A stretch of 63,261 nucleotides of DNA from Thermoanaerobaculia bacterium (lineage in GTDB: Bacteria; Acidobacteriota; Thermoanaerobaculia; Multivoradales; UBA5704): contig DASZHY010000090.1 in assembly GCA_035949675.1 (NCBI GenBank), positions 1 to 63,261 on the forward strand, read 5' to 3'. The translations under genes were made by a program, and so were the position numbers. Of the stretch, positions 1 through 63,261 are shown in pieces. A model generated the notes under the pieces. The model ran no database searches, had not been told where the DNA came from, and worked only from the letters and a program-made list of their open reading frames with translations. Position 1 is the first letter of the stretch. Every line of letters begins with the position of its first letter.

Positions 1-1
1 C

Positions 2-856
2 ATCCTCTCCCAAGCAGCGGACGTCCTGGGGGAGATGATCTCCCTCAAGCAGAAGCCGCTCATCTGCTCGGAGTTCGTTTACCGCTCCTACGCCCAGGCC
101 CTCCCTGGAGCGCTCGTCATTGCCCGCGCCAGCTTCTTCGGCCCAACGCCAGTGCCACCGGTACTCCATTTTAACCTGCGCAAATGGAGCGGGTTTGACG
201 CGCCGGCGAGGGCTGAGAGCGGTCCCGTAGGATGGCCGCGAGAACGCCCTTCTCCCGAAGGCCCGTTGTTCCAGGCAGACGAGGCAACCAGCTTGTTCCT
301 CCCCAGCTCAACAACCACCGCCGACACTCAGCTAAGCGCCAACCGCGCGGTGGTTCCGGCTGCCGCAATGGCACGTAGACGCCTTCCCGACAGCTTCCTC
401 GGACGGTTCGAGTTCGACCCGACGGCGCAGGTGATCGGGGATCCAGCGCCGGAGAGTATCTCGGCGCAGCTCCTGGCGGCGGTTCTGGCCGCCGCAGTGC
501 CATCCAGAATCCATCCCGACAGCCTCCTCGGACGGCTCGGGTTCGACGCGACGGCGAAGGCGATCGGGGATCCGGCGCTGAAGAGTGTCTCGGCGGACCT
601 CGAGGAGCTCTTCAACGTCTACATCGAGGAGTGCAAAGCGGCCATTGAACCCGAAGCGATCGCCTTCCCGTCGGCGGCAGTCGTGGCCCAGCTCGGCCGG
701 TACGGGGGACTTCTACACCGAGCCTTAGATCCAGCGGCGGAGCCTCCGACCCCGAATGCCGTGACCCACCATCTGATCGACCTCGCCGCGGACTTTGTCA
801 CCCCTGGTGATCTCTTGCAGAGCGAGAGCCTGATGCCGCTGGGCTTGATCTCGTAG
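2..856 (+). CDS. Hypothetical protein, 5'-partial (frame is open to the window edge). Possible permuted papain-like (YiiX/C92-like) Cys motif, followed by a duplicated 43-aa segment
   Basis: There is no stop between nt 2 and the ATG at 35, so the gene probably starts upstream of the window. The motif 'KPLICSEFVYRSY' resembles the catalytic-Cys region of permuted NlpC/P60-type amidases. The remaining ~240 aa are unrecognised and contain an internal repeat (383-472 / 512-601). Confidence 0.4.
   Translation: MLSQAADVLGEMISLKQKPLICSEFVYRSYAQALPGALVIARASFFGPTPVPPVLHFNLRKWSGFDAPARAESGPVGWPRERPSPEGPLFQADEATSLFLPSSTTTADTQLSANRAVVPAAAMARRRLPDSFLGRFEFDPTAQVIGDPAPESISAQLLAAVLAAAVPSRIHPDSLLGRLGFDATAKAIGDPALKSVSADLEELFNVYIEECKAAIEPEAIAFPSAAVVAQLGRYGGLLHRALDPAAEPPTPNAVTHHLIDLAADFVTPGDLLQSESLMPLGLIS
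383..601 (+). repeat. Imperfect in-frame tandem duplication: two ~90-nt copies with a 129-nt period
   Basis: Copy 1 (383-472) reads cttcccgacagcttcctcggacggttcgagttcgacccgacggcgcaggtgatcgggg... Copy 2 (512-601) reads catcccgacagcctcctcggacggctcgggttcgacgcgacggcgaaggcgatcgggg... They encode LPDSFLGRFEFDPTAQVIGDPAPESISAQL and HPDSLLGRLGFDATAKAIGDPALKSVSADL. Confidence 0.8.
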
Positions 857-991
857 CAGCCCGAAGGGCGGGAAGCACTGATAGACCGACTAGGCAGCGG
901 CCCAGGCGGCAGGCCGCATCGCCGCAGAACGACCGCGTGCAGGTCGGACGGTCGAGATCCGTGACGCCCCAGATCGCCGGCCGGCATAGCC

Positions 992-1294
992 TTACCCAAC
1001 CTGGATACCATCGCTCGGTGGCAGGTAGCGAAACCGGATCAGATAGACGTTTTCGCTCTTGCCGTGCTTTGCGGTCTTCAGGAGGTCGATGACACCTGCG
1101 AAACCTGAGCGCGTCGCCAGGTCCGGCGTGATGTCGTCGAAGTCGATCGGTTCGATCGACTCCACTTCGATCTCGCCATCCTCCATGCGATAGCGGCCGC
1201 CGCCGACCTTGAGGTGGGGGCGCTTCCAGATCCGGATAGTGAGCGTGATCTCCCCTCGCCGGACTCCGTCGCGCAGGCGCTTGGCGAAAATCAT
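992..1294 (-). CDS. ASCH-domain protein (small RNA-binding-like fold)
   Basis: 'MIFAKRLRDGVRRGEITLTIRIWKRPHLKVGG..YRM' is typical of ASCH family proteins. I prefer the ATG at 1294 over the TTG at 1312, because GGAGGTG lies 9 nt upstream of that ATG. Confidence 0.6.
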   Translation of the reverse strand: MIFAKRLRDGVRRGEITLTIRIWKRPHLKVGGGRYRMEDGEIEVESIEPIDFDDITPDLATRSGFAGVIDLLKTAKHGKSENVYLIRFRYLPPSDGIQVG

Positions 1295-1963
1295 GGCCCG
1301 ATCCACCTCCAAGAGCGGTTCCGGGTTGCCATGCTACCTGGCGATTGGCTGGACGCTGATGATCGTGTCCCAGGCGTTCCTACACATGAGCGTCAACCTC
1401 GGGTGTAGCGTCAACCTGCCAGCTGTCGGTGCCGCAATCGTGCTCGAGGGGACTACCCCGGCGGAGGCCGCCGCGCTCAATCCGGCTGCACAGTCAAGGC
1501 TTGTCCGCGGCCCGCTGCCAGGGGCGTGGCGGTCGCCGGTCCCGGCGCCGGCTGCCGAAGGCGACGGCGGTGGCATGCCCGTCGGGAACACACTCAGACA
1601 GAGGCGGGATCGGGCGATGGCCCCGAAGGAGGCAACATCGCTTGGCGGCGAGACGAGGAGGAGCTAGAGACGAACCGCAGGAGATCAGCAGGGCGACCGC
1701 GGTGAAGAAGATCGAAGCGGCTCGCGACCGGGTCGCGGTCTATGCGCGACCGACGAGACCTGCGCTCCGGGGGTTGCGCAAGGGCGTCGGTCACGGTCAC
1801 GCAGAAGCCAGGCAGGCGAACGGGCTCGCTCCGCTGAAAGGATCGAGATAAAACGGGCCGCAAGCGCCGCGTTACAGGGGAATGGATCTGGCATGCGCCC
1901 TGCAGGACCCGATGCCAGCCGCTAACCATCTCACTCTAACAGTCTCGAAGAAAGGAACCAGCC

Positions 1964-2263
1964 ATGTCGATGTTGGTTTGGATCATCCTCGGGCTCGTCT
2001 CGGGCTTCATCGCCAGCAAGATCGTCAATCGCAAGGGTGAGGGATTCGTCGTGGACATCCTTCTCGGTGTCGTCGGAGCTATCGCTGGCGGCTGGCTCTT
2101 CGGAACCTTCGGCAAACTCGCTCACCTCCATCGAGTGCCGGGAGTGACCGGTCTCAACCTCGAGAGCCTTCTCGTGGCCGTCGTTGGCGCCGTCGCGGTG
2201 CTCGTCGTCTACCACGCGCTTCGTCGCAGCACGGCGGGCCACCATCGTCGTCGAGCGCGTTGA
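1964..2263 (+). CDS. GlsB/YeaQ/YmgE family (transglycosylase-associated) stress-response membrane protein
   Basis: 'WIILGLVSGFIASKIV...GFVVDILLGVVGAIAGGWLFG' is the characteristic Gly-rich three-helix pattern. An AAAGGA ribosome-binding site lies upstream of the ATG. Confidence 0.85.
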   Translation: MSMLVWIILGLVSGFIASKIVNRKGEGFVVDILLGVVGAIAGGWLFGTFGKLAHLHRVPGVTGLNLESLLVAVVGAVAVLVVYHALRRSTAGHHRRRAR

Positions 2264-2282
2264 CTCACATGCACCCTCACGC

Positions 2283-2675
2283 TCATGCTGGGCAGATAAG
2301 CGAAAAAGGCGGCCCCCAGTTCGTCGCCGAGTTCAAGGAGCAATGAGTTGGCGGACTCGAGGGCCGCCAGAGATTCGACGACAGGGCGATCGAACCGCAG
2401 CGATGAACGCCGTCCGTGGTGCCAAACGGTGGCGCGAACTCTTGGGACCGCCGCACGTGGGTGTAGGCCAGCTGCCATGCCTTGTAGCGGAGCGTGGCCC
2501 CCGCCGGCAAGTCGTAAACCAGATCATTGCGGCGAACGTCGATCTCCGGGCCCTGCGGGCTGTGGACGATCCTGTGGATCGTGCTTTGCGCGAACTTGGC
2601 GCCGGCGCCGGGCCCCACGAGACCCGCCTGGAACTCAGCCCACCTTCCGCGGTCCCCCGCCCTACCCTTGCTCAC
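2283..2675 (-). CDS. Hypothetical ORF, possibly frameshifted. Only the N-terminal ~90 aa look protein-like, and a second minus frame (2209-2478) looks protein-like further downstream
   Basis: There is no family match. Composition switches from plausible ('EFQAGLVGPGAGAKFAQSTIHRIVHSPQGPEIDVRRNDLVYDLPAGATLRYKAWQLAY') to junk near nt ~2400. From that point the other frame reads 'RFDRPVVESLAALESANSLLLELGDELGAAFFAYLPS'. Confidence 0.2.
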   Translation of the reverse strand: MSKGRAGDRGRWAEFQAGLVGPGAGAKFAQSTIHRIVHSPQGPEIDVRRNDLVYDLPAGATLRYKAWQLAYTHVRRSQEFAPPFGTTDGVHRCGSIALSSNLWRPSSPPTHCSLNSATNWGPPFSLICPA

Positions 2676-2784
2676 TTTATCGACCGCCTCCTCGGCTGTG
2701 AGCGCTTCGTCCGGTCAGAGACCCAAGTCCGCAGCGCAGGCTGAGGGGTTGCAGCCGCCGCCAACGTTCTATGAGGTGATCGGA

Positions 2785-2819
2785 GACAAGGTCCTGGCGG
2801 TGATCACATGGACCTTGTC
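2785..2819. promoter_or_regulatory. Perfect 10-bp inverted repeat (GACAAGGTCC-N15-GGACCTTGTC), 25 nt upstream of the oxidase start codon. Candidate operator or 5'-leader hairpin
   Basis: gacaaggtcc (2785-2794) and ggaccttgtc (2810-2819) were read directly. The spacer itself contains the palindrome gtgatcac. Confidence 0.3.
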
Positions 2820-2843
2820 GCTACATGACGAAAGGACAAGGGT

Positions 2844-5800
2844 ATGCCTTGGAGCGCGACGATCTCCTCCGGCGATGTAGTTGCCATCCATTCCGCCCTC
2901 GTGCCCACGGCGAACGGCGACGGCGAGATTCTCCTCTTCGGCGGCGACGATCACGATCGCGCCGCGAACGAGAACCACCAGTGGGACCATACCCGACGCT
3001 TCAATTGCCGTCATCCTACACAGCCGCTGCTCTACGTGCAGTCGCCCAACGCGGATCTATTCTGCTGCGGTCACGCCTTCACCGGGGACGGACGCTTGCT
3101 CACCGGGGGCGGGACGACGGCATTTAGTGAGGATGCCGTAGGCATCCACGCTCATCTTCACTTCGAGGGCCATCGGCGCTGCTTTGCGTATAACCCAGCG
3201 ACGATGGTGCTCGCCGAGGTGGCGAGCATGAACTTCGAACCCGGCTCGACCAGCCAGGGCGGCGGCCGCTGGTATCCCTCGCTCTGCACCCTTGCCACCG
3301 GCGAGGTACTGATAGTGGCCGGCCATCCTGCGGGGGACGACAGCCGCCACAACAACAATCACCCCGAGCGTTACCAGCCGTTGGTGGACCGCTGGGTGTT
3401 GCTCGCCGCCACCGGACCGGATGACGTGGGAGGCCCCGATCTCTTCCCGCGCCTGCATCTGCTCGCCGACGGCTCCGTCTTCGTGTCCTCGGCGCTGCAA
3501 GGCAACACCCGTTGCATCGCCATCGACCCGTGGACTGGGAGCAAGCGCGAGGTGTGCGACTTGCCCAACGGTGATTACCACGGCTACAGCTGTCCCTCGG
3601 TGCTGCTGCCGCTCACGCCGCAGGACGGCTACCAGCAGCGCGTGCTGCTCTGCGGCGGCGGGGCGTCGCAGCTGCTCGACCTGGGCGCGACCGCCCCGGC
3701 CTGGGTGACCGTCCCACGCAACGGTGCCACTGCAGCTCAAAGTCGAACCCACGCGTCGGCCACCATCCTCCCGACCGGCGACGTGCTCATGACCGGTGGC
3801 GCCGATCCGGCCACCGACCAATCCGGCGTCATGGAACCCGAGCTGTACCACACGCCGATCGACCACGCCGCCGGCACGCCGTCGTATGCGGCCGGGCCAG
3901 GAAGTTGGGACACCCTGGCCGAGCCGGCGACGGTGCTGCGGAACTATCACTCTGGCGCACTGCTGATGCCGGACGGCCGTATCTGGACGGCGGGCGGGAA
4001 CAGCCCCACGCAGCCCGACACGCCACCGGGAACGAACCAGGAACTGATCGAGATTTTCGACCCGCCCTACCCTGCCGGCACGCGGCCCAGCATCCTCAGC
4101 TGCCCGACGGTCGTCGCTTATGGCGATCAGTTTGCCGTCGACTCGCCGGACGCGCCGCACATCAGCGCGGTGACGCTCCTGCGCTGCGGCAGCTCGACGC
4201 ACGCGTTCAACCCTGATCAGCGATGCATCTTCCTGGCGTTCACGGCAGAATCGGCAACGCGACTCCGCGTCAGCGCGCCGCCCGGCGGCACCATCGCGCC
4301 ACCCGGAAACTACATGCTCTTCCTGGTCGATGACGGCGGCCGCCCGTGCCAGTACGCCAGCTTCCTACGCCTCGGCGGCACCATGTCGCTCTTCACCGAC
4401 CGCTCGACCTTCTCGCAACACGAGGTCGAGGCGCTCCTCTCGGGCTCCACCCCGTGGATCCCCGATGCGATCTACGTCGTTCTCGATGGCTTCACGCAGC
4501 TGGACACCGCCGGAACCTCCGACCGGCCCTTCCCGCCAACGCTGCAGCTCTCCTTCGAGGACGACGACTCGGCGGTCCCAGGCTTCGACGTGTCGCAGGT
4601 GTCGAGCACCCTCTACGAGAGCCCCGCCGCACCGGCGGGGGTCGCGCAGCGCATCACCATCGGCTACCAGCTCCGCTTCACCGATCCGCACGCCTTCGAC
4701 GGGATCGCGGCGGGAGACAGCCGGCGGGTGCGCGTCGCCGCCCACTGGGGACCCACGACCGCCAGCGGCGAGATCGTGATCTTCAGGCGCGAACATGTCT
4801 ATTCGCTTGACGGCCCCGTTTCCTGGCTGAGCATCGATGTGCAGGTCCTGCAGCTCCCGCGGGGCGGAGCCTTCGCGGGAAAGCAGGATGACGACCCGGC
4901 ATCGTTCATCGGCCAGGCGATTCAGGCCATGCGGACCGTTGCCGACGATTCGACCCACCCATTCGAGCAGCTCGTCGCCAACAGTGCCAACGCCGCACTG
5001 GAGTTGAACGACGCGACCGACGACGTCCTGCGGGACAACTTTGCCTTCGCGAAGGTGCGGTTTCGCGCGCCAGCGGGTGTCACGGCGCCCGACGTGAAAC
5101 TCTTCTTCAGGATGTTCACGACGGCAGCAACCTCGCTCAGCTACGACACGTCCACCGTCTACCAGCGGACCGGCGACGGGCCCACGGCCGTGGCGCTGCC
5201 CGGCACCGTCAACGGCGAGATCGTGAGCCAGCCGTTCTTTGCGGGCGCCCGCAACGCCGATCCTCAGGCTCAGCAGGATCCCGTGAATCGCTGGACGCTG
5301 GCGGGGGCCGGGGCGCAGGAAGCCGTGACCTTCTTCGGCTGCTGGCTCGATTTCAACCACGACGCCACGATCCGGAACCGGATCCGCGGGGAGCACCAAT
5401 GCCTGGTGGCAGAGATCTTCTTTCCACCGAGCCCGATCCCGGCTGGAGCAACGCCGGCAGATAACGATCAGCTTTCGCAACGCAACTTGGTCATCCTCCA
5501 CTCTGACAACCCTGGTGACGCGGCCTCCCATACCATCGCGCACACTTTCGACCTCAAGTCGTCAGCCACTGCACTGCCAACCTCGCTCATGATCGGCAAG
5601 GGTTCATTGGCGCCGCCGATCTTGGCGATCGCGTCGCAGCGCGTCATACCGCCCGACGAGCTCTTCCTCCGCTGGCACGGCTTGCCGCAGGACAGCATCG
5701 TCAGTATCTATCTCCCCGACGTCGACGTCGATCAGGTGCTTGCCGTTGCCTCTTCCCGGCCCGGCTACGGCAGTCTTGCCGCAATCGACGCTCATACGAT

Positions 5801-6536
5801 CGGCTGCCGCGTCGGCGACGCGACGTACCTGCCACTGCCCGGCGGCCGTCCCGGCAACATCGCCGGTCTGCTTACCATCCAGCTCCCGCCGACGGTGCGC
5901 GCCGGCGAGACCTACCGCGTAACGGCACATCAAATCTCCGGGCGCAACCGCAGCTTCGTCGCGAGCTTCGAGCTCACCATTCCGGTGAGCCGTGCCCCGC
6001 TCATCTTGCCTTTGGCCCAGCGTTCGTTCGTCGTGCTGCGTGAGATCGGCTCCAGCATCGCGCCGACCGACCGCTGGCGTCCGGTCTTCGACCGCTACCT
6101 GGCGGTGCTGGCCTCGCGGCTCGTGAGCCTCGGCGGCGACCCTGGCGCAGCCGGCCCCGCCGGCGGCCGAGATCGAGCAGCGCAGCGTTGCGGGTGCCGC
6201 GCATGGGTCTTTGCGGCCCTTCTCGCCCTCCTGGTCGTGGTCGTAGCCTTGCACCCCTTGCCGGGCCTTCTCGCCGAAGCCGCCGTGGCCATCGCTACCT
6301 TGGCGGCGGGTGTTTGGTGGCTCGCAAGGTGCCGGCCGCGGCGCTGCCAGGTTGTGATGGCGCTGGCCGCCGGTTTGGCGTTCGGCGGTGCTGCGTCCGC
6401 GGCACTATGGTTGCTCGGGGCGCTGCCGTCCGGCGGCGGCCTCGTGGTCGCGGCCACCTCTCTCGGCGTCGGCGCAATGGTCGCCATCGGCATCGGCTGG
6501 CGCTGTTTCCACGTCGGTGGCGTCAGCACTCCATGA
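2844..6536 (+). CDS. Copper-radical-oxidase-like protein (glyoxal/galactose oxidase N-domain plus DUF1929/E-set), fused to a ~570-aa unrecognised region and a C-terminal 4-helix membrane anchor
   Basis: Propeller motifs are 'GGRWYPSLCTLATGEVLIVAGH' and 'RNYHSGALLMPDGRIWTAGGN'. Ligand-context motifs are 'LFCCGHA', 'NYHS' and 'SSTHAFN'. The E-set tail is 'PGNYMLFLVDDGGRPCQYASFLRL'. The last ~115 aa contain four hydrophobic stretches (AWVFAALLALLVVVVAL..., AVAIATLAAGVWWLA, VVMALAAGLAFGGAASAALWLLGAL, LVVAATSLGVGAMVAIGIGW). No N-terminal signal peptide is visible. Confidence 0.8.
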   Translation: MPWSATISSGDVVAIHSALVPTANGDGEILLFGGDDHDRAANENHQWDHTRRFNCRHPTQPLLYVQSPNADLFCCGHAFTGDGRLLTGGGTTAFSEDAVGIHAHLHFEGHRRCFAYNPATMVLAEVASMNFEPGSTSQGGGRWYPSLCTLATGEVLIVAGHPAGDDSRHNNNHPERYQPLVDRWVLLAATGPDDVGGPDLFPRLHLLADGSVFVSSALQGNTRCIAIDPWTGSKREVCDLPNGDYHGYSCPSVLLPLTPQDGYQQRVLLCGGGASQLLDLGATAPAWVTVPRNGATAAQSRTHASATILPTGDVLMTGGADPATDQSGVMEPELYHTPIDHAAGTPSYAAGPGSWDTLAEPATVLRNYHSGALLMPDGRIWTAGGNSPTQPDTPPGTNQELIEIFDPPYPAGTRPSILSCPTVVAYGDQFAVDSPDAPHISAVTLLRCGSSTHAFNPDQRCIFLAFTAESATRLRVSAPPGGTIAPPGNYMLFLVDDGGRPCQYASFLRLGGTMSLFTDRSTFSQHEVEALLSGSTPWIPDAIYVVLDGFTQLDTAGTSDRPFPPTLQLSFEDDDSAVPGFDVSQVSSTLYESPAAPAGVAQRITIGYQLRFTDPHAFDGIAAGDSRRVRVAAHWGPTTASGEIVIFRREHVYSLDGPVSWLSIDVQVLQLPRGGAFAGKQDDDPASFIGQAIQAMRTVADDSTHPFEQLVANSANAALELNDATDDVLRDNFAFAKVRFRAPAGVTAPDVKLFFRMFTTAATSLSYDTSTVYQRTGDGPTAVALPGTVNGEIVSQPFFAGARNADPQAQQDPVNRWTLAGAGAQEAVTFFGCWLDFNHDATIRNRIRGEHQCLVAEIFFPPSPIPAGATPADNDQLSQRNLVILHSDNPGDAASHTIAHTFDLKSSATALPTSLMIGKGSLAPPILAIASQRVIPPDELFLRWHGLPQDSIVSIYLPDVDVDQVLAVASSRPGYGSLAAIDAHTIGCRVGDATYLPLPGGRPGNIAGLLTIQLPPTVRAGETYRVTAHQISGRNRSFVASFELTIPVSRAPLILPLAQRSFVVLREIGSSIAPTDRWRPVFDRYLAVLASRLVSLGGDPGAAGPAGGRDRAAQRCGCRAWVFAALLALLVVVVALHPLPGLLAEAAVAIATLAAGVWWLARCRPRRCQVVMALAAGLAFGGAASAALWLLGALPSGGGLVVAATSLGVGAMVAIGIGWRCFHVGGVSTP

Positions 6537-6637
6537 GCAGCCTTGCCCAAATGGACCCGGTGAGATGCCTGCCGTCCCGGCGACGCAGAAGCGGCCGGTT
6601 CCAGATTCAGGATGCTCTCGCGCCTGAGCACGAGCTA

Positions 6638-6643
6638 TATAAT
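6638..6643 (+). promoter_or_regulatory. Candidate -10 box (perfect TATAAT), 37 nt upstream of the nuclease start
   Basis: 'gagctatataatcctg' lies in an otherwise GC-rich intergenic region. A GAGGAGG ribosome-binding site precedes the ATG at 6680. No convincing -35 element was seen. Confidence 0.3.
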
Positions 6644-6679
6644 CCTGCCGGCGCGTTCGTTCTCGCGGACGAGGAGGCC

Positions 6680-7504
6680 ATGAGCACACGCTGTGTTGCC
6701 GCTTTGTCGCTCCTGCTCGCGTTGCGGCCTCATTCCGCCCTCGCCTGGGGACCGACCGGCCACCGGGTGGTGGGGCGCATCGCGGAGCGCCATCTTTCCG
6801 CGGCGGCGGCGCGCGGGGTGGCCGGCATCCTCGGTTCCGAGAGCCTCGTCCAGGCCTCCACCTGGCCCGACGAGATCCGCTCCGATCCTGCCTGGGACCA
6901 GGCCAAGCCCTGGCACTTCGTCAGCCTCGACGACAACGAGAGCTATGAGACGGCGCCGAAGAGCCCCGGCGGCGACGTGGTGGAGGCGATCGGGCGCTTC
7001 ACCCGGGTGCTGCAAGACCCCCGGGCGGAGGCGGGCAAGAAGATCGAGGCGCTGCGTTTCCTCGTTCACTTCGTCGGCGACGCGCACCAGCCTCTACACG
7101 TCGGGCGGCGTGACGATCGCGGCGGCAATGCCATCCAGGTGACCTGGTTCGGCGAGAGCACGAACCTGCACGCGGTCTGGGACGAGAAGATCATCGAGTC
7201 GGAGAAGCTCTCGTTTTCCGAGCTCGCCGAGATGGTCGATCATCCGACCCAGACCGAGATCAGGACCTGGCAAAGCACGGGCGTCCTCGACTGGATCAAG
7301 GAGTCGATGGCGGTGCGGGCACGAGTCTACGAGATCGGCGACAAGAAGCTCGAGTACCTCTATGCCTACCAGCAGGCTCCGCTCGTCAAGCGGCGCCTCC
7401 TCCAGGCCGGGGTCCGCCTCGCCGGCGTGCTCAATGCGCTGTTCGACTCGCCGGGGCCCTCGATTCCCGACCAGCCGCCGGTCAAGAACCCGCCGGCCCC
7501 GTAG
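6680..7504 (+). CDS. S1/P1-family nuclease, secreted
   Basis: A signal peptide 'MSTRCVAALSLLLALRPHSALA' is followed by the mature N-terminus 'WGPTGHRVVG'. Zn-ligand motifs are 'HFVGDAHQPLH' and 'NLHAVWD'. A GAGGAGG ribosome-binding site is present. The tracked ORF start at 6188 is an upstream read-through. Confidence 0.85.
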   Translation: MSTRCVAALSLLLALRPHSALAWGPTGHRVVGRIAERHLSAAAARGVAGILGSESLVQASTWPDEIRSDPAWDQAKPWHFVSLDDNESYETAPKSPGGDVVEAIGRFTRVLQDPRAEAGKKIEALRFLVHFVGDAHQPLHVGRRDDRGGNAIQVTWFGESTNLHAVWDEKIIESEKLSFSELAEMVDHPTQTEIRTWQSTGVLDWIKESMAVRARVYEIGDKKLEYLYAYQQAPLVKRRLLQAGVRLAGVLNALFDSPGPSIPDQPPVKNPPAP

Positions 7505-7518
7505 CGCGACGCGGCCTC

Positions 7519-9948
7519 CTACTCGGCGCGCAGCGCCTCGAGCGGATCGACCTCGGTGGCGCGCTGCGCCGGCACCCAATTGGCGACCAGCGCCACCGCT
7601 GCCAGCACCAGCACCATTGCAGCGAAGGTGAGCGGGTCGGCGGCGCTCACCTGGAAGAGCTGGTCCGCGAGCAGGCGGGCGGCGAGCCACGAGCCGGCCA
7701 GGCCCGCGGCCAGGCCGGCGCCGACCAGGCCCATCCCCTGGCGCAGCACCAGCCCCAGCACCTGGGCGCGCCCGGCACCCAGCGCGACGCGGATGCCGAT
7801 CTCGTGGGTGCGCTGGGTGACCGAGTCGCTGATCAGCCCGTAGATGCCGACCGCCGCCAGGATCAGCGCCAGGCCGCCGAAGAGGCTCAGCAGCAGCGTC
7901 CTCACCCGGCGCTCGGCGAGCGAGCGGTCCACCAGCTCGCGCAAGGTCTGGATGCGGTCGAGCGGCAGGTCGGGGTCGATCGCCTGCAACGACCTGCGCA
8001 CCGGCGCCGCCAGCGAGCCGGGGTTGCCGGGCGTGCGCGCCACCAGCCAAAAGTCCCACTGCGGCCACTGCAGCTGGCAGCGGTAGACACTGCCCTCCGG
8101 TTCCAGGCCGAGAGACCTGGAGCGCACGTCCTCCACCACGCCCACCACCGTCCACCAGCGGCGGCTGCTCTCGGGTGCCTTGAGGTCGAAAGAGATGCGT
8201 CGCCCGATCGGGTCCTCTCCCGGCCAGGACCTGACGGCGAGGGCCCGGCTGACGACCGCCACCGGCGGGCTGGCGGCATCGTCGTGCTCGCCGAACTCCC
8301 GGCCGTGCAGCAGCGGGATCCGCAGGGTCTGGAAATAGCCCGGGCTGACGGCGCTGACCGCGACCGGCAGCAGGTCGGCAGAGGACGGGCGCGGGCGCCC
8401 TTCGACGAAGAAGGAGTCGAAGTAGTCGCGACCCGAGAACGGCAGCGGATAGACGGTGGCCGCGGCGGTGACGCCCGGCAGCGCGCGGACGCGGGCGAGC
8501 GCCTGGCGCTGGAAGGCGACCCGCCTCGGCAAGGCGTTTTCCCCGTAGGTCGCCTCGGGGAGCGACAGGGTAACGCCCAGCACGCCGCCCGCCGCGAAGC
8601 CCGGATCGACCGCTTGCAGGCGGGCGAAGCTGCGCAGCAGCAGGCCCGCCGCAACCAGGAGCGTCAGGGCCAGGGCGACCTCCGCCAGCACCAGCAGGCG
8701 GCGCAGCCGCCGCCCGCCGCGGCTTCCCGCCAGCGCTCGCCCCCCCTCCTTGAGCGCGCGATGGCGGTCGTTGCCGAGCAGCTGGCCGAATGCCGGCACC
8801 AGGCCGACCAGCAGGCCCGCGCCGAAGGTGAGGAGCAGGGAAAAGGCGAGCACTCGGCCATCGACGCCGGTCGCCTCCGCCCGCGGGATCGCGCCACCAT
8901 AGAGCGTCACCAGCGCCGGCGTGCCCCAGGCGGCCAGCAGCAGCCCGAGGGCGCCGCCGGCGGCGAACAGCACCACGCTCTCGACCACGATCTGCCGCGC
9001 CAAGCGGCCGCGCCCCGCCCCCAGCGCCGAGCGCACCGCGATCTCCCGCTCGCGGGCGGCCAGGCGCGCCAGCATCAGGCTCGCCACGTTGGCGCAGGCG
9101 ATCAGCAGCACCGCCCCGACCGCGAGCCGCAGCAGCACGAGAGCGGGCCTGATGCGCTCGACCATCTCCTCGTGCAGCGGCCGCAACCGGACTCCCCAGC
9201 CCAGGTTGTCGGCGGGGTACTGGCGCTCGAGCCGGGCGGCGATCGCCGACATCTCCGCCTGCGCCCGCGCCAGGCCGGTGCCCGCGCGCAGCCTGCCGAA
9301 GACGCGCAGGTGGCGGCCGGAACGCCATTGCTGGTAGTCGGCGGCCAGCGGCACCCAGACCGCGATCTCCGGCGAGAGGGCCGCGGCGGCCGTTGGCGCC
9401 ACTCCGATGACCGTATGAGCGTGGCCGTCCAGCAGCACACGACGGCCAAGGACGCCACGCTCACCGCCGAAGCGGCTGCGCCACAGCGCGTTGGACAGGA
9501 CGGCCACCCGCGCGGCGCCGGGGCGATCCTCCTCGGGGCGGAAGAAGCGCCCGAGCGCCGGCCTCACCCCCAGCACGCGAAAGAACTCCCAGGTCACATT
9601 GCCAGCGGCCAGCGTCTCCGGCGTGCCCGCCGCGCTCAGGTTGTAGGTGTTGGGGTGGAAGGCGGCGAGACTCTCGAAGGCGCGGCTCTGCTCGCGCCAG
9701 TCGCGGAAGTTGGGCGCCGAGGAGCCGAAGCGAGGCAGGTCCTTCCCGGGATTGGTGTCGATGACCCGGATCAGGCGCTCGGGGTGCGGCACCGGCAGCG
9801 GTTGCAGCAGCACGCCGTCGACGACGCTGAAGATGGCGGCGTTGGCGCCGATGCCGAGCGCCAGGGTGAGCAGCGCCAGGCCGGTGGTCAGCGGGCTGCG
9901 CCGCAGCATGCGCACGCCGAAGCGGAGATCTTGCCAAAGCGCGTCCAT
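7519..9948 (-). CDS. ADOP-type duplicated FtsX/MacB-like ABC permease (orphan: no adjacent ATPase)
   Basis: The N-terminus 'LWQDLRFGVRMLRRSPLTTGLALLTLALGIGANAAIFSVVDGVLLQPLPVPHPERLIRV' matches the acidobacterial duplicated orphan permease family. There are two FtsX-like 4-TM halves in ~809 aa. Confidence 0.9.
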   Translation of the reverse strand: MDALWQDLRFGVRMLRRSPLTTGLALLTLALGIGANAAIFSVVDGVLLQPLPVPHPERLIRVIDTNPGKDLPRFGSSAPNFRDWREQSRAFESLAAFHPNTYNLSAAGTPETLAAGNVTWEFFRVLGVRPALGRFFRPEEDRPGAARVAVLSNALWRSRFGGERGVLGRRVLLDGHAHTVIGVAPTAAAALSPEIAVWVPLAADYQQWRSGRHLRVFGRLRAGTGLARAQAEMSAIAARLERQYPADNLGWGVRLRPLHEEMVERIRPALVLLRLAVGAVLLIACANVASLMLARLAAREREIAVRSALGAGRGRLARQIVVESVVLFAAGGALGLLLAAWGTPALVTLYGGAIPRAEATGVDGRVLAFSLLLTFGAGLLVGLVPAFGQLLGNDRHRALKEGGRALAGSRGGRRLRRLLVLAEVALALTLLVAAGLLLRSFARLQAVDPGFAAGGVLGVTLSLPEATYGENALPRRVAFQRQALARVRALPGVTAAATVYPLPFSGRDYFDSFFVEGRPRPSSADLLPVAVSAVSPGYFQTLRIPLLHGREFGEHDDAASPPVAVVSRALAVRSWPGEDPIGRRISFDLKAPESSRRWWTVVGVVEDVRSRSLGLEPEGSVYRCQLQWPQWDFWLVARTPGNPGSLAAPVRRSLQAIDPDLPLDRIQTLRELVDRSLAERRVRTLLLSLFGGLALILAAVGIYGLISDSVTQRTHEIGIRVALGAGRAQVLGLVLRQGMGLVGAGLAAGLAGSWLAARLLADQLFQVSAADPLTFAAMVLVLAAVALVANWVPAQRATEVDPLEALRAE

Positions 9949-10095
9949 GGCCCTGGCACTCTACTACGGCCCTTCGCGGCGAAGGTTTGATGGCCGCAGC
10001 GGGTTGGCGGTCTGCCACCGCGACGAGGAAGTCCAGGTCCGCTCGGCGCGCGCGAGAACGCGGCCATCAGTCTTATATACTTCTCGATAGGCTCC

Positions 10096-11295
10096 TTGGA
10101 GGGAGCCACACCCGAGACGCCAACCGTGAGGATCGTCCACACCAGCGACTGGCACGCGGGCCGCCGCTGGAAGGGGCTCCAGCGCCTCGACGAGCTGGAG
10201 GCGGTGCTCGAACACCTGGCGGCTTTCGTCGAGAGGGAATCGATCGACCTCGTCCTCCACAGCGGGGACGTGTTCGAGAGCCGCAACCCGCCGGCGGAAG
10301 CGGAGCAGCTGGTGAACCGGTTCCTGGTGCGCGTGGGCCGGGCCGGCGCGCACATGCTGGTCATCGCCGGCAACCACGACGATCCGGCGCGCCTGGATGC
10401 GCGCTCGTTGCTCACCGAGCTCGTCAACGTCAAGATCGTCGGCCGCCCACGCAGCGCCGCGCGGGGTGGGAGCTTCGTCGTCGAGACGCATCGCGGCGAG
10501 AAGGCGGTGGTCGCGGCGCTGCCGTTCGCATCCCCGGGCGCCTGGGTGTCGGCGCTCGACCTCGCGGGCGACGAGGAGGCCGCGCGCCGAAAATATGCGC
10601 GCATGTTCGAGCTCGCCGTGCGCGATCTGAGTGGCGCCTTTCGGCGGGACGCCGTCAATCTCTTCATGGCGCACACTCACCTCGAGGGCGCCCTGTTCGG
10701 CGAATCGGAGCGCCGCGTGCACATCGCGGAGGATTGGGCGGCCTCGCCGCAGGCACTGCCGTCGGCGGCGAGCTACGTCGCCCTCGGTCACCTGCACAAG
10801 CCGCAGCAGGTCGACGTGGGGGTGCCCGCCTACTACGCCGGATCGCTGATCCAGCTGGACTTCGGCGAGGCCGGGGAGGAAAAGACCTTCAACGTCATCA
10901 CGGCCTCGCCCGGGAGGCTCGGCAAGCCCGGCATGGTCGAGAAGGTGCCTTACGAGGGGGGGCTGCCGCTCATCGACCTGCGCGCCTCGCTGGCGGAGCT
11001 GGAGGCGGCCGCGGACCGATACCGCAAGGGTTGGATACGCGTAACCGTGCCGCTGACGAAAGCCGATCCCGATCTCAACCGCAAGGTCCGTGACCTGCTT
11101 CCCAACGTGCTGGTCGTGCGCGCCGAGCTCCCCGAGGTCGAGGAACCGGCAGAGAGCCGGCTGGAAACCGGGCTGCCGCCGGTTGGCCATTACGCCGCCT
11201 ATCACTTCCGCGAGCATGCGCAAGCGGCGGACCTGGCCGTCCTGGATACGTTTCAGGACCTCTATGACCAGGCATCCGGAGAAGACCAGCTTTAG
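10096..11295 (+). CDS. sbcD: Exonuclease SbcD (Mre11-type nuclease subunit). The true start may be the GTG at 10126
   Basis: Calcineurin-like phosphoesterase motifs are 'VRIVHTSDWHAG', 'HSGDVFE' and 'VIAGNHDD'. The gene is followed by sbcC. Confidence 0.85.
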   Translation: MEGATPETPTVRIVHTSDWHAGRRWKGLQRLDELEAVLEHLAAFVERESIDLVLHSGDVFESRNPPAEAEQLVNRFLVRVGRAGAHMLVIAGNHDDPARLDARSLLTELVNVKIVGRPRSAARGGSFVVETHRGEKAVVAALPFASPGAWVSALDLAGDEEAARRKYARMFELAVRDLSGAFRRDAVNLFMAHTHLEGALFGESERRVHIAEDWAASPQALPSAASYVALGHLHKPQQVDVGVPAYYAGSLIQLDFGEAGEEKTFNVITASPGRLGKPGMVEKVPYEGGLPLIDLRASLAELEAAADRYRKGWIRVTVPLTKADPDLNRKVRDLLPNVLVVRAELPEVEEPAESRLETGLPPVGHYAAYHFREHAQAADLAVLDTFQDLYDQASGEDQL

Positions 11296-11374
11296 TGGCC
11301 AGTGTGGCTCTTCCCCCCCAGGGGCCGCAGGGCGAATGAATACCTTGCGAATCAGCCGATCGGGACTCTGAGCG

Positions 11375-14300
11375 TTGCGCCCCGTCCACCTCGCCGTCGA
11401 GGGGCTCGCCTGCTTCCGGGAAAGGCAGCAGATCGACTTCCGCTTGCTGGAGCTGTTCGCCATTTCAGGGCCGACCGGGGCCGGCAAGTCGACTTTGCTC
11501 GATGCGATCATCTTCGCGCTCTATGGTGAGATCCCTCGGGTCAACTTCCAGAGCCGGACCGAAATGATCTCGGCGGCGCGGGACCGGGTCACCGTGGTGC
11601 TGGATTTCGACGTCGGCGCGAGCCGCTACCGCATCACCCGCGTCCTCAGGCGCAATGGCGTGCAGATGGTCCGTCTGGAGGAGCGGGACGCAAGCGGCTC
11701 CTTTCGCAGCCTGGCGGACCAGGTGCGAACCGCGACCGACCGGGTGGTTCAGATCCTCGGACTCGGCGCCGCCGCGTTCATGCAGGCCGTGGTGCTGCCG
11801 CAGGGCGAGTTCGCCCGCTTCCTCAAGGCGCCGCCGCGGGACCGGCGCAGCATGCTGCGCACGTTGCTGCGGCTCGACGTGTACGAGCGGATGCGTGAGC
11901 AGGCACAGCGTCTGTCCGCCCTCGAGAAGGTCGCCGTCGATTCGCTGCGCAAGCTCTTGACGGACGAATATGCGGGACTCGACGAGTCGGCGGTAGCCGG
12001 TCTGGTGGCAGAGCAGGCCGAGGTCGTCGAATCGCTCGCAACGTTGCGGCAGCGGCGGGACGTGATCCAGGTTGCGCTTGCCCGGGCGCAGAGCCTGCAC
12101 GCGAAGACCCGGGAGCTGCGCCAGGTCGAGACCAGGCGGGTCGCCTTGCAGAAGCAGGCGAAACAGGTGAAGGTCGAGCAGGCGAGGATCGAAGCGGCGG
12201 CGCGTGCGGCGCCCCTGTTGCCTTTGCTCGACGAAGCGGCGCGCGCCTTCGGCGCCGCGAAGACGGCGACCCATGCGGCGGAGGAAGCGAAGGCCCGCAA
12301 AGACGTCGCGCAGCAGGAATGGCAGGCGAAGGCCGGCGCGCTCGAGGCAGCGGAGAGGGCCGGCAAGACGATCCAGATGCTGCGGGTGCAGGTCGGTCGC
12401 CTCCACCAGGTGATCGGACGCCTCCCCGAGCAAGAGCAGCTCGCGGCGACGCTCGACCGGCAGACGCAGGAGGCTGCGGCCCTGAAGGACCAACGGACCG
12501 CGCTCGCGGCGGCGGTCGAATCGGCGCTCGCGGCGCAAGCAAAACAGGAAGGTGCCGTCCATGCCGCGCGGCAGGCCGCCGCGGCCTCCGGTTACGATCC
12601 GGAGCTGGACGAGCTGTTGCAGACCGAGCGCGACCGCGCCGTCGAGCTGGGCGCTGCCCGCAGGGCCGCGGCGGAGCGTAGGGCCGAGCTCGCCCGCAAG
12701 CTCGAGGCGGCGACCGAGCATGCCCGGGAGGTCGCCTTGCTGAAAAAGCGCGTCGAGTCGGCCAGGAGGACCGCGGCGAAGGCGAAGCGCGGCTTCGAGG
12801 CGGCCGAGGAGGCGCTGCATCTCGCCGTCAGTCTCAACGAGGCCAATCACCTGCGCGAGAAGCTGCTGCCCGGCCAACGCTGTCCCGTGTGCGAGCAGCT
12901 CGTGGACACCCCGCCGGCGATCCAGCTGGCGCCTGAGGTCGAAGCGGCCAGGGCCGCGTACCGGGCCGCACGCGACAAGCGCGCGGACGCCGAAGCGCTC
13001 GCTCGGCGCAGCGAGGCGGCGCTCACCGGGGAAGAGGCGCAGCTGCTCGCGGCGCGCCAAGGGCTCTCCGAGCTGGAGGCGCGCTGCGCCGAGATAGAGG
13101 CCGGCGTGGCGGCCGCCGAGGCAGCGATCTTTCAGACACTCGACGCCCGTGCTCCGCAAGGCGGCGGCGTGATCGAGGCCTGGATCGAGAGACGGATCGC
13201 GGCGCTGGCCAAGAGCCGCAAGGTGAACGCCGACGCACAGGCGCAGCAGGCCGCGGCTGAAGGAGCCCGCGAGAAGGCCATGGCCGCGGAGACCACGGCC
13301 CGGGAGCGGCTCGGCGAGAAGAAAACCTTGCTGATGCGGCTGGAAAAGGAGCGCCGCGCGGGCCTGCGGCGGCTGCAAGCGTTGCAGGCCGCGGTCCGTG
13401 CCGTCACCCGCTCTGCCGACCCGGCCGCCGAGGCTGGCGCCTTGGAGGAGCAGATCCGGCAGATAGAAGCCAACCTGAAGGCGGCTGCAGAAGCGGCGGC
13501 GAGCGCCCGGAACCGTCTGGCGACCGCCGAGGAGGCGCAACGGCTCACCGCCGAATCCGCCCTGACAGCTCTGGAAGCCGCCCTGAAGAGAGCGCAGAGC
13601 CGGGACCAGGAGATCGAGCGCGCCGGCTTCGAAAACGAGGCCGCCATCCGCAAGGCCTTGCTCGACAAGGCCACCGTCAACCGCCTCGAGGAGCAGGTCC
13701 AGCGCCACCTGCAGGACGCCCACGCCGCCGACGCGCGGCTCGCCGAGCTCGGCGCCGAGCTCGGGGATGAGCGAGTCTCCGACCAGCAGCTGGCGGCGGT
13801 CGAGAAGCTCGCGGTCAATGCCACCGCCGAGGTCGAGACCGCGCTCGGCCGGGAAAAGAGGCTCGAGGAGCAGATCAGGCGCGCCAGAGAGCGCCTCGAA
13901 CGCTTGCAGGAGCTGCGCGAAGAGCTGCGCCGCGAAGAGGCTGCTCTGCATGTGCACGAGCTCCTGGCCGCGGACCTGCGCAACGACCGCTTCCAGGCGT
14001 ACCTGCTGCAGGAGGTATTCACCGAGCTGGTGCGGGGCGCCTCCGCCCGGCTCCTGACCCTGACCGAAGAGCGCTACTCCCTGCGCTTCAACGACGACGC
14101 GATCCGGGTCGTCGACCACGACAACGCCGACGAGACGCGGATCAGCGACACCTTGAGCGGCGGCGAGACCTTCCTGACCTCCCTGGCCCTTGCCCTGGAG
14201 CTGAGCGACCAGGTGCAACGCGCCGTCGGCGCGGTCAACCTCGACAGCCTCTTCATCGACGAAGGCTTCGGCACCCTCGATCCCGACACTCTATCTCTCG

Positions 14301-14458
14301 TCTCCGAGACCCTCCAGAACCTGCGCATCGGCGGCCGGATGGTCGGCGTCATCACCCACATCCCGGAGCTGCGAGACGAATTCGCCCAGCAGGTGATCGT
14401 CATCAAGCACCAAGGCTACTCGACCGTCGAGGTCCGCGGCCTCGCCGAGCCGGCGTGA
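11375..14458 (+). CDS. sbcC: Exonuclease SbcC (Rad50-type SMC-like ATPase)
   Basis: Walker A is 'GPTGAGKSTLLDAIIFALYG'. A long Ala/Glu/Arg coiled coil carries the zinc hook 'CPVCEQ'. The signature motif is 'LSGGETF' and Walker B is 'LFIDEGFGTLD'. The start codon is TTG. Confidence 0.9.
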   Translation: MRPVHLAVEGLACFRERQQIDFRLLELFAISGPTGAGKSTLLDAIIFALYGEIPRVNFQSRTEMISAARDRVTVVLDFDVGASRYRITRVLRRNGVQMVRLEERDASGSFRSLADQVRTATDRVVQILGLGAAAFMQAVVLPQGEFARFLKAPPRDRRSMLRTLLRLDVYERMREQAQRLSALEKVAVDSLRKLLTDEYAGLDESAVAGLVAEQAEVVESLATLRQRRDVIQVALARAQSLHAKTRELRQVETRRVALQKQAKQVKVEQARIEAAARAAPLLPLLDEAARAFGAAKTATHAAEEAKARKDVAQQEWQAKAGALEAAERAGKTIQMLRVQVGRLHQVIGRLPEQEQLAATLDRQTQEAAALKDQRTALAAAVESALAAQAKQEGAVHAARQAAAASGYDPELDELLQTERDRAVELGAARRAAAERRAELARKLEAATEHAREVALLKKRVESARRTAAKAKRGFEAAEEALHLAVSLNEANHLREKLLPGQRCPVCEQLVDTPPAIQLAPEVEAARAAYRAARDKRADAEALARRSEAALTGEEAQLLAARQGLSELEARCAEIEAGVAAAEAAIFQTLDARAPQGGGVIEAWIERRIAALAKSRKVNADAQAQQAAAEGAREKAMAAETTARERLGEKKTLLMRLEKERRAGLRRLQALQAAVRAVTRSADPAAEAGALEEQIRQIEANLKAAAEAAASARNRLATAEEAQRLTAESALTALEAALKRAQSRDQEIERAGFENEAAIRKALLDKATVNRLEEQVQRHLQDAHAADARLAELGAELGDERVSDQQLAAVEKLAVNATAEVETALGREKRLEEQIRRARERLERLQELREELRREEAALHVHELLAADLRNDRFQAYLLQEVFTELVRGASARLLTLTEERYSLRFNDDAIRVVDHDNADETRISDTLSGGETFLTSLALALELSDQVQRAVGAVNLDSLFIDEGFGTLDPDTLSLVSETLQNLRIGGRMVGVITHIPELRDEFAQQVIVIKHQGYSTVEVRGLAEPA

Positions 14459-14494
14459 TCCCGAGCCGATGCCGGTAGGTAGCCGGGTCCCGGG

Positions 14495-17314
14495 TCAGGG
14501 ATGCTCGCCGCGCACGTCGGCCACGGGAAGCGCCCAGAGCTCCCGGCCGTGGATCCCGTCGTCGGCCCAGAAGAGCACCTGCTCGCCGACCACGCTGAAG
14601 GGCCCCGGACTGCTCGCGGCCGGGCCGGCCGCGATGTCGCCCAGGCGGAACGTGCCCGCGGCGGTGCCGTCGCTGCGCCAGGGCTCGAGCCCGGAGATGC
14701 CGTCGGCGGCGGCGAAGACGAGCACTCCGCCAACCGCGGTCAGGTTCTGCGGGACGGAGCCGAGCAAGCCGGGGCGCAAGTCGACGACCAGGTGGGTGCT
14801 CCCGGTGGTTCCCCGGCTGACCCAGAGCTCCGAGCCGGTGGTCTCGTTGAAGGCGACGAAGAACAGCGACCCGTCCGTCACGGTGAGGGCGTGCGCAAAG
14901 GAAGGCTCTCCGCCGAGCACGAGATCGTCGACCAGCACCGTCCCGTCGCTGGTGCCGTCGCTGCGGAAGAGCGCCTCGCCGTCGTCGTGGGCGGCGATGA
15001 AGTAGAGCGCGCCCTGGAAGATGACGAGATCGTGGGGAGCCGAGTCGTACGGCGCCGCGCCCTGATCGACGACGCGATAGGTGCCTCGCCGCCTGCCATT
15101 CGAGAACCACAGCTGGCGGCCGCTCGTGCCGTCATTGGCCACGAAGAAGGCGCCGCTGCCGAAACGGACGAAGTCGGTCGGGTTCGAGCCCACCCCGATC
15201 AGCGCCGGCTTTTGGTCCTCGGTCACGTCGTTGGGCATGGTGGCGGGGTTGATGTCGGCCACCAGGCGGGTACCGGCGGCGGTGCCGTCGGTGAGGAAGA
15301 GCTCCCTGCCATGGATGAGGTCGTCGGCGGCGAAGAGAACGGACCCCCCCAGGGACACCCCCGGGCCCGGATCGGACGGCAGCGGCAAGCCATCGCATTG
15401 CGAACCGCCGCCCGGGCCGATAAAGGGGTTCAGCTCGAGGATCTGGCGCGTGTGCGCCGGCGCTCCGTCGCTGATCCACGGCTCGGTGTCGACGAGGCCG
15501 CATTCGCCGAAGCTCGGCGGCGACCCGGAGAAGATCAGGCGGCCGTCGATGGCGGCGATGGGGAGACCCGAGGCGAGACGGCGGCCGCCGAGGCTTCGCG
15601 TACCGCGGTCGGTGCCGTCGGTCGCCCAGAAGCGGCCGCCGGCGTTGAAGAAGAGGTGGGCTCCCGCGGTGCCGAGGGGGGACGCCGCCCCGCCCCGCTC
15701 GCCAAAGGTGCCGAGGGCAGCCGCGCCGACGAGCCGGGTGCCTGCCAGCGTCCCGTCCGTTGCCAACAGCTGCTCGCCGGCGGGCGAGGTTTGGGCAAAG
15801 AAGAAGAGCTCACCGCCAAAAAGGACTTGTCCGTGCGGACCGGAAGATCCGTCGGCCGGTTCGAAATCGCGGAGGAGATTGACGGACCGCGCGGCGGCGT
15901 CGATGCGCCACAGCAGGTTGCCGCCGCTCGCAAAGGTCGCACCGTCGAGCAACGGGGCGAGGGTGTACTCGTCCGGCATGGGCGCTCCCGGCAAGCGAAT
16001 GCGGCGCGTGCCGGAGGCGGTGCCGTCGCTGATCAGGAGATCGGGGTATCCCTGAATGAAAAGGCGGTCGGGCTGCTCGATGACCTCCTCGACGTCACCG
16101 ATCGCCAATGGAACGACCAGCGCCGTCGTCTCGGGAGTCCCTCCGGTGCGCCAGATCCCGCCGGTCGTGACCGCATAGACAACGGAGCCGAGGTGGCAGA
16201 TGATCGGGCGGAAACCGCTCGGCACCTTGGCCAGCACGACGGTTCCCGCAGCCGTTCCATCCGAGCGCAGCCAGTCGCCAGAGGAGTCGACGGCATAGAA
16301 GGCACCGTCGACGACCTCCCAGCTCTCGAAGTACAGGAAGGAGGGATCCGCGACGAGCCCGGCGAGGTCGCGAACGAAATGGGTGCCGGCAAGGGTCCCG
16401 TCGCTGACCCACAGTTGCGTGCCATCGACAAAGAAGAGGGGGCCGGAGGCAGCCGCTTGTCCGGCGACCGCTGCCCCCGCCCTGGTCGCATCCTGCAATC
16501 GCGCGCCGGAGATGGTGGCGAGTTGCGCGAAGCGGTGCAGCCTCACCGTTCCCTCGCGCGTGCCGTCGGTGCGCACGAGCGAGTCGGCATAGTCGGTCGC
16601 CGTGCTCAGCAGCAGTGCGTCGCCGGCGGCGGCCGTTCCGATGAACACCTCGCCGGAGAACCGTCCGAAGCCGCAGAGGCCGAGATCGGCACAGAAGTCC
16701 GCGACCTGCCGCGTGCCGCGCGGGGTCCCGTCGGTGCGCCACAGCATCGGGGCATGCGCCTCCCGGCGCACCAGCAGCCAGAGATCCCCCTTCCATACCA
16801 GGCCGTCGACAACTGCCACCTGGCAAAGTCCCGGACAGAGCTCCTTGACGAGAGTCTCATGACCGGGGACTCCGTCGGTGCGCCACAGCTCGCCCTGGCG
16901 GTCGCCGTCGCCCGCGGCAAAGATGAGAAAGCCCGACAGGAAGGCCAGCGGCGAGGCTCCGGAATCGCAAGTGCCGGGGCAAAGGTCGGTCAGCCGATAG
17001 GTCCCTTGGGCGGTCCCGTCGGTCCGCCACAGCTCCCGCCCGTGCTGCGGGTCGGAGGCCGAGAAGTAGGTGATCCCGTCGTGCTCGACACCCAGGAGCA
17101 TCTCGTAGAGAACGTCCCCCGCCGGACCCGTATTGAGGTTGGCCACCAGGTGCGGGGCGGCGGTCGCGTCCGTGGCGAGACCGACGAGACCGACGAGGCC
17201 GGCCAGGGCGAGCAGGGCGAGGACTCCCAGGCGTCGCCCTCGCGCTACGAGCGGCGGGCACCGGCGTGACTGCAGGTCACAACGTGGAGCCGCAGGTGCT
17301 GTGGCATGGACCAT
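14495..17314 (-). CDS. ELWxxDGT-repeat protein (secreted, ~17 repeats)
   Basis: The hydrophobic signal is 'RRLGVLALLALAGLVGLVGLA'. Repeats recur about every 50 aa: GRELWRTDGTAQGT, GELWRTDGVPGH, TQLWVSDGTLAGT, GRELFLTDGTAAGT, GLEPWRSDGTAAGT and others. Confidence 0.85.
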   Translation of the reverse strand: MVHATAPAAPRCDLQSRRCPPLVARGRRLGVLALLALAGLVGLVGLATDATAAPHLVANLNTGPAGDVLYEMLLGVEHDGITYFSASDPQHGRELWRTDGTAQGTYRLTDLCPGTCDSGASPLAFLSGFLIFAAGDGDRQGELWRTDGVPGHETLVKELCPGLCQVAVVDGLVWKGDLWLLVRREAHAPMLWRTDGTPRGTRQVADFCADLGLCGFGRFSGEVFIGTAAAGDALLLSTATDYADSLVRTDGTREGTVRLHRFAQLATISGARLQDATRAGAAVAGQAAASGPLFFVDGTQLWVSDGTLAGTHFVRDLAGLVADPSFLYFESWEVVDGAFYAVDSSGDWLRSDGTAAGTVVLAKVPSGFRPIICHLGSVVYAVTTGGIWRTGGTPETTALVVPLAIGDVEEVIEQPDRLFIQGYPDLLISDGTASGTRRIRLPGAPMPDEYTLAPLLDGATFASGGNLLWRIDAAARSVNLLRDFEPADGSSGPHGQVLFGGELFFFAQTSPAGEQLLATDGTLAGTRLVGAAALGTFGERGGAASPLGTAGAHLFFNAGGRFWATDGTDRGTRSLGGRRLASGLPIAAIDGRLIFSGSPPSFGECGLVDTEPWISDGAPAHTRQILELNPFIGPGGGSQCDGLPLPSDPGPGVSLGGSVLFAADDLIHGRELFLTDGTAAGTRLVADINPATMPNDVTEDQKPALIGVGSNPTDFVRFGSGAFFVANDGTSGRQLWFSNGRRRGTYRVVDQGAAPYDSAPHDLVIFQGALYFIAAHDDGEALFRSDGTSDGTVLVDDLVLGGEPSFAHALTVTDGSLFFVAFNETTGSELWVSRGTTGSTHLVVDLRPGLLGSVPQNLTAVGGVLVFAAADGISGLEPWRSDGTAAGTFRLGDIAAGPAASSPGPFSVVGEQVLFWADDGIHGRELWALPVADVRGEHP

Positions 17315-17373
17315 GGCGGAGCCTCCTACCGCGTTCTGAGCAGCCGCGGTGCTCTGGGCCTCGTGGAATTAAG

Positions 17374-17388
17374 CATAGACTATCTATG
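17374..17388. promoter_or_regulatory. Palindrome CATAGA-cta-TCTATG inside an AT-rich island of the divergent intergenic region
   Basis: 'ggaattaagcatagactatctatgtactgaacac' was read directly. It is a locally AT-rich segment in GC-rich DNA, lying between the ELWxxDGT gene and the sigma54 activator gene. Confidence 0.3.
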
Positions 17389-17468
17389 TACTGAACACAA
17401 GAGCTTCCCGGTCGGTCGACGTGGAGCTTTTCGCCGCGTGCCTGACGGCGGCCGCGGCGAGCGCCGCG

Positions 17469-17498
17469 AGCTTCGCGAGGCTTCGCGGGCTTCGCGGG
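17469..17498 (+). repeat. Three tandem GCTTCGCG(A/G)G units upstream of the activator gene
   Basis: 'gagcttcgcgaggcttcgcgggcttcgcgggtc' was read directly. Confidence 0.6.
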
Positions 17499-17529
17499 TC
17501 CCGGTGCCGAAGGCGAGAAACCCGTACGC

Positions 17530-17535
17530 TAGAAT
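17530..17535 (+). promoter_or_regulatory. Candidate -10 box TAGAAT, 6 nt upstream of the ATG at 17542 (would imply a leaderless or near-leaderless mRNA)
   Basis: 'cgtacgctagaatgagacgATG'. There is no Shine-Dalgarno sequence between the box and the ATG, and no convincing -35 element. Confidence 0.2.
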
Positions 17536-17541
17536 GAGACG

Positions 17542-19587
<2,046 letters not shown>

Positions 19588-19650
19588 TCCTGGTCCCCGC
19601 AGCCCGCCCCGCCGCGGTCGTCGCGCGCGTCGCGCGTCGCGCATTGCGCT

Positions 19651-19690
19651 GTCCCGATTTCTGACACCTGTCCTGATTTCCGAGCACCTG
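19651..19690 (+). repeat. Imperfect ~20-bp direct repeat (candidate activator binding sites), ~100 nt upstream of a TGGCAC element
   Basis: The units gtcccgatttctgacacctg and tcctgatttccgagcacctg match at 17/20 positions with one indel. Confidence 0.4.
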
Positions 19691-19776
19691 ACGGAGGCCG
19701 CGCCGACGGCCGGTCTCGCCTCATAAGCAGCGTCGTCCCATTCATTTAGCGCCTCGCAGCCGGCGGCCGCGCAGCC

Positions 19777-19792
19777 TGGCACAGGCCGTGGA
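19777..19792 (+). promoter_or_regulatory. Weak sigma54-like promoter candidate (TGGCAC-aggcc-GTGGA)
   Basis: The -24 element TGGCAC is perfect, but the -12 element is GTGG instead of TTGC (the conserved GC is absent). It lies ~80 nt upstream of the GTG at 19860 and directly downstream of a sigma54 activator gene. Confidence 0.2.
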
Positions 19793-19859
19793 ACATGAGC
19801 CCATGCGGCCCACGCGGAGGCGGACAGCCTTCGACAGCTCGACCCAAGGAGGGAACCTG

Positions 19860-22800
19860 GTGAAGCAGTTGACGTTTGCGCTCGCGTTGCTCTTGTGTCC
19901 CACTCTCCTCGCTGCGAACAAGGCGGAGAAACCGGCGGCGCCCTCAGGCTCCCCGGCCGCCCCGTCCGACCCCTTCGCCGCCCTCAGGTTCCGCTACATC
20001 GGGCCGATAGGGAACCGGGTCTCTGCCGTGGCGGGAGTCCCGGGCGACCCCAACGTCTACTACGCGGGTGCGGCCTCCGGCGGCATCTGGAAGACGACCG
20101 ACGCCGGCGTCATCTGGCGGCCCGTCTTCGACGACCAGCCGGTTTCCTCCATCGGCGCCCTGGCCGTGGCTCCGTCCGATCCCAACGTCGTCTGGGCGGG
20201 AACGGGCGAGGCCTTCATCCGCAGCAACATCTCCCTCGGCTGGGGGATGTTCCGCTCCACCGACGCCGGCAAGACCTGGGCGCGCGCCGGGCTGGAAGCG
20301 ACGGGCCGCATCGCGCGCATCGTCGTGGACCCGCGCGATCCCGGCGTCGCCCTGGCCTGCGCGCTCGGCACCGCCTACGGACCGCAGGCCGACCGCGGCG
20401 TGTTCCGCACCGCCGACGGCGGCAAGAGCTGGACGAAGACGCTCTTCGTCGACGAGAAGACCGGCTGCTCCGACCTCGTGATGGACCCCAACAACCCCCG
20501 CGTGGTCTTCGCCGGCACCTGGCAGTTCGAGCTCCACACCTGGGGCCGCGAGAGCGGCGGGCCTGGAAGCGGCCTCTACCGCTCGGCCGACGGCGGCCTC
20601 ACCTGGAAGCAGCTCGAGGGCGACGGGCTGCCCGCCAAGCCGTGGGGCAAGGTCGGACTGGCCATGACGCGCGCCAACTCCAATCGCGTCTATGCGCTCA
20701 TCGAGGTCGGCGACGGCCAGCCCTGGAAGGGGAAGCAGACGCCGGCCGGCCGCCTCTGGCGGTCCGACGACGCCGGCGAGCACTGGGCGCTGATGACTGC
20801 CGACCGCCAGGTGGCCGGCCGCACCGCCTACTTCAACCGCATGGCGGTCGAGCCGGACGATCCGGACGAGGCCTACTTCCTGACCTTTGCCTCGGCCAGG
20901 ACCCGCGACGGCGGCAAGACGATCGTCGACCCGTCGCTCGCCGAGGAGCCGTACGGCGACTATCACGACATCTGGATCGACCCGCTCAATGGCAACCGGC
21001 TCGCCATCAGCCATGACGGCGGGGTGTCCATCAGCGTCAACCGAGGGCGCAGCTGGATCCTGGTGCAGCTGCCCATCGCGCAGATCTACCACGTGACGGT
21101 CGACGACCGGATCCCATACATGGTGTACGGCAACCGGCAGGACGGGCCGTCCACTCGCGGCCCGAGCAACAGCAAGCTGGGGTTGAATGCCGACTCGCCG
21201 CTGGACAGCGTGCTGGGCGTGAATGCCGACGAGCCGCTCATCACCCGCGGCATGTGGTCCATCGTGGGCGGCGGCGAGAGCGGCTGGGCGACGCCCGATC
21301 CACAGGATCCGGACGTCGTCTGGTCCAGCTCGTCCGGCACCGGCAGCCTGGGTGGGATCGTCACCCGGTGGGATGCGCACACCAACACCACGCGCACCCT
21401 CGAGGTCTGGCCGCGGGCGACGACCGGCTGGCCCCCTGCCGAGCTGAAATACCGTTTCAACTGGACGTTCCCGCTGACCCTCTCCCCCCACGACCACAAC
21501 CGCATCTACGTCGGCAGCCAGTACGTCCACCAGACCACCGACGGCGGCCTCACCTGGCAGGTGATCAGCCCCGACCTCACCTTGAACGACAAGACGCGCC
21601 AGCAGGTCTCGGGCGGCCTCACTCCCGACAACGTCGGCGTGGAATACGCGGGCGTCGTCTTCGCCATTGCGGAGTCGCGGCTGAAGCCGGGGCTCATCTG
21701 GGCCGGGACCAACGACGGCCAGCTGCAGCTCACCCGGGACGGCGGCAAGACCTGGACCAACCTGACCGCACACCTGCCCGGGTTGCCGCCGTGGGGACCG
21801 GTCGCCGCGATCGAGGCGTCGCGCTACGAGGCCGGCGCGGCCTACGTCGCCGTCGACCTGCACCAGGTCGACAACGGCGATCCCTTCGTGTTCAAGACCA
21901 GGGATTACGGCCGCACCTGGACGTCGATCGTGAGCGGGATCCCGCGCAGCCCGCTGTCCTATGTGCATGCCCTGCGCGAGGACCCGGCGCGGCGCGGCCT
22001 CCTGTACCTGGGCACCGAGAACGGCCTGTACGTCTCGTTCGACGACGGCGGGCGATGGCAGCCGCTGTCGGCCGGCCTGCCCCACGCGCCGGTATACGGC
22101 ATTGCCGTGCAGGAGCGCTTCGGCGACCTGGTGCTGGCCACCTACGGCCGCGGCTTCTGGATCCTCGACGACCTCACCGCGCTGCGGCATTTCGGCCGCA
22201 GCGCCACCGCGCAGCCCGGGCAGGCCGAGCTGCTCCCGCCGCGGCCGGCCTATCGCTTCCGCACCGTCGAGAGAGCGTTTACGGACTTCATCGCCGAGAT
22301 CGCGAACGACCCGGCGGCAGGCTGGAACCCGCCGGATGGCGTGCCGATCAATTACTGGCTCGCGTCCGCCGTCAAGGGCGAGAAGAACAAGCAGACCGGC
22401 GAGCAGCAAGACGAGATCGAGATCAAGATCGAGGACGCGGCCGGCAAGGTCGTGCGCACGTTCAAGGGGCCGGCCAAGGCAGGGCTCAATCGCGCCTGGT
22501 GGGACCTCGCCTGCGACAAGACGCCCGAGGCGCGGCTGCGCACCAGCCCGCTCGGCGCCAGCTACATCAAGGTCGGGGCGGAGGGGATGCGCGCGCCCGG
22601 CATCGAGCGCCTCGCGCTGCTCGCGCCGATCGGCGAGTACAAGGTCAAGCTCGAGGCCGGCGGCCGCGAGCTGTCGCAGCCGCTCACCCTCCTCAAAGAC
22701 CCCGGCGCCGGCGGCAGCGAGGCCGACCTGCGCGCGCAGGATGCGCTGGCCCGGGATCTGCTCGTGGACCTGAAGCAAGCTATCGCCGCCATCAACACGA

Positions 22801-23198
22801 TCGAGAGCGTGCGCGGTCAGCTCGCCGCGCTCCAGGTCCGGCTCGGAGACCAGGGGCCGAAAGACGTCAAGGAGGCAGCCGAGAAGCTGGACCAGAAGCT
22901 CCTCGCCGTCGAGGAGAACCTGTTCCAGGTGCGGGTCACGGGCCGTGGCCAGGACACCTTACGCTGGCCGAAGAAGGTGACCGAGCAGCTCGCGTATCTG
23001 CTGGGCAGCGTGACGGACTCCGACTACGCGCCGACGGCCGCCCAGATCGAGGTGCGGCGGCTGCTGCACGACGAGACCGCGCGCTGGCGCAAGGCGCTCG
23101 CGGACCTGCTGTCCACGGACCTGGCGCGGTTCAACGCGCTGCTTCAGGAAAAGCAGCTGGCAGGCGTGGTGGCGGGTGCAGAGGTCGCGACCCCCTAG
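19860..23198 (+). CDS. BNR/Asp-box repeat protein (sortilin/Vps10-like, 'glycosyl hydrolase BNR repeat' type), secreted
   Basis: I prefer the GTG at 19860: it has an AAGGAGG ribosome-binding site 6 nt upstream and starts a signal peptide 'VKQLTFALALLLCPTLLAA'. Repeated Asp-boxes are STDAGKTW, TADGGKSW, SADGGLTW, SDDAGEHW, TTDGGLTW, TRDGGKTW and TRDYGRTW. The N-terminal motif is 'GGIWKTTDAGVIWRPVFD'. Confidence 0.85.
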   Translation: MKQLTFALALLLCPTLLAANKAEKPAAPSGSPAAPSDPFAALRFRYIGPIGNRVSAVAGVPGDPNVYYAGAASGGIWKTTDAGVIWRPVFDDQPVSSIGALAVAPSDPNVVWAGTGEAFIRSNISLGWGMFRSTDAGKTWARAGLEATGRIARIVVDPRDPGVALACALGTAYGPQADRGVFRTADGGKSWTKTLFVDEKTGCSDLVMDPNNPRVVFAGTWQFELHTWGRESGGPGSGLYRSADGGLTWKQLEGDGLPAKPWGKVGLAMTRANSNRVYALIEVGDGQPWKGKQTPAGRLWRSDDAGEHWALMTADRQVAGRTAYFNRMAVEPDDPDEAYFLTFASARTRDGGKTIVDPSLAEEPYGDYHDIWIDPLNGNRLAISHDGGVSISVNRGRSWILVQLPIAQIYHVTVDDRIPYMVYGNRQDGPSTRGPSNSKLGLNADSPLDSVLGVNADEPLITRGMWSIVGGGESGWATPDPQDPDVVWSSSSGTGSLGGIVTRWDAHTNTTRTLEVWPRATTGWPPAELKYRFNWTFPLTLSPHDHNRIYVGSQYVHQTTDGGLTWQVISPDLTLNDKTRQQVSGGLTPDNVGVEYAGVVFAIAESRLKPGLIWAGTNDGQLQLTRDGGKTWTNLTAHLPGLPPWGPVAAIEASRYEAGAAYVAVDLHQVDNGDPFVFKTRDYGRTWTSIVSGIPRSPLSYVHALREDPARRGLLYLGTENGLYVSFDDGGRWQPLSAGLPHAPVYGIAVQERFGDLVLATYGRGFWILDDLTALRHFGRSATAQPGQAELLPPRPAYRFRTVERAFTDFIAEIANDPAAGWNPPDGVPINYWLASAVKGEKNKQTGEQQDEIEIKIEDAAGKVVRTFKGPAKAGLNRAWWDLACDKTPEARLRTSPLGASYIKVGAEGMRAPGIERLALLAPIGEYKVKLEAGGRELSQPLTLLKDPGAGGSEADLRAQDALARDLLVDLKQAIAAINTIESVRGQLAALQVRLGDQGPKDVKEAAEKLDQKLLAVEENLFQVRVTGRGQDTLRWPKKVTEQLAYLLGSVTDSDYAPTAAQIEVRRLLHDETARWRKALADLLSTDLARFNALLQEKQLAGVVAGAEVATP

Positions 23199-23220
23199 AG
23201 CCCGCCATGGGAAGGAGCCA

Positions 23221-26200
23221 ATGAGTCTTTCGGAACCGTTCATCCGCCGGCCGGTGATGACCGCGGTCTTGACCGCCGCCGTGATCCTCTTCGGCGTGAT
23301 CGCCTACCGGCAGCTCGCGGTCAACGACCTGCCGGCCGTGGATTACCCGGTCATCCAGGTGCAGGCCGACTACCCGGGCGCCAGCCCCGAGACCGTGGCC
23401 GCCAACATCGCCACCCCGCTCGAGCGGCAATTCATGCAGATCAACGGCCTCGAGCTGGTGACCTCCCAGAGCACCCAGGGCCACCTGAACATGACCCTGC
23501 AGTTCGCACTCGAAAAGAGCCTCGACGCCGCCGCCACCGACGTGCAGACGGCGATCTCTCAGGCCACCGGCAGCCTGCCGGTGGATCTGCCGTCGCCGCC
23601 GACCTATTCCAAGACCAACCCCAACGATCAGCCGCTCGTCTACATGGCGCTGACCAGCGACTCGGTGACGCCCGGCCAGCTCTACGACTACGCCACCACC
23701 CAGGTTGGCCAGCGCCTCAGCATCCTGCCCGGCGTCAGCCGCGTCAACGTGTTCGGCTCCAAGTCCGCGGTGCGCATCAAGGCCGATCCCGGGGCGATGT
23801 GGGCGCGGCAGATCTCGATCGACGACCTGGCGGCAGCGATCCGCAACGGCACCAGCACCATCGGCGCCGGCCAGCTCGACGGCGCCGCCGGCACCCTGCT
23901 GCTCCATCCGCAGGGCCAGCTCGACAGCGCCCAGGCCTACAACGACCTGATCGTCGGCAGCAAGGGCGGCGCCCCGATCTATCTCCGCGACGTCGCCGAG
24001 GCCAGGGACGGCGTCCAGGACGAGCGCTTCAACCAGTACTTCTGGCTGCGCGGCCACCCGGTTCCCTCGGCCACCGTCGTCATCGCGGTCGTCCGCCGCG
24101 CCGGGGCCAACGCCGTCGAGGTGGGCAACAGCGTCAGCGAGCTGCTGCCGGCGATCAGCGCCGAGCTCCCGGCCTCGGTGCGCTTGACGACCGTCTGGGA
24201 TTTCTCGTGGTCCATCGTCCGCGCCATCGGCGAGGTGCAGCAGACGCTGGTCATCGCCTTCGTGCTGGTCGTCGCCGTGATCTTCCTGTTCCTGGGGCGG
24301 GCGCGAGACACGCTCATCCCGGCGGCGGCCCTGCCGCTGTCGCTGCTGATCACCTTCGTGGCGATGCGGATGCTCGGCTACAGCCTCGACAACCTGTCGC
24401 TGATGGCGCTCACGCTGGCCATCGGCTTCCTGGTCGACGACGCCATCGTCTTCCTGGAGAACACGGTGCGGCGGATGGAGCGCGGGGAGCGGGCGCTCGA
24501 GGCGGCGCTGGGGAGCGCCAGGGAGATCAGCTTCACCATCGTCGCCATGACCATCTCGCTCGCCGCGGTGTTCCTGCCGATGGTCTTCATGTCCGGGCTC
24601 ATCGGCCGCATCTTCCGCGAGTTCGCCGTCACCATCGTGATCTCGATCCTCGCTTCGGGCCTGGTGTCGCTGACGCTCACGCCGCTCCTCTGCGCGCGGT
24701 TGCTGGCGCCACGCGGCGACGGCGCGGCGCGCCCCTGGATGGAGCGTGCCGTCGGCGGCTTGGAGCGGCGGGTGCTCGCCGGCTACGGCAGATCGCTCTG
24801 GTGGTTCCTGCGGCACCGCTGGGTGGCCGCGCTGACCTGGATCGTCTGCCTCGCCGGCACGGTGTGGCTGCTGGTGATCGTGCCCAAGGCCTTCCTGCCG
24901 ATCGGCGACAGCAGCGCCATTGGCGGCGTCATCATCGGCCGCGAGGGCTCCTCGCCCGCGGAGATGAAGGCGCTGCAAAGGCGAGCCAACGAGGTCCTGC
25001 GGCAGAGCCCGAACGTCTGGGCGGCCTTCTCCGTGACCGGCAACCAGTTCCTCGCCTCGAACCTGGTGCGCTTCTCCATCTTCATCGATCCGCCCAAGGG
25101 CCGGCCGCCGATCCAGCAGGTGGCGGGACAGCTCATGGGCAGGCTCGCCGCCATCCCCGGCGCCTTGCCGTTCCTGCGCCCCTACCCGGTGCTCGAGATC
25201 TCGACCGGCGCCACCAGCCAGAACCAGGGGCATTACGCCTACTCGCTGTCGGGGGTCAACCCGGCGCAGGTGTACGAGACGGCCGGCAGGCTCATGGCCA
25301 GGCTCGAGAGCTACCCCGGCTTCGCCACCCTCTCCTCGGATCATTTCGCCAACACGCCGCGGCTCGACGTCGAGCTGCGGCGGGACCAGGCGAAGATGTA
25401 CGGCGTCTCCGCGGCGCGCATCCTGGCGCTGCTGCGCAACGCCTACTCGCAGAGCTACCTCTATCTGATCAAGCAACCAGCCGACCAGTACCAGGTCATC
25501 CTGGAGGTCAAGGACGCCGAGCGCAGCAGCGCCGGCGACCTCTCGCTGCTCTACATCAAGTCCGACGACGGCAGGAACTTGGTGCCGCTACGGGCGCTGG
25601 TCACCGCCAAGACCTCGCTGGGCCCGCAGGCGGTGAACCACATCAACCAGTTCACCAGCGTCACGCTGTTCTTCAACTTGAAGCCCGGCGTGGCGATCGG
25701 CGACGCCACCGACTTCATCACCAAGACCGCCGCCGAGGTGGTGCCGCCGAGCATCCGCGCCAGCTTGCTGGGCGAGGCCCTCACCTTCCGCAGCACGGTC
25801 TCGAGCTTGACCATCCTCATGGTGCTCGCCGTGTTCGTCATGTACGTCATCCTCGCCATCCTCTACGAGAGCTACCTGCATCCCGTGACCGTGCTCTCGA
25901 CGCTGCCGACGGCGCTGGTCGGCGGCCTGCTGACGCTGATGCTGTTCGGCGGCGAGGCGTCGCTCTACGCCTACATCGGCATGTTCATGCTGATGGGGAT
26001 CGTGAAGAAGAACGGCATCATGATCGTCGACTTCGCCCGCCAGCGCGTCGCCGCCGGCGAGCCCGCCGAGCGGGCGATCCACGATGCCAGCATGGACCGC
26101 TTCCGCCCGATCCTGATGACCACCCTGGCCGCCGTCTTCGGCGCGCTGCCGATCGCGTGGGGCTACGGCGGCGACGGCGCGTCGCGCCGGCCGCTCGGGC

Positions 26201-26406
26201 TGGTCGTGGTCGGCGGCCTGGTGGTGTCGCAGCTGATCACCCTTTACGTGACGCCGGTGATCTACCTCTACCTCGAGCAGTTCCAGGAGCAGGTGCTGGA
26301 CCGCACCTCGTTTTTCCGCTCCGGCCGCACGACCGCGGGAAGCGGTCCGGGAGCGGACGGCGGCAACTGGGAGGAAATTGGCAATGTTCCCTTTGGTACC
26401 TATTGA
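23221..26406 (+). CDS. RND efflux transporter permease (AcrB/MdtB/MdtC-like)
   Basis: The N-terminus is 'MSLSEPFIRRPVMTAVLTAAVILFGVIAYRQLAVNDLPAVDYPVIQVQADYPGASPETV'. The protein has a 12-TM/two-loop architecture of ~1060 aa and the motif 'ALTLAIGFLVDDAIVFLEN'. Confidence 0.9.
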   Translation: MSLSEPFIRRPVMTAVLTAAVILFGVIAYRQLAVNDLPAVDYPVIQVQADYPGASPETVAANIATPLERQFMQINGLELVTSQSTQGHLNMTLQFALEKSLDAAATDVQTAISQATGSLPVDLPSPPTYSKTNPNDQPLVYMALTSDSVTPGQLYDYATTQVGQRLSILPGVSRVNVFGSKSAVRIKADPGAMWARQISIDDLAAAIRNGTSTIGAGQLDGAAGTLLLHPQGQLDSAQAYNDLIVGSKGGAPIYLRDVAEARDGVQDERFNQYFWLRGHPVPSATVVIAVVRRAGANAVEVGNSVSELLPAISAELPASVRLTTVWDFSWSIVRAIGEVQQTLVIAFVLVVAVIFLFLGRARDTLIPAAALPLSLLITFVAMRMLGYSLDNLSLMALTLAIGFLVDDAIVFLENTVRRMERGERALEAALGSAREISFTIVAMTISLAAVFLPMVFMSGLIGRIFREFAVTIVISILASGLVSLTLTPLLCARLLAPRGDGAARPWMERAVGGLERRVLAGYGRSLWWFLRHRWVAALTWIVCLAGTVWLLVIVPKAFLPIGDSSAIGGVIIGREGSSPAEMKALQRRANEVLRQSPNVWAAFSVTGNQFLASNLVRFSIFIDPPKGRPPIQQVAGQLMGRLAAIPGALPFLRPYPVLEISTGATSQNQGHYAYSLSGVNPAQVYETAGRLMARLESYPGFATLSSDHFANTPRLDVELRRDQAKMYGVSAARILALLRNAYSQSYLYLIKQPADQYQVILEVKDAERSSAGDLSLLYIKSDDGRNLVPLRALVTAKTSLGPQAVNHINQFTSVTLFFNLKPGVAIGDATDFITKTAAEVVPPSIRASLLGEALTFRSTVSSLTILMVLAVFVMYVILAILYESYLHPVTVLSTLPTALVGGLLTLMLFGGEASLYAYIGMFMLMGIVKKNGIMIVDFARQRVAAGEPAERAIHDASMDRFRPILMTTLAAVFGALPIAWGYGGDGASRRPLGLVVVGGLVVSQLITLYVTPVIYLYLEQFQEQVLDRTSFFRSGRTTAGSGPGADGGNWEEIGNVPFGTY

Positions 26407-26947
26407 CGAAGCGGCTCGGCTCGGCGAGGAACTCGGCATCGACCGTCCGTTGGCCACGGCGCACGTGTTTCGTGCTCTGCTGCACAGCCCAGCGGCTACA
26501 GCCGGTTTCCATGAGGGAATCCAGGCCTTGATGTTTCGCAATCAGGTCCCGGCTCGCACGCGCGAGCTGATCATCCTCCGGATTGGCTGGCGCACCGGCT
26601 CGGAGTATGTGTTTTGCCACCACGTGCGCATTGCGCGCGAGCTTGGGATACCCGAGGTGGAGATCCTGGGGGTGCGTGATCCACAGAGCTGCCACGTTTA
26701 CAGCGCGACCGATCGTGCCGTGCTTCGCCTCGCTGACGAGTTGCACGAGAGCGCTGAAGTCTCACGCTCGACCTGGGCGACGCTGGAGCAGGCCTTCGCG
26801 CACGCCGAGCTGGTGGAGATCCTGCTCAGCGCCGGCTTCTGGCGGATGGCGTGCGGTTTCGCCAAGCGCACGGAGATCCAGCTTGACGCGGGCGTTCCAG
26901 GCTGGCCGGAAGGCAGGGCGCCGGAGAACCGCGGCCGAGCTTTCTGA
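26384..26947 (+). CDS. Carboxymuconolactone decarboxylase (AhpD-like) family protein
   Basis: 'TRELIILRIGWRTGSEYVFCHHVRIARELGI' is typical of the CMD/AhpD fold. The start overlaps the RND 3' end by 23 nt. Confidence 0.7.
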   Translation: MFPLVPIDEAARLGEELGIDRPLATAHVFRALLHSPAATAGFHEGIQALMFRNQVPARTRELIILRIGWRTGSEYVFCHHVRIARELGIPEVEILGVRDPQSCHVYSATDRAVLRLADELHESAEVSRSTWATLEQAFAHAELVEILLSAGFWRMACGFAKRTEIQLDAGVPGWPEGRAPENRGRAF

Positions 26948-26968
26948 TCGCCCTGGGCGTATCCCGCG

Positions 26969-27979
26969 CTAGGCCTCGCCGGCGTAGGCAGGCTCCTCGG
27001 CCCAGAGATGCTCGACGTCCCCGAGGTGCTCCGCGACCCAGCGGTTGGAGTAGATCGTGTCGAGATAGCGCTCCCCGCGGTCAGGGAGGATCACCGCGCA
27101 GACCGCGCCGCGCTGGATCTCGGGCTGCAGCTTGGTCACGGCCATGACCACTCCGCCCGCCGAGCCGCCGGCGAGGATGGCCTCGCGCGCCACCAGGCGC
27201 CGGCAGCCGACCACGCAGTCGAGATTGCTGACGTGCACGCAGCGGTCGATCAGCGACCCGTCGAGCAGCGGCGGCTTCATCGCCGCGCCGAGGCCGGGAA
27301 CCAGGCGCGGACCCTTGACGTCGCCGAAGATCAGGCTGCCCGCGAGATCGACGGCGACGACGCGGGTCTTCATCCCACGCTCGCGCAGGTAGCTGGCGCA
27401 GCCGGCGATCGTGCCGCAGGTGCTGACGGCGACGAACAGGAAATCCATGGGGGCCGGCAGCTGGGCCACCAGCTCCTGCACGGTGGCGCGGTAGTGCGCC
27501 GCGGGATTGTGGCGGTTCTGATATTGATTGGGCCAGAACGCGCCCGGGATCGCCCGCACCAGCTCCTGGACGCGGTTCAGCCTCGCCTGCAGCAGCTCGC
27601 CGCTCTCCGGGTCGGGCTCCATGACGCACTCGATCTCGGCGCCGTAGGCGCGCAGCACCTCCACGTTCTGGCTGGTCGTCTTGGCGTCGACGACGCAGAT
27701 GAAGCGCAGGCCGTGGTAGCCGCACACCTGGGCCAGGCCGATGCCCATGTTGCCTGAGCTCGATTCGACGACCACCGCGCCCGGCCCGATCCGTCCCTCG
27801 CGCAGCGCCTGCTCGACGATCAACCGCGCCGGCCGGTCCTTGATGCTGCCGCCCGGATTGAGCATCTCGAGCTTGGCGAACACGGTGAAGCCGGCGCCGT
27901 CGAAGAGCTTGCGCAGCGGCACCACCGGCGTCTCGCCGATGACCGAGAGGATGGAGTCATGCACCTTCGCACCGGCCAC
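26969..27979 (-). CDS. SbnA-like PLP-dependent enzyme (cysteine synthase/beta-replacement family); last gene of the NRPS operon
   Basis: Motifs are 'SILSVIGETPVVPLRKLF', 'KLEMLNPGGSIKDRPA' (PLP Lys), 'ESSSGNMGIGLA' and 'VSTCGTIAG'. The GTG start overlaps the upstream stop. The tracked ORF extension to 28795 is read-through. Confidence 0.8.
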   Translation of the reverse strand: MAGAKVHDSILSVIGETPVVPLRKLFDGAGFTVFAKLEMLNPGGSIKDRPARLIVEQALREGRIGPGAVVVESSSGNMGIGLAQVCGYHGLRFICVVDAKTTSQNVEVLRAYGAEIECVMEPDPESGELLQARLNRVQELVRAIPGAFWPNQYQNRHNPAAHYRATVQELVAQLPAPMDFLFVAVSTCGTIAGCASYLRERGMKTRVVAVDLAGSLIFGDVKGPRLVPGLGAAMKPPLLDGSLIDRCVHVSNLDCVVGCRRLVAREAILAGGSAGGVVMAVTKLQPEIQRGAVCAVILPDRGERYLDTIYSNRWVAEHLGDVEHLWAEEPAYAGEA

Positions 27980-28953
27980 TAGACGTCCATCATCGACACC
28001 AGGATCTTGCGCGGCCCGCGAAACGGCATCCTGCCGTGGCAGACCAGCATGTTGTCGACGACCAGCACGTCGCCGGCCTGCCACGGGAAGCAGCGGATCT
28101 GTCCGGCAATCGTGGCGCGCACGCTCTCGAGCGTCGCGAGCGGGATCGGAGCGCCGTCGCCGAACCGGGATTGCTGGGGCAGCCGGTCTTCGCGCCCCTT
28201 GTACAGGGCCATCATGGCGTCGAAGACCGGCTTGGGATGGGTCGAGGGATGGAACTGGTCCGCCTGGTTGAACCACACCGCCTCGCCGGTCCGCGGATGG
28301 GCCGCAACCGCCGGCCTGACGTGCGACAGCCGCAGCGCGCCGTCGTCGAGCCAGCGGCAGCTGACTCCGCCTTCGCGGCAGAAGCCCTCGACCGCCGCGC
28401 GGTCCGCGGTTTCGAAGGTGGTCTGCCACGAGGGTCCCATGCCGCGCCCGCCGTGCAGGTTGCGCACGTATTCGACGCCCCGCGCGCGAAACTGCTCGAC
28501 GATCGCCGGATCCAGCCGGGCTAAGATGCGGCGGCTGTCGGCAAGCGGCGTCTCGCCGCCCGCGGCCGCCGGCGTGACGCAGCAGAACACGAGCCGCGCC
28601 GGCCAGCGCGCCGAATAGGACAGCTCGTTGTGCATGGAGATGAAGAACTCGGCAGGATACTCGGTCGAGGTGTAGATGCCGGCTCCGAGCTTGCGCCGCG
28701 GCGAGTTGCCGTCGACGTAATCCATCCGGCGGCCCGGCAGGGACCGCACCAGCTCGTCGAGGAGGTCCTCGCGATCGACGCCGAAACCGCGGCACAGCAG
28801 GGCGCCGGCGGTCAGCAGGTGCTGGTCGACCAGCCCGGCGTTCGCCGCCAGGAAGGCAGCCAGGGCCGGCGGGCCGGCAGCGGCAGCTCCCGGCGCGCGC
28901 TCGACGCGCACCGCGAGCTCGCGCTCAGGGTCCGGCAGATGAATTTCGATCAT
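27979..28953 (-). CDS. TauD/TfdA-family Fe(II)/2-oxoglutarate dioxygenase (SyrP-like putative beta-hydroxylase), copy 2
   Basis: Motifs are 'GAGIYTSTEYPAEFFISMHNELSY' (HxE) and 'PWQAGDVLVVDNMLVCHGRMPF' (distal His). It is a paralogue of the gene at 32047-33108. Confidence 0.85.
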   Translation of the reverse strand: MIEIHLPDPERELAVRVERAPGAAAAGPPALAAFLAANAGLVDQHLLTAGALLCRGFGVDREDLLDELVRSLPGRRMDYVDGNSPRRKLGAGIYTSTEYPAEFFISMHNELSYSARWPARLVFCCVTPAAAGGETPLADSRRILARLDPAIVEQFRARGVEYVRNLHGGRGMGPSWQTTFETADRAAVEGFCREGGVSCRWLDDGALRLSHVRPAVAAHPRTGEAVWFNQADQFHPSTHPKPVFDAMMALYKGREDRLPQQSRFGDGAPIPLATLESVRATIAGQIRCFPWQAGDVLVVDNMLVCHGRMPFRGPRKILVSMMDV

Positions 28954-28994
28954 CGCACGTCCTTTCGTCCGACCGCCGCCTGGCCCGGGCGCTC

Positions 28995-30650
28995 TCAATC
29001 CCGGATGCGGAGCGAAATCACGTCGACCGGGGTGCAGGTGTCGCTGGCGATCCGGCCGTCCTCCAGCTTGACGATCCGATCGCAAGCGTCGTAATAGCGG
29101 TCGTCGTGAGTGACCACGATCGCGGTCTTGCCGCGCGCCTTGAGCGCCGGCAGCAGCTGGTGGTAGAAGATCTCCTTGAACACCGGATCCTGGTCCGCGG
29201 CCCACTCGTCGAAGACGTAGATCGGCCGGTCCTCGAGGAAGGCGGTGAGCAGCGCCAGCCGCTTGCGCTGCCCCTGCGACAGCTCGGTCGTCGAGAGCCT
29301 GCCCTCCTCCACCCGCACCTTGTGCTGCAGGTGCAGCGCGGCGAGGTAAGCGCGCGCCTCGGCATCGAGCTCCGGCCGCTCGAGCCCGAGCAGGTTCTGG
29401 AAGAGGTGGAAATCCGAGAACACCACCGCGAAATTCTGCCGGTAGGCGTCGCGACCCTCCTCGTTCACCGCCTTGCCGTCGAGCCGGATCGCGCCGAGGT
29501 CGGGCTGGTACAGGCCGACCAGCAGCTTCACCAGCGTCGTCTTGCCGCTGCCGTTGGCGCCCACCAGGAACACCAGCTCCCCCGGCACCAGCGCGAGATC
29601 GATCGGTCCCAGGACGAAGTCCATGTCGTCGCGCTCGCGCCGGTAGGTATGGGTGATGCCGGAGAGCTCCAGCCGCCGCCACGACCGCCGCGGCGGCACC
29701 TCGAGATCGCGCACCGCGTCGAGTGTGTCTCCCGACAGATCGACTCCCAGCCTTTCCACCCGGTTGAGACCGATGTTGCCGCGGCTGAAGACCGGCGCCG
29801 AGGTGAGGATGAAGCTGATCGGGTTGATCAAGAACAGCAGGGTCAAGGTGTAGCCGACGACCACCGAGCGGTCGACGCCGCCGGCGCCGGGCATGCCGAA
29901 CAGCAGCCAGCCGATGACGGCGAAGAGCACCAGCTGTCCCCAGTTGGCGGCGTAGGTGTAGATCCGTATCGCCGTCTCGTTGGCCTGCCGGAAATCCGCG
30001 GCGGTGGCAACCAGCTCGCGGGAGAAGAACGCCTCCCGCCGCCGTGCGTGCATCTTCAGCTCCTTGACGCCGTCGGTCAGCGCCCGCAGGTGTCGGTAGA
30101 GCTCGTCGTGCAGGTTGCGCGCTTTGCGGACGAAGGCCATGGCGCGTATCGCCGGCAGCTGGTAGCCGGCGCAGCCGACCGCCACGAACGCCAGGACCAC
30201 GGCCAGGCTGCGCCACGACAGCAGCCCGAGAAAGATCAGGCCGCCCAGCGTGATGGCGGCGCTGACGCAGATTCCGGGGACCAGGGCGACCGCGTTGCCG
30301 ACGCTCGCGACGTCCTCGCTGAGCACCGCCAGCAGGCGGTGCGCTCCCAGCTCCTCGAGCCGCCGCAAGGGCACCGACAGCAGGCGGCGGCTGAGCTCGC
30401 CGCGCAGCCGCAGGATGGTCCCCTGCCCGAGATGGGCGAGCAGCAGCTCGGAGGCGATGCGGCTGGCCGGCACCAGCAGGCAGACCCCCACGAACGTCCA
30501 CAGCCGCGCGGCGGGCGGGACCTTGCCGGTGAGCAGCGAGCTGACCACCGCCAGCAGCACGGCGCTGCTGGCGCCGCTGATCGCACCCGCGGCGATGGCC
30601 AGCCCGGCCGTGCCCTTCGAGAAGCGGAGCAGGAACTTGATGATTTTCAT
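28995..30650 (-). CDS. Cyclic-peptide-type ABC exporter (SyrD/PvdE-like fused permease-ATPase)
   Basis: There are six N-terminal TM helices. Walker A is 'GANGSGKTTLVKLL', the signature is 'LSQGQRKRLALL' and Walker B is 'IYVFDEWAADQD'. Confidence 0.9.
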   Translation of the reverse strand: MKIIKFLLRFSKGTAGLAIAAGAISGASSAVLLAVVSSLLTGKVPPAARLWTFVGVCLLVPASRIASELLLAHLGQGTILRLRGELSRRLLSVPLRRLEELGAHRLLAVLSEDVASVGNAVALVPGICVSAAITLGGLIFLGLLSWRSLAVVLAFVAVGCAGYQLPAIRAMAFVRKARNLHDELYRHLRALTDGVKELKMHARRREAFFSRELVATAADFRQANETAIRIYTYAANWGQLVLFAVIGWLLFGMPGAGGVDRSVVVGYTLTLLFLINPISFILTSAPVFSRGNIGLNRVERLGVDLSGDTLDAVRDLEVPPRRSWRRLELSGITHTYRRERDDMDFVLGPIDLALVPGELVFLVGANGSGKTTLVKLLVGLYQPDLGAIRLDGKAVNEEGRDAYRQNFAVVFSDFHLFQNLLGLERPELDAEARAYLAALHLQHKVRVEEGRLSTTELSQGQRKRLALLTAFLEDRPIYVFDEWAADQDPVFKEIFYHQLLPALKARGKTAIVVTHDDRYYDACDRIVKLEDGRIASDTCTPVDVISLRIRD

Positions 30651-30694
30651 CTCATGGCCTTTCTTGGGTGAGCGGCGAAATCCAGGTGCTCCGG

Positions 30695-32050
30695 TCAGCT
30701 TTCTCCGATCACCTCGGCAGGCGCCGGAGCGGGGACCTCGTCGAGCGCGGCGGCGATCGTGTCCAGCCCGTGCCGCAGCCCGTCCTCGTCGATGGTCAGC
30801 GGCGGCATCACCTTGAGCACCTCGTCCCGCGGCCCGGCGGTCTCGATCACCAGGCCGCGGGCGAAGGCGGCCCGCGCCACCGCCGTGGCCATTCCCGGCG
30901 CCGGCAGCTGAAGGCCGAGGATGAGGCCGCGGCCGCGCACCGCCGCCCCGAGGCCGGGGCGGGCCGCCGCGATCTCCTGCAGGCGGCGCATTGCCAGCTT
31001 CGACTTGCGCTGCACCTCCCGGCAGAAACCGTCGTCCCGCCAGTAGAGCTCGAGCGCCGCGGTGGCGGCGACGAACGCGAGGTTGTTGCCGCGGAAGGTG
31101 CCGGTGTGCTCCCCCGGGCGCCAGGCGTCCAGCTCGGGCTTGATCAGCAGCAGCGCCATCGGCATGCCGAAGGCGCCGATCGATTTGGAGAGGCAGACGA
31201 GGTCGGGCTCCAGGCCCGCCTCCTCGAAGCTGAAGAACCTGCCGGAGCGCCCGCAGCCGAGCTGGATGTCGTCGACGATGAGCAAGGCATCGGCGGCGCG
31301 CACCAGCGCCGCCAGGCGCCGCAGCCAGTCGCGGCTCGCGACGTTGACGCCGCCCTCGGCCTGCACGGTCTCGACGATCACCGCCGCCGGCTGGTCGAGG
31401 CCGCTGCTGGGATCGTCGAGCAGCGCCGCGAGCTGCGCCAGCGAGTCGCCGCGTCCCGCCGGATGGCCGTCGAAGGGCACCACCGTGGCATGGGCAAGGG
31501 GCACGCCGGCGGCGAGCCGCTTGGACCTGCTGCCGGTCACCGCCAGGGCGCCAAGCGAGAGGCCATGGTAGGAGTTGGTGAAATGGATGACCTCGGTGCG
31601 GCGCTTGACCTTGCGCGCCAGCTTGAGCGCCGCCTCGACCGCGTTGGCGCCGGTGGGACCCGTGAACTGAACCTTGTACTGAAGTCCCCGCGGCCTCAGG
31701 ATCAGCTCCTCGAAGCGCTCGAGGAACTCCCGCTTGGCGGCCGTGTACATGTCCAGCGAGTGGGTGACGCCGTCGCGCTCCAGGTACTCGATCAGCCGCC
31801 GTTTGATGAGCGGGTGGTTGTGGCCGTAGTTGAGCGAGCCGGCGCCGCTGACGAAATCGACGTACTCGCGCCCCGTCTCGTCGATCAGCCGGTAGCCGCG
31901 GGCCGCGACGAAGACCACCGGGAACGACCGGCAGTAGATACGGACCTCCGATTCCAGCCGCTCGAAGGTTGCCGTGCCGGCTGCCGGCGCGTCTTTCCCG
32001 GACGGCCGGCGGGTGGCAACCGCGCCGGCGGCGACTCCCCCGCCGCTCAC
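30695..32050 (-). CDS. Diaminobutyrate--2-oxoglutarate transaminase (EctB/PvdH-type)
   Basis: Motifs are 'FERLESEVRIYCRSFPVVFVAARGYRLIDETGREYVDFVSGAGSLNYGHNHP' and 'DDIQLGCGRSGRFFSFE...CLSKSIG' (PLP Lys). The GTG start forms a GTGA overlap with the upstream stop. Confidence 0.85.
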   Translation of the reverse strand: MSGGGVAAGAVATRRPSGKDAPAAGTATFERLESEVRIYCRSFPVVFVAARGYRLIDETGREYVDFVSGAGSLNYGHNHPLIKRRLIEYLERDGVTHSLDMYTAAKREFLERFEELILRPRGLQYKVQFTGPTGANAVEAALKLARKVKRRTEVIHFTNSYHGLSLGALAVTGSRSKRLAAGVPLAHATVVPFDGHPAGRGDSLAQLAALLDDPSSGLDQPAAVIVETVQAEGGVNVASRDWLRRLAALVRAADALLIVDDIQLGCGRSGRFFSFEEAGLEPDLVCLSKSIGAFGMPMALLLIKPELDAWRPGEHTGTFRGNNLAFVAATAALELYWRDDGFCREVQRKSKLAMRRLQEIAAARPGLGAAVRGRGLILGLQLPAPGMATAVARAAFARGLVIETAGPRDEVLKVMPPLTIDEDGLRHGLDTIAAALDEVPAPAPAEVIGES

Positions 32051-33108
32051 AGCGAGAGCTCCCGGCCGTCCACCGGCTCCGTCATGCCGACCCGGAGCCG
32101 CCGTTCGCCGCTGTAGGGGGTGCGCGCGTGCGCCACCGCCATGTTGTCGAGCAGCAGCACGTCGCCGCGCTGCCAGGGAAATGCCACCAGCTCCTGGCGA
32201 TAGGCCGCCCGGACCGCCTCGAGATCGGCGAGCGGGATCGGCGCGCCGTCGCCGAAGGTGGCGTTGCGCGGCAGATCCTCCTCGCCGAAGACCTCGAGCA
32301 GCGCCTCGCGGACGTCCGGCGCCAGGCTCGAGTAATGGAACAGGTGCGCCTGGTTGAACCACAGCGGACGGCCGGTCCGTGGGTGCACGGCGGTGGCCTG
32401 GCAGACCTGGCGGGTGCGCAGGCGCCCATCCTGCCGCCACTCGAATTCGATGCCCGCATGCCGGCAGAATTCTTCGACCGCGCCCCGGTCGTCGGTCAGG
32501 AAGACCTGCTCCCACGGCAGGTCGGCGCCGCCGCCGTAGTTGCGCACGTAGGCCACGCCCTTGGCCGCGAAGCGGGCGCGGACGTCCGGCGCGATGCGCT
32601 CGTGGACGCGGTGACTGTCGGCGATCGGGGTCATGCCGCCCTCGGCCGCCGGCAGCTCGCAGAAGAAGAAGAGCTTCATCGGCCAGATCGCGGCATACGA
32701 GTTCTCGTTGTGCGGCGGGATCTCCTCGCTCGCCGGGTACTCGGTCGAGGTGTAGATCCCCGCGCCTACTTCGGAGCGGGGGGTGGAGCGATAGCGGTAC
32801 TCGAGCAGGTCTCCCGAGAGCGCTTGGATGAAGCGCGAAAACGTCTCGACGCCGTCGAAGCCGAAGCCGCGGAACAGGATGGCCCCGTGGCGCAGCAGCA
32901 AGTCGCCGATCGCCGTCCGCTGTTCGGCGGCGCAGGCGACCGGATCGGCGCCGGGGGAGGCGGGCCGCGCCAGCAGCGGCAGGTCGGTTCCCGGCCGCAG
33001 CGGCTGGGTGACGATGGCATTCGGGCGCGGCAGGCGCACGCCGCGGCGCTCGACGCGGCCGATCGGTGCCGCGGCGGGCACCGGCGTTGGCGTTTCATCT
33101 CGGGTCAT
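32047..33108 (-). CDS. TauD/TfdA-family Fe(II)/2-oxoglutarate dioxygenase (SyrP-like putative beta-hydroxylase), copy 1
   Basis: Motifs are 'GAGIYTSTEYPASEEIPPHNENSY' (HxE) and 'PWQRGDVLLLDNMAVAHARTPY'. The ATG forms an ATGA overlap with the NRPS-4 stop. Confidence 0.85.
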   Translation of the reverse strand: MTRDETPTPVPAAAPIGRVERRGVRLPRPNAIVTQPLRPGTDLPLLARPASPGADPVACAAEQRTAIGDLLLRHGAILFRGFGFDGVETFSRFIQALSGDLLEYRYRSTPRSEVGAGIYTSTEYPASEEIPPHNENSYAAIWPMKLFFFCELPAAEGGMTPIADSHRVHERIAPDVRARFAAKGVAYVRNYGGGADLPWEQVFLTDDRGAVEEFCRHAGIEFEWRQDGRLRTRQVCQATAVHPRTGRPLWFNQAHLFHYSSLAPDVREALLEVFGEEDLPRNATFGDGAPIPLADLEAVRAAYRQELVAFPWQRGDVLLLDNMAVAHARTPYSGERRLRVGMTEPVDGRELSL

Positions 33109-36100
33109 GACGATCTCCTCATTGATTCCTGCGGTCGAATGCCCGCGGCGGGGGCCGTCTCGATCTCCTCGAGGCAGCGGCGGAGCTCCTGCGCCAGCGC
33201 GCGTACGTGAGGCTCGCGGACCATCGACTCGTGGTGGCCGGGAACGTGCCTGAGGTCCACGGGCTCGACGGCGAGCTTGGACCAGCCGTAGGTCGGATCG
33301 CCCCGGGTCGCCCGCTCGTAGATCTCGCGCACCTCCGAGAGCTCGATGCCGAGGTTGGGCTCGGAGGTGCGGAACAGGCTGATCCTGCCGGCATAAGGCC
33401 GCGGCGCGTAGCGGTTCATCGCCTCGATCCTGGCGACGCGCACGTCGAAGTAGCGCCGCAGCGTGGGGCGATCGACGTCGAAAGGCAGGGCGTCGCGCTG
33501 CTGCAGCTCCTCGAGCAGCAGCTCCATCTGTGCCTCCGGCGGGAGGCCGGCGATGTCGTACGGGGTGATCGGGAGCGGTTGCTTGCCCGCTGCCTCCGCC
33601 GCTTCCTGGGCGTGGGTGACGAGCAGGAACGCGCGCATCAGGCCGGGATCGATCCGCGACATCTCCTCGCTGATCGCCGGCACGCTGCAGTCGAGCATCA
33701 GCAGGCGCGGCACCGGCTCGCCCGCCCGCATCAGCTGCTGCGCCATCTCGTAGGCGACCAGGCCGCCGAACGACCAGCCACCGACCAGGTACGGTCCGTG
33801 CGGCTGCGCCTCCTGCAGCGCCTTCACGTAGCGCGCCGCCATCTCCTCGATGCTGACGAAGGGGTCGCGGTCGCCTTCGACGTCGAGCGCCTGCAGCCCG
33901 TAGAGCGGCTGATCCGGCCCCAGATGGCGAGCGAGATCGAGGTAGCAGACGACGGTGCCATGACCCGGGTGCACCATGTAGAGCGGCTGGCCCGCGCCCA
34001 GCGGCTGGATCGGCACCAGGTGGCCGGCGGGCGGCGCATCGGCGGCGGCATCCAGCAGCTTGGCCTGCTCGGCGATCGTCCTCGCCGCCAGCAGCGTGCT
34101 GAGCAGGACCTGGACGTGCCACCGCTTGCGCAGCCGCGAGACCAGGCGCACCGCCAGCAGGGAATTGCCGCCGAGCGCGAAGAAGTCGTCGTCGGTGCCG
34201 ATCGCGCTGCTGTCCAGCAGCTCGCTCCACAGGTGGACGAGCTGCACCTCGGTCGGAGTGCGCAGGCGGGACGGGCGGCGGCCGCTCGCGGCGGCGGCGG
34301 GCGGCGGCAGCGCCTGGCGGTCGAGCTTGCCGGTACGGGTCAGCGGCAGGGCGGGCAGGCAGACCACGGCGCTCGGCACCAGCGGTGCGGGAAGCCTTTC
34401 CTCGAGGAACTGCTGCAGCTCGGCCGGTGACGCGCCGCCGGCGCGGTCCGCCACCACGTAGGCGACCAGCGCGGCGCCGCTCGGATCGCGATGCGCCTCG
34501 ACCGCCGCCTCCCGGACCGCCGGGTGCCGCAGCAGCGCCGCCGCGACCTCCTGCGGCTCGACGCGGAAGCCGCGGATCTTGACCTGGAAGTCCGTCCGGC
34601 CCAGGTACTCGAGCCGGCCGTCCGGCAGATGGCGGGCAAGGTCGCCGCTGCGGTAAAGGCGCGCCCCGGGCTCACCGCTCCAGGGGTCGGGGACGAACCT
34701 CTCTGCGGTCAGCGCGGGACGGCCGAGATAACCGCGGGCGAGGCCGGCCCCGCCCAAGTACAGGCCGGCCGCCACCCCGGGAGCCACTGGCCGCAGATGG
34801 GCGTCGAGTACGTAGAGGCGGGAATTCTGAAGCGGTTTGCCGATCGGCACCGTCGCGGCGCGGCGATCCTCGCTCTCGCCGGCGACCTCCTGGCTCGCCA
34901 CTGCCACTGTCGCTTCGGTCGGGCCGTATTCGTTCCAGATCCGCAGCCCGGGCGCCAGCGCCCGCACCCGCTCGCACAGCCCCCACCCCAGCGCCTCGCC
35001 GCCCAGCAGCAGCCAGCGGCGGGGCAGCACCCCCGCCGGCTGGGCATGCTCGAGCAGCGCCGCGAGATGAGAGGGCACGATCTTGAGGAAGTCGGCCGGA
35101 TGCCGGGACAGGTACTCGGCGAGCCGCTCGGGGTCCCGCGCCTGCTCGTCTCCGAGCAGGTGGAGCTCGCCGCCCGTGGCCAGGGCCGCGAACACCGCGG
35201 TGACACTGAGGTCGGCGGCCAGGGTGGAGAGCAGGGCGTAGCTGGCGCCGGCCGGCGGGCGGAGCAGCCCCAGGGTGGCCTCGAGGTAGCTGCGCAGCTG
35301 GCGGTGGCTGACCATCACGCCCTTGGGCTCGCCGGTCGAGCCCGAGGTGTAGATGACATAGGCCAGATGGTCCGCGAGGACGGCGGCAGGCGGTGCCGGC
35401 TCGTCGCCGGCGCCCGGCTCCCGCTGGCCGGCCGGGACGGCGGCGGGATCGATCAGCGGCGCTCCACAACCCTCGAAGCGGGCGTGCCAGCGCGGCTCGG
35501 CAATGACCGCGGCGGCCCCGCTGTCGGCCACCAGCTGGCGCAGCCGGTCCGGCGGGTCCGCGGGATCGAGCGGCACGTAGGCGGCGCCGGCCGCGAGCGC
35601 TCCCAGCATCCCGACGATGGCCGCCGGCGTCCGCTCGGCGCACACCGCCACCCGTGACTCCGGCCCGAGGCCGCGGCGCCGCAGCTCCCGGGCGAGGCGG
35701 CCGGCCAGCCGGTCGAGCTCGCCATAGGTCAGGCGCCCGCCGTCGCCGGCGATCGCCGGGCGCCCGGGCCAGCGAGCGGCCTGGGCCGCGAACAGCTCGT
35801 GAACCGGCCGCTCCGCCGGCGCCGCCGGCACGGGAGCGGCGCCGGGCGCGCCGCTCCACTCGACGAGCGCCGCATGCCGCTCGCCGGCCGAGAGCGGCGT
35901 GAAGACGTCATAGCGGCCGCCAAGGTCGGCCGCCGCGTGATCCAGCGCCGCCAGGTAGTAGTCCTTGATGGCGGCGATCTGAGCGTCCGCGAGCACGGCC
36001 CGGTCGCAATCCAGATTGAAGACCAGGTTGGGAGAGCTGTAGCTGGTCTGGAAGGTGACGATCAGGGGAAAGTTGGTTTCCTCGACGAAGACGCCGGACC

Positions 36101-39100
36101 CCGCCGACTCCATGCCGTGCGCGCGCACCGCGTCCTCCATGACGTGGAAATGCAGATAGAGGAACGAGGTTTCGAGGAGCTGCTGCCGGCCCCAGCGCTC
36201 CTGGATCGCGGCCAAGGGGTAACGGCGGTAGGGCGTCATCTCGATGACCAGCTGGTGGACGCGGCCGGCGAGCTCGCGCCAGGTGCCGGCGGCGAGATCC
36301 AGCCGCACCGGCAGGCTATTGAGGAAGATGCCGCCGGTCAGGTGCCCGTCGGGGGTTTCGAGCCGGCCGTTGGTGGACATGCTGGTGAGGGTGTCGTCCT
36401 TGCCGCCCAGGGCGCTCATCACCACCAGGTGGACCGCCAGCAGCAGGCTGCTGAGCGGCAGCGCCTCCTGGCGGGCCAGCCGGCGCAGGCGCTCGGCGAG
36501 CTCCGGCGGCAGCGGCAAGTCGTAGCGCCGCACCCGGCGCTTGCCGGGATCGCGCCGCACGCCGGGCCAGCGCGGCAACACGAGCGGCGAGCAGTCCTCG
36601 AGCTGCCGCGCCCAGAAGCGTTGGTGCTCCGGCGACTCCAAGGCGCGGCGCTCGAGCGCCACGAAGTCGCGGAAGGCGGCGCGCAGCGGCGGCAGCTCGG
36701 GCTCCGGCTCGCCGCGGACCAGCGCGAAGTAGCAGGTCAGCAGCTCGCTGTAGGCGCTGTGCAAGCTCCAGCCGTCGATGCAGGCGTGGTTCTCGGTGAG
36801 CGTGAACTGCAGCGTCTCGTCGCTGGTGCGGTGGATCTGGAAACGCAGCTGCGGCGGCCGGGAGAGGTCGAAGGGATGAACCAGCTCGCGCTCCCAGTAA
36901 TCCTCGATCGCCCGCCGCTGCTCGCTCTCGGGCAACCGGCGCAAGTCTTCGACCGCCACCGGGAAGCGCGGCTCGCGGTGCACCAGCTGCAGCGGCTCGC
37001 TGTAGCTCGCCAGGTCGAACGAGGTACGGAGATTGGCATGGCGGGCAGCGATCCGCAGCACCGCGGCCTGGAAGAGGTCGGGATCGAACGGCATCCGCAG
37101 GTGATAGCTGTTGATGCTGTGGAACACCGGCGCGTCAGGGCGCTCCTCCATGTGATAGAGCATCCCTTCCTGCATGCGGGCCAGCGGGTAGGCGTCTTCG
37201 ACGTCCTCCGGCAAGCGCCCGCGGTCCGCGGGCGCCACCAGGCTGAAGGGCTCGGTGTGCAGGGACGCGAACGCCGCCGCGCCCGCGTGCCCCCGGCCGC
37301 CGGCGGCAGCGACCACGGCAGCGAGCTCCGCGATGGTGGCGAGCTTGACCACCTGCTGCAGGGAGAGCTCGAGCCCCTTCTCCCTGCCCAGCGCCACCAC
37401 CTGGATGCTGCGGATCGAGTCGCCGCCCAGGGCGAAGAAGCCGTCCTCGACGCCGACCCTGTCGACGCCCAGGACGCGCGACCAGATCGCCGCCAAGGTC
37501 TCCTCGACCGCGTTGCGGGGCGCGACGTAGGCGGCTTCGAGCCGGCGTGGGGCGACGCCGGGCGCCGGCAGCGCACGCCGGTCGACCTTGCCGTTGGCGG
37601 TCAACGGCAGGTGCTCGAGCACCACGAAGGCGGCGGGCACCATGTGCTCGGGGAGGCGTTGCAGCAGCGCCGCCCGCAGCCGCTCGCCGGTCGGGTGCTC
37701 GCCGGCGGCGGCGACGTAGGCGACCAGCCGCCTGCCCTCCGGCTCGTCCCGCGCCACCACCGCCGCCGCCTGCACCGCCGGGTCGGCCAAGAGCGCGGCC
37801 TCGATCTCCCCGGGCTCGATGCGGTAGCCGTGCAGCTTGATCTGCCCATCCGCCCGCCCGAGGAGATCGAGCGTGCCCCAGGCGTCGTATCGCGCCAGGT
37901 CGCCGGTGCGGTACAGCCGCGCGCCGGGCTCGCCGCTCCAGGCGTCGGGGACGAAGCTGGCCGCGGTCAGGTCGGGGCGGCCGAGATAGCCGCGCGCCAG
38001 CTGCGCGCCGCCGACGTGGATCTCGCCGGTGACCCCGGCGGGCACCGGCTCGCCGTGAGCTGCGAGGAGATAGATGCGGCAGTTGGCGAGCGGACGCCCG
38101 ATCGGCACCGCGCCGGATGCCGGCGGGCCGGGCGCCGCCTGGTGGATGACGCAGCCGACCACGGTCTCGGTCGGCCCGTACTCGTTGATCAGGCGCGTGG
38201 CGGCCGCGTGCTCGTGCCAGAACGACAGCTCGCTGGCCGGCAGCATCTCGCCTCCCAGCACCAGTGCCCGGGTCGCGCCGGCGGCGGCGGCCGGCGGCAG
38301 GCCTCGGTTGAGCAGACCGAGGTGGGCCGGAGTGAGCTTCACCAGGCTGAATCCGGGAGCGTCCGCGAGCGACGCGGCCAGCGCCAGGGCGCCGCGGGAG
38401 GCGGGCAGGAAGACCACCCGCCGGCCGGCGAGCAGCGGGGTGAACAGGCTGGTCAGCGTCAGGTCGAAGGTGAGGGGAGAATGGACCGGCGCGCCGCTGC
38501 CGGCCGCGACCTCGTAGGCCGCCGTGGCCCAGGCGAGATAGTTGACGGCGCCGCGATGCGGCACCATGACCCCTTTGGGCGTGCCGGTCGAGCCCGAGGT
38601 GTAAAGGACGTAGGCGAGGTTGTCCGGGCCCGGGGCAGCGCCCGCCGCGGCGGCGGTTTCCTCGCCGGCCGCCGGCGCGGCGCCCGGCCCCGTGACCGCG
38701 GCTGCCTCGCCGGCGTCGACCAGGCTGAGGGCCGGGACCGGCGGCAGCGCCTCGCCCGGCTCCGGCCCCGTCACCACCACCGCGATCCCGGCGTCGCGCA
38801 GCAGCAGGGCGGTTCGCTCCGCCGGGTAGGCAGGATCGAGCGGCACATAGGCGCCGCCGGCCTTGAGGATGCCCAGCATCGCGGCCAGGGCGGCCGGCGA
38901 CGCGGCAAGGAAGAGGCCGACCGGGACGTCGGGTCCGACCCCCGCCTGGCGCAGCCGGCCGGCAATCCGGCCGGCCCAGGCGTCGAGCCGGCGATAGCTC
39001 CAGCTGCTCTCCCCTGCCGTCATCGCCACGGCGTCGCCGGCGCGTGCGGCCTGCAGCTCGAACAGCGAGTGCACCGACCGCGCCCCGGCGAGGTCCTCGC

Positions 39101-40544
39101 GCCGCGTGTCGTTCCAGCCGTGCAGGACCTGGTGCCGCTCGGCGGCGGTCAGCAGCGGCAGCTCCGAGATCCGGCGGTCGAGGTGCCGCGGCATCGCCGC
39201 GAGCAGCCGGCGGAGGTGCCCGGCCAACCGGGCGATGGTCGGCGCCGTGAACAGATCGGTGCAGTACTCGAGCGAGCCGCCGAGGCCGGACTCGTGCTGC
39301 TGCACGTTCCACAGCAGGTCGAACTTCGCGGTGCTGGTCGCGATGGGCAGCGGCGCGAGCGCCAGCTCGCCTGGATCGGGCGGCGCCTGGACGATGGTGT
39401 CCAGGTTGAAGAAGACCTGGAAGAGCGGGTTGCGGCTGGGATCGCGCTGCACGCCGAGCTCGGTGACCAGGGTCTCGAAGGGCAGCTCGCGATGGTCCTG
39501 GGTCTCGTAGAGCATCTCCCGCACCCGGCGCAACAGCTCACGGCACGTCGGATCGCCCCGCAGGTCCAGGCGCAGCACCAGGGTGTTGAGGAAGAGCCCG
39601 ATCAGGTCCTCGAGCTCGACCCGTTCGCGGCTGGCCGAGGGCGTCCCGACAAGGACGTCGTCCTGCCCCGCGTGGCGGGCGAGCAGCACCCCGAAGGCGG
39701 TCAACAGCACGGCGAACAAGGTCATCCCCTCGTTCCTGGCCAGCGCCGCCAACGCCGCGGTGCCGGCGCCATCGACGGCGAAGGCCGCCTTGGCGCCGCG
39801 CTGGCTCGAGACGGCCGGACGCGGGAAGTCCGTGGGCAGCGAAAGCGCCTGGTTGGCTCCCTGAAGCTGCTGCCGCCAGAACGCCACGAGCCTCTCGCGC
39901 ACCTCGCCCTGCAGCCAGTCGCGCTGCCATTGGGCGAAGTCGCCGTATTGCAGCGGCAGCTCCGGCAGCCGGGCGCTGGCGCCGCGGCGGGCGGCGCGAT
40001 ACCCGGCCAGCAGCTCGCGCAGGAGGATGCCCTCGGACCAGCCGTCGGAGACGATGTGGTGGACGCTGTAGAGCAGCGCGGATTCCCGCGCCGCGAGCGG
40101 AAAGAGGACCAGCCGCAGCAGCGGCCCGCGCGTCAGGTCGTAGGGCGCGAGAGCCGCCTCGGCCAGGCGCGCCGTCAGCTCGGGCTGGCGCCGCGACGGG
40201 GACAGCCGCCGCAGGTCGACGGTGGGCAGGGTGGCCCGCGGCGCCGGCGTCACCACCTGGACCGGCTCGCCGTCCATCAGGAAGAACGTGGTGCGCAGCA
40301 CCTCGTGGCGCCGCACCAGCTCCAACAGGCTGACCGCGAGCGCGCTCGGCTCGAGCTTGCCGCGCACCCGCCAGGCGGCGAAGAGGTTGTAGGCGGAGCT
40401 CCGTGGATAGAGCTGCGCCAGGAACCAGAGGCGCTGCTGCGCGAAGGAGATCGGCAGGACGTAGACCTCGTCGGCCGCGTGCTGCTCGGCCGGCGCGGGC
40501 GCGGCGGCGATCGGGTTGGCTTCCAGCTCGATCTCGTGCGGCAT
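33105..40544 (-). CDS. NRPS-4 (terminating): C-A(Asn-like)-T-C''-A(Asn-like)-T-TE
   Basis: The C domain has 'SFAQQRLWFL' and 'HHIVSDGWS'. The A domains have 'LAYVLYTSGSTGTPKGV' and 'LAYVIYTSGSTGEPKGV'. The carriers are 'FFALGGDSIRSIQ' and 'FFALGGNSLLAVRL'. The TE has 'GGWSFGGLVAYEMA'. Motif-anchored specificity residues are DLTKVGEVG(K) and DLTKLGEVA(K). Confidence 0.95.
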   Translation of the reverse strand: MPHEIELEANPIAAAPAPAEQHAADEVYVLPISFAQQRLWFLAQLYPRSSAYNLFAAWRVRGKLEPSALAVSLLELVRRHEVLRTTFFLMDGEPVQVVTPAPRATLPTVDLRRLSPSRRQPELTARLAEAALAPYDLTRGPLLRLVLFPLAARESALLYSVHHIVSDGWSEGILLRELLAGYRAARRGASARLPELPLQYGDFAQWQRDWLQGEVRERLVAFWRQQLQGANQALSLPTDFPRPAVSSQRGAKAAFAVDGAGTAALAALARNEGMTLFAVLLTAFGVLLARHAGQDDVLVGTPSASRERVELEDLIGLFLNTLVLRLDLRGDPTCRELLRRVREMLYETQDHRELPFETLVTELGVQRDPSRNPLFQVFFNLDTIVQAPPDPGELALAPLPIATSTAKFDLLWNVQQHESGLGGSLEYCTDLFTAPTIARLAGHLRRLLAAMPRHLDRRISELPLLTAAERHQVLHGWNDTRREDLAGARSVHSLFELQAARAGDAVAMTAGESSWSYRRLDAWAGRIAGRLRQAGVGPDVPVGLFLAASPAALAAMLGILKAGGAYVPLDPAYPAERTALLLRDAGIAVVVTGPEPGEALPPVPALSLVDAGEAAAVTGPGAAPAAGEETAAAAGAAPGPDNLAYVLYTSGSTGTPKGVMVPHRGAVNYLAWATAAYEVAAGSGAPVHSPLTFDLTLTSLFTPLLAGRRVVFLPASRGALALAASLADAPGFSLVKLTPAHLGLLNRGLPPAAAAGATRALVLGGEMLPASELSFWHEHAAATRLINEYGPTETVVGCVIHQAAPGPPASGAVPIGRPLANCRIYLLAAHGEPVPAGVTGEIHVGGAQLARGYLGRPDLTAASFVPDAWSGEPGARLYRTGDLARYDAWGTLDLLGRADGQIKLHGYRIEPGEIEAALLADPAVQAAAVVARDEPEGRRLVAYVAAAGEHPTGERLRAALLQRLPEHMVPAAFVVLEHLPLTANGKVDRRALPAPGVAPRRLEAAYVAPRNAVEETLAAIWSRVLGVDRVGVEDGFFALGGDSIRSIQVVALGREKGLELSLQQVVKLATIAELAAVVAAAGGRGHAGAAAFASLHTEPFSLVAPADRGRLPEDVEDAYPLARMQEGMLYHMEERPDAPVFHSINSYHLRMPFDPDLFQAAVLRIAARHANLRTSFDLASYSEPLQLVHREPRFPVAVEDLRRLPESEQRRAIEDYWERELVHPFDLSRPPQLRFQIHRTSDETLQFTLTENHACIDGWSLHSAYSELLTCYFALVRGEPEPELPPLRAAFRDFVALERRALESPEHQRFWARQLEDCSPLVLPRWPGVRRDPGKRRVRRYDLPLPPELAERLRRLARQEALPLSSLLLAVHLVVMSALGGKDDTLTSMSTNGRLETPDGHLTGGIFLNSLPVRLDLAAGTWRELAGRVHQLVIEMTPYRRYPLAAIQERWGRQQLLETSFLYLHFHVMEDAVRAHGMESAGSGVFVEETNFPLIVTFQTSYSSPNLVFNLDCDRAVLADAQIAAIKDYYLAALDHAAADLGGRYDVFTPLSAGERHAALVEWSGAPGAAPVPAAPAERPVHELFAAQAARWPGRPAIAGDGGRLTYGELDRLAGRLARELRRRGLGPESRVAVCAERTPAAIVGMLGALAAGAAYVPLDPADPPDRLRQLVADSGAAAVIAEPRWHARFEGCGAPLIDPAAVPAGQREPGAGDEPAPPAAVLADHLAYVIYTSGSTGEPKGVMVSHRQLRSYLEATLGLLRPPAGASYALLSTLAADLSVTAVFAALATGGELHLLGDEQARDPERLAEYLSRHPADFLKIVPSHLAALLEHAQPAGVLPRRWLLLGGEALGWGLCERVRALAPGLRIWNEYGPTEATVAVASQEVAGESEDRRAATVPIGKPLQNSRLYVLDAHLRPVAPGVAAGLYLGGAGLARGYLGRPALTAERFVPDPWSGEPGARLYRSGDLARHLPDGRLEYLGRTDFQVKIRGFRVEPQEVAAALLRHPAVREAAVEAHRDPSGAALVAYVVADRAGGASPAELQQFLEERLPAPLVPSAVVCLPALPLTRTGKLDRQALPPPAAAASGRRPSRLRTPTEVQLVHLWSELLDSSAIGTDDDFFALGGNSLLAVRLVSRLRKRWHVQVLLSTLLAARTIAEQAKLLDAAADAPPAGHLVPIQPLGAGQPLYMVHPGHGTVVCYLDLARHLGPDQPLYGLQALDVEGDRDPFVSIEEMAARYVKALQEAQPHGPYLVGGWSFGGLVAYEMAQQLMRAGEPVPRLLMLDCSVPAISEEMSRIDPGLMRAFLLVTHAQEAAEAAGKQPLPITPYDIAGLPPEAQMELLLEELQQRDALPFDVDRPTLRRYFDVRVARIEAMNRYAPRPYAGRISLFRTSEPNLGIELSEVREIYERATRGDPTYGWSKLAVEPVDLRHVPGHHESMVREPHVRALAQELRRCLEEIETAPAAGIRPQESMRRSS
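33108..34030 (-). other. Type I thioesterase domain of NRPS-4 (approximate bounds)
   Basis: 'PLYMVHPGHGTVVCYLDLARHL', the nucleophile elbow 'GWSFGG', and the C-terminal position after the last carrier domain. Confidence 0.85.
35890..37200 (-). other. Atypical condensation domain C'' in NRPS-4 (approximate bounds)
   Basis: The N-terminus is 'YPLARMQEGMLYH' rather than SxAQxRLW. The His motif is 'NHACIDGWS'. It sits directly downstream of a GGDSI-type carrier. Confidence 0.6.
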
Positions 40545-40548
40545 TGAA

Positions 40549-43500
40549 TCACTCCTCGAGCCGGGCGCCGCCGAGGACGCCCGCCGCGGTCCGGGTCACC
40601 CGGCGGCCCTGCCTGGCGAGCGGCGTGATCGCCGGTTCGCGCCGCGGCCCGGTGCCCTGGCGCTCCGCCGCTTCCACGGCGGCCGCCAGCTCGGCAACCG
40701 TCGAGCGTTGGAAGAAGGTGCGCAGCGGCAGCTCGACGCCGAGCGCCGCGGCCACCCGCGCCTGCACCCGGGTGGCGAGCAGGGAGTGACCACCCATCTC
40801 GAAGAAATCGCTGTCGGCGCCCACCTCCGCGATCTGCAGGACCTCCTCCCAGATCCGCGCCACCGCCGCTTCGACCGGGGTGCGCGGCGCGATCCGCGAG
40901 CGCCGCGACACCGGGGCCAGGGCCCCGGGATCCGGGAGGGCGCGCCGGTCGATCTTGCCGCCGGGGGTGACGGGCAGCTCTTCGAGGTAGATGAACGAGG
41001 CCGGCACGAAGGGCTCCGGCAGCCGGCCCTTGAGATAGGCGCGGAGCTCTCCGGCCTCCGGCCGGTCGGCGTCCGCCGCCACCAGGTATGCCGCCAGCTG
41101 CGGCTCCCGGCCCCCCTCCCGCAGCGCCGCGGCGGCGGCGCGCACGCGCGGGTGGTTGGCGAGGACCGCCTCGATCTCGCCCAGCTCGATGCGGAACCCG
41201 CGCACCTTCACCTGGTGGTCCAGGCGCCCCAGGAACTCGAGCTGGCCGTCCGCGCGCCGCCGCGCCAGATCGCCGGTGCGATAGAGCACGTCGCCGCGAA
41301 CCGAGCCGAAGGGGTTGGGAACGAAGCTCGCCGCCGTCTTCGCGGGCTGGCGCCAGTAGCCGCTGCCGACGCCGGCGCCCGCGATGCACAGCTCCCCGGG
41401 AACGCGATCGGGCACCGGCCGGAGGTGGCGGTCCAGGACATAGCAGCTGAAGTTGGCGAGCGGCCGGCCGATGGGCAGCACCGGGCCGGGCCAGGGGCGG
41501 TCCATGACGAGCTGGACGACGTCGTCGGCGGCCTCGGTCGGCCCGTAGGCGTTCACCGCGCGGACCGCCGGGTAGAGTGCGAACCAGGCCTCGATCAGCT
41601 CGCCGGGCACCGCTTCGCCGGTGGCCATCATGCAGCGCAAGGCCGGCATCGCGCGCTCCTCGGCGGCAAGCCCGGCCAGGTGGTCCAGCAGGTTGCGCAG
41701 CACCATCGGCACCAGCTCGATCAGCGTCGCCTGGTGGTCGCGGATCGCCGCCAGCAAGCGGGCCGGATCGCTCACCGTGAGCGCGTCGACGATGACCGTC
41801 CGGCCGCCCAGGGCGAGCGGGGCGAGGAGCTGCCAGACCGAGACGTCCGACGACGGCGGCGCGCTCTGCAGGAAGCAGAGCTCCGGCCCCAGCCCCAGCG
41901 CCTCGAACTGGGCGAACAGATGATTGACGGCGCCGGCGTGGCGCACGACGGCGCCCTTGGGGAGCCCGGTCGAGCCCGAGGTGTAGAGCATGTAGGCGGG
42001 ATCGCCGGGATCGCTAGGCGGCGGCGGCCCGGACCCGCCATCCGGCGCGGCCGGCCGGCGCGCCGCCTCGTCGAGGCACACCAGGCGAGGCAGCTCCCCG
42101 CCGACGCCGCCGGCGTTCAGGCCGGGGGCATTCAGGCCGGCGGCCAGCTCGCCGCCGGTGATCAGGATGCGGAGGCCGCTGTCGGCGATCATCGAACGCA
42201 CCCGCTCGACGGGATAGATCGGATCGAAGGGCACGAAGGCCGCACCGCTCTCGAGGATCGCCACGACCGCCGTGAGGAAGCCGAGATCGCGCTCCAGGTA
42301 GATGCCGACGAATCGTCCCGGCGCGGCCCCCAGCCGGCGCAGCAGCACCGCCAGCGCGCTCGCTCGGGTGTCGAGCGCGCCATAGCTGAGGAGCTCCCCG
42401 GCGCAGACCGCCGCGATGCGCTCGGGCGTTGCCGCCGCCTGGCCGGCGAAGAGCTCGTGCAGGGTCCGGGACGGATAGGAGCGCGCCTCTCCCCGCGCCG
42501 CGGCGAGCACCTGCTCGAGCTCCGCGGGACGCATCAGCGACAGCTCGCGCAGCGGCTCGCCCGGGGCGCCGGCCATCGACTCGAGCAGGGCTTCGAGATG
42601 GCCGAGCACCGCCGCGGCGGTCGCGTCGTCGAAGAGCTCGGCGGCGTACTCGAGAGTGAGCCCGAGGCCGGCCGGCAGCTCGTATGCGGTCAGGGTCAGC
42701 TCGAACTTGGCGGTCGCGGCGGGCAGCGCCAGGAACGACAGGCGCAGGCCCGGCAGCTCGAGCGCATCCCGCTCGTCGGCGTGCTGCATGTCGAAGACCA
42801 CCTGGTAGAGCGGCGTCACGGAGAGGTCGCGCCGCGGCTGCAGCTCCTCGACCAGGCGGTCGAAGGGCAGGTCCTGATGGGCGAAGGCACCGAGGACGGT
42901 CTCACGCACCCGCGCCAGCAGCGCCCGGACCGTCAGGGTCTCCTCCAGGCTGGTGCGCAGCACCAGGGAGTTGACGAAGAAACCGATCAGCCCTTCGACC
43001 TCGGCGCGGTCGCGGTTGGCGACGTTGGTGCCGACCACCACGTCGTCGCCCGCGCCGCAGCCCGCCAGCAGCACCTTCCAGGCGGCCAGCAGCGTCATGT
43101 AGAGGGTCGCCCCCGCGCCGCGCGCCAGCTGCGCCAGCCGGCCGGCGAGCGCGGCGTCGAGGACGCGGCCGCGGGTGCCGCCACGGAAGCTCGCGGTCGC
43201 CGGCCGCGGGCGGTCGAGCGGCAGCTGCGTGACCGCGGGCGCGCCGGCCAGCTGCCGCTTCCAGTAGGCGATCTGGCGCGCCAGCACCGGTCCCGCCAGC
43301 CACTGCCGCTGCCAGCAGGCGAAGTCGCCGTACTGCACCGGCAGCTCCGGCAGCGCGGCGTCGGCGCCGGCCGCCAGCGCCGCGTAGAAAGCGCCGAGCT
43401 CTCGCCGCAGGATGCCGGACGACCAGCCATCCGAGACGATGTGATGCAGGTTGAACAGCAGCACGTGCTCCTCGCCGCCGAGACGGAAGAGCGCCAGCCG

Positions 43501-46500
43501 CAGCAGCGGGTCGCGGGCCAGGTCGAAGACCCGCCGCGCCTCCTCCCGTTCGAGCCGTTCGACCTCGGCGCGGGCGGCCGCCAAAGGCAGCGCCGCGAAG
43601 TCCGCCACCGGCACCCGCGATTGGCGCTGCTCGCGCACCAGCTGCACGGGCTCGCCCGCCGCCGAAGGAAACGAGGTGCGCAGCACCTCATGGCGGCGGA
43701 CGATCGCCGAGACCGCTCCCGCCAGTGCCCGCGGGTCGAGAGGGCCCGACAGCAGCAGGGCGCCCGGCAGGTTGTAGGCCGGGTTCTCGGGCTCGAGCTG
43801 CTGCAGGAACCACAGGCGCTGCTGGGCGAAGGAGAGCGGCAGCGGCCGGTCGCGCGGCACGCGCACGAGCGGTGGCGCGGCGGCGCCGGCGGCGGCCTGC
43901 CGCTTCGCCATCGCCGCGGCGGCGAACCGGCGCACGGTGGGGTTGTCGAACAGATCGCGCAGCCGCAGCTCGGCGCCCAGCGCCTGGCGGGCGCGGGTGG
44001 TCACGCGCGTGGCCGAGAGCGAGTGTCCGCCGAGCGCGAAGAAATCGTCGTCGATGCCGATCCGTTCGACGCCGAGCACCTCGGCGAAGATCGCGGCCAA
44101 GATCTCTTCGCCGGGCCCGCGCGGCGCGGCCGGCGGCGGCGCGCCGGCTGGCCGCGGCGCCGGCGGCGCCGGCAGGGCGGCGCGGTCGAGCTTGCCGCCG
44201 GGGGTGCGCGGCAGGGTCGCGAGCTCGACGATGACCGGCGGCACCATGTAGTCGGGCAGCCGCGCGGCGAGGAAGCCGCGGAGGCCGCCGTCCCGCGGCG
44301 CCGGGGCGGTGGGAGAAGCCGCCGGGCGCGGCGGGCGCCTGGCCGCGGGCCGCGCTCCGGCCTCCCGCCGGCTGCGGGCGGCGTGGACGTGAACCATGCC
44401 GGCTCCCGGCAGCGGCGCTTCCCGGTGAACCACCGGCAGAAAGCCGTGTGCCTGCAGGCGGCGGGCGACGGCGGCGGCCCTGCCGTCGTGGTCGTGGGCC
44501 TCGATCACGACCTGACGGACCTTGTCCCAATCCTCCTCGGCCAGGCCGTCCAGCACGTCGAGCTCGCTCTTCTCGACGTCGATCTTGAGCAGATCGATGC
44601 GCTCGATCCGCTCCTGCCGGATGACCTGCGAGAGCGTCTTCACCTGGCAGGCGAAGGGCCGGCCCTGGAAGCGGTCGGCGAGCAGCTCGGCGGTCTCCTC
44701 CTCGCTCAACCCCGCCGCCGCGCCTGAGAGCGCGGCGCGCGTGATCCGTTCCTCGTCGGCACGGTCGGGATAGGCGCCGGACATGGCCGACCAGCGAGGG
44801 TAGAAGGTGAAGCTGCGGGTGCCGGCGTCGCGCCCCAGCCCGCAGGGATGCAGCCGCGCGTCGAGCCCATGCAGCGCCGCGTTGGCCGCGAGCACCTCGA
44901 AGATCGGCGGCAGCGGCTCGAAGCAGTGCAGGCGGCAGTCCGGCTGGCGGCGCTTGACGAACAGCGCGAAAAGACCGACGTTGGCGCCGACGTCGAAGAC
45001 GCAGGCGCCCGCGGCCAGCTCGATGCCATGCGCCAGATAGCGCTCCTGCTCGAAGATCTCGCGGTACAGCAGCTCGGTCTCGCCGCGGTTGAGGCAGGCC
45101 ACCTCGAGCCCGTTGGGCAACCGGCAGAGCTTCAGGCCGCGCGCCGCCTCGGCGCCGCCGGGAGCCAAGGCGGGGCGGGTCGCCACGTAGGCGATCAGGC
45201 GGCGCTCCCCCGCCGGGTCCTCGCGCACCACCACCGCCGCCTCCTGCACCGCCGGATGCGCGAGCAGCGCCGCCTCGATCTCGCCCGGCTCGATGCGAAA
45301 GCCGCGGATCTTGACCTGGCCGTCGATGCGGCCGAGGAACTCGAGGTGGCCGCCGGGCAGATGGCGGGCAAGATCGCCGGTCCGGTAGAGGCGCTCGCCG
45401 CCGCGGGCGCTCCATGGGTGCGGGACGAAGCGCTCGGCGGTCAGCTCCGGGCGGCCCTGGTAACCGCGGGCAAGGCCGGCGCCGCCGAGCAGGATCTCGC
45501 CCGCGAGACCGGGCGGCGCGGTGGCGCCGCGGTGATCCGCCAGGTGGACCTCGACGTTGGCGACGGGCTTGCCGATCGGCACGGTCGGGCCGTCCGCGGC
45601 GGCGATGGCCGCGGACCATTCCTCGCAGGTGGCGTCGATCGCCGCTTCGGTCGGACCGTAGAGATTGCACAGCTCCGCTCCGACGCGCGCGAGCCACCGC
45701 CGGGCCAGCTCCTTGGGCAGCGCCTCGCCGCCGCAGAACAGGCGCCGCAGGCTGGCGCAAGCGGCGGCCGCCGCCGGTTCGAGAAGCAGCGGCCCCAAGA
45801 GCGACGGGACGAGCTGCAGCAGCGTCACCTGCTCGCGGGCGACCAGCTCGAGCAGCAGGGCGCTGTCGCGGTGCTCGCCCGGCGCGGCGAGCACCAGCCG
45901 CGCGCCGGTCATGAGCGGCAGGAAGATCTCCCAGATCGCGGCGTCGAAGCTGTAGGGGGTCTTCTGCAGCACGTGGTCGCCGGGCTGCAAGGGGAATGCG
46001 TGCTGCATCCAGCGCAAGCGGTTGACGATGGCGCGATGCTCGACCATCACCCCCTTGGGCCGGCCGGTGGAGCCGGAGGTGTAGATCAGGTAGGCGAGGT
46101 TCCCGGGTCCCGTGTTGCCGGCGGCCTCGCGGCGCAGGCCGTCGACGGCGGGCAGATCGCGGCGGCCGGCGCCCGTGCCTGCCGGGCCGGTGCCGGGGGC
46201 GTCGACGCACAGCACCGCGGCGACCCGCTCGGCGCCGTCGCCGAGGCTGCCGCGCAGGCTCTCGCGGGTGAGGAGCACCGCCGCCCGCGAGTCCTGCAAC
46301 ATGAAGCGGAGGCGCTCCGCCGGGTACTCCGGATCGAGCGGCACCCAGGCGCCTCCCGCGGCGACGATGCCCAGCAGCCCGATCACCATCTCCGGCGAGC
46401 GCTCGAGGCAGAGAGCGACCCGCACCTCCGCCGACACCCCTGACCGCCGCAGGCGGCCGGCCAGCCGCGACACCGCCGCCGCCAGACAGGCATAGCTCAG

Positions 46501-47954
46501 ATGGCGGCCGCCGCAGGTCAGCGCCACCCGCTCCGGCGTCCGCTCCGCCTGCTCGACGAAGAGAGCGGCAAGCGTCGTCTCCGGACCGAGCGCGGACGGC
46601 GCCGCGCTCCACCCGCCCAGCAGCCGGCGCTCGCCGGCGGGCAGCAGCCGCAGGTCGTCGAGGGCAGCGGCCGGCCGCGCCGCCGCATCGCGGAGCAGCG
46701 CCGCGTACCAGCCCGCGACCCGCGTCACCGCGCGCCGGGCAAACGTGCCGGCGTCATAATGCAGCTCGAGCCGCAGCCGCTCGCCGCAACGCCAGCCGGA
46801 GAGCTTCAAGGCGAAGCGGTCGCCACAGGAAAAGGACCGCGCCAGGGTGAAGGCGGTCCGGCTGCCGCGCGGCAGCGCCGGCAGCTCGTGGAACTCGAAG
46901 CAGTGCGGCAGGAAGCGCGGCAGGCCGCGCGGCGCCGCCAGGCCCTGCCAGTCCCAGTACTCCTGCCACTGCCAGTGCTCGGCGGTCCCCTGCCGCACGG
47001 CGGCCAGCAGGTCGGCGAGCCTGCCCGCCCGCGGCCACGCCGGTGCCAGCGGCAGGAAGCGCTCGAAGGGACCCGCCGCGTCGGCCAGCTCCTCGAACTT
47101 GCGGCCGTTGCAGGCGCAGCCGATGCGGCCGCCGCCGGGCCCGATCAGCCGCTCGAGCAGGAGCTGCCAGACCGCCATGAGCAGATCGGACTGGGTGGCG
47201 CCGAACGACTCGGCGACGCGCGCGGCGCGGGCGAGCAAAGCCGCCGACAGCCGCAGCTCGAGACGCTTCACCTGCAGCGTCCGGCCTGGCGCCTCGTCCG
47301 CGGCCATCGGCAGGCGCGGCGGCGCGTCCAGGCTGCCGTTCCCAGCCGCCGTCTCCCAGAATTTCCGCCCGGCCTCGGTGTCGGGCGAGGAGAGCAGGTC
47401 ATTGGCCCAGCCCGCGGCATCGGCATACTGCAACGGCTCGCCGCCCGGCGGATCGCCGAGGTAGCAGCGCGCCGCCTCGCCGGCGATGCGGCCGAGCGCC
47501 GGCACGTCGGCGCAGAGCGCGGGCAGGCCCAGCAGCAGCAGCCATCGCTCCGCCGCCTGGCGCAGCAGCACGCCGGCGAGCACGGGTCCTGTCTCGAGGT
47601 CACGAGGCAGTTCCAGAAGACGGGCGAAGGCGGCCTCGGCCTGGCGGCGCCGCGCCCGCGGGCCGCAGCCGGCGAGGTCGCAAACCGCCAGGCGCTGCGG
47701 CCTGACCGCCGAGATCGCCTGCAACGGCAGGCGCATCCCGGGGAGCCGCCGGAACGTGGTGCGGAGGATCTCGTGGCGCCGGCAGACGTGCGTCAAGGCC
47801 GCCGCGAGCGCGCCGACCTCGAGCGCGCCGGCGATCCCGATCGCGACCACGCTTTGATGCGGCGATCGCGTGTCGCCGGCCGCGAGCGTCCACAGCCGCC
47901 GCTGTTGCGGCGACAGCTCGAACCCCGCGAACGCCGGTTGCGGATCGCCGCTGC

Positions 47955-47958
<4 letters not shown>
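40549..47958 (-). CDS. NRPS-3: C*(no catalytic His)-A(Gln-like, interrupted by FkbM-type MT)-T-C-A(Dab-like)-T
   Basis: The TTG start forms a TTGA overlap with the NRPS-2 stop. The first 1012 aa of the tracked ORF are out-of-frame read-through of NRPS-2. A-domain motifs are 'LAYLIYTSGSTGRPKGV' and 'PAYMLYTSGSTGLPKGA'. The carriers are 'FFALGGHSLSATRV' and 'FFEMGGHSLLATRV'. The internal C domain has 'HHIVSDGWS'. Specificity residues are DAWQFGLID(K) and DVWEMTADD(K). Confidence 0.9.
44380..45150 (-). other. FkbM-family SAM-methyltransferase domain inserted between A-domain core motifs a8 and a9 of NRPS-3 module 1 (approximate bounds)
   Basis: The insert begins after 'GRIDGQVKIRGFRIEPGEIE...RRLIAYV'. 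It contains 'LPNGLEVACLNRGETELLYREIFEQERYLAHGIEL', 'VFDVGANVGLF', 'CFEPLPPIFEVL' and 'IDLLKIDVEKSELDVLDGL'. The A domain then resumes with 'LPDYMVP...PRTPGGKLDR'. Confidence 0.8.
46640..47958 (-). other. Condensation-superfamily domain lacking HHxxxDG (C*: interface/X-like) at the NRPS-3 N-terminus (approximate bounds)
   Basis: C1-like 'ELSPQQRRLWTL' and C2-like 'RRHEILRTTF' are present. The C3 position reads 'LLLGLPALCADVPAL' (HH replaced by LP, G by V). No HHxxxD occurs anywhere in the ~440 aa. Confidence 0.65.
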
Positions 47959-51299
<3,341 letters not shown>

Positions 51300-51339
51300 C
51301 GTCGTCCTCCAGCGGGGTTGGTCCGCGGTCAGCCTCCGG

Positions 51340-54300
51340 TCAGGCGACCTCGTTGAAAGCCGTGATCAACTGCCCGGCGGCGGCTTCGTCGAGCAGGGAC
51401 AGGCTCGACAGGCGGCGATCCGGCTCGGCGACGAGGCAGGCGAGCAGCTCTTCGAACTGCCTGGCGAGGCGGCGGATGACGGCGGCCTCGAAGAGGTCGG
51501 TGGAGTAGGCGAACAGGCCGCTGATCTCTCCTTGCTCGCCGGTGATGGTGAGGGTGAGATCGGACTGCGAGGTATCAAGCCGGTACTCGAAGGCGCTCGA
51601 GGTGAGCCCCGGCAGCTGGCGCATGTCGCCGTCGAAGTTCAGCAGCTGGAACTTGACCTGGAACAACGAGGCGCCGGCACGCTGCGGCGCGAGGTCCTCG
51701 AGCACCCGCTCGTACGGCACGTCCTGGTGCTCGTAGGCGGCAAAGGCCGTGTCGCGGACCCGCGCGACGAGCTCGCGGAAGGTGGGATCGCCCGACAGGT
51801 CGGTGCGCAAGACCAGCGTGTTGACGAAGAAACCGATCATCTTCTCGAGCTCGATGCGGCCGCGGTTCGCGGTCACCGTGCCGACGATGAGGTCATCCTG
51901 GCCGGTGTAGAGGCGCAGCAGGGCCTTCCAGGCCGCGAGCAGGAGAACGAACGTCGTAACCCCTTCCCGGCCGGCGAACCGGCGGAGCGCATCCGACGAG
52001 CCGCCGTCGAGACGGAAGGCTTCCACCTGGCCGCGATAGGTCGGGCTCGCCGGCCGCTGCCGCCGCATCGGCAGGCGGAGCACCGGCAGGTCCCCGGCGA
52101 GCCTCGCCCGCCAGTAGGCGAGCTGGCGGTCGAGCGCCTCGTCGGAGAGCCACTCTCGCTGCCAGAGCGTGTAGTCGGCGTACTGGACGGGCGGCTCGGG
52201 CAGCGGCGAGGCACGGCGCTCGACCTGAGCGGCATAGAGCGCCGCGATCTCGTCGCTCAGCAGGCCGAGGGACCAGCCGTCGGCCACGATGTGATGGAGG
52301 TGGAAGATCGCCACGTGGTCGGTGGGCGAGAGGCGCAGCAGCGAGGTGCGCAGCAGCGGCCCGCGTCCCAGGTCGAAGGGGCGCCCGAGCGCCTGGTCGA
52401 CCAGGCGCCGCGCCGCCGTCTCCCGCTGTTCGGGCGCCAGGCCGCCAAGATCGACACCGGCCAGCAGCTGCGGCCGGTGGGGAGCGATGACCTGCACCGG
52501 CCCGTCGCCGATCAGCGGGAAGGTGGTGCGCAAGCTCTCGTGACGCCGGCAGATCTCGCTCACGCTCGCCGCCAGCGCCGGTGCGTCCAGCCTGCCCGTC
52601 AGGCGGAGGACCAGCGGCAAGTTGAAAGCCGTGCTCCCCGGGTTGAGCTGCTGCAGAAACCACATCCGCTGCTGGGCGAACGACAGCGGCAGGAGGGCCG
52701 GACGGGGCCGCTTGCCGAGCGGCGCCACGGCCGGGGCGGGGCGCGCTCCGGGCTCCGCGCCCGCGGCGCGCAGAGCGGTGACGGCCGCGGCAAGGCCGGC
52801 GATGGTCGGGTTGTCGAACAGGCTGCGCAGCGGCAGCTCGACGCCGAGCAGGTGGCGGATGCGGGTGGCGACTTGCACCGCCGACAGGGAATGCCCCCCC
52901 AGGGCGAAGAAATCATGCCGGGCCCCGACGCCCTGGACTCCCAGCACCTCTTCCCAGATCGCCGCCAGCGCCGACTCCACCTCGCCGGACGGAGCCACGA
53001 AGGCGCTCGCGGGGTCGAGGTTCGCCAGCTCGGGCTCGGGCAGCGCCTTGCGGTCGAGCTTGCCGTTGGCGGTGAGCGGCAGCTTCGCCAGGCCGACGTA
53101 GACGTCCGGCACCATGTAACCCGGCAGCGCCCGCTCGAGGTGCGCCTTGAGCTCCCGCGCCGCCGGCATCGCCGCGGCCACCACGTAAGCGCACAGGAAC
53201 TTTTGTCCCGAGCGGTCGGTGCGCGCCGTCACCGCCGCCTCCTGCACGGACGGATGGCGGCAGAGCTGGCTCTCGATCTCTCCCAGCTCGATGCGGAAGC
53301 CGCGCACCTTGACCTGGTGGTCGCGGCGCCCCAGGAACTCGAGCTCGCCGCCCGGCAGCATCCGTCCCAGGTCGCCGGTGCGATAGAGCCGGGCTCCCGG
53401 CTCGCCCGCCAAAGGATCGGGCACGAAGGCGGCAGCCGTCTTCGCCGGGTCCGCGGCGTAGCCGCGCGCGACGCCCATGCCGCCGATGTAGAGGTCCCCG
53501 ATCACGCCGGGCGGCAGCAGCTCCAGGCTGCCGTCCAGCAGGTAGCAGGTGTTGTTGGCGAGCGGGCGGCCGTAGGGGATGCTGGCCAGGGTGGGATCGA
53601 CGGCCGCGATCGGCTCGATGGGATGGTAGACCGACCACACCGCCGCTTCCGTGGCGCCGCCCAGGCCGACCACGCGGGCGTGCGGGAAGAACCGGCGCGC
53701 CCTCTCCGGCAGGCCCACGGGAATCCAGTCGCCGCTCAAGAAGATCAGCCGCAAGGACTCGCAGCGCGCGGCCGGCGCGCTCGCCTCCAGGTACTCGACG
53801 AGCAGGCCGAGCGTCGAGGGCACGGAGTTCCAGAAGGTCACGCCCTGCTCGGCGACCAGGCGCCACAGCAGCGACGGCTCCTGCACCTCCTCGGCGCGCG
53901 CCACCACCACCGCGGCACCTGCCGCCAGGGCGCCGAAGACGTCGTAGACCGAGAGATCGAAGCACACCGACGACACCATCAGCACCCGCTGCCCGGGACC
54001 GATGCCGTACTCCTCGTTGACCCAGTCGACGAGGTTGGCGGCGCTCGCGTGCTCGATCATCACCCCCTTGGGCAACCCGGTCGATCCCGAGGTGTAGATC
54101 GTGTAGGCGAGCTGCGACGGCAAGGCGAGCGCCGGCAGCGGCGAGCCGGACACGCGCGCCAGGTCCGCCGCGGCAGGCGCCAGCCACTCCACCTCCGCCT
54201 CGCCCGCCTCGCCGCCGAGGTCGTAGGTCCGGTCGGCCAGCACGCGCCGCACCCCGGACTGCCGCACGATGTGCGCCTTGCGTGCGGCCGGGTAGTCCGG

Positions 54301-57300
54301 TTCCATCGGCACGTAGGCGGCCCCCGCCGCGAGCACCGCGAGCATCGCCGCCACCAGCTGCTCGGAGCGCTCGCAGACCACGCCCACGTTCTCGCCCGGC
54401 GCGACGCCCGCGGCCAGCAGGCGGCGCGCCAGGCGGTTCGCCTGCGCCGCGAGCTCGCCGTAGCCGAGCGTCCGCCCGCCGCACAGGACGGCCGGCGCCT
54501 CTGGCCGGCGCGCCGCCTGCTCGGCGAAGCCGGCGTGCAGCAGCCGCGGCGGGCGCGGGCGGGCGGTCGAGTTGAAGACGCGGACGAGCTCGTCGCGCTC
54601 GCCCGCCGCGAGCAGCATCTCGCTGCCGAGCGGGGCCTCGGGCCGGTGCGCCAGGGCGTCCAGGATCCGCAGGTACAGGCCCAGCGCCTGCTCGACGTCG
54701 CCGGGCGTGAAGTGGCGCGGCGAGAACTTGATCCGCACCTCGAGGACGTCCAGGGTCGTCGAGACCTCCAGGTCGAGCAGCGTGTTGGTCATCTCGTTGC
54801 CGCGCACGGCCGACGGCCCGTCCTGCGCCGGGTCGGCCGATGGCTGGACCAGCGGCCGGAAGAGCACGTTCTCCCCCATCTCCGTGAGCAGATGGAAGTC
54901 CATGAAGTTGAACAGGACGTCGAAGATCGGGTTCTCGGCCGTGCCTCGCCCTTCGGCCAGCGCCGCAATGTCCACCAGCGGGATGTCGTGCTCGCGGCTG
55001 GCCATCAGGTAGCTGCCCACGCGCCCGGCCAGCGCCGCGCCGCTCTCGCCGGCACGCATCCGCATGCGCACCGGAACCGAGTTGAGGAAGCAGCCGAGGA
55101 TCCGGTCGCCGTCCGGCAGCCCCGGCCGGTCGTGCGAGACGACGCCGGTGACGACGTCCAGCTCCCCGGTCAAGACATGGAGGAGATGGACGTGGGCCGC
55201 CAGGCAAAGCGCCTTGAGCGGAACGTGGAGCTCGGCGGCCCGGGCGCGGAGCGCCGCGAGCAGGCCCGCTTGCGGCCGGACCTCGCGCATGTCCATGCCG
55301 CCTGCCTCGCCGGCGATCCGCGAGCGCTGGAAGGGCAGGCGGTTGCGCTCGTGACCGGCCAGGGTCTCGCGCCAGAACGCCTCCGTTGCCGCGGACCGCT
55401 CGCGTCCTAAAGTGATCGCCAGGTGGTCCTTGTAGGTGCTGGCGAGCGGCGCGAGGGCGGTGATCGCCGCGAGGTCCGGCCGCGCGCAGAGGTCGTTGAG
55501 CTCCAGCCAGAGCGCCATGTTGCTCCAGCCGTCGAGCATGGCGTGATGGACGGTGAACGCCACGCACCACAGCCCGCCTCCCAGGCGGAACAGCTTCAGC
55601 CGCCAGAGCGGCCCGCCCTCGAAGCTGAAGCGGTGGCCAAGATCCTCGGCGCAGTGGCGCTCGATCCGCTGCCGCTGTGCCGCCCCGGGCAGGTCGCCCA
55701 AGTCCTCGACGTCGCGCTGCAGCGGCAGGGCCGCATGCACGACCTTGAGCGGCTCGGCGAAGCCGTAGAGGTGGTAGGTGCTGCGCAGGATCGGGTGGCG
55801 GCCGGCGGCGAGCTCGAAGGCGCGCCAGAACGTGTCGACGTCGGGGATGGAGAGCGGATGGACGAACTGGTCGTGATAGATGGGCTGCTCGGGCAGCAGC
55901 AGCGAGTAATAGATCATCCCCTTCTCGGTGGCGCTCAGGGGGAAGAAGTCCTCGCGGCCGGCCGGCAGCTTGGCGCGCTGCGCCGCGTCGCCGAGCACCG
56001 CGGCCTGGAAGCGCTCGATCACCGCCAGGCCGGCCGCGCGCTCCTCCTCGTGCGAGCGCCCGGCCGCCCCTCGAACCAGCTGCGCGGCCATCGCCGACAC
56101 GGTCTGGTGCTTGAAGACGTCCTGGACCCTGACCGACCTGCCCAGGCGCTCCTTGACGAGCCCGGCCAGCCGCACCGCCTGCATCGAGTCGCCGCCCAGA
56201 TCGAAGAAGTTGTCCTCCGCCCCGACGCGCTCGGCCCCCAGCAGCTCGGCCCAAACCTCGGCCAGCTGCCGCTCGAGGCCGGTCGGCGGCGGCGCCTCCG
56301 GCTCCCCGCCCTCGCCTGGCGTCGACCCGGGAGGCATGGCGGGCGTGGCGGGCGCGCCGATTGCCGCGCCTGCCGCGCCCTCCGCGGGCGCCGCGGGCAG
56401 CGCCTCGCGGTCCACCTTGCCGTGGGCGGTCAGCGGCAGCCGCTCGAGCAGCACGAAAGCCGACGGCACCATGGGCTCGGGCTGTCGCTCACGCAGGAAC
56501 TGACGTAGCGCCGGCGCCGTCAGCCCCGGGCGGACCGGCACCACGTAGGCGACCAGCCGCCGCCCCCCTCCCGGCTGCGGCCGCACCACCACCACCGCTT
56601 CGGCAACGCCCGGATGCGCCTCGAGCTCCGCCTCGATCTCGCCCAGCTCGATGCGGAAACCCCGGACCTTGACCTGATGGTCGATGCGGCCCAGGTGCTC
56701 GAGGTCGCCGTCCTCCCGGTAGCGCACCAGGTCGCCCGAGCGGTACAGCCGCGCGCCGGGACGCTCGCCGGACGGATCGGGGACGAACCGTGCCGCGGTC
56801 AGCTCCGGCCGGTCGAGATAGCCGCGCGCCACCCCCGCGCCGCCGACGCACAGCTCTCCCGCCACGCCGATCCCGACCGGCTGCTGCCGGCGATCGAGCA
56901 CCCGCAGCTCGAGGTCGGGGATCGCCACGCCGATCGGGCTCCCGGGCCTTTCCAGATCGGCCGGCGCGATGGGCCGATAGGTGACGTGGACCGTCGTCTC
57001 GGTGATCCCGTACATGTTGACCAGGCGCGGGCGCTCTGCCGAACGGTCGTTCCACCACCGGCGCAAGCCGCCGAGCTCCAGGGCCTCGCCGCCGAAGACC
57101 ACCAGGCGCAACGCGGCGAACCGCCGGGCGCCGGCGGCGGTGACCAGCTGGCCGAAAGCCGACGGCGTCTGGCTGAGCACCGTCGCCTGCTCCTGCTGCA
57201 AGAGGTCGCAGAACGCCTCGGGCGAGCGGCTGATCCAGTACGGCACGACGACCAGGCGGCCGCCGTACAGCAGCGCCCCCCAGATCTCCCAGACCGAGAA

Positions 57301-60300
57301 ATCGAAGGCACAGGAGTGGAACAGCGTCCAGACGTCGTGCTCGTCGAAGTCGAACCAGCTCCGGGTGGCCGCGAACAGGCGCACCGCGTTGCGCTGCTCG
57401 ACCAGCACGCCCTTGGGCCGCCCCGTCGAGCCGGAGGTGTAGATCACGTAGGCCAGGTTGCCGGCCAGGTTGCCGGCCAGGTTTCCGGGCAACGCCCGGG
57501 CCGGGGACGGCGCCGGGCCGCTCGTCCAGGTCTCGGCGGCGTCGAGCAGCAGCAGCCGCGGCCGGTCCTGGGCCAGCTGCTCGAAGCCCGGGGCGAAGCG
57601 GCGCTCGGTGAGCAGGATCGGCGCCCTGCTGTCGGCGAGGATGAAGGCCTGGCGCTCGCGCGGGTAGTCGGGATCGATCGGCACGTAGGCGCCGCCCGCC
57701 GCGAGCACGCCGAGAACCGCCACCACCAGCTCCGCGCTCCGCCCGACGCACAGCGCCACCGGCACCTCGGGCCCGACCCCCAGGGCGCGCAGGCGCCCGC
57801 CCAGCGCGGCGGAGCGCCGCTCGAGGCCGCCGTAGCTGAGGCACTCCTGCCCCGAGCTCACGGCCACCGCCTCCGGACGGCGCCGCGCCGCGGCCGCGAA
57901 CAGCTCATAGAGGCCGAGCTCGCTCGCCTGGCTCTCCCGCGCGGCGTTCCACTCCCACAGCAGCTGGTGGCGCTCGGCGGCCGAGAGCCACGGCAGCTGC
58001 GACAGCCGCACCGCGGGGTTCGCCGCGGCGGCCAGCAGCAGCTCGCGGAAGTGTCCCTGGAAGCGGCGTATCGCCGCGGCATCGAACAGGTCGCGGTCGT
58101 ACTCCCAGACGCCGTCCAGGCCGGCGGCGGTTCGCGTCAAGGCGACCGTCAGGTCGAACTTGGTGCTGTCCACCGGGACGTCGAGCGGCGTGAGGCGCAG
58201 CCCCGGCAGCTCCAGGGCGCCGCCTGCCGGCTCCTGCAGCGTCAGGACCACCTGGAACAGCGGCGAGTGCGCGAGGCTCCGCTCCGTCTGCAGCTCGTCG
58301 ACCAGCTTCTCGAAAGGCAGGTCCTGGTCGGCGAACGCCTCGAGGGTGACCTGCCGCACCCGCCCCAGCAGCTCGCGGAAGCTCGGGTCGCCGGAGACGT
58401 CGGCCCGCAGCACCACCATGTTGACGAAGAAGCCGATCAGGTCTTCGGTCTCCAGGCGGTTGCGGCCCGCCACCGGCGCTCCGACCACCATGTCCTCCTG
58501 GCCGGCGAGCCGCGACAGCAGGGCCATGAAACCGGACAGCAGCACCATGAAGAGCGTCGCGCCGCCTTCACGCTGCGGGCGGGCGAGCGCGAGGGCGCTG
58601 TCGCCGGGCAGCGCAAACGGCAGCTGTGCGCCGCGCAACCGCCGCACCGGCGGCCGCGGCCGGCAGAGCGGCAGGCCGAGCACCGCGGGCGCTCCCTGCA
58701 GGCGCGCCCGCCAGGTCTGGAGCTGCGGCGCGAGACGGTCGCCGTCGAGCCACCGGCGCTGCCAGGCGGCAAAATCGGCATATTGCATCGGCAGCGGCGG
58801 CAGGGGCGACGGGCGCCGTGTGCTCGCGGCGCCGTAGAGGGCGGCCAGCTCGCGCGTCAGGATCTCGACCGACCAGCCGTCGAAGACGATGTGGTGCAGG
58901 TTGAGCAGCAAGACGTGCTCCTGCCCCGACAGCCGCAGCAGGCAGGTGCGCACCAGGGGCCCGCGCGCGAGATCGAACGGCCGCTGCGCCGCCGCGGCGC
59001 CGAGGCGGCGCACCAGGGCAGCGCGCCCGGGCAAGGGCACTCTGCCCAGATCGACCAGCGGCAGGGCCCGGGCGGCGAGCGCCGCGACCCGCGGCAGCGG
59101 CTCCGTCTCGCCCGCCACCTCGACGAAGGTCGTCCGCAGCACGTCATGGCGCGCCATGACCTCGCCCAGGGCGGCGGCAAGCGCCGCTCGGTCGAGATCG
59201 CCGGCCAGCTCGAGCGCCGCCGGAATGTTGTAGGCCGGGCTCTCGACGTCGAGCTGGTGGAGGAACCAGAGGCGCCGCTGCGCGAAGGAGAGGACCGGGC
59301 GCTCCGTCCGTAGGAGGGCCCGGATCGGCGCCGCCTCGACCCGGCCGCCCGCCGCCAGCCGCGCCTCGACGGCGGCAGCCAGCCCACGGATCGTGGGCGA
59401 GGCGAACACCGTCTCGACCGCCAGCCCGGCGCCCAGGGCCTTGCGGATGCGGGAGACGAGCTGCACCGCGAGGAGGGAATGGCCGCCCAGCGAGAAAAAG
59501 TCGTCGTCGATCCCGGGCGCCTGCGGGCCGAGCAGCTGTGCCCAGAGCCCGGCCATCACCACCTCGACCCGGGTGCGGGGCGCCGCGATCGGCGCCATGG
59601 GCGCCGTGCGCGCCGCGGCGCCGGCGAGCGCGCCCAGCGCCCGCCGGTCCAGCTTGCCGTGGCCGCTCAGCGGCAGGGCGTCGAGAGGGATGAACGCCGC
59701 GGGCACCATGTAGGCCGGCAGCTTCTCCTCCACGAACCGGCGCAGGCTGGCGGCATCCACCTCGCCGGTGGCGAAGGCGACCAGGCGGAGATCGGCACCC
59801 TGGCCCTGGGCCACGACGGCGGCCTCGCGCACCGCGGGATGTCCGGCCAGCACCGCCTCGACTTCCCCCGGCTCGATCCGGAATCCCCGGATCTTGACCT
59901 GGTCGTCGCCGCGGCCCAGGAACTCGGCCTCGCCATCGGGCCGCAGGCGCACCCGATCCCCGGTGTGGTACAGGCGTTCTCCCGGCGATTCTCCGAACGG
60001 GTCCGGCACGAAGCGCTCGGCGGTGAGGTCCGGCCGGCCCAGGTAGCCCCGCGACACCCCCGGTCCCCCCACGTAGAGCTCGCCCGGCGCCCAGCGCGGC
60101 ACCGGCTGCTGCCGCGCGTCGAGCAGGTAGAGCCGGGCGTTGGCGATCGGACGCCCGATCGGCACCGGTCCGGCGCTCGGCTCGCCGTCCTTCACCAGGT
60201 GCGCGCAGCAGCCCACGACCGTCTCCGTCGGACCGTATTCGTTGACCACGCGCAGCCCCGGCGCCCGGCGCCGCCACCACTCCACCAGCTCGCCCTCGAG

Positions 60301-63261
60301 CACCTCGCCGCCCACGACCATGAGTCCGCTGCGCTCCGACAGGTCGGTCTCGGCGAGCACCTCCTGAAGCGCCGCGAGGTGCGACGGCGTCAGCTTGAAC
60401 AGGTTGCAGCCGCCGGCGCGCAGCGCCCCGGCGAGCGCCTCCACCCCGCGCTCCTCGGGCAGCAGCTCCACCCTGCCGCCGCTCACCAGGGGCACGAGCA
60501 GAGTCGTCACCGTCAGGTCGAAGCCGAACGGCGAGGACACGGCAGCGGCGCTCCCCTCGTCGACGCCGAAGGCCGCGGCCGCACAGCGCAAGAGGTTCAC
60601 CAACCCGCGGTGCGGCACCATCACACCCTTGGGCATGCCCGTCGAGCCCGAGGTGTAGAGCACGTAGGCGAGGTTGTCGGCCGACGCCGGCTGCCCCGGC
60701 GCCTCCTGTTCCCCTGGCTCCAATCGGGGAGCGCCGTCATCGCACCCGAAGTCCAGCTCGAAGACCGGCACCCCGTGCGCCGCCGGCAGCCGCGGCCGCA
60801 GCTCCCGCCGGGTGAGCAGCGCCCCGGGCCGCGCGTGCTCGATCACGGACGCCAGCCGTGCCGGCGGATGCGCGGGATCGAGCGGCAGGTAGGCGCCGCC
60901 GGCCGCAACCACCGCCAGCAGCCCCAACACCATCTCCGGCGAACGCTCGACGCAGAGCCCCACCACCACCTCCGGCCCGACCCCCGCCCGGCGCAACCGC
61001 CGCGCCCAGCGCCGGACCCGCGCCGCCAGCTCGCCGTAGGTGACGGCCTGCCCGGCGCAGGTCACGGCGACGGCGTGCGGCGTCCGTGCCGCCTGGGCGG
61101 CAAACAGCTCGGCCAGGGTGGCCGTCCGCGGCCAATCCCGCGCCGCCATCGCGTTCCACTCCACCAGCAGCTGCTGCCGCTCGACCGGGCGAAGCAGCGG
61201 CAGCTCCGCGAGCCGTTCGCCGGGCGCTTCGGCCACGGCGGCGAGCAGCGTGCGGAAGCTCGCGGCCAGGAGGTCCACGGTGGCAGCGTCGAACAGGTCG
61301 CGGTCGTACACGATCGTCGCCCCGAGGTCGCTCGCGGTCTCCTCGACGAACAGCGTGAGGTCGAACTTTGCGGGGTCGCTCGCCACCGGCAGCCGGCTGA
61401 AGGTGAGCCCGCCCAACCGCCGACCCTCGCCGCTGTCGCCGATGCCCGGGGACGCGTGCTGCAGGACGAACATGACCTGGAAGAGCGGCGCGTGCGCTCG
61501 GCTCCGGGCCGGCGCCAGCTGCTCCACCACCTTCTCGAAAGGAACTTCCTGGTGGGCCAGGGCGGCGAGCGCCGTCTCCCGCACCTGCGCCAGCAGATCC
61601 ACGAACGCGTGGTCCGGGCGCAGCCTGGCGCGCAGCACCAGGGTGTTGACGAAGCACCCGATCAGGGCCTCGATCTCGGGGTGGTTGCGGCCCGCGACGG
61701 GCGTGCCGACGCTCGACTCCGGCTGGCCGGAGCAGCGCATCAGCAAGGCCTGGAAGCCGGCCAGGAGGGTCATGAACAGCGTCGCGTCCTGCCGGCGGCC
61801 GAGCGCCCGCAGCTCGCCCGCCAGGGCCGCCGGCAGCCGCAGCTCACGGCTGCCTCCCCGGTGGCGCTGCACCGCCGGACGCGGGCGGTCCGTGGGCAGC
61901 TCGAGCAGCGGCGGCGCCGATGCCAGCTGCTCGAGCCAGTAAGCCATCTCCCGCTCGAGCGCCTCGCCTCGAAGCCACTGGCGCTGCCACCATGCGAAAT
62001 CCGCGTACTGCACCGGCAGCGGCGGCAGCGGCGGCAGCGACTGCAGCGACTGCAGGCGACGCGGCCCGACGGCCGCCCGCATCGCGTAGTGCGCAGCCAG
62101 CTCACGGATCAGCACGCCCGCCGACCAGCCGTCGAACACGATGTGGTGCACGGTCAGGACCAGCCGGTGGTCGTCATCCGCGAGGCGCAGGAGCAGGGTG
62201 CGAGCGAGCGGTCCGCGCTCGAGGTCGAAGGGCTGGCCGGAGTCCAGGCCGGCGACGCGGCGCGCCTCGCTCTCGCGGCCGGCCGCGGGAAGGCCCCGCA
62301 GATCGAGGTCCGGCAGCGGCCATGGCCGCGGCGGCGCGATCCTTTGCACCGGCTCGCCCGGGAACGCGCCGCCAGGCTCCGGGGGAGCGCCAAAGGTGGT
62401 GCGCAGCACCTCGTGCCGCGCCAGGACCTCGTCGAAGGCGGCGCCGAGCGCTGCCCGGTCCAGCAGTCCCTGCAGGCGCACCAGGGCAGGGACGTTGTAG
62501 ACCGGGGTTCCCGGCTCGAGCTGGGCGATGAACCACAGCCGCAGCTGCGCGAAGGAGAGCGGGAGCGGCAGGTCGCGGCCCACCGGCCGTATCGGCGGCG
62601 GGGCCGCGGTGCCGCGGCGCACCTCGGCCGCCACGCTGGCGGCCAGGGCGGCGACCGTCGGTCGCTCGAAGAGCGTGCGCACCGGCAGCGCGACGCCGAA
62701 GGACTGGCGCAGGCGCGAGACGACCTGGGTCGCCAGCAGCGAGTGGCCCCCCAGGGCGAAGAAGTTGTCCAGCGCCCCCACCGCCGGCAGGCCCAGCAGC
62801 TCCGCCCAGATGCGGGCCACGGCCTCCTCGGTGGGAGTCCGCGGCGCCACGAGATCCTCCTCCACTCCCGCCCGGTCGCGCGCCGGTTCCGGGAGGGCCG
62901 CGCGGTCCACCTTCCCATGCGCGGTGAGCGGCAGCGCTGCGAGGAGCACGACGTGCGACGGGACCATGTACTCGGGAAGCTCGTCCCTCAGGAAGTGGAA
63001 AAGCTCCGGCACCAGGCCGAGAGCCGGGCCGGAGCCGGGCACGACGTAGGCCACCAGGCGCTTGTCCGCCGTCGCCGCGGCGGCGCCCGGCGCCGCCGCG
63101 GGCTCGGCGCATGCGATCACCACCGCCTCGCCCACCGCGGGATGGCGGGCCAGCACGCTCTCGATCTCTCCCAGCTCGATGCGGAAACCGCGGACCTTCC
63201 CCTGCTGATCGATTCGCCCCAGGAACTCCAGGGCGCCGTCCGGACGGCGGCGGGCGAGGTC
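51340..63261 (-). CDS. NRPS-1, 5'-truncated by the window edge: (A-partial)-T-C-A(Asx-like)-T-C-A(Thr-like)-T-C'-A(Cys-like)-T-C
   Basis: The frame is open to nt 63261 ('DLARRRPDGALEFLGRIDQQGKVRGFRIELGEIE' is an a8 motif). The C domains have 'HHIVFDGWS' (twice), 'HHAMLDGWS' and 'HHIVADGWS'. The carriers are GGHSL, GGHSL, GGDSM and GGHSL. Specificity residues are DLTKVGEVG(K), DFWSVGMVH(K) and DLYNFSLVW(K). The protein ends in a C-A linker, 'LLDEAAAGQLITAFNEVA*'. Confidence 0.95.
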   Translation of the reverse strand, partial: DLARRRPDGALEFLGRIDQQGKVRGFRIELGEIESVLARHPAVGEAVVIACAEPAAAPGAAAATADKRLVAYVVPGSGPALGLVPELFHFLRDELPEYMVPSHVVLLAALPLTAHGKVDRAALPEPARDRAGVEEDLVAPRTPTEEAVARIWAELLGLPAVGALDNFFALGGHSLLATQVVSRLRQSFGVALPVRTLFERPTVAALAASVAAEVRRGTAAPPPIRPVGRDLPLPLSFAQLRLWFIAQLEPGTPVYNVPALVRLQGLLDRAALGAAFDEVLARHEVLRTTFGAPPEPGGAFPGEPVQRIAPPRPWPLPDLDLRGLPAAGRESEARRVAGLDSGQPFDLERGPLARTLLLRLADDDHRLVLTVHHIVFDGWSAGVLIRELAAHYAMRAAVGPRRLQSLQSLPPLPPLPVQYADFAWWQRQWLRGEALEREMAYWLEQLASAPPLLELPTDRPRPAVQRHRGGSRELRLPAALAGELRALGRRQDATLFMTLLAGFQALLMRCSGQPESSVGTPVAGRNHPEIEALIGCFVNTLVLRARLRPDHAFVDLLAQVRETALAALAHQEVPFEKVVEQLAPARSRAHAPLFQVMFVLQHASPGIGDSGEGRRLGGLTFSRLPVASDPAKFDLTLFVEETASDLGATIVYDRDLFDAATVDLLAASFRTLLAAVAEAPGERLAELPLLRPVERQQLLVEWNAMAARDWPRTATLAELFAAQAARTPHAVAVTCAGQAVTYGELAARVRRWARRLRRAGVGPEVVVGLCVERSPEMVLGLLAVVAAGGAYLPLDPAHPPARLASVIEHARPGALLTRRELRPRLPAAHGVPVFELDFGCDDGAPRLEPGEQEAPGQPASADNLAYVLYTSGSTGMPKGVMVPHRGLVNLLRCAAAAFGVDEGSAAAVSSPFGFDLTVTTLLVPLVSGGRVELLPEERGVEALAGALRAGGCNLFKLTPSHLAALQEVLAETDLSERSGLMVVGGEVLEGELVEWWRRRAPGLRVVNEYGPTETVVGCCAHLVKDGEPSAGPVPIGRPIANARLYLLDARQQPVPRWAPGELYVGGPGVSRGYLGRPDLTAERFVPDPFGESPGERLYHTGDRVRLRPDGEAEFLGRGDDQVKIRGFRIEPGEVEAVLAGHPAVREAAVVAQGQGADLRLVAFATGEVDAASLRRFVEEKLPAYMVPAAFIPLDALPLSGHGKLDRRALGALAGAAARTAPMAPIAAPRTRVEVVMAGLWAQLLGPQAPGIDDDFFSLGGHSLLAVQLVSRIRKALGAGLAVETVFASPTIRGLAAAVEARLAAGGRVEAAPIRALLRTERPVLSFAQRRLWFLHQLDVESPAYNIPAALELAGDLDRAALAAALGEVMARHDVLRTTFVEVAGETEPLPRVAALAARALPLVDLGRVPLPGRAALVRRLGAAAAQRPFDLARGPLVRTCLLRLSGQEHVLLLNLHHIVFDGWSVEILTRELAALYGAASTRRPSPLPPLPMQYADFAAWQRRWLDGDRLAPQLQTWRARLQGAPAVLGLPLCRPRPPVRRLRGAQLPFALPGDSALALARPQREGGATLFMVLLSGFMALLSRLAGQEDMVVGAPVAGRNRLETEDLIGFFVNMVVLRADVSGDPSFRELLGRVRQVTLEAFADQDLPFEKLVDELQTERSLAHSPLFQVVLTLQEPAGGALELPGLRLTPLDVPVDSTKFDLTVALTRTAAGLDGVWEYDRDLFDAAAIRRFQGHFRELLLAAAANPAVRLSQLPWLSAAERHQLLWEWNAARESQASELGLYELFAAAARRRPEAVAVSSGQECLSYGGLERRSAALGGRLRALGVGPEVPVALCVGRSAELVVAVLGVLAAGGAYVPIDPDYPRERQAFILADSRAPILLTERRFAPGFEQLAQDRPRLLLLDAAETWTSGPAPSPARALPGNLAGNLAGNLAYVIYTSGSTGRPKGVLVEQRNAVRLFAATRSWFDFDEHDVWTLFHSCAFDFSVWEIWGALLYGGRLVVVPYWISRSPEAFCDLLQQEQATVLSQTPSAFGQLVTAAGARRFAALRLVVFGGEALELGGLRRWWNDRSAERPRLVNMYGITETTVHVTYRPIAPADLERPGSPIGVAIPDLELRVLDRRQQPVGIGVAGELCVGGAGVARGYLDRPELTAARFVPDPSGERPGARLYRSGDLVRYREDGDLEHLGRIDHQVKVRGFRIELGEIEAELEAHPGVAEAVVVVRPQPGGGRRLVAYVVPVRPGLTAPALRQFLRERQPEPMVPSAFVLLERLPLTAHGKVDREALPAAPAEGAAGAAIGAPATPAMPPGSTPGEGGEPEAPPPTGLERQLAEVWAELLGAERVGAEDNFFDLGGDSMQAVRLAGLVKERLGRSVRVQDVFKHQTVSAMAAQLVRGAAGRSHEEERAAGLAVIERFQAAVLGDAAQRAKLPAGREDFFPLSATEKGMIYYSLLLPEQPIYHDQFVHPLSIPDVDTFWRAFELAAGRHPILRSTYHLYGFAEPLKVVHAALPLQRDVEDLGDLPGAAQRQRIERHCAEDLGHRFSFEGGPLWRLKLFRLGGGLWCVAFTVHHAMLDGWSNMALWLELNDLCARPDLAAITALAPLASTYKDHLAITLGRERSAATEAFWRETLAGHERNRLPFQRSRIAGEAGGMDMREVRPQAGLLAALRARAAELHVPLKALCLAAHVHLLHVLTGELDVVTGVVSHDRPGLPDGDRILGCFLNSVPVRMRMRAGESGAALAGRVGSYLMASREHDIPLVDIAALAEGRGTAENPIFDVLFNFMDFHLLTEMGENVLFRPLVQPSADPAQDGPSAVRGNEMTNTLLDLEVSTTLDVLEVRIKFSPRHFTPGDVEQALGLYLRILDALAHRPEAPLGSEMLLAAGERDELVRVFNSTARPRPPRLLHAGFAEQAARRPEAPAVLCGGRTLGYGELAAQANRLARRLLAAGVAPGENVGVVCERSEQLVAAMLAVLAAGAAYVPMEPDYPAARKAHIVRQSGVRRVLADRTYDLGGEAGEAEVEWLAPAAADLARVSGSPLPALALPSQLAYTIYTSGSTGLPKGVMIEHASAANLVDWVNEEYGIGPGQRVLMVSSVCFDLSVYDVFGALAAGAAVVVARAEEVQEPSLLWRLVAEQGVTFWNSVPSTLGLLVEYLEASAPAARCESLRLIFLSGDWIPVGLPERARRFFPHARVVGLGGATEAAVWSVYHPIEPIAAVDPTLASIPYGRPLANNTCYLLDGSLELLPPGVIGDLYIGGMGVARGYAADPAKTAAAFVPDPLAGEPGARLYRTGDLGRMLPGGELEFLGRRDHQVKVRGFRIELGEIESQLCRHPSVQEAAVTARTDRSGQKFLCAYVVAAAMPAARELKAHLERALPGYMVPDVYVGLAKLPLTANGKLDRKALPEPELANLDPASAFVAPSGEVESALAAIWEEVLGVQGVGARHDFFALGGHSLSAVQVATRIRHLLGVELPLRSLFDNPTIAGLAAAVTALRAAGAEPGARPAPAVAPLGKRPRPALLPLSFAQQRMWFLQQLNPGSTAFNLPLVLRLTGRLDAPALAASVSEICRRHESLRTTFPLIGDGPVQVIAPHRPQLLAGVDLGGLAPEQRETAARRLVDQALGRPFDLGRGPLLRTSLLRLSPTDHVAIFHLHHIVADGWSLGLLSDEIAALYAAQVERRASPLPEPPVQYADYTLWQREWLSDEALDRQLAYWRARLAGDLPVLRLPMRRQRPASPTYRGQVEAFRLDGGSSDALRRFAGREGVTTFVLLLAAWKALLRLYTGQDDLIVGTVTANRGRIELEKMIGFFVNTLVLRTDLSGDPTFRELVARVRDTAFAAYEHQDVPYERVLEDLAPQRAGASLFQVKFQLLNFDGDMRQLPGLTSSAFEYRLDTSQSDLTLTITGEQGEISGLFAYSTDLFEAAVIRRLARQFEELLACLVAEPDRRLSSLSLLDEAAAGQLITAFNEVA
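54620..55960 (-). other. Atypical condensation domain C' in NRPS-1, preceding the Cys-type A domain (approximate bounds)
   Basis: The N-terminus is 'FFPLSATEKGMIYYS' and the His motif is 'HHAMLDGWS' (not the DxxxxD of a heterocyclisation domain). The upstream carrier is 'FFDLGGDSMQAVRL'. Confidence 0.6.
57451..57486. repeat. Perfect or near-perfect 12-bp tandem triplication inside the A-domain a3 motif region of NRPS-1
   Basis: ggccaggttgcc / ggccaggttgcc / ggccaggtttcc encode 'GNLAGNLAGNLA' immediately before 'YVIYTSGSTG'. Confidence 0.9.
62024..62068. repeat. Five tandem 9-bp units (cggcagcgg x2, cggcagcga, ctgcagcga, ctgcaggcg) in a C domain of NRPS-1
   Basis: Read directly. They encode 'RLQSLQSLPPLPPLP', just upstream of the 'VQYADFAWWQ' motif. 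Confidence 0.85.

Follow-up and report, generated by a model that had tools for sequence, protein, structure and literature searches.

A 5'-truncated nonribosomal peptide synthetase cluster from an uncultured Thermoanaerobaculia bacterium, with a predicted heavily tailored peptide product

Overview of the cluster

The 63,261-nucleotide stretch of DNA analysed here (the window) carries a real modular nonribosomal peptide synthetase (NRPS) cluster, which is truncated at its 5' end and whose initiation module lies beyond the window. The window probably holds approximately the 3' two-thirds of a co-linear assembly line encoded by a single operon, and this explanation, together with the chain and tailoring described below, is likely to be correct as a whole. 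The predicted product should be a peptide with nine or more residues and heavy tailoring. It is uncharacterised, yet every enzymatic device in the cluster is already of a known kind. All residue and tailoring assignments given here are predictions from sequence.

Gene organization and integrity

Pfam places four NRPSs, with one partial and eight complete adenylation (A) domains and a terminal thioesterase (TE), between positions 26969 and 63261 (Table 1). Condensation, AMP-binding, AMP-binding_C and PP-binding matches are present in each of the eight complete modules, and the partial module 0 has only AMP-binding_C and PP-binding within the window. GC3 by frame (0.9-0.98) marks the minus strand alone as coding, with the phase switching exactly nine times over 26969-63261. 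Start-codon mapping gives spacings of 40, -4, 4, -4, -4, 44, 41 and -1 nt from g1 to g9. The first-pass annotation had described nine packed minus-strand genes with overlaps or gaps of 44 nt or less, and the re-mapped starts agree. Pfam and NCBIfam also bear out its four NRPSs with at least nine A domains (eight complete) and the five named genes downstream, and its 5' end outside the window is consistent with the g1 reading frame running off the end.

Table 1. Features of the cluster. Positions are those of the window.
Feature	Position	Strand	Domains and evidence
g1, NRPS 1	51340..63261	-	3973 aa visible, ORF open at window end; [A_C]-T, C-A(DLTKVGEVG, Asn-type)-T, C-A(DFWSVGMVH, Thr)-T(GGDSM), C3*-A(DLYNFSLVW, Cys-type)-T, C; Pfam, codes, T motifs
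T2 carrier	56080..56268	-	GGDSM; upstream of C3*
C3*, non-LCL condensation domain	54562..55971	-	HHAMLDG; after Thr module
g2, NRPS 2	47955..51299	-	A(DARHLALMT)-T-C5(HHIVSDV); Pfam, code
g3, NRPS 3	40549..47958	-	I(C6*)-A(DAWQFGLID, Gln)-[FkbM insert]-T, C7(LCL)-A(DVWEMTADD, Dab-type)-T
C6*, putative interface ('Q'/I)-type C-like domain	46594..47958	-	LPALCAD where HHxxxDG is expected; alignment
FkbM-family methyltransferase (PF05050)	44440..44994	-	Pfam 7e-17; in A5 between motifs A8 and A10
g4, NRPS 4	33105..40544	-	C8(LCL)-A(DLTKVGEVG, Asn-type)-T(GGDSI), C9*-A(DLTKLGEVA, Asn-like)-T-TE
C9*, C_modAA (dehydrating-clade) domain	35865..37214	-	NHACIDG; after Asn-type module
Terminal thioesterase	33108..33989	-	GWSFGG; Pfam Thioesterase 1.6e-29; 58-63 % identity to TEs of L002 and L244/L246
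g5, TauD/TfdA Fe(II)/2OG oxygenase	32047..33108	-	Pfam 3.5e-49; ATGA-coupled to g4
g6, diaminobutyrate-2-oxoglutarate transaminase, EctB/PvdH type	30695..32050	-	NCBIfam
g7, cyclic-peptide export ABC transporter, SyrD/PvdE family	28995..30650	-	TIGR01194
g8, second TauD/TfdA oxygenase	27979..28953	-	Pfam; iron-ligand motifs intact
g9, SbnA-family PLP enzyme	26969..27979	-	TIGR03945; Pfam PALP

The A-T of g2 completes the module whose C domain closes g1. A GGAGG ribosome-binding site precedes the g2 ATG, and g3 starts with a TTG that overlaps the g2 stop codon. A second JGI metagenome contig of 15.9 kb, with 99.87 % identity, 21 SNPs and zero indels, has the same g1/g2/g3 breaks. Therefore, the split modules are not assembly artefacts.

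An exact 41-mer of the window end has no match in the metagenome collection. A metagenome scan with the first 700 residues of g1 returned only generic NRPSs of at most 61 % identity, none of which extends the contig. An exact g2 look-up in the metagenome collection found only the 15.9-kb contig, which lies wholly inside the window range. When a 7071-aa g1 orthologue was sought with module 3 as query, only proteins shorter than 2000 aa were returned. The best generic match to the g1 start, L166, was rejected as a continuation, its A codes being unrelated.

The left boundary had been placed at a convergent CMD-family gene, and this gene is confirmed at 26378..26947, where it overlaps the end of the AcrB gene. 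A terminator and promoter scan of the g9/CMD junction found neither. No E domain or MbtH is found in the cluster (Pfam; MbtH motif scan in six frames) and no regulator or receptor among its nine genes (Pfam, NCBIfam), as had been claimed. Of the flank ORFs, the ten largest include no receptor and a single regulator, a sigma-54 activator located about 7 kb away. Two Thermoanaerobaculia MAGs encode the best matches to the flanking AcrB (89 % and 87 % identity), and the next matches are at 77 % or less. This points to Thermoanaerobaculia and refines the Acidobacteriota-type host proposed earlier; judged by this flank, the host is an uncultured soil Thermoanaerobaculia bacterium (Acidobacteriota).

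Adenylation codes and predicted residue order

The nine-residue specificity codes were re-derived by MAFFT alignment. All of the hand-derived codes are reproduced, and an automated derivation departs from them at a single position, with G for A at position 6 of A4. The Thr code of A2 is canonical at 7/9 positions, the Asn code matches at 8/9, and the Cys code matches at 6/9 with two additional conservative changes. The Gln code of A5 is identical at 9/9 positions to DAWQFGLID, the canonical Gln code of the Stachelhaus table. At position 322, each of the three Asx codes has the Glu of the Asn type and not the His of the Asp type. The Dab-type code of A6 is close to the DIWE(L/M)TADD of transaminase-bearing sister clusters. 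The sister locus L246 has a g2-like gene (52 % identity) in which the A4 code recurs unchanged, and the corresponding code in L247 is DARHLALMV.

The chain would run X0 - Asn1 - Thr2 - Cys3 - X4 - Gln5 - Dab6 - Asn7 - Asn8 and end at the TE, which would release the peptide in linear or cyclised form for export by g7. The residue order proposed in the first-pass annotation stands with respect to its codes. It ignored on-line tailoring, which would alter at least residues 2 and 5 and probably 7. Its code DLTKVGEVG was also correct, with an inconsistent label ('Asx' once, 'Asn' elsewhere).

Putative interface domain and embedded methyltransferase of module 5, and the TauD oxygenases

C6* opens module 5 and sits directly after C5 of g2. 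Its Condensation score is weak (123 bits, Pfam), and the HH of the motif is replaced by PA. Since LPALCAD stands in place of HHxxxDG, the domain is predicted to be catalytically dead. The altered motif is conserved among homologues, and a C domain followed by an I-A(Gln) junction occurs in at least nine loci (L003, L006, L007, L009, L010, L011, L018, L246 and L247). These features suggest that C6* is an interface-type (I) domain. I domains together with TauD enzymes act on carrier-bound Asp or Glu, and a comparable set is formed by AmbB (A-T-C), AmbE (Q-A-MT-T1...) and AmbC/AmbD (PMC10880069, PMC4357302, PMC13638107, PMC7100376). The I domain was dispensable in vitro in one recent study (PMC13638107).

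The FkbM-family methyltransferase forms an insert of about 300 aa in A5 (alignment). At least 454 related FkbM inserts are found among genome representatives. Inserts on Thr- or Ser-coded A domains lack a TauD, and inserts on Asn-, Asp-, Glu- or Gln-coded A domains are accompanied by both a TauD and an I domain. P. aeruginosa is absent from the best 80 FkbM-insert loci. An orthologue of g3 with 67 % identity has no methyltransferase insert, which suggests that methylation is a recent add-on.

The two TauDs, g5 and g8, are 49 % identical to each other, and the iron ligands are intact in both. g5 is 42-54 % identical to TauDs that adjoin I-A-MT cassettes elsewhere, and at least 12 other loci have a TauD of its type directly upstream of an I-A-MT module. 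The only PDB matches of g5 are At3g21360 and 9yut, with AsnO and VioC not among them; neither TauD matches these free-amino-acid hydroxylases. The cluster has two TauDs and one I domain, and module 7 has no interface domain. The orthologue of g8 (76 %) is the only TauD in the examined stretches of L244/L246, whose only I-module is Gln, so both TauDs could serve module 5.

In the proposed mechanism, the dead C-like interface domain would assist a TauD in beta-hydroxylating Gln (or Glu) on the carrier domain. This hydroxyl would then be O-methylated by the FkbM domain within A5, giving a 3-methoxy- (or 3-hydroxy-) glutamine. The next domain, C7, is of the LCL type, with best matches to Txo1/Txo2 (1e-107) and no C_modAA match at E <= 1e-20. 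Therefore, the residue of this module is not expected to be dehydrated or decarboxylated to a vinylglycine.

Condensation domains C3* and C9*

C3* is only 22-28 % identical to the other C domains of the cluster. Its PDB matches are McyA (8jbr, 6e-40), AmbE-C2 (7r9x, 1e-38) and the PvdL DCL domain (8e-36). C9* matches the McyA C domain (8jbr) at 2e-94 with 320 bits, followed by AmbE-C2 (7r9x, 5e-52) and PvdL (1e-38). GGDS(I/M) carriers precede only these two domains, and the other T domains read GGHSL or GGNSL. The upstream donor of C3* is Thr, and the code upstream of C9* is Asn-type. A Thr-T(GGDSI)-C3*-like-A(Cys) arrangement is also found in L246 and P0242, and the C3*-like domain of L247 follows an Asn-type module served by a TauD and an I domain. 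Orthologues of C9*, with the motif NHA(V/I)(F/L)DG, follow Thr-T(GGDS[IL]) in L002, L009, L018 and L246.

Dehydration by C_modAA domains acts on the upstream donor residue (PMC10880069). Dual C/E, DCL and C_modAA domains are sister clades, and carriers with GGDS(I/M) are also found before E and dual C/E domains (PMC10880069). From its matches, C9* is clearly a predicted dehydrating C domain of the McyA/AmbE-C2 type. C3* would be either dehydrating (C_modAA-like) or dual E/C, and epimerisation to D-allo-Thr is a live alternative for it. Thus, C3* would dehydrate Thr2 to dehydrobutyrine before condensation, or else epimerise it. Because C9* lies behind an Asn-type module, prior beta-hydroxylation is needed; Asn7 is probably beta-hydroxylated by the second TauD and may then be dehydrated by C9*.

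This arrangement resembles the C_modAA systems McyA module 2, AmbE-C2, AlbB and LgnD. C9* keeps the catalytic second His and has a GGDSI carrier before it, and the residue upstream of C3* is Thr, which is also the case in Dhb-forming systems. In contrast to these systems, C9* follows an Asn-type module, and the first His of its motif is Asn.

Precursor supply and export genes

g6 scores 639 bits against PRK09264 (cut-off 438) and 618 bits, also above the cut-off, against TIGR02407 in NCBIfam. It is 74 % identical to the transaminase of L244, a syntenic cluster with a Dab-type A domain, and in L244/L246 this transaminase co-occurs with the code DIWEMTADD. g6 would make L-Dab for A6. The exporter g7 reaches 481 bits against TIGR01194 (cut-off 286).

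g9 matches the equivalog TIGR03945 at 429 bits (cut-off 350) and shares 55 % identity with the L006 SbnA, whose gene is followed by one for OCD/SbnB. The SbnA family converts O-phosphoserine and glutamate to ACEGA, the first step towards L-2,3-diaminopropionate. A tblastn search with the SbnB-like protein of L006 gave no match for an SbnB partner in the 63-kb window; such a partner may be encoded further upstream, outside the window. A Dap specificity code was not found in the literature on SbnA/SbnB-fed NRPSs. In L006, SbnA and SbnB are encoded next to an A domain with a similar D-x-R-H pocket, and A4 was considered as a user of the SbnA product; this assignment was dropped as unsupported. 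A4 is probably not such a user, since its exact code is also found in L246, where the examined stretches contain no SbnA.

Related clusters and known systems

Sister loci were found in JGI 3300062568 Ga0599193_0000035 (L244/L246), ENA contig_25881 (L247) and JGI Ga0599193_0000838 (L002). They share the core [beta-OH residue]-T(GGDS[IL])-C3*-like-A(Cys-type)-T-C / A(DARHLALM[TV])-T-C / I-A(Gln)-T-C-A(Dab), and their ends resemble g4, with a C_modAA domain and a TE of 58-63 % identity. The tail is also shared, with a DABA transaminase (74 % identity), an ABC exporter (72 %) and a TauD (76 %). The sister clusters differ in the absence of the FkbM insert, SbnA and the g5-type TauD (the last for L246), and in having Thr, not Asn, before the C_modAA domain. 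They also carry extra modules, a MacB-type permease, and HAD/3HCDH or luciferase-like/AsnB-like genes.

The closest relatives are metagenome and MAG proteins with 43-76 % identity, none of which is characterised. The earlier naming of the cluster as a candidate for something undescribed is supported by the absence of named homologues and by full-text literature searches. The locus is an ordinary orphan NRPS cluster from a phylum that has been little explored, with syntenic, non-identical relatives in Acidobacteriota metagenome contigs. Tentatively, the cluster and its sisters may form an undescribed Acidobacteriota peptide family with the core dehydro/beta-OH residue-Cys-X4-beta-oxygenated Gln-Dab, in which X4 would probably be an acidic amino acid, and of which this member may contain 3-methoxy-glutamine and 2,3-dehydro-asparagine. 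The former would arise by the cassette of interface domain, TauD and embedded FkbM, and the latter by a TauD and a C_modAA domain acting on an Asn module. No precedent for either building block was found in the open literature.

Syringomycin/syringopeptin-type lipodepsipeptide clusters of Pseudomonas syringae (SyrE, SyrP, SyrD) share a stand-alone TauD-type hydroxylase, a SyrD-family exporter, Dab, probable Dhb, a TE and the lack of E domains with this cluster. In contrast, the present cluster has no halogenase (SyrB2/SyrC), has a methyltransferase-interrupted A domain and a different residue order, and belongs to another phylum.

Alternative explanations

A decaying or chimeric assembly, in which the split modules, the dead C domain and the missing 5' end are pseudogenes or mis-assembly, is extremely unlikely. 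It would account for g1 closing with a C domain and g2 opening with an A domain, for a C6* that lacks the catalytic His, for the HHIVSDV motif of C5 and for a window that stops within g1. However, there are zero internal stops over 36 kb, GC3 remains above 0.9 throughout, the g2 ATG has its own ribosome-binding site, the gene breaks are preserved in the independent contig, and C/A and C/I splits are also found in sister clusters. It is possible, although doubtful, that C3* and/or C9* are dual E/C domains, which would give D-allo-Thr2 and D-Asn7 and no dehydro residues. Epimerising C domains would compensate for the lack of E domains in the cluster, both the carrier motifs and the sister-clade relationship of these C domains fit this reading, and C3* scores about equally against the DCL-clade domain of PvdL. 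On the other hand, C9* scores 320 bits against McyA and 136 bits against the highest-scoring domain outside modAA, a separate C type in L006 bears the classic dual motif HHILLDG, and in the annotated loci a beta-hydroxy residue (Thr or TauD-served Asn-type) precedes C3*- and C9*-type domains wherever the upstream A domain is readable. Dehydration of Thr2, and possibly of Asn7, is the preferred reading.

The product could also be a peptide siderophore or metallophore, with the two TauDs making beta-hydroxy-Asp/Asn iron ligands of the pyoverdine, cupriachelin or serobactin type, and this is unlikely. Modules with an interface (I) domain and a TauD beta-hydroxylase were reportedly described for peptide siderophores by Reitz et al. 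in 2019. A TauD with a C-like interface domain is a hallmark of beta-OH-Asp siderophore modules, the PvdE-like g7 and the PvdH-like g6 would be the usual accessories, and the cluster has three Asx-type A domains. However, the interface domain precedes a Gln-type and not an Asx A domain, the Asx codes carry Glu322 in place of the His of the Asp type, and the module 5 hydroxyl is probably capped by FkbM, which would destroy the ligand. No TonB-dependent receptor, hydroxamate, catechol or chelator gene occurs among the nine genes or, in the 27-kb left flank, among the ten largest ORFs, and dehydrating C domains and a Cys module are atypical of siderophores. The I-domain/TauD modules of siderophores and of myxoglucamide (PMC13638107) share with module 5 a His-less C-like domain between the upstream C and A domains and a partner Fe/2OG oxygenase encoded in the cluster; they differ in acting on Asp, His or Glu, whereas the residue here is Gln-type, its hydroxyl is probably O-methylated, and there is no siderophore context. 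Modules 4 and 5 could instead be a true AMB-type unit that leaves an oxyvinylglycine (methoxyvinylglycine-like) warhead inside the peptide, with both TauDs dihydroxylating carrier-bound Glu and the MT capping the 4-OH before dehydration and decarboxylation. This is very unlikely, although g2 (A-T-C), g3 (Q-A-MT-T) and the two TauD paralogues correspond exactly to AmbB, the N-terminal half of AmbE and AmbC/AmbD. In both systems, the protein after the A-T-C protein opens with a C-like, non-catalytic domain of about 455 aa, which precedes a methyltransferase-interrupted A domain and T (AmbE layout: PMC4357302, PMC10880069). The A10 Lys and T Ser lie at 1256/1313 in g3 and 1230/1286 in AmbE (spacing 57 vs 56), and a C_modAA-clade domain occurs elsewhere in each cluster. 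However, AMB synthesis uses a dehydrating C_modAA domain directly after T1 (PMC10880069), whereas T5 is followed by the ordinary LCL domain C7, in which McyA and AmbE-C2 are missing at E <= 1e-20, and by a full Dab module. An ordinary C domain follows the cassette in all relatives too, most of which have a single TauD. A5 has the canonical Gln code and not a Glu code, the unit lies within a line of at least nine modules and not in a tripeptide line, and the exporter is of the ABC and not the LysE type. g2 has no special similarity to AmbB, whose structure 7x0e is outside the best 60 PDB matches of g2 and scores 82 bits against C7; relatedness to AMB proteins was compared only via the AmbE-C2 and AmbB-C structures. 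Beta-hydroxylation and O-methylation of Gln5 is the preferred reading of module 5.

Significance

To our knowledge, hardly any nonribosomal peptides of Acidobacteriota, a phylum abundant in soil, have been characterised. The cluster offers a concrete template, complete in most parts, on which synthesis-by-prediction or heterologous expression could be based. The AmbE-style unit of interface domain, TauD and A-embedded FkbM is a widespread portable cassette, with at least 454 loci among genome representatives, and not a Pseudomonas oddity, and it is predicted to put beta-methoxy groups on Asn, Asp, Glu and Gln. The understanding of NRPS mechanism is unchanged, and the value of the cluster is that of a natural-product discovery lead. 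The Cys-X4-Gln-Dab core shared by several uncultured lineages hints at a common pharmacophore.

Gene organization and host

The G+C content of the window is 65-76 %, and a GC3 of 0.9-0.98 marks a single coding phase at any point. Nine phase changes occur between 26969 and 63261, all of them in minus-strand ORFs. Gene starts were placed by start-codon mapping with Shine-Dalgarno-like sequences upstream. The genes g1-g9 are separated by spacers of 40, 4, 44 and 41 nt and overlap by 1-4 nt at four junctions. These data bear out the first-pass annotation, which had described nine tightly packed minus-strand genes with a convergent CMD-family gene as their left border. The CMD-family gene belongs to another transcription unit, as it overlaps an AcrB-type pump gene at that gene's end. 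Over 15,883 nt, an independent metagenome contig (JGI 3300037852, 15.9 kb) matches the window at 99.87 % identity, with 21 substitutions and no indels. Gene calls on it give the same g1/g2 and g2/g3 breaks, indicating that the split modules are genuine.

The flanking AcrB protein has its best matches, at 89 % and 87 % identity, in two Thermoanaerobaculia MAGs from soil; all others reach at most 77 %. The NRPS relatives are likewise mostly from Acidobacteriota. The host had been proposed to be an acidobacterium; this is correct at phylum level and is narrowed by these matches to the class Thermoanaerobaculia. The start of the pump gene is overlapped by a BNR/sortilin-repeat protein gene, and no obvious membrane-fusion protein gene adjoins it. 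Two further ORFs in the window have zero Pfam matches.

Features of the cluster and its flanks
Feature	Position	Strand	Assignment	Domains	A-domain codes
g1	51340..63261	-	NRPS; without start, frame open through last base of window	(A, C-terminal part)-T, C-A-T, C-A-T, C-A-T, C	A1 DLTKVGEVG, Asn-type; A2 DFWSVGMVH, Thr; A3 DLYNFSLVW, Cys-type
g2	47955..51299	-	NRPS	A-T-C	A4 DARHLALMT, no substrate call
C5, last domain of g2	48090..49457		C domain, motif HHIVSDV
g3	40549..47958	-	NRPS; TTG start	C-A(FkbM methyltransferase PF05050 inserted)-T, C-A-T	A5 DAWQFGLID, Gln; A6 DVWEMTADD, Dab-type
g4	33105..40544	-	NRPS	C-A-T, C-A-T-TE	A7 DLTKVGEVG, Asn-type; A8 DLTKLGEVA, Asn-like
g5	32047..33108	-	TauD/TfdA oxygenase
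g6	30695..32050	-	EctB-type diaminobutyrate-2-oxoglutarate transaminase (639 bits, cut-off 438)
g7	28995..30650	-	Cyclic-peptide export ABC transporter, SyrD/PvdE family (481 bits, cut-off 286)
g8	27979..28953	-	TauD/TfdA oxygenase
g9	26969..27979	-	SbnA-family PLP enzyme (equivalog model, 429 bits, cut-off 350)
CMD-family gene	26378..26947	+	Convergent to cluster
AcrB-type RND pump gene	23176..26406	+	Overlaps CMD-family gene
BNR/sortilin-repeat, pump and CMD-family genes	19788..26947	+	Overlapping genes; BNR/sortilin-repeat protein of 1136 aa
939-aa ORF	14495..17314	-	Strong coding signature (GC3 0.85)
273-aa ORF	35..856	+	Candidate ORF

Domain architecture and specificity codes

Domains were assigned with Pfam, module by module, and the nine Stachelhaus positions were taken from an alignment of the eight A domains anchored on FDxS, TPS, GGE and YGPTE. 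The count of eight complete and one partial A domain agrees with the earlier claim, and the specificity strings read at first pass were re-derived unchanged. No epimerization domain, MbtH-like ORF, receptor or regulator was found inside the operon g1-g9, also as first described. An automated column read-out of the codes differs solely at position 6 of A4. The Thr, Cys, Gln and Asn calls rely on the canonical codes (DFWNIGMVH, DLYNLSLIW, DAWQFGLID and DLTKLGEVG, respectively). Support for the Dab-type call of A6 comes from the transaminase g6 and from a sister cluster in which the code DIWEMTADD occurs alongside a transaminase of 74 % identity. The A4 pocket contains Arg239 and His278, which suggests a substrate whose side chain may be acidic or strongly polar.

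Putative interface domain and AmbE-like unit

Alignment of the nine C domains separates six LCL-like domains (41-51 % mutual identity) from three outliers at 22-30 %, which are marked here with an asterisk. One outlier, C6* at the g3 N-terminus, has LPALCAD in place of HHxxxDG and therefore lacks both histidines. It lies directly behind C5, forming a tandem C-C* junction. Such tandem layouts are known for interface domains, the partners of TauD-type beta-hydroxylases whose substrates are carrier-bound Asp or Glu (PMC13638107, PMC7100376). The 461-aa 'Q' region at the N-terminus of AmbE has this layout too. The AMB pathway uses AmbB (A-T-C) and AmbE (Q-A-MT-T1-C_modAA-T2-TE); T1-bound Glu is hydroxylated by both TauD enzymes, AmbC and AmbD, and is then O-methylated (PMC10880069, PMC4357302). 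Similarly, g2 is A-T-C and g3 begins with I-A-MT-T (I, predicted interface domain). The A10 lysine and carrier serine lie at 1256 and 1313 in g3, compared with 1230 and 1286 in AmbE. Two TauD paralogues, g5 and g8, are also present in the cluster; they are 49 % identical, and their HxE...H ligands are intact. Unlike AmbE, in which C_modAA follows T1, the methylated module 5 is followed by C7, a plain LCL domain that matched Txo1/Txo2 at 1e-107 in the PDB search and gave no C_modAA match at E <= 1e-20. AMB-type dehydration and decarboxylation are therefore not expected. In C5, Val replaces the Gly of the motif, and the counterparts in relatives often deviate as well (HHIVSDA, HHIVTDA). C5-like domains may represent a C sub-type specialized for coupled hydroxylation and condensation.

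The cluster encodes two oxygenases and a single interface domain. As in the AMB pathway, g5 and g8 may both act on module 5; alternatively, Asn on module 7, and perhaps that on module 1 or 8, may be hydroxylated by one of them independently of an interface domain. In the myxoglucamide study, the interface domain was dispensable in vitro (PMC13638107). The g5 protein is a cassette-type TauD, with 42-54 % identity to TauDs adjacent to FkbM inserts.

A search with module 5 retrieved many I-A-FkbM-T proteins of 39-46 % identity, mostly from Pyrinomonadaceae and Thermoanaerobaculia MAGs. Searched with a profile of the FkbM insert, the genome representatives contain at least 454 such loci, mainly in Acidobacteriota, Nostoc/Scytonema and Myxococcota. 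The insert lies between A8 and A10 of the NRPS A domains. Codes of the interrupted A domains were compared with neighbouring genes in fetched loci (L007-L085). Among the loci mapped, Thr- and Ser-coded domains have no TauD, whereas Asn-, Asp-, Glu- and Gln-coded domains have a histidine-less, interface-like C domain directly upstream and usually an adjacent TauD. This split implies that the cassette hydroxylates and then O-methylates its residue, and suggests a general, portable beta-methoxy-amino-acid cassette. A 67 %-identical g3 orthologue (P0001; L002, Ga0599193_0000838, 5844-12476) keeps the interface domain and the Gln code and has no methyltransferase insert. The pair is a natural case of close relatives that differ cleanly by one inserted or deleted domain. 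Five loci (L032, L035, L052, L065 and L080) carry FkbM-interrupted A domains coded SSRDLAMGI, without the alpha-amino-binding Asp235; some 2.5 kb upstream of them is a TauD with 50-54 % identity to g5. These domains may take a substrate other than an alpha-amino acid. Two proteins (P0028 and P0031) contain two tandem FkbM methyltransferase copies within one A domain.

Candidate dehydrating-type condensation domains

For C9* of g4 (motif NHACIDG), the best match is the structure of the McyA C domain (2e-94, 320 bits), ahead of the dehydrating domain of AmbE (5e-52); any other domain scores 1e-38 at best. These scores place C9* as a predicted member of the C_modAA clade. For C3* of g1 (HHAMLDG), McyA and AmbE-C2 are the top matches at about 1e-39, and a DCL domain is near at 8e-36; C3* may thus be dehydrating or dual epimerizing. 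GGDSM/GGDSI occurs only in the carriers ahead of C3* and C9*, and the remaining cluster carriers have GGHSL or GGNSL. The GGDS(M/I)-type motif is a signature of carriers for the group of E, dual C/E, DCL and dehydrating domains, and a dehydrating C domain modifies the upstream donor residue prior to condensation (PMC10880069, review). The location of C3* after the Thr module fits conversion of Thr2 to dehydrobutyrine. Conversion of beta-OH-Asn to dehydro-Asn is plausible for module 7, since a TauD-served Asn-type residue precedes a C3*-like domain in the related ENA contig_25881 (L247).

Sister clusters and conserved core

Through its nearest relatives, at up to 76 % identity, g8 points to a syntenic sister cluster (L244/L246; JGI 3300062568 Ga0599193_0000035), which lies on a contig of 123 kb. 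Its first gene encodes a 7071-aa NRPS ending in Thr-T(GGDSI)-C3*-like-A(Cys-type)-T-C. The second encodes a 1114-aa A-T-C protein that is 52 % identical to g2 and has the same code, DARHLALMT. The third is I-A(Gln)-T-C-A(Dab)-T, and the fourth is C-A(Thr)-T-C_modAA-...-TE. Behind these follow genes for a DABA transaminase (74 %), a permease of the MacB type, an ABC exporter (72 %) and a TauD (76 %). L247 encodes C-TauD, I-A(Asn-type)-T(GGDSI)-C3*-like-A(Cys-type)-T-C, then A(DARHLALMV)-T-C and I-A(Gln)-T. Frameshifts break its Asn-type A domain (7732-10692 and 9845-15553) and make the gene calls wrong there; they probably reflect long-read assembly error rather than biology.

The predicted family core shared by the window cluster and its sister clusters is [beta-hydroxy residue]-C_mod-Cys-X4-Gln(I domain)-Dab. 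Compared with the sister clusters, the window cluster has gained the FkbM insert and a second TauD (g5), contains SbnA, and has Asn-type modules in place of the relatives' Thr. Where the window cluster has SbnA, L244 (11016-12994) has a HAD-type hydrolase and a 3-hydroxyacyl-CoA-dehydrogenase-like gene. In L247 (15567-18577), a luciferase-like monooxygenase gene and an asparagine-synthase-like gene lie immediately ahead of the A(DARHLALMV) gene. These small-molecule genes may be clues to the A4 substrate. SbnB is present in the closest SbnA-containing relative (L006), and a search with its SbnB-like protein found no homologue within the 63-kb window. The user of the SbnA product may lie in modules upstream of the window.

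Novelty and significance

Protein searches returned no named or characterized homologue. The full-text literature yielded no paper on Thermoanaerobaculia peptides, and neither 'methoxyglutamine' nor 'dehydroasparagine' occurred in it, whereas cystobactamids and coralmycins are known to contain beta-methoxy-asparagine. On this basis, the product is very probably undescribed. From its predicted domains, the cluster is a combination of known devices, namely an interface domain with TauD, an A-embedded O-methyltransferase, C_modAA domains, EctB-type Dab supply and SyrD-type export. Several sister clusters exist as well. It holds no surprise regarding the workings of such systems and is a good lead for genome mining.

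Follow-up and report, generated by a model that had tools for sequence, protein, structure and literature searches.

Organisation of geneC and its operon

The window analysed here, i.e. the whole 63,261-nucleotide stretch of Thermoanaerobaculia bacterium contig DASZHY010000090.1, carries a multi-protein NRPS assembly line with at least eight adenylation (A) domains, which is cut by the window end. On the minus strand a reading frame is open from 47958 to 40549, and translation, start context, Pfam domains and motif positions define an NRPS gene, geneC (40549..47958), which encodes 2469 aa with the layout Q(C*)-A(MT)-T-C-A-T. Its start codon, TTG at 47958, overlaps the stop of the upstream geneB as TTGA; a longer listed reading frame (40549..50994) was rejected as a chimera, its first ~1010 codons being a wrong-frame read-through over the upstream gene. 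geneB (47955..51299, minus strand) has the A-T-C architecture of AmbB by Pfam, 30–32% identity to AmbB orthologues and a C domain reading HHIVSDV. The hydroxylase genes originally predicted in the operon are two TauD-family genes (Pfam), also on the minus strand: TauD1 (32047..33108; PF02668, E = 2e-48; HNE...HAR), an Fe(II)/2-oxoglutarate oxygenase whose start overlaps the geneD stop as ATGA, and TauD2 (27979..28953; PF02668, E = 2e-36; HNE...HGR), a second and more divergent enzyme of this kind. They lie about 11.5 and 15.7 kb downstream of the insert described below.

All domains of geneC are on the minus strand and are given here in the order of translation. The first is a condensation-like domain of ‘Q’ or interface type (46639..47958), the C* domain that had been described as His-less, and LPALCAD does indeed stand at the position of HHxxxDG. 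The N-terminal part of the A domain (45172..46596; PF00501) runs from a1 to a8 plus the last strand before the insert, and includes a3 (YTSGSTGRPKG), the pocket residues DAWQFGLID and a8 (QVKIRGFRIE). The embedded FkbM-family (type II) methyltransferase domain (44287..45171) was identified with PF05050, TIGR01444 and six type II motifs, and the C-terminal part of the A domain (44182..44286), with a9 (LPDYMVP) and a10 (PGGKLDR, 44202-44182, which supplies the K of the specificity code), follows it; the Pfam AMP-binding_C match is split around the insert. The thiolation domain (43894..44106; PF00550), with FFALGGHSL and its Ser at 44017-44043, presumably carries the Gln residue during hydroxylation and methylation. 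Next come an ordinary, LCL-like condensation domain (42493..43860; HHIVSDG), which is 41–49% identical to the remaining canonical C domains in the cluster, and an A-T module.

Every string quoted in the original prediction was found in the geneC translation: a8 QVKIRGFRIEPGEIE at 45318-45274, VFDVGANVGLF at 45000-44968, CFEPLPPIFEVL at 44925-44890, IDLLKIDVEKSELDVLDGL at 44598-44542 and a9 LPDYMVP at 44259-44239, all on the minus strand. In gene numbering a8 occupies aa 881-895, the boundary RLIAYVATRP 920-929 and a9 1234-1240. The insert runs from this A/M boundary to the resumption of the A domain at GLRGFLAARLPDYMVP (44287-45171); the span first proposed, 44270-45150 (geneC aa 937-1230), was thus essentially exact, whereas the accompanying size of about 260 aa slightly underestimated the 295 aa found. 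Similarly, the linker at the C-terminal end of the insert (44287..44379, minus strand; ARSRREAGARPAARRPPRPAASPTAPAPRDG) has the Pro/Ala/Arg-rich composition described (P7 A9 R8) but is 31 aa rather than ~40 aa long. It has pLDDT <50 in the predicted structure, and in alignments its position corresponds to a variable stretch of similar length in NRPS-embedded homologues.

The specificity code was read as DAWQFGLIDK by anchoring on GrsA positions and was confirmed on alignments, bearing out the textbook Gln signature that had been assigned to it. Pocket positions 239 and 278 would contact the terminus of the side chain, and in the window these are W239 and Q278. The code equals that of the Gln module of tyrocidine synthetase at 10/10 positions (PMC2866473 Table 2; PMC8313283), from which we infer L-Gln as the likely substrate.

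The embedded methyltransferase

The assignment of the insert to the FkbM family is secure with both profiles, each of which matched above its curated cutoff: Pfam Methyltransf_21 (PF05050) with E = 5e-18 and 66.2 bits against a cutoff of 22.7 (profile positions 1-171 of 173), and TIGR fkbM_fam (TIGR01444) with E = 4e-29 and 101.9 bits against 37.7 (2-143 of 143). The best database identities, 46–56%, were all to metagenome proteins; identity was 42% to FkbM and 40% to LptK. An AF2 model of the insert (pLDDT 82.9, pTM 0.76) has a class I methyltransferase fold, and the Foldseek PDB matches listed are class I methyltransferases or complexes with one, including 2py6, ‘Methyltransferase FkbM’, with TM-scores of only 0.3–0.4 on query length. 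No match to the insert was found in the PDB at sequence level.

Interrupted A domains with an O-methyltransferase of FkbM type at the a8-a9 site have already been published as family 2a, the insert being known as a ‘type II M domain’ (PMC8341866); examples are KtzH A4 (kutznerides) and ColG (columbamides) (Lundy, Mori and Garneau-Tsodikova 2020). The claim of an FkbM domain inside an A domain stands, although the novelty implied for it was overstated. Compared with these characterised interrupted A domains, the insert has the same a8-a9 site, a length of 295 aa against the published 290 ± 13, all six type II motifs, a boundary (LIAYVAT) that fits the form L(V/A/I)(A/G)(Y/F)xxx and the unusual SAM motif DVGx(N/H)xG; KtzH is itself a PF05050 match and ColG has the same type II motifs (PMC8341866). 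Four of the motifs (i, iii, iv and v) are exact matches. The SAM motif VFDVGANVGLFAL (44962-45000, minus strand), which is motif ii, has A where S/T is expected, and motif vi, WDKVRQVVIEAH, has V for I and A for V; these two inexact motifs were graded as one conservative change each. Backbone N-methylating M domains of type I (TioS A4 type) are, in contrast, ~390 aa long, and their motifs, e.g., GxGxG, (N/S)S(V/I)xQYFP and NE(L/M)x(K/R/Q)(F/Y/H)RY, were absent from geneC in a search for motifs i, ii, iv and vi; no type III motifs were found.

The residues for SAM binding are intact. In an alignment of the insert with 18 homologues, D94, G96, N98 and G100 of DVGANVG and E119 of FEP (CFEP) are invariant in all 19 sequences, as is the DLLK block. 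The methyltransferase could still be an inactive relic, kept for its structural role in the A domain alone, but this is very unlikely given that all SAM-binding and family motifs are kept, down to residues invariant in the 19 sequences, and that the predicted fold is a confident one.

The original prediction would have been refuted had close homologues proved to be N-methyltransferases of known products. This is not so for the characterised NRPS-embedded PF05050 domains listed in a MIBiG survey of FkbM-family matches, where KtzH, FrsG, the aurantimycin NRPS and AmbE are assigned as O-methyltransferases; the stand-alone LptK and CymP are likewise assigned as O-methyltransferases, in their case of beta-hydroxy residues. 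Membership of the family does not in itself fix which atom is methylated, since EreM, an FkbM-family enzyme of a RiPP pathway, is a backbone amide N-methyltransferase. A neighbour-joining (NJ) tree of methyltransferase domains was set aside as evidence of orthology, being star-like, with a Ser/Thr-rich part that separates and no firm placement of the window methyltransferase in the AmbE clade. Motifs and homology together suggest that the domain in the a8-a9 loop is probably functional and O-methylates a side chain, as type II (FkbM-family) domains do.

AmbE, the His-less domain and TauD oxygenases

Three features set the window module apart from family 2a as described. The latter methylates Ser/Thr hydroxyls that are already present in the substrate whereas the window code is for Gln, oxygenases would first have to create the hydroxyl, and in place of a normal C domain the window has a Q-like one. 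Of the characterised systems, the one to which the module as a whole is most closely related is AmbE, which belongs to the methoxyvinylglycine toxin pathway of Pseudomonas aeruginosa and has the layout Q-A-MT-T1-C2-T2-TE (PMC10880069; PMC8968710). Biochemical work on that pathway showed that Glu is hydroxylated on T1 by AmbC and AmbD before the methyltransferase within AmbE O-methylates the 4-OH (PMC10880069; PMC8968710). Residues 12-1729 of geneC are colinear with an AmbE orthologue over ~1700 aa, His-less Q domain included, in the shared order Q-like domain, A, FkbM-type methyltransferase between a8 and a9, T and C. Against AmbE orthologues from other Pseudomonas species (50–54% identity), which were used for the domain-level comparisons, identities are 28–29% for Q (three orthologues, colinear alignment), 37–39% for A and 39–40% for the methyltransferase; the comparison with PAO1 AmbE covers its first 399 aa, to which the Q domain is 33% identical over 322 aa (E = 2e-15). 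The two Q domains share an aligned LLLxxPAxxxD site. The likeness extends to the pathway, as an AmbB-like A-T-C protein (geneB) precedes geneC and the operon has two TauD genes, the products of which are 42–47% (TauD1) and 40–42% (TauD2) identical to AmbC/AmbD orthologues.

There are also differences. The A domain of AmbE has a Glu-type code (DSKDLGLVNK; DSKD[LM]GLVNK among the orthologues, with K239/D278 in the alignment) instead of DAWQFGLIDK; AmbE-C2 is a dehydrating domain followed by T2-TE whereas the window C domain is ordinary and followed by A-T; the AMB system consists of two proteins that make a dipeptide, whereas the window module is part of a multi-protein line with at least eight A domains; and the oxygenase genes of the window do not adjoin the module.

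The Q-like domain before A(MT) has only 26–33% identity (34–84 bits) to other C domains of the assembly line and is the only one of its kind in the visible part of that line; others may lie upstream. The second C domain of geneD was considered as a further candidate and rejected on account of its motif, NHACIDG, and its grouping with DCL/dual-type domains. For relatives of the Q-like domain that lack any methyltransferase, the best 80 listed were compared: the HH motif is missing from every one, each is N-terminal in an NRPS reading frame, and TauD genes were found in 66 of the 80 loci, mostly ending just upstream of the NRPS gene. The codes of these modules without a methyltransferase are for Asp, His, Asn and Gln. 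Some Q-A-T modules coded for Gln have TauD in the locus but no methyltransferase, so that hydroxylation of tethered Gln appears to be common in modules of this kind.

Relatives of the interrupted A domain itself occur at no fewer than 449 loci in species-representative genomes. Association statistics were drawn from 67 FkbM-interrupted A domains and from best-80 lists, ignoring phylogenetic non-independence, with the codes of relatives extracted from a4-a5 window alignments. One apparent Gln code, ‘DA-DLGVVDK’ with a gap at position 239, was discarded at this stage, as the a4-a5 windows give DAKDLGVVD, i.e. Glu. Only 29 of the 67 are Ser/Thr-coded, and the published definition of the substrate as Ser/Thr is therefore too narrow; more than a third are coded for Glu, Gln, Asp or Asn, with Glu at 13 and Gln, which is uncommon, at 3. 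A Q-like upstream domain was found in 14/20 of the Glu/Gln/Asp/Asn-coded domains versus 0/24 of the Ser/Thr-coded ones (Fisher p = 3e-7, ignoring kinship), and a TauD gene in the locus in 13/23 versus 1/29 (p = 2e-5, again ignoring kinship); the Ser/Thr-coded modules have a normal C domain. Taken by upstream domain, TauD genes accompany 11/17 FkbM-interrupted modules with a Q-like domain versus 2/39 with an ordinary C domain. Genomes thus combine Q-like domains with TauD genes and with codes for amino acids that lack a hydroxyl. Some Glu/Asp-coded FkbM modules have neither Q nor TauD, and these may make methyl esters.

The ‘interface domain’ reportedly described by Reitz et al. in 2019 is likewise said to be a member of the C superfamily that lacks HHxxxDG, placed before an A domain and linked to a TauD-type enzyme that hydroxylates the residue this A domain supplies; the Q-domain relatives sampled here have no methyltransferase, in which the window module differs. 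From these reported features and the linkage found here, we take the Q domain to be a putative ‘interface domain’. No related paper treating AmbE together with the ‘interface domain’ was found in the literature searched. A profile for the interface domain has been added to antiSMASH 8, whilst the ‘Q’ domain of AmbE has been described as of unknown function and the recruitment of AmbC and AmbD called an open question (PMC8968710; PMC10880069). The genomic linkage leads us to infer that the Q domain recruits TauD oxygenases to its module.

In the NJ analysis TauD1 groups with TauDs that adjoin Q-A-T modules, and TauD2, weakly, with AmbC/AmbD; a 25-sequence NJ tree makes TauD1 and TauD2 sisters, whereas a 106-sequence tree places TauD1 with Asp-type partners and TauD2 with AmbC/AmbD. 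The assignment of either enzyme to the AmbC (C3) or AmbD (C4) type was rejected, since these shallow trees give inconsistent, long-branch placements and are no guide to regiochemistry.

Proposed biosynthesis and its alternatives

The original prediction offered hydroxylation followed by O-methylation as one idea for this module, and the AmbE precedent and comparative genomics support it, with function read from sequence. The AmbE-type layout, taken with the joint occurrence of Q-like domains, TauD genes and codes for residues that lack a hydroxyl, makes this the best explanation. We consider it reasonably probable that Gln is hydroxylated while bound to the carrier of an AmbE-type Q-A(MT)-T module and that the type II methyltransferase embedded there then O-methylates it. 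The A domain would load L-Gln onto its own T domain. The His-less Q/interface-type domain would keep one or both TauD-type oxygenases of the operon at the module, where they would hydroxylate C3 and/or C4 of the tethered residue. The methyltransferase would then transfer a methyl group from SAM to the new hydroxyl, the C domain that ends geneB would join the upstream peptide to the modified residue in trans, and the ordinary downstream C domain would hand the chain to a Dab-like module. On-carrier hydroxylation, the order of the steps and O-methylation are carried over by analogy with AmbE. The expected outcome is a peptide of eight or more residues, one of them a methoxy-Gln: either 3-methoxy-Gln or, if AmbE is the guide, 3-hydroxy-4-methoxy-Gln. 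Comparable chemistry is found in the cystobactamid (CysH, CysJ, CysQ) and A54145 (LptK) systems, where a TauD enzyme hydroxylates carrier-bound Asn/Asp and an O-methyltransferase gives a beta-methoxy residue, LptK being an FkbM-family enzyme like the insert; however, the methyltransferases of these systems stand alone and act in trans, and CysH, with Asn as substrate, has an AMDH domain instead of an embedded methyltransferase.

Four readings compete with this one, the inactive relic discussed above being the weakest. The one that survives best, a minor prospect all the same, is that the methyltransferase acts on nitrogen, either the side-chain amide (N5-methyl-Gln) or the alpha-amino group, and that the TauDs serve other modules. 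Gln brings no hydroxyl of its own, EreM sets a precedent within the family for backbone amide N-methylation, and the TauD genes are distant from the module in a line with three Asn-coded A domains, the modules of which could be alternative targets of TauD1 and TauD2. Against this, the type I motifs tested are absent whereas all six motifs of side-chain O-methylating type II are present, NRPS-linked PF05050 members in the MIBiG survey are assigned O-methyltransferases, and the only Q-like, TauD-linked domain of the visible line directly precedes the interrupted A domain; the Gln-coded Q-A-T modules that have a TauD gene in the locus and no methyltransferase also argue for hydroxylation.

Unlikely, too, is that the A domain loads Glu, or a hydroxy-amino acid that a TauD has already produced off-line from the free amino acid, with the methyltransferase then methylating a hydroxyl or a carboxylate. 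At every position the code agrees with that of a Gln module whose assignment is biochemical, it departs from Glu codes exactly at the side-chain-terminus positions 239 and 278, and both AmbE and the cystobactamid CysH/CysJ pair provide precedents in which the oxygenase acts on the carrier-bound residue. Specificity codes are nevertheless predictions, most Q-associated FkbM modules are Glu-coded, and some of the Glu/Asp-coded FkbM modules, those that lack Q and TauD, may make methyl esters.

A true AMB-type unit is quite unlikely. Both oxygenases would act here, followed by methylation of the 4-OH and a dehydration, in which C5 might or might not be lost, to leave an oxyvinylglycine-type residue (enol ether or dehydro) inside the peptide. 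The layout colinear with AmbB/AmbE, the presence of two TauDs as in ambC/ambD and the weak grouping of TauD2 with AmbC/AmbD are consistent with it. However, the code is for Gln (W239/Q278) and not of the Glu type (K239/D278), and on chemical grounds a carboxamide cannot drive the decarboxylative vinyl shift of AMB (the shift as described in PMC10880069); furthermore, the downstream C domain is ordinary, with 41–49% identity to its neighbours against 28–31% to C2 of AmbE orthologues, and no T2-TE follows. Decarboxylative enol-ether formation is not expected in the window module. It would correspondingly be a long shot for both oxygenases and the methyltransferase to act on one residue so as to place an AMB-like enol-ether/dehydro warhead in a peptide of at least eight residues, an inhibitor of pyridoxal-phosphate enzymes delivered by its carrier; by analogy, the milder form of that reading predicts a 3-hydroxy-4-methoxy-glutamine residue.

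The interrupted A domain is of the known type II/AmbE-like design rather than of a novel sort, in a class of embedded methyltransferases to which no solved structure is alike at sequence level. If hydroxylation and O-methylation of tethered Gln is the correct reading, type II interrupted A domains serve more than Ser/Thr, and most of those coded for Glu, Gln, Asp or Asn, more than a third of the sample, form a three-part cassette of TauD oxygenase, Q-like domain and A(MT)-T from which genome-mining tools could predict methoxy-amino-acid residues. The linkage of Q and TauD genes also provides a testable answer to how AmbC and AmbD are recruited, for which the Gln module of the window and its relatives are alternative proteins. 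No report of a methoxyglutamine residue was found in the literature searched; methoxy-glutamine would be a new building block, incremental to known chemistry, from an uncultured soil acidobacterium.

The embedded methyltransferase

The interrupted adenylation domain is encoded on the minus strand by geneC, one of the four NRPS genes of the window, and its insert comprises 295 aa (44287-45171). A check of translation and motifs found all of the strings quoted in the original prediction where it had placed them, and the proposed insertion between adenylation motifs a8 (45318-45274) and a9 (44259-44239) was borne out, as was membership of the FkbM family, with scores of 66 bits for Methyltransf_21 (cutoff 22.7) and 102 bits for TIGR01444 (cutoff 37.7). 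An alignment of the insert with 18 homologues shows no variation at the D, G, N and G of DVGANVG, at the E of FEP, at the YP of FTFYP or in the DLLK block. In its AlphaFold2 model (pLDDT 82.9) the core is of the Rossmann type, and the Foldseek matches of this model in the PDB were class I methyltransferases, including 2py6, which is annotated “Methyltransferase FkbM”; a PDB sequence search with the insert gave nothing at E < 1e-3.

The “type II” M domains of “family 2a” interrupted A domains, as defined by Lundy, Mori and Garneau-Tsodikova, sit between a8 and a9, measure 290 ± 13 aa and carry six motifs, one of which is the unusual SAM motif DVGx(N/H)xG; representatives are KtzH (O-methyl-Ser, kutznerides) and ColG (PMC8341866). 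LIAYVAT in the insert fits the published type II boundary pattern, motifs i, iii, iv and v are exact and motifs ii and vi each contain one conservative change; a motif search of the insert found no type I (N-methylating) or type III motifs. We are left in very little doubt that the window domain is a type II FkbM-family insert. Relatives were found in 195 protein clusters of a large protein database, many of which show the Pfam order AMP-binding / Methyltransf_21 / AMP-binding_C / PP-binding, and in at least 449 loci of species-representative genomes, mostly from Acidobacteriota and cyanobacteria, with some from Myxococcota and others. The original contrast, in which N-methyltransferase inserts are “established” and an FkbM insert is unusual, therefore fails, as such inserts are published type II M domains with common relatives.

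Organisation of the cluster and likeness to AmbE

The NRPS operon lies on the minus strand of the window (GC 65-76%) and comprises geneA (51340-63156, incomplete at the window end, 63261; 4 C, 3 A and 4 T domains), geneB (47955-51299; A-T-C), geneC (40549-47958; C*-A(MT)-T-C-A-T, where C* is a His-less condensation-like domain) and geneD (33105-40544; C-A-T-C-A-T-TE). The operon also contains genes for the TauD-family oxygenase TauD1 (32047-33108), an EctB-type diaminobutyrate transaminase (30695 to ~32020; TIGR02407, 618 bits), an ABC transporter of the cyclic-peptide exporter type (28995-30650; TIGR01194), a second TauD-family oxygenase, TauD2 (27979-28953), and an SbnA-family 2,3-diaminopropionate PLP enzyme (26969 to ~27970; TIGR03945, 429 bits), for which no SbnB partner was seen in the operon tail (26969-32020). 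The minus-strand ORF 40549..50994 of the mechanical list was rejected as a single gene; it is a chimera of ~1010 wrong-frame codons fused to geneC, the true start of which is the TTG at 47958, overlapping the geneB stop as TTGA (47955-47958). This overlap, and the ATGA at the geneD/TauD1 junction (33105-33108), are of the kind usual in translational coupling. The A domain of geneB has the code DARHLALMT; DVWEMTADD, which looks Dab-like, is that of the second geneC A domain.

One C domain of geneD (aa ~1075-1540; NHACIDG, beginning YPLARMQEGMLYH) and one of geneA (aa ~2395-2850; HHAMLDG) cluster with each other and with domains of the AmbE-C2-like, DCL/dual type. Despite the lack of an E domain, this grouping hints at D-residues or dehydration at other positions of the peptide. 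The gene geneB is identical to one on contig Ga0372960_0003899 of JGI metagenome 3300037852. An AcrB-type efflux pump gene (23176-26406, plus strand) adjoins the cluster, its product sharing 87-89% identity with pumps from Thermoanaerobaculia MAGs. Both matches point to an uncultured acidobacterium as the probable source of the window. The flanking genes (1-26400), which look unrelated to the cluster, include those for a galactose-oxidase-like protein, an S1/P1 nuclease, a MacB/FtsX permease, SbcCD, a GAF-domain sigma-54 activator and a BNR/sortilin-repeat protein.

[quoted passage not shown] The window C* is 33% identical over 322 aa (E = 2e-15) to the first 399 residues of AmbE (PA2302), and at the aligned HHxxxDG site LLLGLPALCAD stands against LLLAAPAFVVD of AmbE. 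Orthologues of AmbE in three other Pseudomonas genomes (L079-L081) are syntenic with an AmbB-like A-T-C gene and two TauD genes. Their alignment with geneC is colinear, that of L081 covering residues 12-1729 at 31% identity; by domain, identities are 28-29% for Q, 37-39% for A, 39-40% for MT and 28-31% for C2. The window thus shares with the AMB system an A-T-C protein, the order Q-A(MT)-T-C and two TauDs, which retain intact HxE...H motifs and share 40-47% identity with the AmbC/AmbD orthologues. However, the code is DAWQFGLIDK, identical to that of the tyrocidine Gln module, whereas the AmbE orthologues have DSKDLGLVNK; the downstream C domain of geneC falls among the ordinary C domains of the cluster, at 41-49% identity, and not with AmbE-C2; and it is followed by a further A-T module in place of T2-TE.

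Specificity codes, Q-like domains and oxygenases

Codes were extracted for 67 FkbM-interrupted A domains within the fetched loci. Ser (17) and Thr (12) codes were joined by Glu-type (DAKDLGVVD and similar; 13), Asp (6), Gln (3, window included), Asn (2) and DASQIALID (2) codes, the other 12 domains having other codes; type II inserts therefore extend beyond Ser/Thr codes. The other two Gln-coded modules belong to uncharacterised acidobacterial genes (L033, L035). Upstream domains were called Q-like if they lacked the HH motif and were closer to the window C* than to canonical C. Among the best matches listed from the at least 449 insert loci, and with p values that ignore shared ancestry, such a domain preceded 14/20 Glu/Gln/Asp/Asn-coded modules versus 0/24 Ser/Thr-coded ones (Fisher p = 3e-7), and a TauD homologue lay in the locus of 13/23 versus 1/29 modules (Fisher p = 2e-5). 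Substrates that bring their own hydroxyl thus go with an ordinary C domain without an oxygenase, and those that lack one usually with both a Q-like domain and an oxygenase.

Several groups within this set deserve mention. Glu/Asp-type codes behind an ordinary C domain, in loci free of TauD genes, occur in L064, L075 (Xanthobacter), L041 and L060 (Binatia), where methylation of the side-chain carboxylate may give methyl esters in place of methylation of an installed hydroxyl. Codes of the form xLLQ[LM]G[MLV][IV]W mark a separate group (L037, L043, L059, L062, L067, L068, L073) with no recognisable full C domain upstream. Some acidobacterial loci (L066, L029, L011) have two neighbouring FkbM-interrupted modules, Glu- or Asp-coded; the two modules of L066 and those of L029 are all Q-A(MT)-T, a hint that the peptides contain several methoxy residues.

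Searching with aligned Q-like domains gave at least 564 loci, the best 80 of which (L084-L163) were examined. In all 80 the domain forms the N-terminus of an NRPS ORF and lacks HHxxxDG, most being LPALCAD-like, and none of the 80 loci has an MT insert; a TauD gene, mostly ending right before the NRPS gene, is present in 66, a count likewise uncorrected for shared ancestry. The Q-like domain is therefore linked to the oxygenase rather than to the methyltransferase. These 80 domains precede A domains with codes for Asp (33), His (15), Asn (11) and Gln (4-5), plus a small number of other types. Nine Q-A-T modules, each with a TauD gene in the locus, have the code DARHMGVID and may represent another hydroxylated substrate class. 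An “interface domain” was reportedly described by Reitz et al. in 2019, and the Q-like domain presumably fits it. That study is cited by antiSMASH 8 for its beta-hydroxylase and interface-domain profiles.

Proposed chemistry and significance

The original prediction, hydroxylation followed by O-methylation of the tethered Gln, is in our view the probable course, although by no means a secure one. The T domain of the module would receive L-Gln, and the Q-like domain would position one or both TauD enzymes for its hydroxylation; the embedded type II methyltransferase would then O-methylate the new hydroxyl, and the geneB C domain would join the upstream chain to the modified residue. The product would be a methoxy-Gln, either 3-methoxy-Gln or, by analogy with AmbE, 3-hydroxy-4-methoxy-Gln.

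The TauD enzymes could instead act on the three Asn-coded modules present in the same line as alternative clients. Placements of the oxygenases in NJ trees were unstable, and the only Q-like domain in the visible window NRPS is the one preceding the Gln A(MT) domain. Less probably, the embedded methyltransferase may methylate nitrogen instead, for which there is a precedent within the FkbM family in EreM, a RiPP backbone N-methyltransferase and the family's one known exception; the NRPS carriers of PF05050 across MIBiG include KtzH, FrsG, the aurantimycin NRPS and AmbE, every one of which is assigned O-methylation (PMC9259500 and its supplement). An AMB-like vinyl ether is unlikely, because a carboxamide cannot be lost as CO2 and the C domain that follows is of a non-dehydrating type.

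The architecture is already known at two levels, as the family 2a interrupted A domain and as the AmbE-type module. What is new is an FkbM-interrupted Gln module inside a long assembly line, the Gln code being uncommon in this class (3/67). Known methoxy residues include beta-methoxy-Asn (cystobactamids, theopapuamide) and methoxy-Asp; a search across about 8 million papers gave no occurrence of methoxyglutamine or methoxy-glutamine, and the predicted residue appears to be unreported. TauD, Q-like domain and A(MT)-T form a cassette of wide distribution; this cassette and the code range of type II inserts both build on existing ideas without overturning them. These patterns bear on the role of the AmbE Q domain, and they are also of use in genome mining.
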